Source: Heterodontus francisci
Lineage: Eukaryota
Direction: 5' to 3'
Length of the DNA: 64,000 nt
Assembly (NCBI RefSeq): GCF_036365525.1
Contig: NC_090371.1
Span: 36,315,387-36,379,386, forward strand
Positions 1 to 64,000 of the stretch are shown one piece after another. The notes beneath the pieces were generated by a model. That model was not told the origin of the DNA. It was given only the letters and a program-made list of their open reading frames with translations, and did not search any database. The first letter of the stretch is position 1; every line of letters begins with the position of its first letter. The position numbers and the translations under genes were made by a program.

Positions 1-821
1 AGAATCATTTCTGAGGGACAGGATAAACTGGATAGTCAGCATGGATTTGTTAAGGGAAGGTCATGTCTTACTAACTTAATTGATTTCTTTGAGGAAGTAA
101 CAAGGAGGATTGATGAGGGTAGTGCAGTGGATGTGGTCAACATGGATTTTAGTAAGGCATTTGATCAGGTCCCACATGGCTGACTGGTCTGTAAATTGAA
201 AGCCCATGGGATAGAGGGGAATGTGACAGGTTGGATCCAAAATTGGCTCAGTGACAGGAAGCAAAGGGTAGTAGTCAACAGATGTTTTTGTGAATGGAAA
301 GCTGTTTCCAGTAGCATTCCACAGGGCTCAGTGTTGGGTCCCTTGCTGTTTGTAGTATATATTAATGATTTGGACTTAAATCTGGGAGGCATGATTGGGA
401 AATTTGCTGATAACACAAAATTTGGTTGTGTAGTTGATAGTGGAGAGGATAGCTGTAGACTCCAGAATGATATCAATGGTTTGGTTGAGTGGGTGGAAAA
501 GTGGCAAATGGAATTCAATCCGGAGAAGTGTGAGGTAATGCACTTGGGGAGGGCAAATAAAGCGAGGGAATACACAATAAACGGGACGATATTGAGAGGG
601 GTAGAAGAAGTGAGAGACCTTGGAGTGCATGTCCGCAGGTCCTTGAAGGTGGCAGGGCATGTAGATAAAGTGGTGAAGAAAGCATATGGAATGCTTTCCT
701 TTATTGGCTGAGGTATAGAATACAAAAGCAGGGATGTAATGCTGGAACTGTATAAAATGCTGGTTCGGCCACAGTTGGAGTATTGCGTACAGTTCTGGTT
801 TCCACATTACAGGAAGGACAT

Positions 822-1688
822 TTACATCCTGTCTCCTCACTATCCAAGGCCCAAAACACTCCTTTCAGGTGAAGCAGCGATTTACTTGTACTTCTTTCAA
901 TTTAGTATTTGCTGCTCACAATGTGGTCTCCTCTACGTTGGGAAGACCAAACGCAGATTGGGTGACTGCTTTGTGGAACACCTCCGCTCAGTCCATAAGC
1001 ATGACCCCGAGCTTCCGGTTGCTGGTCATTTCAACACCCCTTCCCGCTCCCCGCCATCCCACCCCGCTCTCATGCCCACATCTCTGTCCTGGGATTGCTG
1101 CAGTGTTCCAACGAACATCCACGCAAGCTCAAGGAACAGCATCTCATTTATCGATTAGGCACACTACAGCCTGCTGGACTGAACATTGAATTCAATATTT
1201 CAGAGCATGACGGGCCCCCTCTTTTTATGTCTAGTTATTTTTTTTTTCCTTTTTCTTTTTTATTTGGTTATTTTATTTTAGTTTTTTTAGATTGGTGAGT
1301 TTGTTTCTACTGTGCCTCCCCACTGTATCTGTCTTTTGATTTTTTTTTAATGGTTGTGCTTGGAGTGCTTTGTGCTTTACAGTCAATTCACACCCTCTCT
1401 GTACTAACACTTTGTCTTTCAGCACACCATTAACATACCGTTTGCCTTTGTTCCATGACCTTCTGGTCAGTTATTCTCTGTGACATTGTCCTATCAACAC
1501 CTCTTTTGTTATCTCTTGCCTCACCACCAACACCCCCCCCCCCACCCCCACTTTACTTGCTTAAAACCTTTTACATTCATAATATTCGCCAGTTCTGATG
1601 AAAGGTCACTGACCTGAAATGTTAACTCTGCTTCTCTCTCCACAGATGCTGCCAGAGCTGCTGAGTATTTCCAGTATTTCTTGTTTTT
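822..1688 (+). mobile_element. Penelope-like element 3' part (degenerate GIY-YIG endonuclease plus terminal repeat with hammerhead core)
   Basis: CSQCGLLYVGKTKRRL...EHLRSV...PVAGHFN and RKLKEQHLIYRLGTLQPAGLN in shifted frames; 16-bp TSD attacaggaaggacat (806-821 / 1689-1704). Confidence 0.9.
1591..1627 (+). ncRNA. Minimal type-I hammerhead ribozyme motif in the Penelope terminal repeat
   Basis: agtt-CTGATGA-a-aggtc(act)gacct-GAAA-tgtt-aact: core, stem II and 4-bp stem I; the stem III palindrome carries a C>T change. Confidence 0.7.
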
Positions 1689-2579
1689 ATTACAGGAAGG
1701 ACATATTTGCTCTGGAGAGAGTGCCGAAGAGATTTACAAGAATGTTGCCAGAGTTTGAAAGTTGCAGCTATGAGGAAAGATTGGATAGGCTAGGGTTGTT
1801 TTACTTAGAACAAAGGAGGCTGAAGGGTGACTTAATTGAGATGTACAAAATTATGAGGGGCCTAGATAGAGTAGACAGGAAGGACCTATTTCTCCTAGCA
1901 GAGAGGTCAATTACCAGGGGGCACAGATTTAAGGCGATTGGTAGAAGGAATAGAGGGGACATGAGGAAAAACTCTTTCACCCAGAGGGTGAGGTGTGTCT
2001 GGAATTCACTGCCAGAAATGGCGGTGGAGGCAGAAACCCTCAATTCTTTTAAAATGTACCTGGACATGCACCTGAAGTGCTGTCACCTGCAAGGCCAGGG
2101 GCTAGAAGGTGGAATTAGATTGGGTGGCTAGTTTTTTCAGCCAGCACGGTCATGGCGGGCTGAATGGCCTCCATCTGTGCTGTAATTTTTCTATGGTAAT
2201 GTGCTGCAAACTAATGTCAAATCAAGGGAATAATGGGAAATTATGTCAAGTTCATGATTGTACAAGCTCGGCTAAAAGCTTGAAACACCACTGACCACAC
2301 TGTGACGCGTTTATGAGAATAGAAAGCTGAAGTTGTGAGATTGTCACCATGCGTGCGTTTTGCACAGTCAAATGTCTTTCACATGAACACGTACGTAATT
2401 GGACAGGAACTATTTTCATTGGTGGTCTAAGTGAGGCAACTGGAAGAACGCTAGGATTAAAGGAGAACCTTCGAGTAGTCTTGCCACAGTAAGAGAAAAA
2501 ACAAGAATAGAAAACAGAAAAAAAGACAGAGTAAGAAGAGAAAGTCCGTTCTGCCATTCAGATTTGACACGGGAAGTAT

Positions 2580-2987
2580 ATAGAGTCATAGAGTTATACA
2601 GCACAGAAACAGGCCCTTCCGTCCATCGTGTCTGTGCCGGCCATCAAGCACCTAACTATTCTCATCCAACTTTCCAGCACTTGGCCCGTAGCCTTGTATG
2701 CTATGACGTTTCAAGTGCTCATCTAAATACTTCTTAAATGTTGTGAGGGTTCCTGCCTCTACCACCCCTTCAGGCAGTGCGTTCCAGATTCCAACCACCC
2801 TCTGGGTGAAAATTTTTTCCCTCAAATCCCCTCTAAACTTCCTTCCCCTTACCTTAAATCTATGCCCCCTGGTTATTGACCCCTCCGCTAAGGGAAAAAA
2901 TCTCTTCCTATCTAACCTATCAATGCCCCTCATAATTTTGTATACCTCAATCATGTCCCCCCTCAGCCTTCTCTGCTCTAAGGAATA
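2580..2987 (-). mobile_element. CR1 LINE 3' end
   Basis: SLEQRRLRGDMIEVYKIM...FTQRVVGIWNALP (ORF 2652..3083 -). Confidence 0.9.
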
Positions 2988-3408
2988 GCCCACATTGTTC
3001 TGTAAATTACTGGCTGAACTTGTCTTAAACATGACCTTTGGAGAACAAGTTTGTTCTGACTTTCTCTCAATAAATAGCTCCATAACTGAACTTTTGTTGT
3101 CACGTCTGATCCTGTTGTGAGTAAGGTGTTAAATCCTTACAATTCTATCCTGCATTTGCCCTATTAAGAACTAGGTAGAAGTTGGAACAGTGTTAATTTT
3201 TCAGGTCGATGACCGGTTGAAAGGTCGTTGTCCTGAAACATTGGGTAGAATTTTCTGAGGCTGGTGGAGGCAGGTTTGGTGGCAGGCTGGCCAGAAAAAT
3301 TGGAGGTATTACAACACGTTCCTGTCTCCTTCCATATTTCCCAGTGGCGGGTTGGGAGTGAAGTGGGAAAGCCCCATGGCTGGGGCAGGCAGCCAATTGT
3401 GGCAATTA

Positions 3409-3780
3409 GGGGAGGCAGTATCATAGTGGTCATGTCACTGGACTAGTAATCCAGAGGCCAGGCTAATGCTCTGGGGACATGGGTTCAAATCTCACCACAG
3501 CAGATGGTGAAATTTGCGTTCAATTAATAAATCTGGAATAGCTAGTCTAATGGTGACCATGAAACCATTGTCGATTGTTGTAAAAACCCATCTGGTTCAC
3601 TAATGTCCTTTAGGGAATGAAACCTGCTGTCCTTACCTGGTCTGGCCTACATGTGACTCTAGACCCACAGCAGACTCTTAAATGCCCTCTGAAATGGCCT
3701 CACAAGCCACTCAGTTCAAGGACAATTAGGGTTAGGTGATAAATGCTGGCCTAACCAGCGAAGCCCACATCCACAAAAAA
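3409..3780 (+). mobile_element. tRNA-derived SINE related to the tRNA-headed LINE at 52721-56016
   Basis: A/B-box-like head (catagtgg ... gggttcaaatc); body matches the LINE 5' end and the tail matches the LINE 3' end. Confidence 0.8.
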
Positions 3781-4022
3781 CAAATTTTACACTCACAAAT
3801 CATTGAGACCTAAATCTGACATCAGCAATGTAGAGGAGAAAGTGAGAAGCCTGAGGTCCACCATAGGAAAAGGCTTGTAATAATTAGCAATTCTTGAAGC
3901 TGATACTATTGATTTGTGTTTGGGGTACCTGACTTGGTGTCATTTCCTTACAGAGACATGACACTTCAGTGGGGATACTGACTTTTGTGCCTGTGAGCTT
4001 ACATAGGGACATGGGACATGGC

Positions 4023-4056
4023 AGTTCTGATGAAGGGTCACTGACCTGAAACGTTA
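4023..4056 (+). ncRNA. Hammerhead core of a split Penelope-derived repeat (remainder at 8233-8339)
   Basis: agtt-CTGATGA-a-gggtc(act)gacct-GAAA-cgtta; the continuation cgttaactctg... is found at 8233. Confidence 0.7.
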
Positions 4057-7000
4057 TTCAGGAGCAGAGAGTGCGAGCGAGTGAGCAGCTGGGAAGGTCA
4101 GTTTCAGCTTAAACTTAATTCCCTTTTGTTTTCGGCGGACCAAGGGGCTGCTGGGTATGTAAAACCCTATATATTTGGGCCGTTTCAAATAACTTACCTT
4201 TCATTGCAGCAGCTTATTCGGGAGCAGAGAGTGCGAGCGCGTGAGCAGCTGGGAAGGTCAGTTTCAGCTTAAACTTAATTCCCTTTTGTTTTCGGCGGAC
4301 CAAGGGGCTGCTGGGTAAGTAAAACCCGATATATTTGGGCCTTTTCTGAACCCGAGAAACTACATGGGCAGTGTCTCCCACCCGCCCTCCTCCTCTAACC
4401 AAAAAAAAAGGACTCGGTGGTGTGTAGATAAGGTAAGGCTTTTCCTACTTTTTTTTTAATCGTGTGATTAGTAAAAACTTTTCGTTCCTTTTTCATTTTT
4501 TCTAAGTTTCAGACTAAGTTAAGCTGAAGATTAAAAATGGCAGGAGATCTCAGACCCGTGTTATGCTCCTCTTGCTCAATGTCGGAGCTCAGGGACACGG
4601 CTGATATCCCTGACTCCTTCACGTGCAGGAAGTGTGTCCAGCTGCAGCTCTTGTTAGACCGCATGACGGCTCTGGAGCTACTGATGGACTCACTTTGGAG
4701 CATCCGCGATGCTGAGGAGGTCGTGGATAGCACGTTTAGCGAATTGGTCACACCGCAGATTAGGATTGCTGAGGGAGAAAGGAAATGGGTGACCAAAAGG
4801 CAGAGAAAGAGCAGGAAGGCAGCGCAGGTGTCCCCTGCGGTCATCTCCCTCCACAACAGGTATACCGTTTTGGATTCTGTTCAGGGAGATGGCTCACCAG
4901 GGGAAGGCAGCAGTAGCCAGGTTCATGGCACCGTGGCTGGCTCTGCTGTTCAGAAGGGCGGCAAAAAGACTGGAAGGGCTATAGTCATAGGGGATTCGAT
5001 TGTAAGGAGAGTAGATAGGCGGTTCTGTGGTCGAAAACGAGACTCCCGAATGGTATGTTGCCTCCCAGGTGCATGGGTCAGGGATGTCTCAGATCGGCAT
5101 TCTGAAGAGGGAGGGTGAACAGCCAGTTGTTGTTGTGCACATAGGCACCAATGATATAGGTAAAAAAATGGGATGAGGTCCTACAAGCAGAATTTAGGGA
5201 GTTAGGAGCCAAGTTACTACCTCAGAGGTAGTAATCTCAGGATTGCTACCAGTGCCACGTGATAGTCAGAGTAGAAATGAAAGAATAGTCAATATGAATG
5301 CGTGGCTTGAGAGATGGTGCAGGAGGGAGGGGTTCAGATTTTTGGGACACTGGGACCGGTTCTGGGGGAGGTGGGACTATTACAAATTGGACGGTCTACA
5401 CCTGGGCCGGACTGGAACCAATGTCCTTGGGGGTGATTTTGCTAACGCTGTTGGGGAGGGTTTAAACTAATGTGGCAGGGGGTTGGGAACCAAATGAGGA
5501 GGTCAATGGACAGTAAGGAGGTAGTAACGAAAGCCTGTAAGGAACTAGATAATGAAGTCAGCGTGACTAAGGGGAAAAGTAGGCAGGGAGCAGATGATGG
5601 ACGCAAAGGGACTGGTGGTCTGAGGTGCATTTGTTTTAATGCAAGAAGTGTAGTAGGTAAGGCAGATGAACTTAGGGCTTGGATTAGTACCTGGGAGTAT
5701 GATGTTATTACTATTACTGAGACTTGGTTAAGGGAAGGGCATGATTGGCAACTAAATATCCCAGGATATCGATGCTTCAGGCGGGATTGAGAGGGAGGTA
5801 AAAGGGGTGGAGGAGTAGCATTACTGGCCAAAGAGGATATCACAGCTGTGCTGAAGGAAGGCACTATGGAGGACTCGAGCTGTGAGGCAATATGGGCAGA
5901 ACTCAGAAATAGGAAGGGTGCGGTAACAATGTTGGGGCTGTACTACAGGCCTCCCAACAGCGAGCGTGAGATAGAGGTACAAATATGTACACAGATTATG
6001 GAAAGATGTAGGAGTAACAGGGTGGTGGTGATAGGAGATTTTAATTTTCCCAACATTGACTGGGATTCACTTAGTGTTAGAGGTCTAGATGGAGCAGAAT
6101 TTGTAAGGAGCATCCAGGAGGGTTTTCTAGAGCAGTATGTAAATAGTCCAACTCGGGAAGGGGCCATACTGGACCTGATGTTGGGGAATGAGCCCGGCCA
6201 GGTGGTTGAAGTTTCAGTAGGGGACTACTTTGGGAATAGTGATCACAATTCCGTAAGTTTTAGAATACTCATGGACAAAGATGAGAGTGGTCCTAAAGGA
6301 AGAGTGCTAAATTGGGGGAAGGCCAACTATACCAAAATTCGGCAGGAGCTGGGGAATGTAGATTGGGAGCAGCTGTTTGAAGGTAAATCCACATTTGATA
6401 TGTGGGAGGCTTTTAAAGAGAGGTTGATTAGCGTGCAGGAGAGACATGTTCCTGTAAAAATGAGGGGTAGAAATGGCAAGATTAGGGAACCCTGGATGAC
6501 AGGTGAAATTGTGAGACTAGCTAAGAGGAAAAAGGAAGCATACATAAGGTCTAGGCGGCTGAAGAAAGACGAAGCTTTGGAAGAATATCGGGAATGTAGG
6601 ACCAATCTGAAACGAGGAATTAAGAGGGCTAAAAGGGGTCATGAAATATCTTTAGCAAACAGGGTTAAGGAAAATCCCAAAGCCTTTTATTCATATATAA
6701 GGAGCAAGAAGGTAACTAGAGAAAGGATTGGCCCACTCAAGGACAAAGGAGGAAAATTATGTGTGGAGTCAGAGAAAATGGGTGAGATTCTAAACGAGTA
6801 CTTTGCATCGGTATTCACCGAGGAGAGGGACATGACGGATGTTGAGGTTAGGGACAGATGTTTGATTACTCTAGGTCAAGTCGGCATAAGGAGGGAGGAA
6901 GTGTTGGGTATTCTAAAAGGCATTAAGGTGGACAAGTCCCCAGGTCCGGATGGGATCTATCCCAGGTTGCTGAGGGAAGCGAGAGAGGAAATAGCTGGGG

Positions 7001-7902
7001 CCTTAACAGATATCTTTGCAGCATCCTTAAACACGGGTGAGGTCCCGGAGGACTGGAGAATTGCCAATGTTGTCCCCTTGTTTAAGAAGGGTAGCAGGGA
7101 TAATCCAGGTAATTATAGACCGGTGAGCCCGACGTCAGTGGTAGGGAAGCTGCTGGAGAAGATACCGAGGGATAGGATCTATTCCCATTTGGAAGAAAAT
7201 GGGCTTATCAGTGATAGGCAACATGGTTTTGTGCAGGGAAGGTCATGTCTTACCAACTTAATAGAATTCTTTGAGGAAGTGACAAAGTTGATTGATGAGG
7301 GAAGGGCTGTAGATGTCATATACATGGACTTCAGTAAGGTGTTTGATAAGGTTCCCCATGGTAGGCTGATGGAGAAAGTGAAGTCGCATGGGATCCAGGG
7401 TGTACTAGCTAGATGGATAAAGAACTGGCTGGGCAACAGGAGACAGAGAGTAGTAGTGGAAGGGAGTTTCTCAAAATGGAGACGTGTGACCAGTGGTGTT
7501 CCACAGGGAGCCGTGCTGGGACCACTGTTGTTTGTGATATACATAAATGATTTGGAGGAAAGTATAGGTGGTCTGATTAGCAAGTTTGCAGACGACACTA
7601 AGATTGGTGGAGTAGCAGATAGTGAAGGGGACTGTCAGAGAATACAACAGAATATAGATAGATTGGAGAGTTGGGCAGAGAAATGGCAGATGGAGTTCAA
7701 TCAGGGCAAATGTGAGGTGATGCATTTTGGAAGATCCAATTCAAGAGTGAACTATACAGTAAATGGAAAAGTCCTGGGGAAAATTGATGTACAGAGAGAT
7801 TTGGGTGTTCAGGTCCATTGTTCCCTGAAGGTGGCAACGCAGGTCAATAGAGTGGTCAAGAAGGCATACGGCATGCTTTCCTTCATCGGACGGGGTATTG
7901 AG
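4056..7902 (+). mobile_element. Near full-length CR1 LINE, 3'-truncated: tandem 5' UTR repeat, ORF1 (Cys zinc finger + SGNH esterase, 4537-5470), ORF2 (APE endonuclease + RT, from 5470)
   Basis: CSSC...CRKC and IGDSIVR...DGLHL in ORF1; FNARS, ITETW, GDFN, SDH, PQGAVLGP, FADD in ORF2; frameshifts in ORF1, premature TGA at 5788. Confidence 0.95.
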
Positions 7903-8628
7903 TCAGAGGGAAGGGAAGGGGAAGAAAATCTGGAGGGGCGTTGATACCCATGAGTTGCTGGAGTTTGTGTTCCTTAACACCTGAAAGGAAGAGAAAAATT
8001 TTTTGTTAATGCGTCAAATTAGGCGAAGGATGAAATGAAACTGTAACCTGGACAGCTTTGAGATAGGGTGAGTCAGAACTGCTGGAAAGAGAGGTTGAGT
8101 GTGTGCCTGTGCCAGCACATAGCTCTGAGTTCTTAATTAGCTTTCTTCTGCAAAGAACTACTGGAGGGCCAGCTATTCATCAGTTCTGAATCTCCACCCA
8201 GACACCAAAAACCAAGGTGGTAAGATTCCATCCGTTAACTCTGTTTTTCTTTCCACAGATGTTGCCTGACCTGCTAAGTATTTCCAGCATTTTCTACTTT
8301 TATTTCAGATTTTCCAGCATCTGCAGTATTTTGCTTTTGTAGATAAAAGTTATCCAAGCTGAAAAAAGACTTTAATCTCATCAGTCCAGGTTGGATTCAA
8401 ACCCGTATGCTTCTCAAATATATAAATTGTTAACAGCAATGTGATTTCCTTTATTTCCACAATCTTCAAATAATAAATAAACAGTAAGAAAGTTTACATT
8501 TTAGAACAAATATGCTGCAAGATTAAATAAGTGCAAAAATAACTTACAAATGTTTGATTGTAATTCCCACAGTTTAGCAGACTTGACCAGGTTACAAGCA
8601 TTAAATAAATATAGAGTTAATGGTAATA

Positions 8629-8751
8629 TAAAAGCAAAATACTGCGGATGCTGGAAATCTGAAACAAAAACAAGAAATGCTGGAATCACTCAGCAGGTCT
8701 GGCAGCATCTGTGGAAAGAGAAGCAGAGTTAACGTTTCGGGTCAGTGAACC
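8629..8751 (-). repeat. Penelope-derived short repeat, truncated within the hammerhead
   Basis: Reverse complement of the 1600-1690 terminal repeat plus extension; lacks CUGANGA. Confidence 0.8.
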
Positions 8752-8945
8752 GGTTGTCATCATCTCCACGGGTTGCCAATAGAAAAGAGGAACATTATAA
8801 CCAAAACGATTTTTCTCCTAATGTTTTCCTACAAGCATTCCAGTGACCAGCGTGTAACAGATGTGATTAGTCATTGAACTCGTGTAATAGAAGCCCAAAG
8901 TTGTCGTCAAATATAGAATAGCTTCCAGCAAACATCAACAATATC

Positions 8946-9301
8946 AGTTCCGAAGAAGGGTCACTGACCCGAAACGTTAACTCTGCTTCTCTTTCCACAG
9001 ATGCTGCCAGAACTGCTGAATGATTCCAGCATTTCTTGTTTTTAGTTTAGTTTAGTTTAGAGATACAGCACTGAAACAGGCCCTTCGGCCCACCGAGTCT
9101 GTGCCGACCACCCATTCATACTAATCCTACACTAATTCCATATTCCTACCACATCCCCACCTGTCCCTATATTTCCCTACCACCTACCTATACTAGGGGC
9201 AATTTACAATGGCCAATTAACCTATCAACCTGCCAGTCTTTGGCATGTGGGAGGAAACCGGAGCACCCGGATTTCCAGCATCCGCAGTATTTTGCTTTTA
9301 T
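8946..9301 (+). mobile_element. Penelope-derived hammerhead repeat with a nested truncated HE1 SINE (9044-9270, - strand)
   Basis: CCGAAGA-a-gggtc(act)gaccc-GAAAcgtt; 12-bp TSD atcaacaatatc (8934-8945 / 9302-9313). Confidence 0.8.
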
Positions 9302-10605
9302 ATCAACAATATCGGGTCAGGATTAGTGCTGCACAAATACTTAGATAACAGATAATGGAGAACAGTCGAATCCTTCTTAGCAACAACAGTGAAAAATCAG
9401 TTATGTGCAGGCAATAGAACGACCCTGGCTATGCAATTGTTCAATTGTAACCTCTTCGGAAATGTTGGATGTATTCCCATGAAGAATGTTACCTGACTCT
9501 GAGTGACGATACTTGGAGCCTTTGATGATTACAGCCTGAAGAAGAGGTCGATCACACCTTCTCTACTTGTGTTTTATCTCGTTTCCTGTCCATCCGATCG
9601 CCAAGCAGAGCTGGGGAATGAACATCGGCCTCAAAGTAAACATTTGATGAACACTAACAGTCACTAGTTTTTTGAGTGGGACGCAGCGTAGCATCAATGG
9701 AAAATCTTATCATGTGGGTGGACATGCGTAAAATTACAAATATCACTGGAACGAATGCCATTAAGATCTGAATATCGATTCTGCAAGTAAGATTTCATTG
9801 CAGATACAGTGATGGAGATTAAAAGTAGCTGTGCTGTATAACTCTATGACTATTATTTATCTCACAGTTATGTGGCCCCATTTTAAATATTTCTGGGACC
9901 TGGCATATAAGCAGAAATCTTCCAAGCAAATCCCTGGTTAATGAACAATATTGTTGTCAATTTATCAATCGGAGCTCCTAGGAATATTAAGAAAAGTGTG
10001 GCGTGTTGACGTTATTCTACTTGCCTGCATACACTAATTTCTGCTTCAACAGGAACAGTTACAATTCGGAGAGGAAATCCAGCCACGAGATGTCTTGGTG
10101 GGCTGACTGGCTTTCTGCTTCGTGCTTCTACAACCAGCCGAGTAGGTAAACACAAACCAGTTTATTTCCGCTGCGAAGACGTTTACCAGTAGGCTACAAG
10201 GATAACTTTCAAATGTGCGAATGGTGCAGCTCATTACTGGGCAGCCTGGGAAGGTATCGAACACTTTTAGTGACTACCAGACAAGCTGTGAGAAACATGA
10301 TTAGAATCACATTTATGATGGTCCATCTTTGGCACGTTCTCACGAGGAAGATTTTGCAATTATAATATAAACTTCAGCTCTGGGGCAGAATGTAAACACT
10401 AGAGGCCTGTAGCAATGAATAGGGAGAGTGTAACTGTTGCAAACAGGTCCAAGGTAAATGGGCGATGCCAAAAAAAGCGGCCAATAGAAAGCGAAATTTG
10501 GGAATTTTTGTTCAGAGGAACTCAGCCTACATCGTATTTTTTAATGTCTAATATCCATGTTTACCTTTTCCTAAATATATCTAACGCATCTAATCGGTAA
10601 TTACC

Positions 10606-11028
10606 TTCTCTCTCTTTGGCCTCCTTGTCTCGAGAGACAATGGGTAAGCGTCTGGAGGTGGTCAGTGGTTTGTGAAGCAGTGCCTGGAGTGGCTACAAAG
10701 GCCAATTCTAGAGTGTCAGACTCTTCCACAGGCACTGCAGATAAAATTGGTTGTCGGGGCTGTTACACAGTTGGCTTTCTCCTTGCGCTTCTGTCTTTTT
10801 TCCTGCCAACTGCTAAATCTCGGGGACTCACCACTCTTTAGCCCCACCTTTATGGCTGTCCGCCAGCTCTGGCGATGGCTGGCAACTGACTCCCACGACT
10901 TGTGATGAATGTCACAGGACTTCATGTGGCATTTGCAGACATTTTTAAAGCAGAGACGTGGACGGCCGGTGGGTCTGATACCAGTGATGAGCTCACTGTA
11001 CAATGTGTCCTTGGGGATCCTGCCATCT
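10606..11028 (-). mobile_element. RTE LINE 3' fragment
   Basis: YSELITGIRPTGRP...CSACGR, homologous to the C-terminus of ORF 13351..16542. Confidence 0.9.
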
Positions 11029-12585
11029 AATCAGTAAATACCTAACAAGGGAAATATTGCAGAGCTATGGGACGAAAGAGCAGGCGAGCTGGACTAATCG
11101 GATAGTTCTTCCAAAGAGCCGGCCTAGATACAACGGGCCGAATGGTCTCCTTCCCTGCTGTATCAATGTATGATTCTAACGCTAGCCCCCGAGTTTTGTC
11201 ATATCTTTGGCGTATTTTAGAGTCAAATTTAACGCAAGGCTTCAGTTCCTATTTGTGTAATTATAGTGGCTGGAGAAAGGCAACACGTTTTATTCATTCC
11301 CTCCTCTTCACTGCGCTGTACCCAGGCTGGAAATGAAATTATTGAGAGGTATTCCAGGAAATCTGGACGAATGCTCTTAGTGTTTGGGTAAAATTCGCAA
11401 CATAAAATGGTATTTATCTAGCAAACTGTACAAGTTCAACAAGGAGAATATTGAGCATGTAACTTACTTCTTGCCACAAGTGCATGTTATAACTTTACGA
11501 AGAAGGTCATTAGGAAGCGGCCTTACAACGAGCAATTCCTAAGATGCCTGGTTAACATAAAATATGGCATCTAGAGAGAAAATATATAAACAGGAGGTGA
11601 TGGCAATCTTCATTTTATTCTGATAGGCCGTGCTATTTTTTTCCAATTGTGCTCAATAAGGATATAAATCCACGGTGGGCCTTGGTCGAGCAATAAACCA
11701 TGGCATGCAGTTGACAACCATTCTGAAATTAATTATCGGCATTAATTCGGTTTGAAAATTACAGTTTATCGCCAGTGTAGAAGAAAAATCTCAACACTTG
11801 TGGGCGAGAACACTGACAGTAAAACTCCATTACTGGTCGGGTAGTCAACTATATCTCAATGGAGACGGGGAAGACAGAACAATGCAGTAGGTTTACTTTA
11901 TCTGAGCCTCAGATACTTTACTTAAGCCTCAGTTCAAGATGGCTCCTGGGCTGGAAGCTCCCTTGCGGTTCAACTCTATCCATGGCCATCTGCTCCCATC
12001 CCTAACGTTTTCTCCCCCAATCTGCCCTCTTAAACTGTTTAAATTCCCCTGGCTCTTTAAATCAGTTCATTTTAGCCCTATCTAAAAGTTAACAGTTAGT
12101 TTAGTGTGTGTTACCTGGGCCCACTGCCCTCCCCCAGCCACACCTGCTCTTTGTTTTCTCAATGAAATTGATCCGGTTGAAACTGACGAGCACAGCTGCC
12201 GATACTTCAATCTCCGATCCTGCTGTCTTCACAGTCCAGAGTGTCTGCAGCCACGGCATGCGGTAAGTCCATTGAGGTGAAGAAGGAGCTGCGGGACCCG
12301 AGAGAAGTCCTGTGAAAAGGTGCCCCGAACACCCAAAACATCCACGAACGGCCCCCCCGGCCGCAACTTCAAAGCGCCCGCGGGAGATGTTTCGGAGAGC
12401 ATCTGCAGCGCACTGTCGGCAATGCTGCATGCCTTTATTTAAACCACTGCAAAAAAAAAACCTTTAGCAAATGTAATCACCTCTAAGTCTGCCAAATGAT
12501 GCTTCACCTCCCGAAGGACGTGGATGAGCTTTCCGGACGTCGATGGTGGGCACTGAGGAAATGGCTTATTACCTGCACCAGATTC

Positions 12586-12790
12586 CACCCCCCCTCCCCC
12601 CCCCTTTACCCCCCTTCCACCCCCCCCCCACCCCCGTCCCCTTCCCTGCTCCACCCTCTCAGCTCACCCCCTCACAACCCCGTCCCAGCCCGCCCCCCCC
12701 TCGCACCATCTTCACCCCGCACCCCCTTCCCCTGCACCCCCCCACCCCCTCCCTCTACCCCTCCCCCTTGCATCCCCTCCTCCCACCGGC
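12586..12790. repeat. Low-complexity C-rich tract
   Basis: Many C4-C9 runs with short spacers. Confidence 0.9.
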
Positions 12791-12804
12791 ACCATCCTAC
12801 ACCT

Positions 12805-15800
12805 GTGTAGGGGCCCCAACAACCCCACTGCCTTGTGGGCGTCTCGGGAGAGACCAAGGCTAAGGGAGTAAACCCTAACAGAAAATCTGGAGCGGAACCC
12901 CGTAGGCGGTCATGTGTCACCTTTGGCATGTTTCCGGCAGTTCCTGCAGCCATACTGGTGCCAAACGTCGTGTCCTGCACTCCTTTGGACCCCACCAGAA
13001 AGGCCGAGAGGGGGGTTTTGACGACTGGGCAACTCTCAACCTCCATAAATTTGCCCAGGCATGCGCCATGGAGAGGTCACTCCATAGTTGCCTCACAGCG
13101 ACTGAAACAACACGGAAGGCAGCAGTTACGGGTTATAATTCCAGATAAATTGGCGTAGAAACTGGGCGCCACGGGTTGCCTTTGTCGGTGGGAGAGGTCA
13201 TTGCACCTCACTGGACAGCTACCGCCCGCCTCAAACCGGGCAGCCCCCGGTCAATAAGGTTCTGTCCCGCCACAGTCTGCCTGCTTCAATGGGTGCTTGG
13301 AGCTCAGGGTCATTGCCCGAAAGGTGGACTGATACACCGCACCAAACAACATGAAAAAAGGAAAGAAGGTACCAGCCCTTCGCTTTGCAAGCTGGAACGT
13401 CAGAACTATGTGTCCTGGCCTGTCGGAAGACCTTACACAAATCAACGATTCTCAGAAGACCGCCATCATTAACAACGAGCTCAGTAGACTCAATGTGGAC
13501 ATTGCAGCACTTCAGGAGACTCGCCTCCCCGCGAGTGGCTCTCTAGCAGAGCAAGACTACACCTTCTTCTGGCAGGGCAGGGATCCTGAAGAACCAAGAC
13601 AGCATGGAGTGGGCTTCGCCATCAGAAACTCCTTGCTCAGCATGATAGAGCCTCCCTCAAATGGCTCGGAACGCATACTGTCCATCCGACTGCTCACCAC
13701 CTCTGGTCCAGTACACCTACTCAGCATCTATGCTCCAACACTCTGTTCCGCACCTGAAGCTAAAGACCAGTTCTATGAACAACTCCATAACATCATTAGC
13801 AGCATCCCCAACACCGAACACCTATTCCTGCTGGGGGACTTTAATGCCAGGGTTGGGGCCGACCATGACTCATGGCCCTCCTGCCTTGGGCGCTATGGCG
13901 TTGGAAGGATGAATGAGAACGGGCAGAGACTGCTTGAGTTGTGTACCTATCATAACCTCTGCATCACCAACTCGTTCTTTCACACTAAACCCTGTCACCA
14001 GGTTTCATGGAGGCACCCAAGATCACGTCGTTGGCACCAGCTAGACCTCATTGTCACAAGGCGAGCCGCCTTAAACAGTGTTCAAATCACACGCAGCTTC
14101 CACAGTGCGGACTGCGACACCGACCACTCCCTGGTGTGCAGCAAGGTTAGACTCAGACCAAAGAAGTTGCATCATTCCAAGCAGAAGGGCCACCCGCGCA
14201 TCAACACGAGCAGAATTTCTCACCCACAGCTGTTACAAAAATTTCTAAGTTCACTTGTAACAGCCCTTCAAAACACTCCCACAGGGGATGCTGAGACCAA
14301 GTGGGCCCACATCAGAGACGCCATCTATGAGTCAGCTTTGACCACCTACGGCAAAAGTGCGAAGAGAAATGCAGACTGGTTTCAATCTCATAATGAAGAG
14401 CTGGAACCTGTCATAGCCGCTAAGCGCATTGCACTTTTGAACTACAAGAAAGCCCCCAGCGATTTAACATCCGCAGCACTTAAAGCAGCCAGAAGTACTG
14501 CACAAAGAACAGCTAGGCGTTGCGCAAACGACTACTGGCAACACCTATGCAGTCATATTCAGCTGGCCTCAGACACCGGAAACATCAGAGGAATGTATGA
14601 TGGCATGAAGAGAGCTCTTGGGCCAACCATCAAGAAGATCACCCCCCTCAAATCTAAATCGGGGGACATAATCACTGACCAACGCAAACAGATGGACCGC
14701 TGGGTTGAGCACTACCTAGAACTGTACTCCAGGGAGAATGCTGTCACTGAGACTGCCCTCAATGCAGCCCAGCCTCTACCAGTCATGGATGAGCTGGACA
14801 TACAGCCAACCAAATCGGAACTCAGTGATGCCATTGATTCCCTAGCCAGCGGTAAAGCCCCTGGGAAGGACAGCATTACCCCTGAAATAATCAAGAGTGC
14901 CAAGCCTGCTATACTCTCAGCACTACATGAACTGCTATGCCTGTGCTGGGACGAGGGAGCAGTACCCCAGGACATGCGCGATGCCAATATCATCACCCTC
15001 TATAAAAACAAAGGTGACCGCGGTGACTGCAACAACTACCGTGGAATCTCCCTGCTCAGCATAGTGGGGAAAGTCTTTGCTCGAGTCGCTCTGAACAGGC
15101 TCCAGAAGCTGGCCGAGCGCGTCTACCCTGAGGCACAGTGTGGCTTTCGTGCAGAGAGATCGACTATTGACATGCTGTTCTCCCTTCGTCAGATACAGGA
15201 GAAATGCCGTGAACAACAGATGCCCCTCTACATTGCTTTCATTGATCTCACCAAAGCCTTTGACCTAGTCAGCAGACGTGGTCTCTTCAGACTACTAGAA
15301 AAGATCGGATGTCCACCAAAGCTACTAAGTATCATCACCTCATTCCATGACAATATGAAAGGCACAATTCAACATGGTGGCTCCTCATCAGAGCCCTTTC
15401 CTATCCTGAGTGGTGTGAAACAGGGCTGTGTTCTCGCACCCACACTTTTTGGGATTTTCTTCTCCCTGCTGCTTTCACATGCGTTCAAATCCTCTGAAGA
15501 AGGAATTTTCCTCCACACAAGATCAGGGGGCAGGTTGTTCAACCTTGCCCGTCTAAGAGCGAAGTCCAAAGTACGGAAAGTCCTCATCAGAGAACTCCTC
15601 TTTGCTGACGATGCTGCTTTAACATCTCACACTGAAGAATGCCTGCAGAGTCTCATCGACAGGTTTGCGTCTGCCTGCAATGAATTTGGCCTAACCATCA
15701 GCCTCAAGAAAACGAACATCATGGGGCAGGATGTCAGAAATGCTCCATCCATCAATATTGGCGACCACGCTCTGGAAGTGGTTCAAGAGTTCACCTACCT

Positions 15801-16594
15801 AGGCTCAACTATCACCAGTAACCTGTCTCTAGATGCAGAAATCAACAAGCGCATGGGTAAGGCTTCCACTGCTATGTCCAGACTGGCCAAGAGAGTGTGG
15901 GAAAATGGCGCACTGACACGGAACACAAAAGTCCGAGTGTATCAGGCCTGTGTCCTCAGTACCTTGCTCTACGGCAGCGAGGCCTGGACAACGTATGCCA
16001 GCCAAGAGCGACGTCTCAATTCATTCCATCTTCGCTGCCTTCGGAGAATACTTGGCATCAGGTGGCAGGACTATATCTCCAACACAGAAGTCCTTGAAGC
16101 GGCCAACACCCCCAGCTTATACACACTACTGAGTCAGCGGCGCTTGAGATGGCTTGGCCATGTGAGCCGCATGGAAGATGGCAGGATCCCCAAAGACACA
16201 TTGTACAGCGAGCTCGCCACTGGTATCAGACCCACCGGCCGTCCATGTCTCCGTCATAAAGACGTCTGCAAACGCGACATGAAATCGTGTGACATTGATC
16301 ACAAGTCGTGGGAGTCAGTTGCCAGCATTCGCCAGAGCTGGCGGGCAGCCATAAAGACAGGGCTAAATTGTGGCGAGTCGAAGAGACTTAGTAGTTGGCA
16401 GGAAAAAAGACAGAGGCGCAAGGGGAGAGCCAACTGTGCAACAGCCCCAACAAACAAATTTCTCTGCAGCACCTGTGGAAGAGCCTGTCACTCCAGAATT
16501 GGCCTTTATAGCCACTCCAGGCGCTGCTTCACAAACCACTGACCACCTCCAGGCGCGTATCAATTGTCTCTCGAGATAAGGAGGCCCAAAAGAA
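12805..16594 (+). mobile_element. Full-length RTE-clade LINE
   Basis: About 550-nt 5' UTR, single intact ORF, short 3' UTR matching the 3' stubs at 25031 and 49728; 5' boundary approximate. Confidence 0.9.
13351..16542 (+). CDS. RTE ORF: APE endonuclease + reverse transcriptase + C-terminal Cys/His finger (1063 aa)
   Basis: ASWNVRT, LQETR, GDFNARVG, TDH; GVKQGCVLAP, LFADD; CSTCGRACHSRIGLYSH; uninterrupted. Confidence 0.95.
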   Translation: MKKGKKVPALRFASWNVRTMCPGLSEDLTQINDSQKTAIINNELSRLNVDIAALQETRLPASGSLAEQDYTFFWQGRDPEEPRQHGVGFAIRNSLLSMIEPPSNGSERILSIRLLTTSGPVHLLSIYAPTLCSAPEAKDQFYEQLHNIISSIPNTEHLFLLGDFNARVGADHDSWPSCLGRYGVGRMNENGQRLLELCTYHNLCITNSFFHTKPCHQVSWRHPRSRRWHQLDLIVTRRAALNSVQITRSFHSADCDTDHSLVCSKVRLRPKKLHHSKQKGHPRINTSRISHPQLLQKFLSSLVTALQNTPTGDAETKWAHIRDAIYESALTTYGKSAKRNADWFQSHNEELEPVIAAKRIALLNYKKAPSDLTSAALKAARSTAQRTARRCANDYWQHLCSHIQLASDTGNIRGMYDGMKRALGPTIKKITPLKSKSGDIITDQRKQMDRWVEHYLELYSRENAVTETALNAAQPLPVMDELDIQPTKSELSDAIDSLASGKAPGKDSITPEIIKSAKPAILSALHELLCLCWDEGAVPQDMRDANIITLYKNKGDRGDCNNYRGISLLSIVGKVFARVALNRLQKLAERVYPEAQCGFRAERSTIDMLFSLRQIQEKCREQQMPLYIAFIDLTKAFDLVSRRGLFRLLEKIGCPPKLLSIITSFHDNMKGTIQHGGSSSEPFPILSGVKQGCVLAPTLFGIFFSLLLSHAFKSSEEGIFLHTRSGGRLFNLARLRAKSKVRKVLIRELLFADDAALTSHTEECLQSLIDRFASACNEFGLTISLKKTNIMGQDVRNAPSINIGDHALEVVQEFTYLGSTITSNLSLDAEINKRMGKASTAMSRLAKRVWENGALTRNTKVRVYQACVLSTLLYGSEAWTTYASQERRLNSFHLRCLRRILGIRWQDYISNTEVLEAANTPSLYTLLSQRRLRWLGHVSRMEDGRIPKDTLYSELATGIRPTGRPCLRHKDVCKRDMKSCDIDHKSWESVASIRQSWRAAIKTGLNCGESKRLSSWQEKRQRRKGRANCATAPTNKFLCSTCGRACHSRIGLYSHSRRCFTNH

Positions 16595-17303
16595 TATTAA
16601 GTGGAAAGCGAAAGGTGTGTAACAGCATTGAACGGAAAACGCTACGCGTGGTAAGTGGTATGTTAAGAAAACAGGAAGTAAAACCGTAAACAGATGTGTG
16701 AAGAGATCATTGTAATACTGACACATCTAAATGTTTTCATATTACAGAACAAGCGTTAAGGCTATGATAAAGGACGTCTGTTTTTGTCGAGGAAGAACAG
16801 GAATAGACAGAATGTGAAAATGGATTAGGAGAAGGGCTGCTTTGCTACTATAAAGCAATCTTGTCTGGATTAATTGAAGAGGTGACACCTATATCATCAA
16901 TGGATATTTGGAAACGATTATAGATAGCTAGAGAAAAAGAAAAAATCTGAAGTGGAATCACTAAATCATCATATTATACCTCAAAGTGCAAAACCATTTG
17001 AACGTTATTATCTGAAATTTGATACTTATAAACAGCTACTAATCACAGCTGAGCAGATAGAAAACTTACCAATCAATACAAAAGTAGCATCGTTTTAAAA
17101 AGGAATTTGGCAGAAAATCAATCACTTCCCATTGGTTTCTACTGATCCTGATAAAAGATTCTCTGCCCAATGTGAATAGCTGGGGATTGATGACTAGCTA
17201 TCAATCTAGAGAGAAAGCTTCTCGCAACAATTAGCTTCTAGTTCAACAACTACACAACTTATATTTTGCTTTGCACCTATAGAGACATCTTACCACTTTA
17301 CAG

Positions 17304-17589
17304 TAAAATCAAAGCAAAATACTGCGGATGCTGGAAATCTGAAATAAAAACAAGAAATTCTGGAAATACTCAGCAGGTCTGGCAGCATCTGTGGAGAGAG
17401 AAGCAGAGTTAACGTTTCAGGTCAGTGACCCTTCTTCAGAACTAGCAAATTTTTATTTGCTTATAACCTTTTACATTTTTAATATGTGCTAGTTCTGAAG
17501 AAGGGTCACTGACCTGAACCGTTAACTCTGCTTCTCTCTCCACAGATGCTGCCAGACCTGCTGAGTATTTCCAGCATTTCTTGCTTTTG
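17304..17589. mobile_element. Inverted pair of Penelope-derived hammerhead repeats inserted as one unit
   Basis: - copy about 17304-17445 (intact core), + copy about 17455-17589 (GAAC variant); 14-bp TSD ttaccactttacag (17290-17303 / 17590-17603). Confidence 0.85.
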
Positions 17590-18858
17590 TTACCACTTTA
17601 CAGGATGGTGAACAAAGAATGGGCAAACAGCAGACAAGAGAAAGGAAAAAAATAGGTTTTGGTAACAACGCAAAATCACAATAACGGGCTTCTGAAAGCA
17701 GAGAGTGAGGGGACCAGGTCGAGATAATTAAGGAAGGGGGGAGAGGGGGGCAAAGTGGCTGAAGGAACTGGGGAGCACAGAATGAAGACCCAGGACAGGG
17801 GAAGAGAGTGCAACAATAAGCATGGAGCTAGAGGAGATTGGGGATGTAGGGGAGGGCAGAACCATAAAGGTATTTAACGATGAGATTCAGAATCTTAAAA
17901 GTATATTCTGGTCCGCCACAAAGAGCAATGAAGTTTGACAATGATAGGACGATAAGGGCATGGATTTTAATAAGAGTGAGAAGATATGCTACAAGTTCCA
18001 GATGACTTGCAGCTTACGGAGACCAAGAAGAGGAACATCGGAGGAAAAAAAGCCGTGAAGTGATCAGGGGGTGCATAAGGATTTTAGCAATAGACAAAGA
18101 GCAATATTTCAAAGGCGAAAGAAAACATTATTTGTGATATATTGCAAATGGGGAAGAAAACATCGTTCTCCCTTTCCTCAAGTCAGTGCCTTTATACCTA
18201 TTAGGATAGGATTACAAATACGTGAACACTCCTATCATGATCTCATGTAAAATATAAATATTATATTAATTTATTATAAGAACAACATGCGTTTCAATTT
18301 ACCATGAGTAATACAGTTGTAGATCCACTAATATGACCAAATAATATGGGAATCAGAGATTAAAGATACTAATTACTTTTGAAATTCAATGGAAATCGGG
18401 GAATTAGGGCAAGACTGTTTCTTGAGAAGAAAACAGCGGAGAGATCAGCTTTCATATAACATTGAGCAACAACTCTGCTAAGGAACAATCTAATGCAAGT
18501 AATGTAATTAGATTCAACCTTGTGGCAGATTTTGGATGAAATAATTTTAAAATAAACACAATTTGTTTTAAGCAAATTAAAGAAAATATGGAATAGAAAA
18601 ATAAAGAAAATCCGGGGATCAGCAGAAAAACAGAACATGAAGAGGGTGTAAACGATGCCTACCTTACAAAAGGATGGTTATTATATGGTTAATATTGAAG
18701 CCTTAACCATGAGTAAATCCATAGGTTAAATATAATTAGAGCAATATTTTTACTAACATTTTGCCATGGACTATAGATTTAGACTCCTAATAAGGTGCAC
18801 ATGGAATGATGGAATGTGGCTCCAAGTCCACAGTGATAAACTCCAGAGCTCAATACTT

Positions 18859-19200
18859 TATTTTTTTATTTTATTTTATTTAGAGATACAGCACTGAAAC
18901 AGGCCCTTCGGCCCACCGAGTCTGTGCCGACCATCAACCACCCATTTATATTAATCCTACATTCCTACCACATCCCCACCTGTCCCTATCACCTACCTAT
19001 ACTAGGGGCAATTTATAATGGCCAATTTACCTATCAACCTGCAAGTCTTTTAGCTGTGGGAGGAAACCGGAGCACCCAGAGAAAACCCACACAGACACAG
19101 GGAGAACTTGCAAACTCCACACAGGCAGTACCCGGAATTGAACCCAGGTCGCTGGAGCTGTGAGGCTGCGGTTGTAACCACTGCACCACTGTGCCGCCCT
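18859..19200 (-). mobile_element. HE1-type V-SINE
   Basis: tRNA head, V-domain (gtgtggagtttgcaagttctccc...ccggtttcctcccaca), CR1-like tail. Confidence 0.9.
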
Positions 19201-19210
19201 AGAGAATAAT

Positions 19211-19566
19211 TAGTTTTAGATTTTTAGTTTTAGAGATACAGCACTGAAACAGGCCCTTCGGCCCACCAAGTCTGTGCCGACCATCAACCACCCATTTATA
19301 CTAATCCTACACTAATCCCATATTCCTACCACATCCACACCTGTCCCTATATTTCCCTACCACCTACCTATACTAGGGGCAATTTATAATGGCCAATTTA
19401 CTTACCAACCTGCAAGTCTTTGGCTGTGGGAGGAAACCAGAGCACCCGGAGAAAACCCACGCAGACACAGGGAGAACTTGCAAACTCCACACAGGCAGTA
19501 CCCAGAATTGAACCCAGGTCGCTGGAGCTGTGAGGCTGCAGTGCTAACCACTGCGCCACTGTGCCA
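19211..19566 (-). mobile_element. HE1-type V-SINE (tandem neighbour)
   Basis: Same structure, directly adjacent to the previous copy. Confidence 0.9.
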
Positions 19567-19816
19567 TCCATTCTGGAGAATAATCAGAGAGTCACTACAG
19601 GAATAAGAGTTCAGCTAGAGTTACAGGCCAATAGATTTAATATAGTCTCATGCAATTGTTCTATGGATGACCCTGTTTCCTAATAGCATTTCTTTCTGAA
19701 GAACAAATTAAGGGAATGAAATGCTGAATCCTAGCTCTGATGACGTCTCACAACTGGAGTTATGCAGACATACAATAGCATAAATGAAGAGACTGCAGTT
19801 AGTCCTCCTGTCTTAC

Positions 19817-21117
19817 AAAGAACAAAGAACAGTACAGCACAGGAACAGGCCATTTGGCCCTCCAAACCTGCGCCGATCTTGATGCCTGCCTAAACTAACA
19901 CCTTCTGCACTTCCAGGGCCCATATCCCTCTATTCCCTTCCTATTCATACATTTGTCAAGATGTCTCTTAAACGTCGCTATCGTATCTGCTTCCACCACC
20001 TCCCCTGGCAGCAAGTTCCAGGCACTCACCACCCTCTGTGTAAAAAACTTGCCTCACACATCCCCTCTAAACTTTGTGCCTCGCACCTTGAACCTATGTC
20101 CCCTAGTAACTGACTCTTCCACCCTGGGAAAAAGCTTCTGACTATCCACTCTGTCCATGCCGCTCATAACTTTGTAAACCTCTATCATGTCGCCCCTCCA
20201 CCTCCGTCGTTCCAGTGAAAACAATCCGAGTTTTTCCAACCTCTCCTCATAGCTAATGCCCTCCAAACCAGGCAACATCCTGGTAAACCTCCTCTGTACC
20301 CTCTCCAAAGCCTCCACGTCCTTCTGGTAGTGTGGCGACCAGAATTGCATGCAATATTCTAAGTGTGGCCTAACTAAGGTTCTGTACAGCTGCAACATGA
20401 CTTGCCAATTTTTATACTCTATGCCCCGACCAATGAAGGCAAGCATGCCATATGCCTTCTTGACTACCTTATCCACCTGCGTTGCCACTTTCAGTGACCT
20501 GTGGACCTGTACACCTAGATCGCTCTGCCTGTCAATACTTCTAAGGGTTCTGCCATTTACTGTATACCTCCCACCTGCATTAGACCTTCCAAAATGCATT
20601 ACCTCACATTTGTCCGAATTAAACTCCATCTGCCATTTCTCCGCCCAAGTCTCCAACCGATCTATATCCTGCTGTATCCTCTGACAATCCTCATCATTAT
20701 CCGCAACTCCACCAACCTTTGTGTCGTCCGCAAACTTACTAAACAGACCAGCTACATTTTCCTCCAAATCATTTATATATACTGCAAACAGCAAAGGTCC
20801 CAGCACTGATCCATGCGGAACACCACTAGTCACTTCCCTCCATTCAGAAAAACACCCATCCACTGTTACCCTCTGTCTTTTGTGACTAAGCCAGTTCTGT
20901 ATCCATCTTGCCAGCTCCCCTCTGATCCCGTGTGACTTCACCTTTTGCACCAGTTTGCCATGCAGGACCTTGTCAAAGGCTTTACTAAAGTCCACATAGA
21001 CAACATCCACCACCCTTCCCTCATCAATCATCTTCGTCACTTCCTCAAAAAACTCAATCAAATTCGTAAGACACGACCTCCCCTTCACAAAACCATGCTG
21101 TCTCTCGCTAATAAGAG
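19817..21117 (-). mobile_element. CR1 LINE, 5'-truncated, RT region largely open
   Basis: ORF 20054..21229 -: QHGFVKGRSC, PHGSVLGP, FADD; (ttctttg)n-type tail. Confidence 0.93.
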
Positions 21118-22559
21118 TTAAGTGTCTTATTGCGAACATGTGAGGAAATAGCGAATAGGTTGAATTCCCATGCATAATTAATACAAGTTTTATTCTTCTG
21201 CGCTTGTTTGTGGAATGTGCGTGGACCAAATAACCAAGGTAAAATCTCTCTTGGAAGGTTCACTGAACCTGGAAACTGGTTTGCAAGCGCTAGCCTTTGA
21301 TTCCATTTCACAGTTAAACGTGAAGCTTCTACACATATTAAGGTCAACTATTAGGAATCATGAATAACGTATTAAAGCAAAACATCATTTTTTCCTGTAA
21401 TAGATTTTGCGTACATGTGGAAATCCTTTTATTTCCCACAGTATTGTAACTATCATATGATATATGTTTGTTTGAATGTTCTCAAGTTGATGGTGTACCC
21501 TGAATTCGCATTTGTTTGCTGGGTTAGTTGTTAAATCAGCAGCTTGTTGTTAAACAAAAATATCGAATATTACTATTTAATCAAAAAAAATTGTACATGG
21601 CACAGAAACAGGCCATTCAGCCGAGCTAATCCATGCCAGTGTTTATGCTCCACTTGAGCGTCCTCCCATCTTGCCTCATCTAAATCTATCATGGTAGTCC
21701 TCTATTTCCTTCTCCCTATGCTTGCATACCCTACCCTAAAATGCATCTATACTATTTGTTTCAACCACTGCCCATGTTAACAAGTTCCACATTCTCACCA
21801 TTCTTTGGGTAAAGAAGTTTCTTCTGAATTCCCTATTGGATGTCTTGGTGGCTATTTTATATTGATGGCCTCTAGTTATGCTCTAGCCTGCAAGAGGAAG
21901 CATTCTCCCTGTATCCACCCTATCAAAATCTTTCATAATTTTAAAGACCTCTATTAGCTCACCCCCTCAGCCTTTTTTTCAGAAGAGACCCTGTCAGTCA
22001 ACCCAGCCAAGCATTTCTAGTGTCATCCCTGTAAACCCAATGAACATTGCTGCAATTATCTGCCGTGTATTAGGCCCTTGTATTCGGTAAGTAATTTCAG
22101 TTAACCCCGGAAATTGTGATTAAATTTCCATTTAAGGTAATGCCCAAATGTTGAAACAAAGACCACACATTGCACACGTGTCGATTCATCTGAACTTGTA
22201 CAAGTACGTTGATAATGCAAACAACGACTGTCAGCCAAACGAAACGAGTTATAATTCAAGCAATACCCCATTCAAATAATACAACTCAAGCACTACACCA
22301 TTTTAGGTGGTATTGGGGACTCACAGATACATAGTCAATCTAAATCAGGTTTTCAGAGATATTTTGTCTGTTCCAAGTCCACGAATCTTATACTCTTTGA
22401 GGTGAGTTTAGATTTGTACAAATACCTTTTTTTTGTTGAAAAAAGCATCGATTTAGCGTATGCTTAAATGTGTTTTTCTAGTTTTTCTTTGTTGTTGTGA
22501 CAACGTAACAGAAATAAGTATTTGGTGTCGATCAATAGTTAATGTATTAGTTACACCTG

Positions 22560-22803
22560 AAAGTATAAAACGAGCAAACAACGCTGGCGTTTGAGATCCA
22601 GTCAGTTCAAGGTATTGCGATGTTGAACTTTTCTCTCGGTGTTCATGGAGGGTCTTTCACTCGTTAGAACATATCTAAACGCCTACAGAGGCAGTGACCT
22701 CACGTCCTGAGGCAGTGCAGTCACCGGTTGCTGCAGTGAGGGATCTGTTCCCCGCCTTGGTAACATCGCCTTGTAACAGGTGCCCCCCATCCACCGGAAC
22801 ACC
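22560..22803 (+). promoter_or_regulatory. Putative CD8A proximal promoter / 5' UTR
   Basis: Unique, CpG-retaining sequence just 5' of the ATG; TATAAAA at 22564, E-box CAGGTG at 22777. Confidence 0.4.
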
Positions 22804-22843
22804 ATGAAACTTCTCGGATTCCTCCTCGTCATCCGCCTGACAA
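22804..22843 (+). CDS. CD8A: CD8 alpha exon 1 (signal peptide MKLLGFLLVIRLT)
   Basis: Kozak-like acaccATGa, hydrophobic leader, phase-1 donor A|gtaagt at 22844; joins in frame to the V exon. Confidence 0.85.
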
Positions 22844-23454
22844 GTAAGTAATAATGCTCAATATTTTGCCTTCTCTTATTCGTCTCGCAAAGATTATGAT
22901 AATTTGACTATCTTAAAGAGGGGGTAGGAAAATACATAAATTTCGAACTGGCAGGAGACGGGCGGCAGATTACAACCGCGGCTTCACAAACAAAAGCAAT
23001 TGTCTTTACATCGATTCGTGCCGTTACTGTAATTCGAGATTTCAGTGGGTTAGCTATATTTTGTTAGATTTAGACTATCCGCTAATTTCCCTGCATCTTG
23101 TTGCAAAGGAGTTCCTGAAAGGGAAAAGACTTGCAGGACTGTGGGTTTAGAGCAAAGCAGTGGGATTATTTGGACAGCTCTTTTAAAGGGTGGAACGTCC
23201 TCCTGTTCTGGATGATTCTATTGCATTACCCTGGAAAATTCCATTCGTTGATAAATTATGTGGGGATGGGATTTCAACGCTGGCCTGGGAACAGAGCAAG
23301 TGTGAAAGATGGTCAGTTTACATCAACTTGGTAACGCTTGATATTAACATGCTTCGTGCTTTACAGTGTGAGTCTCACGGTGACGGATTCGTTGCTTTTC
23401 ATCCAAAAACTCCACACGAGGACTCGCTAATGTTAATGTTTGTATGCTTCGCAG

Positions 23455-23772
23455 CCATCGCTGAACAGGCTCCCTCGCTAAGAGTGGTGAAGAAAGGCCA
23501 GGACATTCCCTTGGACTGCTCACTGAAAGCAGACGAGGGAATCTATTGGTTCCGGCAGGGGAAAAGTTCGGGTCCGGTATTCCTGCTGTATGTAACTGGC
23601 GCGGGTAAAATAAAACCTGACAATATCACGAAATATAAAGCTACAAAGTCATTCAGGAAAGTTTCTCTGATGGTTAAAAATGTCATGACGGAAGATTCGG
23701 GGAACTACTATTGTCTCATGGTGAAGAACATGGCCATGATATTTGGAAAAACCATCGATTTGAAACTAGAAG
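23455..23772 (+). CDS. CD8A: CD8 alpha exon 2 (IgV domain, TIAEQAPSLRVV...YYCLMVKNMAMIFGKTIDLKLE)
   Basis: 318 nt phase 1-1 exon (tcgcag| ... G|gtcagt); B-strand Cys (LDC), YWFRQ, PVFLLY, DSGNYYC and N..MIFG, typical of CD8 alpha V domains; lies within ORF 23190..23780. Confidence 0.9.
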
Positions 23773-23978
23773 GTCAGTGAAGATCTGGGGAAAATGTCAT
23801 TGAGTAAAAAACAAAACCGTGTCCTTTTTAATCCATTAAATTATACCCTTAATACTTAATATTTCACACATATTGAATAGGTGGTATAAATTAACTCAAC
23901 CTCTATATTTATTTTTCACTAACTATCACATTGTTAATTTTATGTACCTTTTTTAATTTACTTATTAAATAAATGCAG

Positions 23979-24083
23979 AACCTAAAAGCACACCAAAGCC
24001 AACGACCATCCCCATTACAACGAAAGCAAAATCAACCACACCGGAGAACAAAGAGACGACTCAGTGCCATTCGACTAAAAGAG
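23979..24083 (+). CDS. CD8A: CD8 alpha exon 3 (stalk EPKSTPKPTTIPITTKAKSTTPENKETTQCHSTKR)
   Basis: 105 nt phase 1-1 exon; Thr/Pro/Lys-rich O-glycosylation-type stalk with one Cys. Confidence 0.88.
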
Positions 24084-25030
24084 GTACAAACCAGGCTTTC
24101 ATCACACTGAATCCCTCGGTCATATTAATTCATATTAAAACCTCTCCGGAGGCAAAATTCATGTTCCAGTTATTATGATACTGTGATTGCTATGTCCCGC
24201 GCCATCCTAAATGTCTTTGTGAAGATTCCTATGTAGATTGTTAGAACCATAGAAGTTGGAGGAGGAGGTCATTCGGACCATCATGGCTAGGCTTGTTCTT
24301 TCCCAGAGCAGCCCAAAATTAATTCCACTGCCTCATTTTTACACTCTCCGGGACCCTGTATCTTCAGTTTCACTTTTTTAAAAATCAATTTACCCTAAAA
24401 TATGCAACGACGCATGTCTGAAGCATTCTCTGTGACAAAACATTCCCAACAACCACTGAGGAAAGAGATTTCCCCCAACTGCTTCACTCTTAGTAACATT
24501 TTTATTTTCTTATTCATTCGTGGGATGTGGGTGTCGTTGGCATTTAATGCCCGACCTCCATTGCCCTGCCGCCTTCTCGAACCGACGGCCTTCTACACCG
24601 ACTTGCCAACCAGAGAAACTAGTTTCTCCCTCGTTATTCTAGCAACATTTTTTAATACCGATACATTCCGTCTAACCTTCTCTCTCCAAGTATCCCAAAT
24701 CCCTCATCACAACTCTAGCTTGCCAAATCTGACATCATCTTGGGGAATGCGCGCTGCAGCGGGTAGAGGAAATCCTCTCAAACCCAGTCAGCATGTTGCT
24801 ACTTAGAAGGATCACAGTCATTCTTACCCCCCGCGTTAGCATCAATATTCAATAACTTACTGGCGAAGTAGGAGCGGAGATTCTCTCTATGGGAAATGGG
24901 TAACACTGTTCTATACAAATGGCTTTACCATTTCAATCCATAGCCTCACCCAATGTGTATGGGCTGGGGCTGAAGAACGCTTGGGTTGTTTGCCTTCCTT
25001 TATATGTTAATTGAAGATTTGATTGAAATC

Positions 25031-25111
25031 TTCTTCTTTCTTTTGGGCCTCCTTATCTCGAGAGACAATGGATACGCGCCTGGAGGTGGTCAGTGGTTTG
25101 TGAAGCAGCGC
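25031..25111 (-). mobile_element. RTE 3' stub
   Basis: Reverse complement of about 16520-16594. Confidence 0.8.
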
Positions 25112-26352
25112 TTCACAATCTACTTGGTTAAAACTGGTGTAAGCTTCCTACGGGAGGCATTTTAACCAAGTGTCTAAGTTTATTTTAAAGGGGTTTATGA
25201 TTTCCCCAAAATAGCCGTATATGAATTTAAGTTTGGGCTTTTGCTGGCGGCGCCCTATGCACAGGAAGTGATAGAAATCGGCGATTTGTCAGCACAACCT
25301 TCGTCGCTAACCCTCGGGATCTCGGCGTGACCGTGGAGCCAAATTCGTTAAGTCTCCGGTTTACCCGGAGCAGCGCGCTAAGGGTAAAGCTGAGCGGAAT
25401 TCCAAGCCTGACCGGCATTTTCACCCCCAGGGGTGGGGGGAGGGAGGTTTGATTCCAACCGAGAGAGGTGATAGGAATATAGGGACTGACAGTAAAGTGT
25501 CTCCCTGGTCAGTATATCCATATATCCTGGCGCCTGGTCCTTCGGAAACTTCGGTCAGCAAGTCGTGTTTCAGCAAAGTAGGGAGAAGTCTTCCAGATAA
25601 TAAACAGAACATAAACATCGTCCTAATATTTTAATACTGCAACTGCCTGCTCCGCTTCAAGACAAGAAAACGTTGTTACATTTGAGAGGTGTGAGCTTTG
25701 CCATCCTTTTAACACAAATGACAAGATCTGCACACCACACGCAGTAACGAGCAACTGAATTCCAGTCTGATCGGATTTCCCTGTCTGACATAATTAAATA
25801 CTTAGAGGTTTAAAGGGAGCGATTTTAAATATAAAACTTTAATCGAAATCATAGATTATTGGGGAGGGGGGGTTAAAACGTTTCTAAATGGTGCAGGAAA
25901 TTATTACAAAGGTTTCTGTGCTAAATCATCAACAGCAGTTGCTTTATCAGGGTAATAGTGAGAAAGTGTGAGCTTTCCCGTTAGATTTGCTGTTTTTTGG
26001 TTGCTTTAATATGTGTAGTTATATAATTGCTCCGGGTGATTTTTGCTCACAGCCGAAAGCAAAATATAAAATGTGTTTGTTGTATATATTCTACTTCGGA
26101 TTCTCTACATTGTTCTCCTTCTAAATGTGCATATTTAGATATATCCTGCCTGTGCTACATATTTTATAATTTTAGATGTTGAATATTAAAAGTTGGACAA
26201 TTCCCAATGCATATTCGATTTATTGAAATACATTTTAATTTTGTCTCAAAAAAATCGTTTGAATTAGCCACAAGTGTAAATTTTCAATACATTTGTCTTG
26301 ACATTCACGTAATAAATTAATTATATATGTTTCCTGTTTTTATATATTTTAG

Positions 26353-26463
26353 CGATCAAGGACGATAAAATGTCTTGCCACATGATCATCTGGGCTCCTC
26401 TGACGGGCGCTGCCTTTCTGTTGTTGTTAGCACTGATAATCGTCTCCACCGTTTATTGCAGAA
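26353..26463 (+). CDS. CD8A: CD8 alpha exon 4 (TM, AIKDDKMSCHMIIWAPLTGAAFLLLLALIIVSTVYCR)
   Basis: 111 nt phase 1-1 exon; juxtamembrane Cys, IWAPL-G motif characteristic of CD8 alpha TM, YC at the cytoplasmic border. Confidence 0.92.
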
Positions 26464-26570
26464 GTATATCGTTCACATTCTTCTCTCTCTTTCTTCTAAT
26501 ACATGGAGTTTTAACTTTCTAAATCAGTATGGTTGAAATGCACACAAACTAAGGTGCTTCTGTTTTCTAG

Positions 26571-26610
26571 GACCACGTCGGAGACGCTGTCAGCATCAAT
26601 TCAGAAAGAG
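26571..26610 (+). CDS. CD8A: CD8 alpha exon 5 (cytoplasmic RPRRRRCQHQFRK)
   Basis: ttttctag| acceptor, AG|gtgggt donor (phase 1-2); basic run plus the CxH motif, the fish-type LCK-binding motif. Confidence 0.9.
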
Positions 26611-26769
26611 GTGGGTATGACATTTGGTTCGTTCAAAAAAGACATTCAGGTTCGAAACGAGACAAAGCCGAGCACCTAGTCACATATCCCAGAAATATCT
26701 CAATGTTTCAGGATTATGAATCACTTTGAAGTGTAATGACTGTTGTTAAGTAGACAAAGTTCATATGTG

Positions 26770-27240
26770 TTGCACACTGCTGCCACTGTGCATCAGTGGT
26801 GGAGGGAGTGAATGTTGAAGATGATGGATGGGGTGCCAATCAAGTGGGCTGCTTTGTCCTTGGATGGTGTCGAACTTCTTGAGTGTTGTTGGCGCTGCAC
26901 TCATCCAGGCAAGTGAAGAATATTCCATCAAACTCCTGACTTGTGCCTTGTAGATGGTAGACAGGCTTTGGGGAGTCAGGTGATGAGTTACTCAGTATTC
27001 CCAGCCTTTACCCTGCTCTTGTAGTCACAGTATTTATATTGCTGGTCTAGTTCTGCTTCTGGTCAATGGTAATGCTTCTGGTAACCCCCAGGATGTTGAT
27101 GGTGGGGGATTCAGCGATGGTAATGCCATTGAATCTTAAGAGGAGATTGTTAGATTCTCTCTTGTTGGAGATGGTCATTGCCTGGCAGTTGTGTGACACG
27201 AATGTTACTTGCCACTTATCAGGCCAAGCCTGAACATTGC
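26770..27240 (-). mobile_element. Fragment of the tRNA-headed LINE family
   Basis: Similar to about 53080-53530. Confidence 0.8.
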
Positions 27241-27249
27241 AAAAAATAG

Positions 27250-27910
27250 TCCAGCTGGGGACGAACTATTGTTTTATATAGGCTTAGCATAACTTCCCGG
27301 TTTTTTGTACTCTATGGCTCTATTTATAAAGCCCAGAATCTCATCTGATTTTTTCACTGCTTTGTTAAGCTGTCCTGCCATTTACAAAGCTTTGTGCACA
27401 ATCACCCCCATGTTTTCTTCTCTTGCAGAGCCTCGAAAATCATTCCATTTCGCATGCATTGTCTTTCCTCATTCTTCCTACCTCACGCCTTTCCGCATTG
27501 AATTTCATCTGCCATGTGTCTGCCCATTCTTTCATCCTCTCCAAGTCATTACCATCTTCCTCGCTGTTTACACTTACAAGTTTCCTGTCACTTTCAAATT
27601 TTGTGCCATGTATCCCCAAGTCTAAGTCATTAATATATTTCAAAAACAGCAATCCGTCACCCTAGTACTGAGTTTGAGAAACTCCACTGTATATCTCCCT
27701 CCAGTCCAAAAATCAATCCTCTGTTTTCTGTCCCTTAGTCAATTTTGTATCCATGCTGCTACTGCCCCTTTTATCTCACGGGCTTTAACATTTGCTAAAA
27801 AGCAAATAAAGTAGTACTTTATCAAACTCCTTTTTGAAAGCCCATATACACATTGTCAACTGCACTGCCCTCATCCAATTTCTGTTACCTCATCAAAAAA
27901 TTCCACCAAT
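27250..27910 (-). mobile_element. Degraded CR1 RT fragment
   Basis: YINDLDLG...WADTWQMKFN (ORF 27440..27652 -). Confidence 0.75.
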
Positions 27911-28104
27911 GAAGAACTAGTAGTTAAGGGACGACAGGTATGGTATTTAAACACTTCAAGTTTGTAAGAAGAGAAGTTGCAAGGGGATGAGGAGTTGTTT
28001 TGAGGTCTTGGATAGAATAGGCAAGACTAGGAGTTTGTACCATAAGTCTTTTTGTCAACAGGATAAAGATACAGGAAGTGGGGAAGCATGCAGGTCCTGT
28101 TTTA

Positions 28105-28500
28105 TCAGCACCCATCCAACACCTTAAACATTCACCCCCTCCAGCATGGGCACAAGGTGGCTGCAGTGTGCACCATCTACAAGATGCTCTTCAGCAACTC
28201 ACTAAGGCTTCTATGGCAGCATCTTCCAATCCCACAGCTTCTACTGCCTAGAAGGTCAAGGGCAGCAGGCACGTGGGAACACACCACCTGCAAATTCCTC
28301 TCCAAGTCATGCACCTTCCTGACCTGGAAATATATCAACATTCCTTCATCAGCACTGGGTCAAAATCTTGGAACTCCATACCTAACAGGATACCACATGG
28401 ATAGCAACAGTTCAAGAAGGTGGCTCACCACCACTTACTCAAGGGCAACTGAAGATGGATAATGGAGATGATGACGCCCACATCCCATAAATAAATAAAT
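28105..28500 (+). mobile_element. 3' fragment of the tRNA-headed LINE family
   Basis: VAAVCTIYKM; tail gacgcccacatcccat(aaat)n. Confidence 0.8.
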
Positions 28501-31172
28501 ATTTTTTTAAATTAAAATTTATACAGAGCTCAGGCTGAAGAGTGTCTGATTAAATGGCATTGACTTGACACATTACATATACTTGACACATTAACTCTTT
28601 CTCTCCCCACAGATGCTGTTTGACTTGCTGATAATTTCCACCATTTCCTGTTTTCATTAAGGAAAATGTCTTACTTGGTTTACAGTTATGAGAGCTCCCT
28701 CACTACACCACATTGGTGTAAAAAGGAATCTTAAAAAGTAGCTTCAAATTCCCTGGAAAAAAATATCCTCCACTAATGCAATGTGAAGTAGCACATTTTA
28801 GGAAAAAAGAACAATACCTGCAGAACTCTTAACAAAGGGGAGAAACAAAGAAATCTTGGATACAGATACAATAACCTTTAAAAGTGGATTTGCTAGATTT
28901 TATTTATGAGGGCTTTGAATATACAAACAAGAAAATGTTAAGACATTGGTTTGGCTGTAGTTTGGAGTCTCTGCAGTTTTGGGCATCCAGTTGTAGGAAG
29001 GATATCAGAAACACTGAAAGATTATAGTGAAGATTCACTAGAATGTTATCAATAATGAAAGGCCACAATTATGAAGAAAGGTTTGAAAATTTGTGCCTTT
29101 CTAACTGGAGCTGACAAGGTTAAAAGAAGAATCTAATAGAGATTTTTATTATTATACATATTTTGAGGGAATTAAAAATGAAAAATTGCTTTCATTGGCT
29201 AGTTGGTAACATAGGAGTAAAGACACAGGATTATCAAGAACAATGAGAAAAGCTAAAGAAAATGTTTTCACACAACAGATTATTACAATAAATGCTTTGC
29301 CAATTGTTCAAAAGGCAGTTGGATATGTATTCCAGAAGGGGGCGGGGGGAAGGATATGGAGAAAGGGCAGGAAAGTGGTATTAGCACAGATAAATCTAAC
29401 TGAAGAGTATAGCATAGTCTGAGCCCTCAGTAAAGTAATCATTCTTTCCTATCTTTAGATTTATTTTAAGAGCACAAAAATGCACAGAACAAGAACAGCA
29501 TTTGGTTCATCATTCCATAAACCACATACCATCCAATTTATCCTGTGTCAATCCCATTTAAACTTTGGAGGGAACATGCTACATACTGCTGTCTATTCCA
29601 AAAATAATCAAACAAAACTCCAAAATATTCATTCATGCTCACAACTCCACTGCTTAACCCTAACCATGTATGAAACCATATCTGGACCAGTCTATCCATT
29701 GTGTCCCAGATTACTATTGTTTACTTACTAAGAAATGGTGAATGCTTTGCATGACACCATGATAAAGGTCAAAGGTTGCCAGGTGCACAATTATAGCAGC
29801 AACAATTTTTCATTGTTCACTTGCTCAAAATCTTAAACCTTTGAGCATTACCTAGTTCTTAGTATTTTACTTGGAAGGGAACAATTTTTAACAATCTATC
29901 AGTTCTGAGGTTCTGGATGTGATGTGTAAAAAAAATAGAAGGAAGGCACCTCTCTACAAGGGGAGGGAGTTCATGGATTAGGCCATATTTGGTTGGGAAT
30001 GAAAGGTTATAGGGATACATACAGATTAAGATAATCAAATACTCCATGGAATGTATTGCTGAAGTCAAGAGCTGAGAAAGTGTGCCTACAGAAGGTGGTA
30101 AATCATGACTGGATTATAGAAATGTTCAAATGAATAAATATTCAGGAATTTTGCTTGATTGTCTTTGGGGATCAGATTATATTTGTCCAAAACTTTCCCT
30201 CAGATGGTCAAATTAATCAAATTTATACTAAGAGCAGGCTTGATAGGCTGATTGGGCTTTTCTTGTTCCAGACATTCTCAAGTTCATATTCTATTGCTAA
30301 ACTGCTGTTGCAAGTCTTTTAGCAGTGCACTAAAGAATAGTCTTGGCAGAGACCAGAAGACATCTGTGGTGCATTAACAAAGAAAACAAAAAGCAGGATT
30401 AATATTATTTTCACAAATATTCTCAAACACACTTCGATTGGCTCTATTTTGATTTGCAAAAATACCAACTGAAGAACAACACATTTCCAGTAAGTTTATA
30501 CTAACCAAGATGATTCCTTCATTTGAGTTCACATTTTTATAAACTGAAAACTATATAAGATTAATTCAGTCTACACCCAAATTTACTCAATAGTGCAGAA
30601 AACACTTACTATACTGTTCTATCTAAATATAAATCATACTAGTGCACCAATATTTAATCATTTAACAAATAACAAATTTGAGCACAGCTGTGAGGAGTTA
30701 TTTTAGTGGTTATGTAAAGGATCAGTTTAGTTTTAAATGTGTCTTTCAAGTTTTGTATTACGTAAACTAATATAAGTCACATCAGAGAATATTGAGTCAA
30801 CCAGGATTCGACCCTGGAATGTGAACAATATTTTAAATGCACAGCAATGATACTCTCTGTAAAACAATTTGTTCTGATATTATTGTATTTCAGGGATTGA
30901 CCTGTATCAACACTTCATTCAGTTTTCAGAAAATCACTTATTTAAATGTGATGCATGTATTTAAAATACATGAAATAAGTTAGCCTCCAAATTCATCTGA
31001 CAATTTTTCTTTACTATGCCTATCTTACTGTGCATCACCAATGTTTTGCAATTTAGTTTTTTTTTGTAGGCAAGGAACATATTACTGCCTAAAGTCAGTT
31101 AAAAAACTATAATATTTTCAAGAAAAAGAAAATTGTTTTTTACTTAACATTCTTTATTCATTATTTATTCAG

Positions 31173-31218
31173 ACCAATACCTGAAGAGGTTAGCAGACCA
31201 ACAAATAGATACCATTAA
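31173..31218 (+). CDS. CD8A: CD8 alpha exon 6 coding part (RPIPEEVSRPTNRYH*)
   Basis: Pyrimidine-rich acceptor ttattcag|, phase-2 compatible; ends in RY-x-stop like tetrapod CD8A (ARYV); total CDS 660 nt = 219 aa plus stop. Confidence 0.8.
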
Positions 31219-32764
31219 CAAGTAAGTACTGTACTTCAATGAAGGTAAAGAACCATGTCAATGAATATAGTGCAAGTATGTTCTTAATGTTGCACAGATG
31301 AGCTATGGGTACAGCACCATATGTTAAATTTTGGGATTATTTAGTAATGAGTCATACAGACCAGAACATCCCAATAATAACTTTAATTTGTATAGTGCTT
31401 TTTTATGTCATAAAATGTCCCAAGGTTTTTCACTGCATGACAATCAGGAGAAGTAATTAAATGTTTAGTCAAAAAGATAGATTTTGAGGAGGCTTTTAAG
31501 GGTGAAGGGAAAGAGATTTGGGGAGGGAGTTCCAGAGATGGCACCTAGACAACTAAATACTCTGCCGCCAAGTAACAATGCTGGGGAAGGGTGGCATACA
31601 AGAGTTCAAAGTCAGAGGGCCATAGGATGTAAACTAGGTATAGGTCTGGAAGAGATTACAAAAGTCCAATAGAGAATTTTTAAATACTGACAAGAATTTT
31701 GAATTCGGTATATTGGGAGATATGGAGTAAATGGAGGTCAGCAAGGACAGCAGTGATGGATGAGTGGGACATAGTGCAGGATAGGTTGTGGGTGGCAGAG
31801 CGTTAGACAAATTGGAGTCTAGTATAGGCAGGAGTTCCGAACATTAAAAAGGAGTATGTTTGAGAAGTCTACCCTTCAAGTTCTGGAGATAGGGTGGAAA
31901 TGGATAAAGTTACAATGGCAGAGGTGTGGTCTGACCTGCCAATCCTGACTATCTAGATTCACACATGAAGAATCGCTCCAGGATAAGATACTGTAGGAGG
32001 CCTGGTGCCTGTGGAACTGTAGCCCAGTGGAAATCAGGACTTCCAAGGAAGGAAGGTAGAAAATACCAGGAAAAAAATAATTGGCTTAAAGATTATAAAG
32101 CTATAAGCATCAACTTTTAATGATCAAAAACTCTGAAACTGAGAGACAGGAAAATAGTGTCCCATAAACTAACTATTGGGACCAAGATAAATCTCACTTG
32201 TCTGTCAGGAAATGACTGGATTGGGTGCAATACTGGCTTTCCACCCTACCCAATTTTGTTCTCAGTTGCAGTAATATTATTTCACAATCATTCTTTGATA
32301 AGTTTAATATTTCTGGTATGGTTAACCTATGCTATACTTTTCATCTGTGCTGCTTGTGCTACTTTGCAAATAAATCTCAAAGCAGCAGCTCATTATTCAA
32401 TAGGGGATTTTTAAAAGCGTTTTTGTGTTTAGTTTGACTATTCTGGTTATGAAAGGTGAGCTTTATAAATTGTGGCTGATAGATGTAGGAATAGCAGCGA
32501 ATTTATGATGTTTCTTGGTTTAGTAAATTTGAGTGTACGTAACTATTTATATCTATTCTTGCAACTTGCAAATCTGGTCTACTCAAATGAATACGCAATT
32601 GTTACAACTTAATGGGGAATTCCTCATGTCATATCTGGATCTTTTGTAGACGAACTGATAGAGATTAATTGCTATGATTAGTCAACGTCCATTATCATTG
32701 TGTTATGCAAATACCAGGAAGGTAGATGGACCCTGTTCTTTGTTGGTCCAGAATTTTGTTTTAA

Positions 32765-35700
32765 TTATTCATTCATGCGATTAGACCATCACCGTCATGG
32801 CCAGCATTTATTGCCTATCCTTTATTGCCCTAGAGAAGGTGCTGGTGAGCTGCCTTCTTGAATTCCTGGTGGCTATGTGGGGTAGATACAACCACAGTGC
32901 TGTTAGGGAGGGAGTTCCAGGATTTTGACCCAGCAATAGTGAAGGAACGGTGATATTGTTCCAAGGCGGGATGGTGTGTGACTTGGAGGGGAACTTGCAC
33001 ATGATGCTATTCCCATGTGCCTGCTGCCCTTGTCCTTCTAGGTGGTAAAGTTCATAGGTTTGAAAGGTGCAATTGAAGGAACCTTTGTGAGTTTCTTGCA
33101 GATGGCACATACTGCTGTCACTGTATGCCGGTGTTGGAAGGAGTGAATGTTTAAGGTGTCTGATGGGGTGCTGATCAAGCAGGTTGCTTTGTCCTGAATG
33201 GTGTTGAGCTTCTGAGTGTCAGTGGTGCACTCGTCCAAGCAAGTGGAGAGTATCCATCACACTCCTTACTTGTGAATTGCAGATGGTTGTTAGGCTTTGG
33301 GAGTCAGGAGGTGAATTACACACTGCAGAATTCCCAGCCTCTACCCACAGTACTTATATGGCTGATCCAGTTAAGTTTCTGGTCAATGATACCCCTGTGC
33401 CCGCGCACCCCCCGCCCCCCAGCCCCTTGGATGTTGATGGTGGTGAATCAGCAATGGTAATGCCATTGAATGTCAAGGGGAGATGGTTAGATTCTGTCTT
33501 GTTGGAGGCAATCGTTGCTGGCATGTGTGTGGTGGGAATGTAGCTTGCCACTTATCAGCTCAAGTCTAATTGTCATCTAGGTCTTGCTACATGCGGGCAC
33601 AGATTGTTTCAGTATCTGAGGAGTCATGAATGGGATTGAGCACTGTACAATCATCAGCGAATATCCCCACTTCTTACCTTATGATTGAAGGAAGGTCATT
33701 GATGAAGCAGCTGAAGATGGTTGGGCCTAGGACACTACCCTGAGGAACTCCTGCAACGATCTCCTGGGGCTTAGATGTTAGGCTCCAACAACCACAACCA
33801 TCTTCCTTTGTGCTAGGTAAAACTCCAACCAGTGGAGAGTTTTTCCCCGATTCCCATTGACTCCAGTTTTGCTAGGGCTCCTTGATGCCACACTCAGTTA
33901 AATGCTTGATGTCAAGGGCAGTCACTCGCACTTCACCTCCAGAAATCAGCATTTTTAACCATGTTTGGACCAAGGCTATAATGAGGTCTGGAGCCGGGTG
34001 GCCCTGACCCAAACTGACCATTGGTGAAAAGGCTATTGCTGTGTAAGTGCCACTTGATAGCACTGTCGACGTCACCTTCCATCATATTGCTGATGATTGA
34101 GAGCAGACTGGTGGGTGGTAATTGGCCGTATTGGATTTATCCCACTTTTTGTGGACAGGACATATCTGGGCAATTTTCCACATTGTCGGGTGGTTGCCAG
34201 TGTTGCAGCTGTATTGGAACAGCTTGGCTAGGGGTGCGGCTAGTCCTGGAGCACAAGTTTTAAGCACTACAGCTTGGATATTGTCAGGGTCAATAGTCTT
34301 TGCTGTATCCAGTGCCTTCAGCCATTTCTTGATATCACATGGAGTGAATCAAATTGACTGAAGACAGCATCTGTGATGCTGGAGACCTCAGGAGGAGGCT
34401 GAGATGGATCATCCACCTGGCACTTCTGACTGAAGGTGGTTGCAAATGTTTCAGCCTTCTCTTTTACACAGACATCATTGAGAAGCCTCCTCCTCCAGTT
34501 ACTCGGTAAATTGTCCACTATCAGTCATGACTAGATGTGGCAGAACTGCAGATCTTTGATCTGATCCATTGGTTGTGAAATCACTTAGCTCTGTCTATAA
34601 CATGCTGCTTCAACTGTTTAGCATGCATTTAGTTCAGTGATGTAGCTTCACCAGGTTGACACCTCATGTTTAGGTATGCCTGGTGCTGCTCCAGGCATGC
34701 TCTCCTACAGTCCTCATTGAACCTGGGTTGATCCCCTGGCTTGATGGTAATGCTAGAGTAAGGGATGTGCCAGGCCAGGAGGTTACAGATTGTGGTTGAA
34801 TACAATTCTGCTGCTGCTGATGGCCCACAAAGTCTCAGGGAGGCCCCATTTTTATCTGTTCTGAATCTATCCCATTTAGCATGGTGGTAGTCCCACACAA
34901 CATAATGGAGGATGCCCGCAGTGTGAAGATGGGAATTGTCTCCACAGGACTGTGCATTAGTCACTACCAATACTGTTATGGACAGATGCATCTTTGACAG
35001 GTAGATTGGTGAGGATGAGGTCATGTACGTTTTTCCTTTGTGTTGGTCCTCTCACCACCTGCCACACAAGCGCCAGACAATGACCATCTCCAACAAGAGA
35101 GAATCTAACCATCTCCCATTGACCTTTAATGGCATTATCATCACTGCATCCCCACCATCAACATCCTGGGGTTACCATTGACCAGAAACTTAACTGGACC
35201 AGCCATATAAATACTGTGGCTACAAATGCAGGTCAGAGGCTGGAAATTCTGCAGCAAGTAACTCACCTCTTGACTCCCCAAAGCCTGTCCACCATCTATA
35301 ATGCACAAATTAGGAGTGTGATGGAATACTCTCCACTTGCCTGGATGGGTGCAGCTCTAACAACACTCAAGAAGCTCAAAACCACCCAGGACAAAGCAGG
35401 TCACTTGATCGGCACCCCATCCACCACCTTAAACATAATTCCCCCCCCACCACCGGCATACAGTGGCATCAAACCTCCTTCGACAGCATTTTTCAATCCC
35501 ATGACCTCTTCCACCTAGAAGGACAAGAGCAGCAGACACATGGGAACGCCACCACCAGAAATTCCCCTCCAAACCACACGCCATCTTGACTTGGAACTAC
35601 ATCACTGTTCCTTCACTGTTGCTGGGTCAAAAATCTGGAACTCTCTCCCTAACAGCACTGTGGGTGTACCTACACCAGATGGACTGCAGTGGTTCAGGGG

Positions 35701-36955
35701 CAATTAGGGATGGCAACAAATGCTGGCCTTATCAGCAATGCTCACATCCCATGAAAGAATTTTAAAAGGGGCCCAGTCTAGGAGATATGTCCTTCAGGAC
35801 TTGGCCAGCTCAGTCAGTAGTGTTGCTATTGAGCCACTTTTGGTGATGGATATAAAAGACTCCCAACCAGAGTACATTCTGTACCCTTGTGACCCTCGGT
35901 GCTTCTTCCAAGTGGTGCTCAATGTAGAGGAATACTGAGGGCAGCCAATGGTAATCAACATGAGGTTTCCTTGTACATGTTGGACTTGATAGGGTCCGGA
36001 GTCAATGTTGAGGACTCCCAGGCCCACTCCATCCTGACTGTATACCACTGTGCCACCACTTCTGGTGGATCAGTCCTGCCATTGGGGCAGGACATATCCA
36101 GGGATGGCGATGGAGGAGTCTGGGACATTGGCTGTAAGATATGATTCAGTGAGTATGACTATATCAGGCTGTTGCTTGACTAGACCATGGGTCAGCTCTC
36201 CCAATTTTGGCACAAGTCTCCAGATGTTCATGAAGACTTTGCAGGGTCATTTCCAGTGCCTCAGTCAATGCCGGGCGGTCCATCCAGTTATATTAAATTT
36301 TTTTCATTGTGGTTTGATACACAGTGGCTTGCTTGGCTATTTCAGAGGGCTTTTATGAGTCACATGTCGGCCAGGCTGAGTAAAAACAGCAGATTTCCTT
36401 CCCTGAAGGATGTTAGTGAACCAGATGGGTTATTACAACAATCCAGTAGTTTCTATGATCATCATTAGTAAAGATTAGCTGTATTCCAGATTTATTAATT
36501 ATATTTAAATCCTCCTAGCTGCCTTGGGGGGATTTGACACAGTGGCACAGTGGTTAGCACTGCAGCCTCACAGCTCCAGCGACCCGGGTTCAATTCCGGG
36601 TACTGCCTGTGTGGAGTTTGCAAGTTCTCCCTGTATCTGCGTGGGTTTCCTCCGGGTGCTCCGGTTTCCTCCCACAAGCCAAATGACTTGCAGGTTGGTA
36701 GGTAAATTGGCCATTATAAATTGCCCCTAGTATAGGTAGGTGGTAGGGAAATATAGGGACAGGTGGGGATGTGGTAGGAATATGGGATTAGTGTAGGATT
36801 AGTATAAATGGGTGGTTGATGGTCGGCACAGACTCGGTGGGCCGAAGGGCCTGTTTCAGTGCTGTATCTCTAAACATGAACTCATGTCACCTGAACATTA
36901 GCCCAGGCCTGTGGATTACTAATTCGGTAACATTACCACTATCCTACCATCCCCC
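32765..36955 (-). mobile_element. Degraded near full-length copy of the tRNA-headed LINE, with an opposite-strand family segment (about 35065-35760) and a nested HE1 SINE
   Basis: Colinear with 52721-56016 (LKTCAP.LAAPLAKLFQYS, VVWDYHHAKWDRFR); head at 36340-36535 and 36875-36955. Confidence 0.8.
36537..36873 (+). mobile_element. HE1-type V-SINE
   Basis: tRNA head, V-domain, CR1-like tail. Confidence 0.9.
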
Positions 36956-37222
36956 TATAAGCCCCGCCCTTTCTATGTCCCTATGAGGAGCTACAAGTCT
37001 GTTTAACTGTAGCATCTTTATCCACTCACCTCTGAATGGTGAAATAAATCGCTCTTGAAATTAGCAGTAAAGTTCTGCTATCTGTCCTAGAAATTAGGAG
37101 TCACCTAAAAGGATTGGGGTTAGGGTCTGTTACACCCTACTGTGCCTCGGATACAGGTTTCTTAGCTCACATGTTTTTTCGCGAATGCATTGACCAAAAA
37201 CTTAACATCTTCCCTACTTCAG

Positions 37223-37767
37223 GTTAATTTCTGAAAACGTGCGGATTCAACGCTGAATCCTGGAATCCAGCTCTACACTTCAGAGAAACAAAGGAGCCAA
37301 CACAGGAATGATGACCTTAGAACGGATTGTCTTTCAGCTGGCCTTCACATTTTGTTCAATGTCTACTTGAACCGCGTTTTAGTTGACGTAACATTGCTCT
37401 AGCTGACAGGTGCTAATATCCTTCCCTGTGTTTCATGACTGAACTGTGGTTTCGTGACCGATGTAAAGAGGAATTTCTTTTTCCTGGGCATTTCTGTGTC
37501 CGACAAAGAGTTCAGTCATGGAGTGAGAAGCTGTAATTTGATTTTCAATTGTTTCATATTTCATACTTTTCCGAAATCCCTGGTTGAAATGCAAAAATCT
37601 ATTTCACCTCTTGGTGTTAGAGTGTGGAGCAGGTAACGCTTGTGGAATTCCAGGATCACTCTGGGATGTCAGATCATTCCATCCCTTCATCAAGGGGGGG
37701 GGGGGGGGGGGAATCCACAAATCAGACTTCGTGATCTCGTCTCTCACCACCCGAATAATAAGTGACT
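37223..37767 (+). other. Probable non-coding 3' UTR exon of CD8A (3' end undetermined)
   Basis: A donor (caa|gtaagt) lies 3 nt after the CD8A stop; best downstream acceptor seen is cttaac...cttccctacttcag| at 37222, followed by non-repetitive, non-coding sequence. Confidence 0.45.
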
Positions 37768-38122
37768 AGGGCGGCACAGTGGCGCAGTGGTTAGCACCGC
37801 AGCCTCACAGCTCCAGGGACCCGGGTTCGATTCCGGGTACTGCCTGTGTGGAGTTTGCAAGTTCTCCCTGTGTCTGCGTGGGTTTTCTCCGGGTGCTCTG
37901 GTTTCCTCCCACAAGCCAAAAGACTTGCAGGTTGATAGGTAAATTGGCCATTATAAATTGTCACTAGTATAGGTAGGTGGTAGGGAAATATAAGAACAGG
38001 TGGGGATGTTTGGTAGGAATATGGGAATAGTGTAGGATTAGTATAAGTGGGTGGTTGATGTTCGGCACAGACTCGGTGGGCCGAAGGGCCTGTTTCAGTG
38101 CTGTATCTCTAATCTAATCTAA
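37768..38122 (+). mobile_element. HE1-type V-SINE
   Basis: Full head ggcggcacagtggcgcagtgg, B box gggttcgattcc, (taatc)n tail. Confidence 0.92.
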
Positions 38123-39037
38123 TTACAAAATGTGATCTCCGCCTTTTAGATGGAAGAAGAAATCGCCCTCCACCTTTCACTCTTTAAAGGGTAGGAGGGA
38201 TTACATGGGGGTGAGGGAGGGGGGGAGGGGACGGGTGGTGCTGTAGCTTTATTGTACCAAAGGCTAAATGTTCGCTTTAAATTACTTTCCGGCTGTTGTA
38301 CTAATCCCGGGGAGGGTGTTTACGATTGGGATTTCAGACCGTGTGTGTGGGACAAGGCTAAGGTTCTGTTCACAGCCAATCTGTTATCATCTTCATAAAG
38401 ACTCTGCTGGAATTAGCAATGGGTGGGGAGGGGGGAAAGTGTAGAGAAGAACAATTCAGGTCGTGAGTTAGGATTTGATTTTAAATATGCCTTTTTATTG
38501 TGAACATATGGTATGAAATACTGGAATTTCCGCATTCTTTCAGAGCCTATATCAAAGTTTATGAATTATTTGATAAGCTTTTAAATGCCTTTTACTAGTT
38601 CGTTTCTGATAAACCTGAGAAATCCTGTCTTTAGCCATATACCAGGCTGTTCGCCCTTGGCGCTTGTCGATTCTGGACTTTTGGCTAACCTGAAATGATT
38701 TGAATGTATCTCTTGTGATATTAAACCTTGCAGTAAACACCCGCCCGGCTCTGCTTCGTCTTTGTGCCGCTTTACAAGCCGCAGCAGATGACCGCCCGCA
38801 GACTGTCAGCACTGCAAACAATTGCTTTCGTTTTTGCACCGAGGTATATAACCTCGTCAAACGATCCGTAACCAATGTGTCTTAGAGCAAATATGAGAGT
38901 CAGATCAAGACTATAAGTCTCTGGTTTAACAATAAGCACTGTCTCTCCCCATCTTACACAGACCTAATCGGACATTTCTTCCGAAATCTGGTTTTGTGAT
39001 CACTTTGAGTGCAACAAAAGAGATAGAAATATGAATT

Positions 39038-39169
39038 AAAAGCAAAATACCGCCGATGCTGGAAATCTGAAATAAAAACAGAAAGTGCTGGAAATAGTCA
39101 GCAGGTCAGGCAGCATCTGTGGAGAGAGAAGCAGCGTTAACGTTTCAGGTCTGTGACCCTTCATCAGAA
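39038..39169 (-). mobile_element. Penelope-derived hammerhead repeat
   Basis: Minus strand tt-CTGATGA-a-gggtc(aca)gacct-GAAAcgttaac; 15-bp TSD atagaaatatgaatt (39023-39037 / 39170-39184). Confidence 0.85.
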
Positions 39170-39574
39170 ATAGAAATATGAATTGTTCGTTAAAAAAAAA
39201 AATTGCGTCAGGAAATCATAAAGACTGTAAGGCACGGGTTGGAGTGAGAGATAAAATTCCTACTGCGAGAGGGAGACCATGTCTACACGCTGGTGCAAGT
39301 TCCAGATGTGAAAGCACTTGGTGTAGTGAAGCATCCTCAAATTTGCATCACCTTAAATATAATAGAAAATAAATGTAAAGATACCCCCTCCGCCCTAAAT
39401 ATCTCACACATACAAATGACGGCATTTTTTGGAAGCGGAAGTTGCGGCAGTCTCTTCCAACTGCAGATAAAAATAACCATAACGAAATGACAGCTGAGAC
39501 TCCCAATACATAGGAACATCAGAGCGGGAGTAGGCCATTTTGGCCCCTGCCCCATTCAACTAGCTCATAGCTGA

Positions 39575-40797
39575 ATCACAGAATTGTTACAGCACAGAAG
39601 GAGGCCATTCATCCCACCGTGTCTGCACTAGCTCTCTGAATGAGCAATTCACCTACTGCCACTCCCCTGCCTTCTCCCTGTGACCCTGTATATTCTTCCT
39701 TTTCAGATAACAGTCTAATTCTATTTTGAATGCCCTGATTGAACCTGCCTGCACCACCCTCTCAGGCAATGCATTCCAGACCTTAACCTCTCGCTGCATA
39801 AAAAACATTTTTCTCATTTCACTATTGCTTCTGTTGCCAATTACTTTCAAACTGTGTCCTCTAGTTCTCAATACATTTACAAGTGGGAACAGTTTCTCCT
39901 TATCTATTCTGTCCAGACCCTTCATGATTTTGAATACTTCTATCAAATCACTTCTCAGCCTTCTCTTCTCCAAGGAAAACAGTCCTAACCTCTCCAATCT
40001 ATCTCCATAACTAAAGTTCCTCATCCCTGGAACCATTCTTGTGAATCTTTTCTGTATTCGCTCCAGTGTCTTCACATCTTTCTTAAAGCACGGCACCCAG
40101 AACTGGATGCAATACTCCAGCTGAGGTTTATACAAGTTCAACATAACCTGTATGAAGGATACTGTATGCTTTATTAACCGCACTCTCAACCTGCCCTGCA
40201 ACCTTCAATGGCTTATGCACATATACACCTAGGTCCCTCTGCGCCTGCACCCACTTTAGAGTTTATTTCTCCGCGCTGAACTTCATCTGCCCGTTGTCTG
40301 CCCATTCCACCAACTTGTCTATGTCCTTTTGAAGTTCTACACTATCCTCCTCACAATTCACAATACTTCCAAGTTTTGTATCGTCTGCAAATTTTGAAAT
40401 TGTGCCCATTAAGATATATCAGGAAGAGCAAGCTTCCCCACACTGACCCTGGGGAACTCCGCTACAAACATTCCTCCAGCCAGAAAAACATCTGTTAACC
40501 GCTACTCTCTGTTTCCTGTCACACAGCCAATTCTGTATTCATGTTGCTATTGTCCCTTTTATTCTATGAGCTATAACTTTGCTTACAAGCCTGGTGTGTG
40601 GCACTATATCAAATGCCTTTTGGAAGTCCTTGTACGCCACATCAACAGAATTGCCCTCATCAACCCTCTCAGTTACCTCTTCAAAAAACTCCAGCAAGTC
40701 AGTCAAAAACGATTTTCCCTTAACAAATCCGTGCTGGTTTTCCTTAATTAACCCGCATTTGTCCATGTGACAAATAATTTTGTCCTGAATTATTGTT
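39575..40797 (-). mobile_element. CR1 LINE 3' portion
   Basis: ORFs 39653..40201 and 40539..40766 (-) with CR1 RT and C-terminal motifs. Confidence 0.88.
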
Positions 40798-41448
40798 TCA
40801 TAAGATCATAAGAGCTAGGAGCAGGAGTAGGCCGTCCGGCCCCTCAAGCCTGCTCCGCCATTCAATAAGATCATGGTTGATCGTTTCGTGGACTCAGATC
40901 CACTTACCCGCGCTCCCACCGTATCCCTTAATTCCTTTATTGTTCAAAAAGATATCTACCTTAGCTTTAAAGACGTTTACTGAAGAAGCGTCAACTACTT
41001 CACTGGGCAAGGAATTCCATAGATTAACAACCCTCTGGGTGAAGAAGTTCCTTCTTAATTCAGTCCTAAATCTGCTCCCTCTAATCTTGAGGCTATGCCC
41101 TCTTGTCCTAGCTTCACCTGCCAGTGGAAACATCCTCTCTACTTGTATCTTATCTATCCCCTTCATGATTTTATATGTTTCTATAAGATCCCCCCTCATT
41201 CTTCTGAACTCCAATGAATATAATCCCAATCTACTCAGTCTCTCCTCATAAGCCAACCCCCTCAACTCCGGAATCAACCTAGTGAACCTCCTCTGCACCC
41301 TCTCCAGTGCCAGTATATCCTTTCTCAAGTAAGGAGACCAAAACTGCACACAGTACTCCAGGTGCAGCCTCACCAGTACTTTATACAGCTGCAACATAAC
41401 CTCTCTGCTTTTAAACTCAATCCCTTTAGCAATGAAGGACAAAATTCC
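40798..41448 (-). mobile_element. CR1 LINE 3' end (different subfamily)
   Basis: ORF 40894..41532 -: HLEYCVQFWSP...FFTQRVVNLWNSLP. Confidence 0.9.
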
Positions 41449-41586
41449 AAAATAAAAGCAAAATACTGCGGATGCTGGAAATCTGAAACAAAAACAAGAA
41501 ATGCTGGATTCACTCAGCAGGTCTGGCAGCATCTGTGGAAAGAGAAGCAGAGTTAACGTTTCGGGTCAGTGACCCTTCTTCGGAAT
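41449..41586 (-). mobile_element. Penelope-derived hammerhead repeat
   Basis: Minus strand CCGAAGA-a-gggtc(act)gaccc-GAAAcgttaac. Confidence 0.85.
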
Positions 41587-41742
41587 TGGATTTGTCGTAA
41601 TTTGATAACGTTAGATCTGATATAGATAACCCCCCAGGGTCCCTGCGTTGCTGGTTACGAGTTGTTCGCTTTTATTTGACACAAGGCGCTTGGATATAAC
41701 ACACACTAGAACATAATGCTCACAAAACGCTGTTCCTTTCAG

Positions 41743-41850
41743 TTCCAGAGAGACTGAAAACGACTTCGCCGCCTCCGACTACAAAAGGCCGCAAAATCTA
41801 TCGTTACAAGTACCCGATTACGCGTGGCAAAAAGAAAGCGAATAATAATG
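41743..41850 (+). CDS. Second CD8-type stalk exon (VPERLKTTSPPPTTKGRKIYRYKYPITRGKKKANNN)
   Basis: gttcctttcag| acceptor, G|gtaaga donor, 108 nt phase 1-1, open frame, Thr/Pro then basic stalk; in frame with the TM exon at 46608. Confidence 0.75.
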
Positions 41851-42106
41851 GTAAGACTGATGCTAGACTGCAGTGTCTGAGAGATAGACTGGGACTTTCT
41901 CCCCATTCAATATATCTGGGAGATAAACAGCGTTGGTTTTCATTTAATTTCTTACAGATCCATGGGTTAGAAAAACTGTCCACATTGAGAACCTGGCTTT
42001 GAATATCCCGATTCTTCATTAACACCTTACTCTTAACTCTTAACGTGACAGATGTGTTTTTCTGAAGGTCTTTAATCTGAATCTGCCTCTACATTTATCT
42101 TATATC

Positions 42107-42205
42107 AAGTTCTGAGGAAAGGTCACAGACCTGAAACGTTAACTTCGTTTCTCTTCACAGATGCTGCCAGACCTGCTGAGTATTTCCAGCACTTTTTGTT
42201 TTTAT
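42107..42205 (+). mobile_element. Penelope-derived hammerhead repeat
   Basis: aagtt-CTGAGGA-a-aggtc(aca)gacct-GAAA-cgtt-aactt (5-bp stem I). Confidence 0.85.
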
Positions 42206-44087
42206 TTTTTAAAGGTTATTTTCGTTGTTGGAAACAATCTTTGTGTAATTCACAGAAATCAGCACAAGTCTGGCAGCAGATGTTTATTAAAAATGTGTTG
42301 GGAGTTATTCAGATTATATAAAAATTCTCATGCAAACTGATGGGGTGCTGGGATCGTTTTATGTTGGTAACTTTGATGTGGAGTTGAATGAATCCTGAAT
42401 CATTACATAGGAAAGGTTTTGATTTCAGCTGAACACGAACATGATCTGAGGTTATCTATCAGAGGCCATGGGAGGGTGTCTTAATATTGAACTACTTTTG
42501 TTGGAAATCGTTTCACCGTATTTCCTGAAGTTCTCATTCATGCAAAGGATTTGCTTTTTTCTGGCCTCGTGTGAATGGTGCCATCATTAGCGGCCATGCC
42601 TTCAGCAGGCCGGGACTTAAGCTCTGAAATTCCTTCCCTAAACCTCTCTACATCACACTTTCTTCCTTTCAGGCACTCAGTAAAATATACTTCTATGACC
42701 AAGTCTTTGGCCATCTGCTCTAATATCTGCTTATGTGGCTCGGTGTCAAATTTTGTTTGATAATACTCCAGTGAAACGCCTTTGGAGTTTTAGTGCGTTC
42801 TCAAGGCGCTATATAAATGCACGTTGTTGTTATTTGTTCTCCTGTTTGGACTGGACAGCAGAGAGGTAAATGTAGACAATTTCTAACAAGCAAATACATT
42901 GGTTTTAAAATACAGTTGTGTGGGTATCTCCGAACTTTAATGAATTCGGTGATTGGTGGTGGATTTGTGAGGAAGTTGATGTCTGGTGAATGTCGAGGAT
43001 CTTGTCTCCTTCATTGAGATAACTGGACGGAGAGGTTTTGCTCAGTTGAATGATGCTGCTGATGACTTGTTCCCAGGAAACCCTCCTGGTGTGCATTGGA
43101 AACCTGCATGTCTGCCTTTTAATTTACAAGTGAGCTTACAGGGCAGAAGGAGGCCATTCTGCCCATCGTGTCTGTGTTGTTCTTTGCTAAAGTAATACAA
43201 AACTATCTCACTGATCCTCATAACCTTATTTCTTCCTTTACTTTAATGTTTAAGGGATTACCACCACCCCCACCCCCCCCCCCCCCCCTTTAAAAGGTGC
43301 TGTGGACCCTCACTCAACGCTTACGCTTATAGTCATGCTGGGCAGCTGCAGAAATTCCCCGCATTCTGTCCAATTTTGCCCTGAATCTCATTTATTTTAA
43401 AATGTATCGTTATAAAACGATTAATTAATCGTTGCATTTCAAAGTTAATTGTAATGGATGCATTGGCAGAATGAACAAAGACAATGATCCAACCTGAACT
43501 AAAACAGAAAATGCGGGAAATACTCCACAGCTCAGGCAGCATCTGCAAGGGTAGACGGGTAAGATTAGCATTTGAAGAACTCTGACCCTTGGGCGGAACC
43601 CAGTCTGAGCTTGTTTTCACTTGGTTGGAATAAAAACACCACGGTTGTGAATTCCTCAATCCACGTGTACTAACACGGCATCTGGAGATTTAGTGTACAC
43701 TACTCACCGTGCGAATTATTCAAATTAGGGACATACCATTTCTTTAGATTCAAGATTTCCACTGAAATTTAACAAGGTTTTTATTTTTTAAAAGAATTTA
43801 TAAGTGAATCTGTCGCCGAAAATAGCCAACAAGTAATCGTTGACAAAAAAAAAGTCCAGGGGAGGAATAAATCTACATTGTCACCTAGGTCGCTATGGGT
43901 GCAGACGGAATAAAGCAGAAATGCGTAGCAGGTTAGTCAGTGAGTGAAAACTCTTTCACCAGTCTGGGTGTTACTAAGATTTCTGCGTTTATTTCAAATT
44001 TTGATTAATAGGATCATAGAAATCATTTATTGTAATAACAGTAAAGTTTCTTGCTGTATCCACAAAGCAAGAGCGCTCCAACCAAGA

Positions 44088-44500
44088 GCAGCAGCATTGG
44101 CTCAATGATAATACTCTGGCCTCCGAGGCAGAATTGTTACTCCAGTGCAGTACTGAAGGAGTGCTGCACTGTTGGAGTAGCTGTCTTTTGGATGAGACGT
44201 TAAACCAAGGTCCCCCCATCACTACCAGCCACCACCGCCCCACGCACCCACCCCCCAACATGTTCACATTAAATATCCCAAGGCACTTTCAGAAGAAGAG
44301 CAGAGGAATACTCCCCCACGTCCATGCCTAAAACGGGTGATCTGATCATTTATTTCATTGGTGTGTTTGTGGGATCTTGCTGTGCATATATTAGCTGCGA
44401 CTTGCAACATTACATCAGTGACTATGCTTTGAAAGTACTTAATTGCCTGTAAAATACTTTGGTGTTGGGGGGTGCTGAGGTGGTAAAGGCGCTATGTAAT
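44088..44500 (+). mobile_element. DeuSINE/AmnSINE-like ancient SINE
   Basis: gatcttgctgtgca...acattaca.cagtgact...aaagtactt.attg.ctgtaaa...aaggcgcta tail typical of this SINE group; related relics near 47420-48110. Confidence 0.6.
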
Positions 44501-45174
44501 AACTACAAGCAATTTCTTATATTCTCTTTAACGCGTTTGCTTCTTCTTCCTTGTCAGTCAACAGGACCATATATTACAACATCATCTGTTAACAGATAAA
44601 GAAACAAATACTTGAGAATCAAGGGACGTGGGCTTGATCTGAGAAGAGGGAAGTGTAGGATCATGTTTTCATTTAACTACTTGAGTTAGAACTTTGTGTT
44701 GCCCAGAAAGGCCACAGAGAAGATAGTGTGGGGAAGCATGGAGAATTGCGGATATATTTGAGGGAGTCATTGCTAGGTAGCCGGAGTTTTCTTCGTGCTG
44801 TCCTTTTCTATGTTCCTAAAGGTAGATATAACACAAATATCCAGCATCATTTTTAAAATCTTAACTTAAAGCTGTCCATATTGATAACAAAATCTTTAAG
44901 AAATTACAGTTCAAAGGTACTCTGTTTTAAAATGATATGGTCCAGGGGTGATAAAATTACAGCTATGATTAAGTTTAACAAGGACTTCCCCCAAAAGAGA
45001 AGGTGGATGTAAAATGTAACAGCGGGGGGCCACAGCCTGCTTTATATTTATGTGACCTCGTTAGTTTTAATATCTGAAAGCAGTAGTGTAAGAGATGGCA
45101 CGATCACTGCATTTGATCACATAATGCTGACCTGTTGTAGAATTCAGCAACATGCAGGATTCGAGAAAGACCAC

Positions 45175-46345
45175 TTTGATTTTGGATTTTAGCAAGGCTT
45201 TTGACAAGGACCCACATGGCAGACTGGTTAAAAAAAGTAAAAGCCCATAGGATCCAGGGAAATGCAGCAAGGTGGATACAAAATTGGTTCTGTGGCAGGA
45301 AACAGAGGGTAATTGTTGACAGGTGTTTCTGTGACTGGAGGGCTGTTTCCAGTGGCATTCCGCAGGGCTCGGTACTGGGTCCCCTGCTTTTTGTGGTATG
45401 TATTAACAATTTGGACGTAAATGTAGGAGGCATGATCAAGAAGTTTGCAGGCGACACAAAGATAGTGAGGAGGATAGCTGTAGACTGCAGGAAGATATCA
45501 ATGGACTGGTCAGATGGGTAGAAAAGTGGCAAATGGACTTCAGTCCGGAGAAGTGTGAGGTGATGCATTTGGGGAGGACAAACAAGACAAAGGAATACAT
45601 GATTAATGGGAGAATACCGAGAGGTGTAGAGGAAGTGAGAGACCTTGGAGTGAATGTCCACAGATCCCTGAAGGTAGCAGGACAGGTCGATAGGTGGTTA
45701 AGAAGGCATATGGAATCCTTTCCTTTATTAGCCGAGGTATAGAATATAAGAGCAGGGAGGTTATGCTGGAACTGTATAACTCATTGGCTAGGACACAACT
45801 TGAGTACTGTGTGCATTTCTGGTCACCTCATTACAGAAAGGATGTAATTGCACAAGAGAGGGTATAGAGGAGATTGTTGAGGATGTTGCCAGGACTGAAA
45901 AAATGCAGCTACCAGGAAAGATTGAGTAGGCTGGCTTTGTCCTCCTTGGAACAGAGAAGGCTGGGGGGAGATTTGATTGAAATGTACAAAAGTTTGGGGG
46001 GCTTTGATAGAGTGGAGGTGAAGGGTCTATTCACCTTATCAGAGAGGTCAGTGACGAGGGGGCATAGATTTAAAGTAATTGGTAGAAAAATTAGAGGGGA
46101 GATGAGGAAAAATATTTTCACCCAGAGGGTGGTGGGGGTCAGGAACTCACTGCCTGAAAGGGTAGTTGAGGCAGAAACCCTCAACTCATTCAAAAGGAGT
46201 CTGGATATGCACCTCGAGTGCTGTAATCTGCAGGGCTACGGACCAAATGCTGGAAGGTGGGATTAGAATGGGTGGATTGTTTTTCAGCCGGCACAGACAC
46301 GATGGGCCAAGTGGCCTCTTTCTGTGCCCTAAACTTTCTATGATC
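45175..46345 (+). mobile_element. CR1 LINE 3' portion
   Basis: PQGSVLGPLLF (ORF 45201..45521), C-terminus in ORF 45874..46266. Confidence 0.9.
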
Positions 46346-46607
46346 GGATGATCTAGCCCTCACCCCTGACGATTAGCTGAACATCTCACTGGCAATTTGT
46401 ACCTATAGACAACAATTTGCTCACTGGGAGTTCCAAGTCCTGTTATCCAAAAGCCATGGGATCACTTCTGTTTCATGGGGGACAATTGTTCCATGTCGTT
46501 TTGCCCAGTAACATGGAATGCCTTGTATTGTCATAGGTGAAATATGCCCATTGTTTTGTCTTGCATTGGGTAAGGATTACTGATTTGCAATTGTGTTGTT
46601 TTTCCAG

Positions 46608-46706
46608 GGTATGTCTGTAACTGGACTATTTGGGGATCATTGACAGGCTGCAACCTCCTTTTATTGATCTCTATCGTTTTTATCGTCATCCATTTTAGGA
46701 ATAAGA
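46608..46706 (+). CDS. Second CD8-type TM exon (GYVCNWTIWGSLTGCNLLLLISIVFIVIHFRNK)
   Basis: tttttccag| acceptor, A|gtaagt donor, 99 nt phase 1-1; C-x3-IW-x2-LTG pattern parallels CD8A exon 4. Confidence 0.88.
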
Positions 46707-46803
46707 GTAAGTCCGGATATTAATCTCTCATGTGTTGATATATTTCATGAGTCGTCACAGTATTTATTTGTTCATGAGCTCCCTGTTTCTCTTCCCTTTC
46801 TAG

Positions 46804-46840
46804 AGTCCCGGAGGCGATGTCCCCACCAGTTTCGGAAAAG
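46804..46840 (+). CDS. Second CD8-type cytoplasmic exon (KSRRRCPHQFRK)
   Basis: Follows a 97-nt intron (107 nt in CD8A); phase 1-2; RRRCxHQFRK shared with CD8A exon 5. Confidence 0.88.
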
Positions 46841-49727
46841 GTAAAGGTAAATTTTATATGGCTTTAAGGGAGGTTGGCATTGAGGGGTAACAATGGTTCT
46901 TCTGAACAAATACGGAATCGACGTTGTATCACTTCAATGGTATATGCTAACAGAACTCTACCCTTTTCCCTAAGGACAGGTGGGGAGAGTCTCCTCCACT
47001 ATTGCCCCTAACTCTCCGAGTTAGATTTAATTCCGTTGAGTCTCGGGTTGCTGATATTAATGAGCACTAACTGGCAGAGAAACGCCCACACATTGATGTT
47101 TTAAATCCGAATAGCGATATAAATTAGTGAGAACAGTGAAAGCATCTGACCATCTCCTATAGTACTTTGAAATAATCGGAGCCACCTTTTTTAGTTCACG
47201 GATAATAAGCCAAGGGCAGTAACTTAAACATTTGTTCAGAAAGACGAAGGTAAACCGAGTTCATGCGTTCAATAGGACAGGATACTGTCAACGACATCAT
47301 TAGTATTGAGAAACAAGTTGATACTCGGTCAAACTACATTGTGCCCGTGTTAAAGTTTGTCTAGGTCCCATCTTAACTTTCGAACTGTCCTATTAAAAAC
47401 CTATTACAACCAATTAATTAAGTGTAGTCACTGTTGTAATGTAAGAAACAGCCAATTTGCCACAAACACCAATGTGACAATGACCAGATAATCTGGTTGA
47501 GGATAAATATTCAGCCAGGATACTGGGGACATACTTTGAGCCTCAAAGTTGTGGGACTGAAGCTTCACTCTAAGTCTTGAGCCCATTATCTATACTGCAC
47601 TTCAGTCCTGAGAGAGCTCTCCATTACTTTTTGGATCTGATGTTCAACCATGTTTAAGTGGATCTCATGGCACAAATTTTTAAGAGGAACAGGGATTTTT
47701 TCCTTCGCCCAACACCAAAAAGAAGGAATTGCATTTATATAGAACCTTTCATGACCTCAGGACGGCCCAAAATGCTTTGCAGTCAATGTAGTACTTTTGA
47801 AGTGTAGTCACTGTAGTAATGTAGGAAATGAGACTGCCAATTTGCACACAGCAAGCTCCCACAAACAGCAATGTGACAATGACCAGTTAATGTCTTTTTC
47901 GCGATGTCAGTTAAGGGATAAATATTGGCCAGAACCAGCAAAAATAAATGTGGGAATACATTCAATTTAGTTCTGTTTGCGAAATCTTGCTGTGAACAAA
48001 ATGCCTGCCATAGCTGTCTACAAATAATGGTGACTAAGTTTCAAAAGTAATTTATTAGATAGTATGTGCTTTGACACATCCTGAGTATGTGGCATGGTTG
48101 CTAAATAAACGTTAAGTGTTTCGCCTTTTGTTTTTCTCTTTCTCAGCTTGCTTTCTTTGCTCCTTGCTGTCTCACGTCTGCCCTGCAGCTAACCTGATAT
48201 TACTAATACACTGTATGTAGCTTGACACACTGAACGTTAGAACCCAGTTAGAACTGCATCAAGACAGTTAATTACATTCATCATCAATGTATAACAAGGC
48301 ATCTTTGGTTCTTATAATGCCTGGTCTATGGCCAGATGGTGGATGTGAGATTAATTGAGATTTACAAGACTGACATTGATTGACTTTTATTAGGTAAGGA
48401 TCTCATGGGATAAGAAGCAGAAGCAGGTAAATGACGTTGAGGTACAGATCAGCAATGATCTAATTAAATGGCAGAACTGGTTCAAGGGTCTGAATGACTT
48501 ACTCCTCTTATGTTCCCATAGAAATACAGTGTGAACAGGATGGCAACCATTCAAACATAAACAATGTGGGATATAAAATTCTAAAGATATCTTCAAGAGT
48601 ATACTTGCTTTACCTTTGCGAATAGGGCTAAACATTTCAGAATCTTTCCTCATGAGTTTAAGTGAGTTTGATGGAGTCCAAGATTCAACAAATTGTGCAT
48701 GATCATTAGGAACAATGTTTGCTCAGCTAAATGGCTGTTTTTCATTCCTTATTTATTTATTCATTTATTTACTTACAGCAGGAGATAATAGCTAGGTTGT
48801 GAGGAACAGTTATTGTACTCCTTAGATTATTATTCTTATTAACTATTGCCTTCTGTCATAAAAGTCTGGAACTCATCCAGCTGTAGGTTTCTCCATTCCT
48901 GCAATCTATAGGGTTTAAAACCCAAGCCCACTTCTGTCCAAGTCTTTCACTCTGCACTATGGGCCTTGGCCCTCTGTACGAATCAAATCATAGCAGACAC
49001 ACTTTTGTGGTGGAGTTTTCTATAATTAAGAGAATCCTAAGCTTTGTTGTTATCACAGGAAACTTTATTAAATACAATAAATGCTGCACTAGTGCTGCAG
49101 TCTATGTAAAAAAAACAACAACCTTTTGTTTATTTTTACAAATTAGGTTAACATTACCTGAGCTCGATATATGTTCTAATATTTGCAAAGGTTTATCAAA
49201 GTATTTTACAATAAAATAAAATACAAATCCATTGATGCCCTTTACAATATTAACCCCTTGAAAATACAGTTATGCTTTCAAATGCTTTATTAAATTAAAT
49301 GTAGCCTTTCATACCGATTAAACCATCATATTAATTCGTTAACTCAACAGCCGTGGTTTCTGGAAAGGCTTGAGTAAAGCACTTTGCACTAGTCGTGAAA
49401 CAATGCCTTCTGTCTGCCCGAGTATTTCTCGATATTCATTATATTGATGATTCATTGCCAAAGCTTATCATCTTATGAGCAGTGAAACCCACCCATACAA
49501 GAGGTGCCTTTCTAATGGGAGGGACAGTGGTATTCAAGAGTTTCTTGAAATCACTCAAATCACCTTCTGATTTTATTTTTAAAGGGCATGAAGGAAGAAT
49601 AAGGAAGTGTAATTATAATGATATGTCAACCTGCACATGAGGAGCACTATCTATATATATAATACATGTATGTATTTATATATATAAATATAAAATATAT
49701 GTTATTGATGTTCTTGTTATAATAATC

Positions 49728-49795
49728 TTCTTTCTTCTTTGGCCTCCTTATCTCGAGAGACAATAGGTAAGCGCCTGGAGGTGGTCAGTGGTCAG
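49728..49795 (-). mobile_element. RTE 3' stub
   Basis: ggcctccttatctcgagagacaat...gcgcctggaggtggtcagtgg. Confidence 0.75.
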
Positions 49796-50633
49796 TTATA
49801 ATAATAATTGATAGTTAATAGTGGCTGTTTCAGGAGCTAGTGCCAGCATTAACACACTGACTTTCATGACCTCTTCCTACTCAGAAATTTCTGTGATTCT
49901 ATTGTGCCCTGGATATATTTCCACCCGCTGTGGACGCTGTAAAACCTGAGATCAGTTTGTCGAAATATCTAAGACCAATACCTGATTATAGATTCTTCCA
50001 ATTTTCTGGGGCTACTGAAAGAGGTTTTCAATTAATGTATTAATCATAGTAAGATGTAGCTAGCATGATAAGTCCAAGGGTAAAAAGGACACTTAAGTGA
50101 CAAATGTAATTAAAATGGTTTAGATTTGATTGTTATATTTGTTCAACTACAATTAAATTCCCTACAGTTTAGAAGGTTGCAGAGTGATCTAATTGAGTTC
50201 TTTACATAGGGATCCATAGAATCATAGAATGGTTACGACACAGAGGAGGCCATTCAGCCCATTGTGCCCATGCCAGCTCTCTGTAAGAGCTAGCTAGTCA
50301 TTTCCTCTGATGGGATAATCCAGAACAAAAATGTGTAATCTTAAAATTAAAGATAAGCAATTTAGGAGCAAAAATCAGGAAACACCTTTTCATACAAAGG
50401 TTATGGAAATCTGGAATTCACTCCATCAAAGAGCTGGAAATGCTGGGTCTGTTGAAATTTTCAAGACAATGATCAAAGTACTTTTGTAAGGTCAGTGTGT
50501 CAAGGGATATGGAGCAAAGGCGAGTAAATAGAGTTGAGGTACAGATCAACCATAATCTAATTGAATGGCAGACAGGCTCAAGAGGCTGAATGGCCTATTC
50601 CTGTTCCCGTATTCCTAAAATTACTAAAGAAAT

Positions 50634-50772
50634 TAAAATAAAAGCAAAATACTGCAGATGCTGGAAATCTGAAATAAAAACAGAAAGTGCTGGAAATACT
50701 CAGCAGGTCAGGAAGCATCTGTGGAGAGAAAAGCAGAGTTAACGTTTCAGGTTTGTGACCTTTCATCAGAAC
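50634..50772 (-). mobile_element. Penelope-derived hammerhead repeat
   Basis: Minus strand gtt-CTGATGA-a-aggtc(aca)aacct-GAAAcgttaac (one stem II mismatch). Confidence 0.8.
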
Positions 50773-52720
50773 CGTAATGTTAACTCTGCTTCTAATGTTT
50801 TAGGTTCCATTTTCTCACATAACAGTCACTGTAATTCAAAAGTGTGATTAATTGTATAGATCACGTTGAAATGTCCTGAAGTAATAATGTGCTCTTTAAA
50901 CATAAATATATTTTTCCATCTTGGAGGTGGTAGCCACTTTGAAAAGTCTGGCATCTGATGAGCTGATATCTGGCTTGAAAGGCCAAATATTGCTTATTGC
51001 AAAAATGATTACTTCATTGACATGTTGAAATCAACTTTGACACAATTTTCCACCTTAGATACATGAGTGGTCTCACTCGATGGGTTATTTCAACCCTGGG
51101 GCATGCATCTTGTTCAGAATAGCTCATCCATGGCACAGTAGGAGCTCAATTTAAACAGACTGTCCCTAGTGGCTAAGGACGACACTGAGGTTTAAACAAT
51201 AACAGCCACGACCTCTCTATAGTCACCTAACATATTTACTCGAGTTAGTGTTATGTAATGTTTTACACAGGCAGTAATACATTATGGTGATTTTTTTTGG
51301 TTGACTGCTCATTTTTACAAATAGTCTCATGTTAATATAAATCAGACTTTTTGGTGAACTGTCAAACTTTGGCTTTACAATTACTATCCTTAATTCAGTA
51401 AAATATCTATTTAGGATTGAGCACAGAAACGTCCGAATAATTATATTCAGCAAGTGTTGAATAATTGAATGCAGCATTTTAATTAGATATTCACCTGGTT
51501 TCTTGAGGCAACAGAAGATTTATTAAACGTTGCCCTCTTGTGCCTGTTTTCCAAATTCACTCCTATTTCCACATTAAACTCTATGCAAAGTGCATTGGGT
51601 TTTTAAGGTTAGCATATCGGCATATTTTTTGGTGATGAGTAATGTTACTTTTTGATCATGATAAATTCTAAATAATTTTTGTTTGTCTTTTTCATTCATT
51701 TTTCCACATCCATTTTCAGTTATAGTTGGTCCCATTTTCTCGAAATGACTTGCTATCTTGATATGAAATTGACAGAAAACATTCTGAAGGGTGTTGTGTA
51801 GTTTCCAGCATTGTTTTACAATATTTTGATCACTCGCTTTAATGAAGGAGCCAATCAATGTGCCAACATTCCCCAGAAAGCGAGTTTAGAAACAGGGAAA
51901 CCCTGCTAAAGAGCTTAGAAAATTTTACTGGATCAAAATTTTGTTAAATGTTTTATTACTCTTCTTCCTGCGTAAACCTTAAACTACCCTTTTACTGGAG
52001 TATTGAATGTAATTCTTCACTTAGTATGTCAATTGAATGAAATGCTACCACGCTTCATAGTAAAGGAATCATTTATGTAAAGAACTTTTCCCAAAGAACC
52101 CATTGAGGGCATGAAAGCAGAACTAGCTAATGTGAACCGGCAAATTAGGGTAAGTGATAGGTCAATAGGCAGACATTTAATAGGATATTTCAGAATACAC
52201 AGAATAGATACATTTCCACGAGAAAGAAAAATTCCAAGGGTGGGACCATCTGTGGTTAACTAAAACAGTTAAAGACAGTATCAAACTTAAAGAAAAATCC
52301 TATATTTGCGCTAAGATGGGAGGCAGGTCAGAAGATTGGACAGATTATAAAAAAACAGCAAAGAATGACTATTGATTGATAAGGAAGGTAAAATTAGAGT
52401 ACGAGAGAAAGCTAGCTAGAAATATAAAGACAGATAGTATGAGTTTCTATAGATATTTTTAAAAAGAAAAGAGGTAACAAAGTGAGCATTGGTTCTATAG
52501 AAAATGAGTCTGGGGAATTAATAATAGATAATAAGAAGATGGCAGATGAATTGAACAGATATTTTGCATCTGTCTTCACTATTGAGGATACAAGTAACAT
52601 CCCATTAGTAGCTGTAAGTCAGGAAATGGAAGGGAGGGAGGAATTCAAGAAAATTACAATCACCAGGGAAGTGGTACTGAACAAATTGTTGGAGTTGCGG
52701 GCTGACAAGTCCCCGGGTCC

Positions 52721-55700
52721 TTTTTTTTTTATTCATTCATGGGATGTGGGCGTCACTGGCTATGCCAGCATTTATTGCTCATCCCTAATTGCCCTTGAGA
52801 AGGTGGTGGTGAGCTGCCTTCTTGAACTGCTGCAGTCCATGTGAGGTAGGTACACCCACAGTGCTGTTAGGAAGGGAGTTCCAGGATTTTGACCCAACGA
52901 CAGTGAAGGAACGGCGATATAGTTCCAAGTCAGGATGGTGTGTGACTTGGACGGGAACTTGCAGGTGGTGATGTTCCCATGCATCTGCTGCTCTTGTCCT
53001 TCGAGGTGGTAGAGGTCGCGGGTTTGGAAGGTGCTGTCGAAGGAGCCTTGGTACATTGCTGCAGTGCATCTTGTAGATGGTACACACTGCTGCCACTGTG
53101 CGTCGGTGGTGGAGGGAGTGAATGTTTGTAGATGGGGTGCCAATCAAGCGAGATGCTTTGTTCTGGATGGTATCGAGCATCTTGAATGTTGTTGAAGCTG
53201 CACCCATCCAGGCAAGTGGAGAGTATTCCATCACACTCCTGACTTGTGCCTTGTCGATGGTGGACAGGCTTTGGGGAGTCAGGAGGTGAGTTACTTGCCA
53301 CAGGATTCCTAGCCTCTGACCTGCTCTTGTAGCCACGGTATTTATATGACTACTCCAGTTCAGTTTCTGGTCAATGGTAGCCCCTAGGATGTTGATAGTG
53401 GGGGATTCAGCGATGGTAATGCCATTGAAAGTCAAGGGGAGATGATTAGATTCTCTCTTGTTGGAGGTGGTCATTGCCTGGCACTTGTGCGGCACAAATG
53501 TTACTTGCCACCTATCAGCCCAAGCCTGGATATTCTCTAGGTCTTGCTGCATTTCTACATGGACTGCTTCAGTATTTGAGGAGTAGCGAATGGTGCTGAA
53601 CATTGTGCAATCATCAGCGAACATCCCCACTTCTGACATTATGATTGAAGGAAGGTCATTGATGAAGCAGCTGAAGATGGTTGGGCCTAGGACACTACCC
53701 TGAGGAACTCCTGCAGTGATGTCCTGGAGCTCAGATGATTGACCTCCAACAACTACAGTCATCTTCCTTTGCGCTAGGTATGACTCCAACCAACAGAGAG
53801 TTTTCCCCCTGATTCCCATTGACCTCAGTTTTGCTGGGGCCCCTTGGTGCCATACTTGGTCAAATGCTGCCTGGATGTCTAGTGCAGTCACTCTCACCTC
53901 ACCTCTTGAGTTCAGTTCTTTTGTCCATGTTTGAACCAAGACTGTAATGAGGTCAGGAGCTGAGTGGCCCTGGCGGAACCCAAACTGAGCATCACTGAGC
54001 AGGTTATTGTTAAGCAAGTGCCGCTTGATAGCACTGTCGATGACACCTTCCATCACTTTACTGATGATTGAGAGTAGACTGATGGGGCGGTAATTGGCCG
54101 TGTTGGACTTGTCCTGCTTTTTGTATACAGGACATACCTGGGCAATTTCCACATTGCAGGGTAGATGCCAGTGTTGTCGCTGTACTGGAACAGCTTGGCT
54201 AGGGGCGCAGCAAGTTCTGGAGCACAGGTCTTCAGTACTATTGCTAGAATATTGTCAGGACCCATAGCCTTTGCAGTATCCAGTGCCTTCAGTCGTTTCT
54301 TGATATCACGTGGAGTGAATCGAATTGGCTGAAGTCCAGCATCTGTGATGCTGGGGACTTCAGAAGGGGGCTGAGATGAATCATCAACTCGGCACTTCTG
54401 GCTGAAGATTGTTGCAAATGCTTCTGCCTTATCTTTCGCACTAATTTGCTGGGCTCCCCCATCATTGAGGATGGGGATATTTGTGGAGCCACCTCCTCCA
54501 GTTAGTTGTTTAATTGTCCACCACCATTCACGACTGGATGTGGCAGGACTGCAGAGCTTAGATCTGATCCGTTGGTTATGGGATCGCTTAGCTCTGTCGA
54601 TTGCATGCTGCTTATGCAGTTTGGCACACAGATAGTCCTGGGTTGTACCTTCACTGGGTTGACACCTCATTTTGAGGTATGCCTGGTGCTGCTCCTGGCA
54701 TGCCCTCCTGCATTCTTCACTGAACCAGGGTTGGTCTCCTGGCTTGATGGTAATGGTCGAGTGGGGAATATGCCAGGCCATGAGGTTACAGATTGTGGTT
54801 GAGTACAATTCTGCTGCTGCTGATGGCCCACAGCGCCTCATGGATGCCCAATTTTGCATTGCTAGATCTGTTCGTAATCTATCCCATTTAGCACAGTGAT
54901 AGTGCCACACAACACGATGGACGGTATCCTCAATGTGAAGGCGGGACTTCGTTTCCACAAGGACTGTGCGGTGGTCACTCCTACCAATACAGTCATGGAC
55001 AGAAGCATCTGCGGCAGGCAGATTGGTGAGGACAAGGTCAAGTATGTTTTTCCCTCGTGTTGGTTCCCCCACCACCTGCCGCAGACCCAGTCTAGCAGCT
55101 ACGTCCTTTATTACTTGGCCAGCTCGGTCAGTAGCGGTGCTACCGAGATACTCTTGGTGATGGACATTGAAGTCCCTCACCCAGAGTACATTTTGTGCCC
55201 TTGCCACCCTCAGTGCATCCTCCAAGTGGTGTTCAACATGGAGGAGTACTGACTCATCAGCTGAGGGAGGGCGGTAGGTGGTAATCAGTAGGAGGTTACC
55301 TTGCCCATGTTTGACCTGATGCCATGAGACTTCATGGGGTCCGGAGTCGATGTTGAGGACTCCCAGGGCAACTCCCTCCCTCCTGTAGACCACTGTCCCG
55401 CCACCTTTACTGGGTCTGTCCTGCCGGTGGGACAGAACATACCCAGGGATAGTGATTGCAGTGTCTGGGACATTGTCTGTCAGGTACGATTCCGTGAGTA
55501 TGACTATGTCAGGCTGTTGCTTGACTAGTCTGTGGGACAGCTCTCCCAACTTTGGCACAAGCCTCCAGATGTTAGTGAGGAGGACTTTGCAGGGTCGACA
55601 GGGCTGGGTTTGCCGTTGTCGTTTCCAGTGCCTAGGTCGATGCCGGGTGGTCCATCCAGTTTCATTCCTTTTCATTGACTTCATAGAGGTTATGTACAAC

Positions 55701-56016
55701 TGAGTGGCTTGCTAGGCCATTTCAGAGGGCATGTAAGAGTTAACCACATTGCTGTGGGTCTGGAGTCACATGTAGGCCAGACCAGGTAAGGACAGCAGAT
55801 TTCCTTCCCTGAAGGACATTAGTGAACTAGATGGGTTTTTACAACAATCAACAATGGTTTCATGGCCATCATTAGACTAGCTTTTAATTCCAGATTTATT
55901 AATTAAATTCAAATTCCACCTTCTGCTGTGGTGGGATTCTGACCCCTGTCTCCAGATCAATACCCTGGGTCTCTGGGTTACTGGTCCAGTGATAATACCA
56001 CTACGCCACCGCCTCC
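52721..56016 (-). mobile_element. Single-ORF APE-RT LINE (CR1/L2 group) with a tRNA-like 5' head; one frameshift near 54150
   Basis: ORF 54053..55699 (LTES, DFNVHH, SDH endonuclease) and ORF 52785..54152 (PQGSVLGP, FADD); no ORF1; polyA/(tgaa)n tail. Confidence 0.9.
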
Positions 56017-56965
56017 TGATGGACTTCATCCTAGGGTGTTAAAAGAAGTGGCTAGTGAGATAGTTGATGCATTAGTTTTAATTTTCCAAAATTCTCTAGA
56101 TTCGGGGAAGGTTCCATTAGATTGGAAAATAGCAAGTGTTACTCCTTTATTCAAAAAGGGAGGGAGACAGAAAGCAGGAAACTACAGGCCAGTTAGCTTA
56201 ACATCTGTCTTAGGGAAAATGTTAGAAGCTATTATCAAAGATGTTAAAGCAGGGCATTTAGAAAAATGCAAGGTAATCAGGCAGAGTCAACATGGTTTTG
56301 CGAAAGAGAAATCATGTTTAACCAATTTATTGGAGATCTTTGAGGGAGTTACATGTGCTGTGGATAAAGGGGATGTCTTGTACTTAGATTTCCAAAAGGC
56401 ATTTGATAAGGTGCCACATCAAAGGTTATTGCAGAAAATAAAAGCTCAGGGTGTATGTGGTAACATATTGGCATGGATAGAAGATTGGCAGCTAACAGGA
56501 AACAGAGAGTAGGCATAAACGGGTCATTTTCTGGTAGGCAAGATGTAACGAGTGGTGTGTCACAGGGACCTGTGCTGGAGCCTCAACTTTTTGCAATTTA
56601 TGTAAATGACTTAGATGAAGGGACCGAAGGTATGGTTGCTAAATTTGCTGATGACACAAAGATAGGTAAGAAAGTAACTTATGAAGAGGACATAAGGGGG
56701 CTACAAAGGGATATAGGTAGGTTAATTGAGTGGACAAAGACCTGGCAAATGGAGTATAATGTGGAAAATTGTGAAACTGTCCACTTTGGCAGGAAGAATA
56801 AAAAAGAAGCATATTATCTAAATGGTGAGAGATTGCATAGCTCTGAGATGCAGAGGGATCTGGGTGCCCTAGTGCATGAATTGTGAAAGGTTAGTATGTA
56901 GGTACAGCACGTAATTAGGAAAGCTAATAGAATGTTATCGTTTATAGCGAGGGGAATTGAATACA

Positions 56966-59900
56966 AAGAACAAAGAACAAAGAACAAAGAAAATTACAGA
57001 ACAGGAACAGGCCCTTCGGCCCTCCAAGCCTGCGCCGATCCAGATCCTCTATCTAAACCTGTCGCCTATTTTCTAAGGGTCTGTATCTCTTTGCTTCCTG
57101 CCCATTCATGTATCTGTCTAGATACATCTTAAAAGACGCTATCGTGCCCGCGTCTACCACCTCCGCTGGCAACGCGTTCCAGGCACCCACCACCCTCTGC
57201 GTAAAGAACTTTCCATGCATATCCCCCCTAAACTTTTCCCCTCTCACTTTGAACTCGTGACCCCTAGTAATTGAATCCCCCACTCTGGGAAAAAGCCTCT
57301 TGCTATCCACCCTGTCTATACCTCTCATGATTTTGTACACCTCAATCAGGTCCCCCCTCAACCTCCGTCTTTCTAATGAAAATAATCCTAATCTACTCAA
57401 CCTCTCTTCATAGCTAGCGCCCTCCATACCAGGCAACATCCTGGTGAACCTCCTCTGCACCCTCTCCAAAGCATCTACATCCTTTTGGTAATGTGGCGAC
57501 CAGAACTGCACGCAGTATTCCAAATGTGGCCGAACCAAAGTCTGATACAACTGTAACATGACCTGCCAACCCTTGTACTCAATACCCCGTCCGATGAAGG
57601 AAAGCATGGCGTATGCCTTCTTGACCACTCTATTGACCTGTGGCAACCTTCAGGGAACAATGGACCTGAACACCCAAATCTCTCTGTACATCAATTTTCC
57701 CCAGCACTTTTCCATTTACTGTATAGTTCACTCTTGAATTGGATCTTCCAAAATACATCACCTCGCATTTGCCCTGATTGAACTCCAGCTGCCATTTCTC
57801 TGCCCAACTCTCCAATCTATCTATATTCTTCTGTATTCTCTGACAGTCCCCTTCACTATCTGCTACTCCACCAATCTTAGTGTCATCTGCAAACTTGCTA
57901 ATCAGACCACCTATACTTTCCTCCAAATCATTTATGTATATCACAAACAACAGTGGTCCCAGCACAGATCCCTGTGGAACACCACTGGTCACACTTCTCC
58001 ATTTTGAGAAACTCCCTTCCACTGCTACTCTCTGTCTCCTGTTGCCCAGCCAGTTCTTTATCCATCTAGCTAGTACACCCTGGATCCCATGCAACTTCAC
58101 TTTCTCCATCAGCCTACCATGGGGAACCTTATCAAACGCCTTACTGAAGTCCATGTATATGACATCTACAGCCTTCCCTCATCAATCAACTTTGTCACTT
58201 CCTCAAAGAATTCTATTAAGTTGGTAAGACATGACCTTCCCTGCACAAAACCATGTTGCCTATCACTGATAAGCCCATTTTCTTCCAAATGGGAATAGAT
58301 CCTATCCCTCAGTATCTTCTCCAGCAGCTTCCCTACCACTGACGTCAGGCTCACCGGTCTATAATTACCTGGATTATCCCTGCTACCCTTCTTAAACAAG
58401 AGGACAACATTAGCAATTCTCCAGTCCTCCGGGACCTCACCCGTGTTTAAGGATGCTGCAAAGATATCTGTTAAGGCCCCAGCTATTTCCTCTCTCGCTT
58501 CCCTCAGTAATAAATAGATCCCATCCGGACCTGGGGACTTGTCCACCTTAATGCCTTTTGGAATACCCAACACTTCCTCCCTCCTTATGCCGACTTGACC
58601 TGGAGTGAGCAAACATCTATCCCTAACCTCAACATCCTTCATGTCCCTCTCCTCGGTGAATACCGATGCAAAGTACTCGTTTAGAATCTCACCCATTTTC
58701 TCTGACTCCACACATAATTTTCCTCCTTTGTCCTTGAGTGGGCCAATCCTTTCTCAAGTTACCCTCTTGCTCCTTATATATGAATAAAAGGCTTTGAGAT
58801 TTTCCTTAACCCTGTTTGCTAAAGATATTTCATGACCCCTTTTAGCCCTCTTAATTCCTCGTTTCAGATTGGTCCTACATTCCCGATATTCTTCCAAAGC
58901 TTCGTCTTTCTTCAGCCTCCTAGACCTTATGTATGCTTCCTTTTTCCTCTTAGCTAGTTTCACAATTTCACCTGTCATCCATGGTTCCCTAATCTTGCCA
59001 TTTCTATCCCTCATTTTCACAGGAACATGTCTCTCCTGCACGCTAATCAACCTCTCTTTAAAAGCCTCCCACATATCAAATGTGGATTTATCTTCAAACA
59101 GCTGCTCCCAATCTACATTCCCCAGCTCCTGCCGAATTTTGGTATAGTTGGCCTTCCCCCAATTTAGCACTCTTCCTTTCGGACCACTCTCGTCTTTGTC
59201 CATGAGTATTCTAAAACTTACGGAATTGTGATCACTATTCCCAAAGTAGTCCCCTACTGAAACTTCAACCACCTGGCCGGGCTCATTCCCCAACACCAGG
59301 TCCAGTATGGCCCCTTCCCGAGTTGGACTATTTACATACTGCTCTAGAAAACCCTCCTGGATGCTCCTTACAAATTCTGCTCCATCTAGACCTCTAACAC
59401 TAAGTGAATCCCAGTCAATGTTGGGAAAATTAAAATCTCCTATCACCACCACCCTGTTGCTCCTACATCTTTCCATAATCTGTTTACATATTTGTACCTC
59501 TATTTCACACTCGCTGTTGGGAGGCCTGTAGTACAGCCCCAACATTGTTACCGCACCCTTCCTATTTCTGAGTTCTGCCCATATTGCCTCACTGCTCGAG
59601 TCCTCCATAGTGCCCTCCTTCAGCACAGCTGTGATATCCTCTTTGACCAGTAATGCAACTCCTCCACCCCTTTTACCTCCCTCTCTATCCCGCCTGAAGC
59701 ATCGATATCCTGGGATATTTAGTTGCCAATCGTGCCCTTCACTCAACCAAGTCTCAGTAATAGCAATAACATCATACTCCCAGGTACTAATCCAAGCCCT
59801 AAGTTCATCTGCCTTACCTACTGCACTTCTTGCATTAAAACAAATGCACCTCAGACCACCAGGCCCTTTGCGTTCATCATCTGCTCCCTGCCTACTTTTC

Positions 59901-60283
59901 CCCTTAGTCACACTGACTTCATTATCTAGTTCCTCACAGGCTTTCGTTACTACCTCCTTACTGTCCACTGACCTCCTCATTTGGTTCCCATCCCCCTGCC
60001 ACATTAGTTTAAACCCTCCCCAACAGCGTTAGCAAAAGCATCCCCAAGGAAATTGGTTCCAGTCCGGCCCAGGTGTAGACCGTCCAATTTGTAATAGTCC
60101 CACCTCCCCCAGAACCGGTCCCAATGTCCCAAAAATCTGAGCCCCTCCCTCCTGCACCATCTCTCAAGCCACGCATTCAGCCTGACTATTCTTTCATTTC
60201 TACTCTGACTATCCCGTGGCACTGGTAGCAATCCTGAGATTACTATCTCTGAGGTCCTACTTTTTAACTTGGCTCCTAACTCC
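56966..60283 (-). mobile_element. Young CR1 LINE (ORF1 end, ORF2, 3' tail), same family as 4056-7902
   Basis: ORFs 58754..60004, 58166..58711, 57630..58154 and 57053..57646 are nearly identical in protein sequence to the 5470-7902 ORF2 where they overlap. Confidence 0.95.
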
Positions 60284-61426
60284 CATAAGTAAGGAGGTTA
60301 TTCTTCAGCTATACAGGTCATTGGTGAGACCACATCTGGAGTACTGTGTACAGTATTGGTCTCCTTATTTAAGGAAGGATGTAAATGCTTTGGAGGCCGT
60401 ACAGAGAAGGTTTACTGGACTAATACCTGGAATGGGCGGGCTGTCTTATGAGGAAAGATTGGACAGGCTAGGCTTGTATCTGCTGGAATTTAGAAGAGTA
60501 AGAGGTGACTTGATTGAAACATATAAGATCCTGAGAGGTCTTGACAGGATGGATGTGGAAAGGATGTTTCTCCTTGTGGGAGAATCTAGAACTAGGGGTC
60601 ACTGTTTAAAAATAAGGGATCGCCCATTTAAGACAGAGATGAGGAGAAATTTTTTCTCTCTGACGGTCGTGAGTCTTTGGAATTCTCTTCCTCAAAAGGT
60701 GGTGGAAGCAGAATCTTTGAATATTTTTAAGGCAGAGGTGGATAGATTCTTGATAAGCAAGGGGGTGGAAGGTTATCGGGGGGTAGGTGGAAATGTGGAG
60801 TAATCAGTTCAGCCCTGAACGTATTGAATGGCGGAGCTTGCTCGAAGGGCCGAGTGGCCTACTCCTGCTCCTAATTGGTATGTTTGTATATTTGTATGTT
60901 GATTTCACTATCACATGCATGAATATTTGAAACAATAAAATATTCTATGAAATGAAAAATATTTTGACTAATACAGGAACTGGAAAACATTACTTTTGAG
61001 AATTCCTCTCCGTAAAAAAGTAAGTGCTATCGAGATATAATTACTCAGACTGAAACCAATCAGGTTACAATTACAAACCACATGTACTACTCATTGAATT
61101 CTCTGTTTCCAAACTCTCTCGGTTTGGATATTGGAAATGACATTTTCTCATTACTGCGAAGAAGATTACCAAGACTGCATTTCTGGTTTGTAAAGGCAGA
61201 TAAATGACGCAGTAAAGGATAGTGTTTAACTATGTTCTCAGGGTATTCCAAATCACTTTGCAATCAACAAATTACTTTTGACATGGTCAGTGGGTCAGAT
61301 TGGTACTACCTAGGTCAACTCTAATACCTACAGTACAGGCAAGGCATCAACATAATAATATCATAGCCTGATATTTTTCAAATTAACAGAATCCGGAAAA
61401 AGAATTGTATTATGCATTCTCTTCAG

Positions 61427-61454
61427 GACCATAAACAACAACGAACCAGCCTAG
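61427..61454 (+). CDS. Candidate last exon of the second CD8 cassette (RTINNNEPA*)
   Basis: cattctcttcag| acceptor, phase-2 compatible; the frame continues **PRY*, placing RY at the same offset as in CD8A exon 6; 14.6 kb from the previous exon. Confidence 0.4.
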
Positions 61455-61689
61455 TGACCAAGATACTAGACTGACATTTGTGTGTCCTTATTCTCAAGCT
61501 TGGGGATGGTGTAGGACAGGTGTTAGCTCTGAAACTGTCAATAGCTCAAGGGAAATTCCAGATTTCCTGGAAATTTTTCTCAACATTTCAGCTCATGCAC
61601 TGTGATGTTGAAACATATACCCTAACATTACAGTAATAGACCTACTCATTGAAATTAAACACTTCCTAAAATTAGCTTTCGGACTTCAT

Positions 61690-62663
61690 TTATATACAGA
61701 TATTGTCCAATTCTCTTTTGAAAGCCTTGATTGAATCTGCCTCCACCACACTCTCAGGCAATGCATTCCAGATCCTTACCACTCGCTGTGTAAAAAAGAT
61801 TTTCCCCTCATGTCACTATTGCTTCTTTTGCCAATCACTTTAAATCAGTGTCCCCTGATTCTCAACCCTTCCGCCAATGGGAACTGTTTCTATCTACTCT
61901 GTTTCGACCCCTCATTATTTTGAACACCTCTATCAAATCTCCTCTCCATCCTCCCTTCTCTAAGGAGAACAGCCCCAGCTTCTCCCAATTATCCATGTAA
62001 CTGAAGTTCCTCATCCCTGGTACCATTGTTGCAAATCTTTCCTGCACCCTCGCTAATATCTTCACATATTTCCTAAAGTGTGGTGCCCTGAATTGGACAC
62101 AATACTCCAGTTGAGGCCGAACCAGTGTTTTATAAATGTTCACCATAAGTTCCTTGTTTTTGTACTCTATGCCCCTATCAATAAAGTCCAGGAACCCATA
62201 TGCTTTATTTAGCGATTTTACAACCTGCCCTGCCACCTCCAATAATTCATGCACATGTACCCGCAGGTCTCTCTGCTCCTGCACCAACTTTAGAATTGTA
62301 TCTTTTATTTTATATTGCCTCTCCTCATTCTTCCTACCAAAATGAATCATGTCAGACCTCTCTGCATTAAATTTCATCTGCCACATGTCTGCCCACTCAC
62401 CAACCTGTCTATGCCCTGCTGAAGTCTATCACTATCCCCCTCACAGTTCACAATACTTTCAAGTTTGTGTCATCCGCAAATTTTGACGTTGTGCCCTGTA
62501 CACCCAAGTCTAGGTCATTAATATGGATCAAGAAAAGCAGTGATCCTAACACTTACCCCTGGGAAAACCCCACAGGATACCTCCAGTCCAAAACACAACC
62601 TTTCACCACTACTCTCCAATTCCTGTCACTCAACCAACTTCGTATCCATGCTGTCACTGTCCT
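61690..62663 (-). mobile_element. CR1 LINE 3' portion
   Basis: ORF 61862..62386 -: WQMKFN...RPQLEYCVQF. Confidence 0.88.
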
Positions 62664-62997
62664 ATTTATTTATTGATACAGCACTGAAACAGGCCCTTCG
62701 GCCCACCGAGTCTGTGCTGACCATCAACCACTCATTTATACTAATCCCGTATTCCTACCACATCCCCACCTTCCCTATGTTCTCCTACCACCTACCTATA
62801 CTAGGGGCAATTTATAATGGCCAATGTACCTATCAACCTGCAAGTCTTTGGCTGTGGGAGGAAACCGGAGCACCTGGCAAAAACCCACACGGTCACAGGA
62901 AGAACTTGCAAACTCTGCACAGGCAGTACCCAGAATTGAATCTGGGTTGCTGGAGTTGTGAGGCTGCAGTGCTAACCACTGCAACACTGTGCCACCC
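62664..62997 (-). mobile_element. HE1-type V-SINE
   Basis: tRNA head, V-domain, CR1-like tail. Confidence 0.88.
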
Positions 62998-63231
62998 TGT
63001 CTGTAATCTCTTCCATACTCAAAGCCCTCAGATTGTGCTCCAATAATTCTGGCCTCTTAAGCATCCTTGATTTTATTTGCTCCACCATTGGTGACTGTGC
63101 CTTCAGTTGCCAAGTCCCTAAGCTCTGAAATTCCCTCCCTATACCTCTCTGCTTCTCTACCTCTCTTTCATCCTTTAAGATGCTTCTCAAAACCTACCAC
63201 TTTGTCCAAGCTTATGGTCATCTGCCCTAAC

Positions 63232-64000
63232 AGCGGTAGCAGTGAGAGTGCGAGCCAGGGGGCAGCTGGGAAGGTAAGTTTCACTATAAAATACTTACCT
63301 CCTGATTCGGCGGACACGGACACGGGGACTGCTGGGTAAGTGAACTTATATATTCGGGCAGTGGCTAAACCCGAAACACTACACCTGTAGTGTCTCCCAC
63401 CCATCCTCCTCCTCTAACCAAAAAAAAAGGACTGTTGTGTGGAGGGTTTGGTAAGGGAAGGTTTCCCTTTATTTTTACTTAATCTCTGTGTCAATTTAGA
63501 GCCGAGGGGATGGAAGCTAGGGCAGTTGCATGCTCCTCTTGCAGGATGTGGGAGGTAAGGGTCACCACTGGTGTCCCTGCTGTGAGAAGTGCACCCAACT
63601 CCAGCTCCTCACAGACCGCGTTAGGGAACTGGAGCTGGCTGAACTTCGGATCATTCAGGCGGCTGAGGGGGTGATAGAGAGCAGTTATAGAGAGGTAGTG
63701 ACACCTAAGTTACAGGATAGAGGTAGCTGGGTGACCGTCAGGGGAGGGAAAGGGAATAGACGCACAGTGCAGGGATCCCCTGTGGCCATTCCCCTCAATA
63801 ATAAGTATACTGTTTTGGATACGGTTGGGGGGGACGACCTACCAGGGGAAAGCTACAGCGGCCAGGTCTCTGGCACTGAGCCTGGCTCTGTGGCTCAGAA
63901 GGGAAGGGGGGAGAATAGGAGAGCGATAGTGATAGGAGATTCAATGGTTAGAGGAACAGACAGGAGATTCTGTGGTCGCGAACGAGACTCCCGGATGGTA
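63232..64000 (+). mobile_element. CR1 LINE 5' end (5' UTR plus degenerate ORF1), runs off the window
   Basis: 5' UTR similar to 4056-4440; VACSSCRMWE and VIGDSMVRGTDRRFCG. Confidence 0.88.

What the first reader, a model, noticed from the sequence alone, without database searches (positions are those of the whole stretch)
1591..50772. Family of short Penelope-derived elements carrying minimal hammerhead ribozymes, with stem II covariation visible in this window
Seen: about ten copies (1591, 4023, 8740 partial, 8946, 17409, 17491, 39140, 41555, 42107, 50740) share agtt-CUGANGA-A-stemII-GAAA-CGUU-aacu. The base pair closing stem II varies as G-C (8946, 41555), G-U (4023, 17409, 39140) and A-U (1591, 42107, 50740), while N7 and the loop vary freely. 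Stem III is reduced to the palindrome AACGUU. The 1591 copy is attached to a GIY-YIG coding fragment, tying the family to a Penelope-like element. Known: Penelope-like elements carry minimal type-I hammerheads proposed to cleave as dimers through a palindromic stem III. Inference: these 100-140 nt units, several with their own 12-15 bp TSDs and 5' ends just before the core, behave as a ribozyme-bearing non-autonomous family. All have an extra A after A9, and two have a CCGAAGA core variant.
Basis: partly seen in the sequence, partly recalled or inferred. Interest (0 to 1): 0.7.

Follow-up and report, generated by a model that had tools for sequence, protein, structure and literature searches.

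The report
Penelope retrotransposon stubs carrying minimal hammerheads
The short repeats are real: they are the clipped ends of a very abundant Penelope-type jumping gene, with intact copies in this genome, that carries a known kind of tiny hammerhead-ribozyme motif, and they are likely dead-end by-products of its copying rather than a family that spreads on its own.

Summary
The motif is real: 58,326 exact matches in the 6.0-Gb genome, control 0. It is the minimal type I hammerhead motif in the terminal repeat of a Neptune-type Penelope-like element with many intact 924-codon RT+GIY-YIG frames. This association is published.

The 'non-autonomous family' reading is not supported. Short and long copies share their common haplotypes and the same two 3' ends, the published 'tail'.

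The ends are informative. 58 of 123 copies reaching the motif stop at its 5' edge, with no pile-up at the cut site. Only 1 of 21 full-length insertions stops there on the second pass. Head-to-head pairs share one target duplication (14 of 17) and use one of each 3' end (14 of 15). Likely cause: internal priming, then run-off at the 5' end of uncut RNA; that RNA end was not observed.

The closing pair A-U/G-U/G-C tracks subfamilies, not CpG decay, but it is one pair and not significant. The CCGAAGA 'variant' is the core of the intact lineage. This scan noted the same kind before on other DNA.

The parts
822..1688 (+). 5'-truncated long copy: end of RT-EN frame (GIY-YIG fragment 821-1196), 3' region, hammerhead motif 1591-1627 (A-U closing pair, palindrome broken), tail to the first 3' site
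   Evidence: tblastn against an intact 924-aa frame, 80-91% identity, E 2e-48; 16-bp duplication at 806-821 and 1689-1704
4023..4056 (+). motif only (+1..+34, G-U pair); ends where a LINE begins
7885..8130 (-). old internal fragment of the same element's frame (unit positions 469-715, 80% identity)
8233..8338 (+). tail-only copy (+30..+134), no core; may or may not be the other half of 4023
8624..8751 (-). young short copy +13..+140, core missing
8946..9301 (+). young short copy (CCGAAGA, G-C) starting exactly at +1, split by a later insertion at about 9049-9269; 12-bp duplication at 8934-8945 and 9302-9313
17300..17591 (.). one head-to-head insertion: minus arm -10..+144 and plus arm -39..+101 (G-U lineage), one 14-bp outer duplication
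28585..28654 (+). old tail fragment, core missing
39034..39169 (-). short copy +3..+138 (G-U), 15-bp duplication at 39023-39037 and 39170-39184
41449..41585 (-). young short copy +3..+139, 100% identical to an intact element's end
42108..42207 (+). short copy +1..+102 (A-U)
43491..43545 (-). old tail fragment
50634..50772 (-). short copy +2..+140 (A-U) with a small inverted remnant at its 5' junction

Best explanation
The short units are 5'-truncated insertions of a Neptune-type Penelope-like element, likely made when its reverse transcriptase primes at one of two internal tail sites and runs off the 5' end of an uncut RNA that likely begins at the first base of the hammerhead's stem I. Numbering: +1 is the A of AGTT, and the predicted cut is at +33/+34. 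Shown here: the element, the two 3' ends (about +100 and +137), the pile-up of 5' ends at -4..+5, no pile-up at the cut site, and single-event head-to-head pairs. Inferred: internal priming at those ends (by analogy with the anole element); an RNA 5' end at +1; head-to-head pairs made by priming from both nicked target strands on one template; short units being dead ends because they lack what lies upstream of +1 and downstream of the tail; longer-than-unit copies coming from another template pool (circular or multimeric RNA, or a strand jump). The hammerhead is predicted to cut weakly, as a dimer or with protein help.
For: Element: intact 924-aa frame with RT and C-terminal GIY-YIG (Pfam E 6e-6 and 9e-4, both under the curated cut-offs), DKG, CX4CXXC linker and CXXC inside GIY-YIG; head-to-tail unit of 3,292 nt with the motif at each joint. 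3' ends: 72 at +95..108 and 75 at +133..148 of 166 copies, alike in short and long copies. This matches the two internal start sites and optional 30-40 bp tail of PMC11167929. 5' ends: 58 of 123 at risk stop in 9 positions, 0.052 per base against 0.006 just downstream and 0.004 just upstream; blind 400-kb sample 6 of 21. Only 6 of 164 end at +33..+37; PMC11167929 likewise found uncut RNA to be the main substrate. Second pass: 1 of 21 intact-frame insertions stops at -4..+5, p 0.0002; 5 of 25 against 65 of 130 for -4..+13, p 0.008, so the motif is not simply a road-block. Pairs: one outer duplication in 14 of 17, one of each 3' end in 14 of 15 scorable (p 0.0005), same tail haplotype in 13 of 17 against 2.5 expected. 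An A+T-rich TATA-like word lies at about -30 and YCAGTT at +1 in most long copies (the labels TATA and initiator are recalled).
Against: No RNA 5' end was observed: only contigs were available, which cannot show starts. No excess of a cap-type extra G: G precedes AGTT in 2 of 10 single copies, while T replaces the +1 base in 7 of 8 copies that begin at +2, which this model does not explain. A simple start at +1 predicts unit-length copies ending at +1, yet 20 of 31 intact-frame insertions run further upstream, so a second template pool has to be assumed. The TATA-like word is weak and varies. Fold-back self-priming would also give identical arms. End positions come from local alignment and are good to about 3 bases. 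Most of the sample was picked by an exact tail match and leans young.
Confidence: 0.6

Rival explanations
1. Structure-driven stop or fold-back: the enzyme or the new cDNA stalls and snaps back at the hammerhead's hairpins and palindromes early in synthesis, giving short units and inverted pairs without any RNA end at +1 (close to the self-priming idea of PMC3846280).
For: Inverted remnants or partners at 37 of 93 short against 2 of 32 long copies, p 0.0003. Junctions often sit on short palindromes. 22 further ends fall inside the motif (+6..+29). Arms are near-identical.
Against: Ends peak just after the structure has been copied, not on entering it. Full-length copies pass the same motif 20 of 21 times, though an enzyme far into synthesis may behave differently. 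Fold-back alone does not predict one of each 3' end.
Confidence: 0.2
2. One reading: the 100-140 nt units are a self-propagating non-autonomous family, transcribed from an internal promoter and mobilised in trans.
For: Own target duplications in 15 of 65 single short copies against 0.45 in swapped controls. Sharp ends. The Drosophila virilis Penelope promoter is internal (PMC2377424 passages), so a unit starting at +1 could be self-sufficient.
Against: Common haplotypes are shared by short and long copies; nearest-neighbour distance short-short 0.044 against short-long 0.040. Short copies occur in all three age classes. No head-to-tail arrays of short units were met in the copies examined. In the anole element about 55 nt downstream of the priming sites are required, which tail-ended units lack if the analogy holds. 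Power to see recent short-only bursts in 58 copies is low.
Confidence: 0.12
3. The 5' boundary is made at DNA level by the element's GIY-YIG endonuclease cutting an intermediate near +1.
For: The Drosophila enzyme recognises its own terminal repeat, and endonuclease resolution has been proposed for the tail (PMC8557442 passages).
Against: It would be expected to cut the second repeat of full-length intermediates too, which is rare. No test here.
Confidence: 0.08

Closest known systems
Minimal hammerheads (min-HHR) in pseudo-LTRs of metazoan Penelope-like elements (Cervera and De la Pena 2014, PMC4209133)
   Same: Type I layout, 4-bp stem I, extra base between 9 and 10.1, palindromic 15.2-16.2 with no loop, location in the terminal repeat, most copies single and truncated.
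   Different: Stem II is 5 bp rather than the 7-8 bp of Schistosoma; 10.1-11.1 is G-C only in the young lineage; the intact lineage has U4C, a change not mentioned in the parts read; copy number is far above the 4,000-9,000 quoted for coelacanth and frog.
PAc, Poseidon element of Anolis carolinensis (Frangieh et al. 2024, PMC11167929)
   Same: Two internal end points 30-40 nt apart, downstream of the hammerhead; uncut RNA apparently the template; both target strands used.
   Different: Neptune-type linker; the main ATG lies at +173, past the tail, with a 30-codon short frame over the tail; the end points are U-rich, not AC-rich; a 5' pile-up was not mentioned in the text read.
Canonical EN+ Penelope-like insertions, Neptune/Nematis type (PMC8557442, PMC3846280)
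   Same: RT plus C-terminal GIY-YIG, CX2-5CXXC linker, partial tandems, adjacent inverted 5'-truncated copy, optional tail at one end, target duplications.
   Different: Nothing of kind; this adds counts for the ends.
Non-LTR retrozymes (bioRxiv 10.64898/2026.07.22.740005)
   Same: Non-coding, hammerhead-bearing, derived from Penelope terminal repeats.
   Different: Defined by head-to-tail repeats with a hammerhead in consecutive units; the short units here are single or head-to-head.

Membership tests
min-HHR of metazoan PLEs | Core CUGANGA...GAAA...UH around stems I and II | tested here: met
   intact in 72 of 125 copies covering the core, 22 with U4 and 50 with C4; U4C departs from the canonical core
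min-HHR of metazoan PLEs | Extra base between 9 and 10.1 | tested here: met
   A at +12 in 122 of 126
min-HHR of metazoan PLEs | G10.1-C11.1 closing pair | tested here: inconclusive
   G-C 67, G-U 31, A-U 22 of 125; met in the young lineage only
min-HHR of metazoan PLEs | Palindromic 15.2-16.2 allowing a dimer | tested here: met
   C at +30 and G at +31 each in 114 of 126; energy-minimum co-folds did not give the ACGU dimer
min-HHR of metazoan PLEs | Lies in the terminal repeat of a PLE | tested here: met
min-HHR of metazoan PLEs | Self-cleavage as dimer or with protein | not testable with these tools
   no assay; no pile-up of DNA ends at the cut site
EN+ Penelope-like element, Neptune/Nematis type | Single frame, RT then GIY-YIG with CXXC between GIY and YIG; DKG motif | tested here: met
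EN+ Penelope-like element, Neptune/Nematis type | CX2-5CXXC linker | tested here: met
   residue 790; criterion
EN+ Penelope-like element, Neptune/Nematis type | Partial tandems, inverted 5'-truncated copies, optional tail | tested here: met
EN+ Penelope-like element, Neptune/Nematis type | RT tree placement in Neptune rather than Nematis | not tested
   no reference set fetched
Non-LTR retrozyme | Head-to-tail non-coding repeats with hammerheads in consecutive units | tested here: not met
   copies single or head-to-head; the only tandems seen are 3,292-nt coding units; no genome-wide tandem search
Non-LTR retrozyme | Circular RNA | not testable with these tools
   contigs only
Independent non-autonomous (SINE-like) family | Own lineage with diagnostic variants | tested here: not met
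   58 short against 56 long copies; low power for recent bursts
Independent non-autonomous (SINE-like) family | Own target duplications | tested here: met
   15 of 65 against 0.45; also expected for truncated copies
Independent non-autonomous (SINE-like) family | Own promoter within the unit | not testable with these tools
   none

The most novel reading that the evidence does not exclude
The insertions are a fossil map of the Penelope replication cycle. A capped linear RNA starting at the hammerhead's first base yields strong-stop-like stubs. A dimeric enzyme primes from both target strands at the two tail sites of one RNA to make the head-to-head pairs. A second, endless template (a ribozyme-made circle or a multimer) yields the longer-than-unit copies. 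The most successful lineage does this with a U4C core that would slow cutting.
Probability: 0.35. Interest if true: 0.55.

Novelty: new member of a known kind. Interest (0 to 1): 0.3.

Why it matters
Penelope-like elements are the sister group of telomerase, and how they finish an insertion, and what their hammerheads do, is unsettled. The motif itself is an expected passenger of a known class. The value is in the numbers. A rough 330,000 ends (95% range 207,000-501,000, from 22 in 400 kb) and many intact frames give exact, testable positions for the RNA start, the two priming sites and the cut site, and a natural series of closing pairs and a U4C core to assay.

Tried and rejected
1. Splice-acceptor explanation of the pile-up (an intron ending at CAG|TT, as the D. 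virilis intron ends at helix I). The predicted spliced junction gave 7 genomic hits, but none continues into the upstream repeat; 5 of 7 are head-to-head junctions and the other 2 run into unrelated flank. The matching microhomology-deletion junction gave 0 hits. Rejected.
2. CpG decay as the source of G-U and CUGA: rejected for the older lineage; it does explain the few T forms inside the young lineage (5 and 4 of 66).
3. In vivo cleavage fossilised as 5' ends at +34: no pile-up. This does not exclude cleavage followed by circularisation.
4. Cap-derived extra G: not enriched.
5. RNA evidence: 23 runs hold the stretch, all as contigs; laying 4 showed cover but no usable starts or joints. Variation of the motif in other species remains unexamined.
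6. Rfam: only microRNA-model matches on the 17.4-kb inverted pair, below gathering scores, an effect of the hairpin.
7. Other hammerhead families: the general descriptor found only this family in 1.04 Mb.
8. Folding: the stem I+II fold is at or within 0.1 kcal/mol of the minimum for four 37-nt pieces (the fifth was cut one base off register). In +1..+140 stem I has probability only 0.14-0.18, stem II 0.57.
9. Lunse et al. 2017 is not held; only its title was seen. It may already list this variant.

Full report
Observation. All listed sites hold the motif or part of it. A general minimal-hammerhead descriptor finds 4 complete hits in the window, 7 in 400 kb taken blind and 37 in 580 kb, most of it picked by tail matches, against 0 in each of 5 shuffles; all belong to one family. 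A 33-letter degenerate pattern has 58,326 exact matches in G000 (6.01 Gb) and a 27-letter tail word 90,606, controls 0. The blind sample gives 22 ends in 400 kb, roughly 330,000 genome-wide. The window, with 12 tail-bearing ends in 64 kb, is denser than that average.

The parent element. The 1591 copy continues upstream into a GIY-YIG fragment and is bounded by a 16-bp duplication. An RT query found many 924-codon open frames among 150 scored matches. In 33 fetched loci (31 distinct insertions scored; two were overlaps) the unit is 3,292 nt with the motif at each joint. The protein has DKG, YIDD, a CX4CXXC linker and CXXC between GIY and YIG, the marks of Neptune/Nematis in PMC8557442 (passages); no tree was built. 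With +1 at the A of AGTT: core +5..+11, extra A +12, stem II +13..+25, predicted cut +33/+34, a 30-codon short frame over the tail, main ATG +173.

Ends. I collected 146 tail-anchored copies (window, neighbours and loci picked by exact tail match) and 22 from the blind sample. One blind copy failed to align, one segmental duplicate (L083) was dropped, and two copies cut by a locus edge were left out of the 5' count, leaving 166 and 164. 3' ends fall in two groups, 72 at +95..108 and 75 at +133..148. PMC11167929 (parts 1-2 of 4 read; figures not seen; 3 supplementary text files searched without hits) shows such paired ends to be internal start sites of reverse transcription. 5' ends: 58 of 123 at risk stop at -4..+5, about eight times the per-base rate just downstream and thirteen times that just upstream; 6 of 164 end at +33..+37. 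The blind sample alone gives 6 of 21. Intact-frame insertions cross the same motif a second time and only 1 of 21 stops there; 20 of 31 are longer than one unit.

Head-to-head pairs. Of 17 short pairs, 14 share one outer duplication of 8-15 bp, 13 share the tail haplotype (2.5 expected), and 14 of the 15 with scorable ends use one of each 3' site. Several long inverted insertions show the same. Inverted copies with a tail on one side are published qualitatively (PMC8557442 and PMC3846280, passages); the latter proposes self-priming.

Not a separate family. Short (58) and long (56) copies share 8 of the 9 commonest haplotypes, no column separates them, and short copies are no closer to each other than to long ones. 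Both classes occur in the old A-U, middle G-U and young G-C groups. Own duplications (15 of 65, control 0.45) are expected of any insertion. Recent short-only bursts could be missed at this sample size.

Covariation. Sorting copies by tail letters outside the motif shows A-U, G-U and G-C to be subfamily states with falling divergence (0.067, 0.027, 0.006), suggesting the path A-U to G-U to G-C. The mismatch A-C is seen once in 125, and the strand asymmetry excludes CpG decay. That is two events at one pair; the other stem pairs are near-invariant, and on the 9 window copies the scores do not beat shuffles. The young lineage also changed U4 to C; every motif listed in the 20 intact-frame loci has it. 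PMC3088659 (passages) says U4C considerably lowers activity in vitro yet permits viroid infectivity.

Mechanism. Shown: element, ends, pairs, subfamily series. Inferred: priming at +100 or +137 near the front of a linear uncut RNA, run-off at +1, integration as a dead-end stub or, when both target strands prime, as a head-to-head pair; longer copies from circular or multimeric templates, as PMC4209133 proposes for more-than-unit copies (parts 1-2 of 4 read). Against: no RNA end observed, no cap-type G, an unexplained T before copies starting at +2, weak promoter words, and the need for a second template pool. The splice-site alternative was tested and failed.

Known and new. The hammerhead-Penelope link, the extra base, the palindrome and the abundance of single truncated motifs are in PMC4209133. 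Retrozymes as Penelope derivatives are in the 2026 preprint (parts 1-2 of 5). Searches listed no paper on a 5' pile-up at the motif or on one-of-each priming, but the library is partial, Lunse et al. 2017 was not held, and Dfam/Repbase were not available. PMC2377424 and PMC6765202 were seen as passages; PMC12602865 had none of the terms sought. The scan's index lists 416 findings with these words in at least 29 genomes, several with the same run-off and U4C readings. My reading was noted before that call, and those notes are not counted as evidence.

Verdict. Real feature, new member of a known kind; first reading partly supported; interest 0.3.

Noticed in passing
window 1-11659 and G000:C1:36305387-36315386: At least 21.6 kb (the window's start plus 10 kb upstream) recurs at 99.9% identity about 92.3 kb downstream: a recent segmental duplication or an assembly duplicate.
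   Followed up: partly
window 23187-23780 (+): Open frame with an immunoglobulin V-set domain (Pfam E 2e-13), probably one exon of an immune-receptor gene; not identified.
   Followed up: partly
window 13333-16542 (+): Uninterrupted 1,069-codon endonuclease-RT frame of an unrelated LINE, apparently intact; clade not tested.
   Followed up: no
window 5219-7838 and 57640-60255: Two copies of one LINE, 97-99% identical, in opposite orientation.
   Followed up: no
window 9049-9269: A short repeat with several other copies in the window has inserted into the tail of the 8946 copy.
   Followed up: partly
L165 and L176 (5' ends at about -102): Two of 31 intact-frame insertions begin within a base or two of each other at a second GTCAG word upstream of the motif; possibly another RNA start, possibly chance.
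   Followed up: no
L161, unit positions +34..+173: Three pyrimidine tracts ending in CAG precede the short frame, the tail and the main ATG, resembling splice acceptors; no donor or spliced form was found.
   Followed up: partly
window 41430-41600: The 5' flank of the 41587 copy resembles the reverse complement of its 3' flank instead of a direct duplication.
   Followed up: no

Follow-up and report, generated by a model that had tools for sequence, protein, structure and literature searches.

The CD8 locus of the horn shark, Heterodontus francisci, raises an unusual question of exon usage. A complete CD8A gene is followed on the same strand by a second set of CD8-type stalk, transmembrane (TM) and tail exons, and the stretch contains a single exon encoding an immunoglobulin V (IgV) domain. 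The stretch of 64,000 nucleotides that was analysed, referred to here as the window, is this CD8 locus, and the question is from which leader and V exon the second set receives the 5' part of its mRNA. An earlier note on the same DNA had offered three answers: one gene making two CD8 chains with a shared V exon, a CD8B-like gene with its V exon upstream of CD8A, or a headless duplicate.

CD8-type exons of the window

One complete CD8A gene lies at 22804-31218 and is identical to XP_067885175. It has six coding exons, all with AG/GT borders, and they match P0001 (219 aa) at 100 % (Table 1). The IgV exon is recognised as a Pfam V-set domain (E = 3e-14), and its donor at 23772 is preceded by ...GATTTGAAACTAGAAG. 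Three further intact CD8-type exons are located 3' of CD8A, at 41743-41850, 46608-46706 and 46804-46840, so that the end of CD8A at 31218 and the start of the second stalk exon at 41743 are linked on one strand. These exons have consensus acceptors and donors and open frames, and their junction phases (1, 1, 1, 2) equal those of CD8A, as had been noticed from the letters and as the sequence and spliced RNA contigs now agree. The second stalk exon opens with TTCCAGAGAG..., and the cassette itself contains no Met. Its introns are long and rich in LINEs; fragments carrying minus-strand reverse-transcriptase C-terminal ORFs precede the stalk acceptor and are highly repeated in RNA and DNA contigs, with very high depth in 41300-41693 and exon-level depth from 41694.

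Table 1 Coordinates of CD8-type exons and neighbouring features in the window (slashes mark exon borders)
Feature	Position	Strand	Description	Basis
CD8A leader exon	22804..22843	+	ATG at 22804, ends in phase 1; borders caccggaacacc/ATGAAA and TGACAA/gtaagt	tblastn of P0001
CD8A IgV exon	23455..23772	+	phase 1 at both ends, ends ...CTAGAAG/gt	100 % to P0001
CD8A stalk exon	23979..24083	+	105 nt	
CD8A membrane-proximal Cys and TM exon	26353..26463	+	111 nt	
CD8A tail exon	26571..26610	+	40 nt, CQH (CxH) LCK motif, ends in phase 2	
CD8A last coding exon	31173..31218	+	PIPEEVSRPTNRYH, then stop	
LINE fragments	39653..41693	-	fill the intron, ending about 50 nt short of the CD8B stalk acceptor	
CD8B stalk exon	41743..41850	+	108 nt, phase 1 to phase 1; borders tgttcctttcag/ and /gtaagact	(V)PERLKTTSPPPTTKGRKIYRYKYPITRGKKKANNN(G)
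CD8B membrane-proximal Cys and TM exon	46608..46706	+	99 nt	GYVCNWTIWGSLTGCNLLLLISIVFIVIHFRNK
CD8B tail exon	46804..46844	+	CxH motif, in-frame TAA at 46842-46844	KSRRRCPHQFRKR
Terminal exon proposed earlier	61427..61454	+	R-TINNNEPA*	unsupported for the main mRNA

Identity and transcription of the second exon series

The second series was compared with CD8 beta proteins including those of cloudy catshark (GCB70529, P0015), Narcine (XP_069779152, P0016), white shark (XP_041055403, P0017) and Leucoraja (XP_055504646, P0019), with small-spotted catshark ScCD8 beta (MW713126/UBR18749) and nurse shark CD8 beta (KC814635/AGQ17914) as further references. By tblastn, the identity of the stalk to those of P0015, P0017, P0018 and P0019 is 57-68 %, and across P0015-P0019 it amounts to 53-83 % for the TM exon and 91-100 % for the tail; the TM is only 39 % identical to that of CD8A. 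The published CD8b sequences of catshark (YMCNWAIWGSLV-ACNLLLLISIVAIVIH... and SRRRCQHQFRKR) and nurse shark carry the same motifs as the horn shark cassette (PMC10768021 Suppl. 7), and the CxH tail motif is ancestral to both CD8 chains (PMC10768021). On these alignments the three exons are identified as exons 3-5 of one copy of the horn shark CD8B gene, the orthologue of ordinary CD8B, and are predicted to encode a basic stalk of the O-glycosylation type, a membrane-proximal Cys with a TM helix, and a tail whose CxH motif would form the zinc clasp that binds LCK. A Cys-free basic stalk together with a CxH tail is normal for elasmobranch CD8 beta. The idea that the cassette is a new alternative 3' end of CD8A was rejected, the exons matching the CD8 beta of five sharks and rays. 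A white shark protein labelled 'cd8b' is CD8A-like, a naming error, and gene-model gaps as well as such errors are flagged here for shark CD8 annotation.

The earlier description of the cassette as intact, functional-looking and without a V exon in the window was sound, but it had left an ordinary CD8B orthologue unrecognised. Its argument that a sequence so diverged from CD8A and still open should not be a dead copy does not carry, the divergence being that of the ancient CD8A/CD8B split. The tail exons of CD8A and CD8B differ synonymously in 7 of 11 codons and non-synonymously in 1, and are therefore ancient paralogues under purifying selection.

The CD8B protein ends in ...CPHQFRKR*, with CPH at 46818-46826, the final R codon (AGG) at 46839-46841 and the in-frame stop at 46842-46844. 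The stop codon shares letters with a GT donor at 46841, and a further GT follows at 46847. From the first of these the earlier note had spliced to a terminal exon at 61427, which is not supported for the main mRNA: the RNA contig agrees with the genome over 41 letters from 46804, up to 46844, and because it thereby matches the genome 4 nt beyond 46840, the splice from 46840 to 61427 (GACC...) is disfavoured. All five CD8 beta orthologues likewise end at ...FRKR, and extra spliced-on residues occur only in white shark isoform X1 (P0021), so 61427-61454 is at most a minor alternative exon.

RNA contigs from two runs (X1 and X2) of one sample were aligned to 41300-47200. Each run yielded one contig of the spliced cassette (X1, 873 nt, depth 592; X2, 985 nt, depth 24), and both contain the GT..AG joints 41850 to 46608 and 46706 to 46804. 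The RNA contig covers 41741-41849 and is joined to 46607/8; the two contigs run 349 nt and 450 nt further 5' of 41741, leaving the genomic sequence of 41300-41740, and the letters immediately before the stalk exon are AG. The transcribed sequence is abundant and 99.6 % identical to the CD8B exons of the window. At position 41806 all properly spliced RNA has G where the window has A, a difference that a paralogue or a second allele would produce. A separate contig over 41582-41850, 92 % identical, reveals that the stalk-exon region has yet another, older copy. The cassette is thus transcribed and spliced at exactly the predicted borders, via near-identical sequence. A dead headless copy, as the earlier note had put it, is unsupported in that form, near-identical sequence being expressed and spliced; the cassette may be a young redundant duplicate.

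Source of the leader and V exon

A C..W..YxC pattern search for IgV domains, in a strict and a relaxed version, covered both strands of the window; CD8A and five CD8 beta proteins were aligned to the window by tblastn (E <= 20-50), and CD8 beta leader and V hallmark motifs were searched as well. By none of these methods did a further leader or IgV exon appear in the 64 kb, in agreement with the earlier reading, and 23455-23772 is the only IgV-like exon. The CD8 beta V domains of P0015-P0019 match nothing in the window except this CD8A exon, at 25-29 % identity (tblastn), and there is no N run or gap within the window. A CD8 beta-type signal peptide and IgV domain are thus absent from the 64 kb, while the mRNA carries about 350-450 nt 5' of the stalk exon, enough room upstream of 41743 for a 5'UTR, leader and V exon. 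This segment most likely consists of a CD8 beta-type leader and V exon encoded outside the window, their identity and position being deduced. In the protein collection, no CD8 beta of 120-383 aa was found for the horn shark, and most sharks with CD8A found there were likewise without CD8 beta.

Every elasmobranch sampled keeps a V of its own in CD8 beta. The leader and V of three sharks and two rays are 42-59 % identical to each other and 24-30 % identical to horn shark CD8A, and RACE in the catshark recovered a CD8 beta cDNA that encodes a separate V and a tail with CXH (PMC10140343). In RefSeq, XP_067885175 and XP_067885189 represent two CD8A genes, 218/219 identical, on the same chromosome record of 287.9 Mb, which points to recent duplication. 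Neither RNA contig breaks at the V-stalk junction. Because other elasmobranchs have their own CD8 beta V, the contigs are unbroken and the two CD8A genes are almost identical, the favoured reading, with a probability of about 80 %, is that the CD8B-type leader and V lie outside the window in a recently duplicated or rearranged locus and that the CD8A V exon is not the source of the upstream mRNA. Three observations count against this reading. The upstream exon ends in ..AG, like the CD8A V exon, although about half of all exons end in AG; the missing horn shark CD8 beta protein would be unexpected if a normal complete CD8B had been annotated; and a long repeat of at least 98 % identity was not found inside the window.

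A recent rearrangement of the locus would be the simplest account of an order in which CD8A is followed by the headless back half of CD8B. Tandem duplication of a unit made of CD8B exons 3-5 and CD8A, with a breakpoint in the V-stalk intron of CD8B, would give exactly the observed order, with the CD8 beta V remaining on the upstream side. In the leading form of the favoured reading, at somewhat under even odds, the cassette is a by-product of such a duplication and a complete CD8B is located elsewhere in the array.

A second form, possible but rather doubtful, is a single-copy locus with the normal arrangement of a nested gene, the CD8B leader and V lying beyond the start of the window, at over 41.7 kb from the stalk exon on its 5' side, and CD8A sitting on the same strand inside the V-stalk intron. 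This placement upstream of CD8A, one of the earlier alternatives, is viable, and is now best seen together with the second, 218/219-identical CD8A gene, that is, with recent duplication. It would explain a transcript spliced with a long 5' part while a second V is absent from the window, the introns are long and LINE-filled, and the side is the expected one, since the tetrapod order in the direction of transcription is CD8B then CD8A. CD8B splicing should, however, be disturbed by a nested gene on the same strand whose splice sites are phase-compatible and which has a poly(A) site of its own; in the cloudy catshark, the gene models of CD8B (GCB70529) and CD8A (GCB70530) are separate and follow one another, which suggests a plain tandem. 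Strict nesting also leaves the second near-identical CD8A gene unexplained, and no horn shark CD8B model was found in the protein collection.

Still within the favoured reading, the leader and V may have been lost or misplaced in the assembled haplotype, by a structural variant or assembly defect that deleted, inverted away or misplaced them while the mRNA came from the other haplotype. This is considered unlikely. The consistent G in spliced RNA against the assembled A at 41806 would fit it, although a single SNP in 250 nt says little, and a missing CD8 beta annotation would be expected if the 5' exons could not be aligned, because the cassette has no Met; the two almost identical CD8A genes could likewise be a retained haplotig. 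On the other side stand the uninterrupted 64 kb and the low prior likelihood of a heterozygous CD8B null allele.

Sharing of the CD8A V exon, the most striking of the earlier proposals, is now very improbable. Under it, the CD8A promoter, leader and V would serve two chains, with transcripts reading through the poly(A) site and splicing 23772 to 41743, and horn shark CD8 beta would have lost its own V and borrowed the leader and V of CD8 alpha in the manner of IgM and IgD. Several details are as such splicing would have them: the CD8A exon supplies the one V donor of compatible phase in the 41.7 kb upstream, the junction G/TT yields an in-frame Val, the residue at the VPER start of orthologue stalks, the contig reads AG just before the stalk, like the ...GAAG end of that V exon, and the 452 nt upstream could be made up of 358 nt of leader and V and 94 nt of UTR. 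They are outweighed by the separate CD8 beta V of all sampled sharks and rays and of the catshark and nurse shark cDNAs. A V shared with CD8A is further made unlikely by the contigs of both runs, because a de Bruijn contig would fork and break about 30 nt before the junction, assuming that CD8A is co-expressed in X1 and X2. A V-domain-restricted search of the protein collection for the CD8A V joined to a different C-terminus gave P0001 only, and 13/13 CD8A orthologues carry CD8A-type C-termini, so that no such isoform is on record for the horn shark or other sharks; the spliced mRNA also has G at 41806 against the A of the window. A headless transcript with 350-450 nt of non-coding exons, TE-derived or from CD8A read-through, and no V-bearing protein deserves hardly any credence, for although the cassette has no Met and LINEs lie directly upstream, the contig depth is very high (592), the three exons are cleanly spliced and strongly conserved against orthologues, and the 5' length suits a leader and V.

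Significance and comparison with known systems

One V exon for two CD8 chains is a tempting claim and probably a wrong one. If true, it would give an alpha-beta heterodimer whose two MHC-I-binding domains are identical and whose chains are distinguished solely by stalk, membrane anchor and tail; a T-cell co-receptor would then be built on the IgM/IgD principle. The second cassette is instead the standard back half of a shark CD8B, and it is expressed. A real peculiarity of structure is left: in a species with two near-identical CD8A genes, a complete CD8A separates the CD8B stalk exon from the presumed site of the CD8 beta V. If this layout is real and not confined to one haplotype, a central T-cell co-receptor locus, elsewhere kept as a tandem pair in species from sharks to humans, would have been duplicated or rearranged very recently, and it would offer a natural test of splicing past a same-strand gene with phase-compatible splice sites.

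The closest known system is the CD8 beta of other elasmobranchs. It shares with the horn shark cassette a Cys-free, Lys/Arg-rich stalk beginning VPER..TSPPPTTK, the TM region Y.CNW.IWGSL..CNLLLLISIV.IVIH, the tail RRRCPHQFRKR followed by a stop, the phase-1 intron before the tail exon and linkage to CD8A. Those genes have their own leader and V (131 aa before VPER), whereas the horn shark window has neither in the 41.7 kb upstream and holds a complete CD8A gene there instead. Shark CD8 alpha (P0001-P0014, and ScCD8 alpha of the crystal structure paper, PMC10140343) has the same exon plan of leader, V, stalk, TM and CxH tail, the same intron phases and a nearly identical tail core, RRRCxHQFRKR, but its stalks cannot be aligned with the cassette stalk and it has an extra coding exon (PIPEEV...NRYH) that is absent in CD8 beta. 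IgM/IgD resembles the horn shark locus in placing one V exon upstream of two phase-compatible, same-strand sets of downstream exons, and differs in that no transcript with a 23772-to-41743 joint was observed among the RNA contigs on 41300-47200 and that, for the horn shark, comparison with other species favours a CD8 beta V of its own.

The exons 3' of CD8A form the back half of CD8B

Three CD8-type exons lying 3' of CD8A in the horn shark window (the cassette, listed in the table) are the back half of a gene of known kind, CD8B, and are expressed; their orthology, exon borders, splicing and stop codon were established from alignments and contigs. The acceptor borders of the stalk, TM and tail exons read tgttcctttcag, ttgtttttccag and ttccctttctag directly before the exon, the donor borders read gtaagact, gtaagtcc and gtaaaggt directly after it, and the intron phases are those of CD8A. 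Exon reads, borders and phases thus agree with the earlier note, which had described a second, intact series with consensus splice sites and CD8A phases.

Features of the CD8 region, with window positions
Feature	Position	Strand	Reading or basis
LINE ORF2, uninterrupted, 1069 aa	13333-16539	+	Exo_endo_phos E = 1e-11; RVT_1 E = 1e-32
CD8A coding exons (n = 6)	22804-22843, 23455-23772, 23979-24083, 26353-26463, 26571-26610, 31173-31218		tblastn of P0001
V-like exon	23455-23772		Pfam V-set, E = 3e-14
CD8A tail core	26579-26611		RRRCQHQFRKR
CD8B stalk exon	41743-41850	+	(V)PERLKTTSPPPTTKGRKIYRYKYPITRGKKKANNN(G)
CD8B TM exon	46608-46706	+	(G)YVCNWTIWGSLTGCNLLLLISIVFIVIHFRNK
CD8B tail exon	46804-46840	+	(K)SRRRCPHQFRK(R)
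CD8B tail core	46809-46841		RRRCPHQFRKR
CD8B stop codon	46842-46844		TAA
Inverted repeat pair, 2.7 kb	5197-7903 and 57577-60284		96.8 % identity

All cassette searches used the exons singly or as separate alignment rows, not as a spliced protein. A profile search, in which the window's CD8A protein P0001 (XP_067885175) and the three cassette exons stood as separate, unjoined rows, recovered CD8A orthologues plus five CD8 beta proteins, from cloudy catshark (P0015, GCB70529), Narcine (P0016), white shark (P0017), bamboo shark (P0018) and Leucoraja (P0019). In tblastn the stalk, TM and tail of these five fell on 41742-41852, 46607-46711 and 46803-46841 at 57-68 %, 53-83 % and 91-100 % identity, and their V domains matched only the CD8A V exon in the window (25-29 % identity). 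The 32-aa TM exon alone gave no phmmer match against 1.84 billion representatives; because the known catshark and white shark CD8 beta proteins, 73-83 % identical there, were missed too, this blank is best read as an artefact of a short or hydrophobic query and not as absence. The small-spotted catshark CD8b sequence reads YMCNWAIWGSLV-ACNLLLLISIVAIVIHRRKRS / SRRRCQHQFRKR, and neither it nor nurse shark CD8b has a coding exon beyond the tail (PMC10768021, supplementary file 7). Catshark CD8 beta cloned by RACE is 215 aa long and has its own IgSF V, a CXH tail and 25.8 % identity to CD8 alpha (PMC10140343).

The tail cores of CD8A and CD8B are identical at 23 of 33 DNA positions, and their 11 codons carry seven synonymous differences and one non-synonymous difference, a pattern that points to strong purifying selection since an old duplication and not to recent copying between the two. 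Protein-level constraint on the LCK-binding stretch is unusually strong along its whole length in CD8A and CD8B alike.

Several database entries look like naming or model errors. The Carcharodon protein named 'cd8b' (P0003, XP_041055862.1) is a CD8A orthologue with a CD8A-type tail and 62 % identity to horn shark CD8A, the real CD8 beta of the white shark being LOC121284201; the basking shark (Cetorhinus) 'putative immune-type receptor 10a' (P0012) and one elephant shark (Callorhinchus) entry (P0014) seem to be CD8A models in which intron sequence was kept.

Splicing, expression and the 3' end

Contigs of four out of seven small sequencing runs were compared with window positions 41300-47200 (5,901 letters). 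Two runs from one sample of organism A (X1 and X2) were taken as RNA by guess, and two intron-removing joints show that they hold spliced transcripts; the runs of organism B (X3 and X4) had only repeats in common with the window. One cassette contig was found in X1 (873 nt, depth 592) and one in X2 (985 nt, depth 24), both covering 41741-41849, then 46607-46706, then 46804, with GT..AG at both joints; with the cut set one place rightward, the first joint is 41850/46608. The cassette exon borders drawn in the earlier note are matched to the base by these joints, and the transcripts with cassette exons on which its reading depended are present in both runs.

Upstream of 41741, a further 349 nt in the X1 contig and 450 nt in the X2 contig have no counterpart on 41300-41740, which shows that splicing uses the stalk acceptor and joins it to one or more exons farther 5'. 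The 5' coding length needed is 394 nt for a CD8 beta-type start (131 aa before VPER) versus 358 nt for the CD8A leader and V, and both fit. All correctly spliced CD8B contigs have G at position 41806 versus A in the window assembly, an allele or paralogous-copy difference that could mark which copy is expressed, and the spliced mRNA may come from another allele or copy.

In all five CD8 beta orthologues the C-terminal end is FRKR, and in the window the K of the tail is followed by AGG (R) and then the stop codon. The spliced contig lies on 46804-46844 (41 letters), with which the bin depth agrees (29 nt past 46815), and with 46840 spliced to 61427 (GACCAT...) the agreement would run just one letter further. 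The exon at 61427, which the earlier note had made the last of a 209-aa product, was rejected for the main mRNA, since the contig follows the genome to 46844, the orthologues stop at FRKR and the TAA is in frame. A strong donor (AAAAG/GTAAAG, GT at 46841) overlaps this TAA, a second donor (AAAG/GTAAAT) lies 6 nt downstream, and the protein ends in FRKR with or without use of the first. The transcript departs from the genome near 46844, its remaining ~275-285 nt being a 3' UTR exon, for which an acceptor and then GTAA were sought downstream of 46850; in none of 11 candidates was the polypyrimidine tract or poly(A) signal convincing. In the white shark CD8 beta isoform X1 (P0021), an alternative splice appends a few residues after FRKR.

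The V exon and the layout of the locus

The V part of the window's V-exon ORF, used alone as a protein query, gave a single match, the 219-aa protein P0001, at 100 % identity (287.9-Mb record). It is named 'T-cell surface glycoprotein CD8 alpha chain-like [Heterodontus francisci]', and all six of its coding exons have canonical AG/GT borders. No second V exon was found in the window by strict and relaxed C..W..Y.C scans of all stop-free segments, by tblastn of CD8A, by tblastn of the five elasmobranch CD8 beta proteins (both strands, E <= 20), or by a search for motifs typical of the CD8 beta leader and V. These four approaches leave one V-like exon, that of CD8A, and bear out the claim that the window holds no second leader or IgV exon; between 31221 and 41743, where a missed V exon or an assembly gap had been a concern, there is neither a V exon nor a run of N, the whole window being free of N runs. 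LINE debris fills the interval between CD8A and the cassette. The uninterrupted LINE ORF2, 6 kb upstream of CD8A, may belong to an active element.

By exact look-up, the cluster of P0001 also holds a second horn shark CD8A-like protein (P0020, XP_067885189.1) with the same name and chromosome record, whose gene lies outside the window and which is identical to XP_067885175.1 at 218 of 219 residues (K65T). With two CD8A proteins so alike, either the CD8 region was duplicated very recently or the assembly contains a duplication that is not real. Self-comparison of the window showed no long internal repeat of at least 98 %, only TE-level repeats and the one inverted pair. This pair, which flanks the whole segment of CD8A and the CD8B cassette (~50 kb), is probably two young TE copies and could be a substrate for recombination-driven inversion.

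X2 also contains a 466-nt contig of low depth that aligns to 41582-41850 (intron and stalk exon) at ~92 %, with 21 differences and 2 gaps; it has A at 41806 and ends at the stalk exon donor. Unspliced pre-mRNA of the window locus was rejected as its source: this contig and the main one both cover the stalk exon, so the two must differ throughout. An older, diverged copy of the stalk-exon region thus seems to be present elsewhere and to be transcribed.

Along the direction of transcription, the tetrapod gene order is CD8B and then CD8A. Taking this order as the starting point, a tandem duplication of the segment from CD8B exons 3-5 to CD8A that broke within the V-stalk intron of CD8B, its junction being predicted between 31.2 and 41.7 kb of the window, would give the array beta leader - beta V - stalk1 TM1 tail1 - CD8A1 - stalk2 TM2 tail2 - CD8A2, and the window would show exactly its middle. 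A young duplicate copy would be intact whether used or not; of the headless duplicate proposed earlier, the young duplicate stands as a possibility, and 'dead' falls to splicing and expression. The nested arrangement also put forward there, a single-copy CD8B with CD8A inside its V-stalk intron, is possible, and the beta V exon would then lie outside the window. A structural variant or assembly defect particular to the assembled haplotype is possible as well. Among proteins of 120-383 aa in the collection, the profile search recovered none that is a horn shark CD8 beta, a result consistent with a gene that the assembly does not allow to be modelled in full, but of little weight, since CD8 beta is missing there for most sharks with CD8A found.

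Splicing of the CD8A V exon to the cassette, the first reading of the earlier note, is very improbable, although the AG before TTCC in the contigs fits the CD8A V exon end (..GAAG), as it also fits a CD8 beta-type GTA-G end (..VVTV/V). CD8 beta keeps its own V across three shark and two ray orders (42-59 % identity over leader and V among the sampled sharks and rays versus 24-30 % to horn shark CD8A), and also in two cDNA-verified species; a loss restricted to Heterodontus would be exceptional. With a shared V and co-expressed CD8A mRNA, the de Bruijn graph would branch where V meets stalk and the contig would end ~30 nt upstream of that point, whereas in X1 and X2 it continues for hundreds of bases with no fork; the argument assumes that CD8A mRNA is co-expressed in both runs, as it normally is (470 vs 190 TPM in nurse shark thymus; PMC10768021). 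The V-part search (108-345 aa) gave no horn shark protein on record with the CD8A V and another C-terminus, the stalk, TM and tail are of CD8A type in 13 of 13 CD8A orthologues, and the mismatch at 41806 also counts against sharing.

Proposed function of the CD8B chain

The stalk exon encodes the CD8 beta stalk, Thr/Pro-rich and basic, and the membrane-proximal Cys in YVC probably pairs with the Cys of the MSCH motif in CD8A. A TM helix follows, and then a tail whose CPH would clasp zinc together with the CxxC of LCK; for trout CD8 alpha peptides, PMC10768021 cites a demonstration that binding depends on zinc. Judging from its family, the chain most likely pairs with CD8 alpha and binds LCK. 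The cassette has both a Cys-free, very basic stalk and an 'alpha-like' CxH tail, and, because its stalk and tail match the CD8 beta orthologues, these are ordinary traits of elasmobranch CD8 beta.
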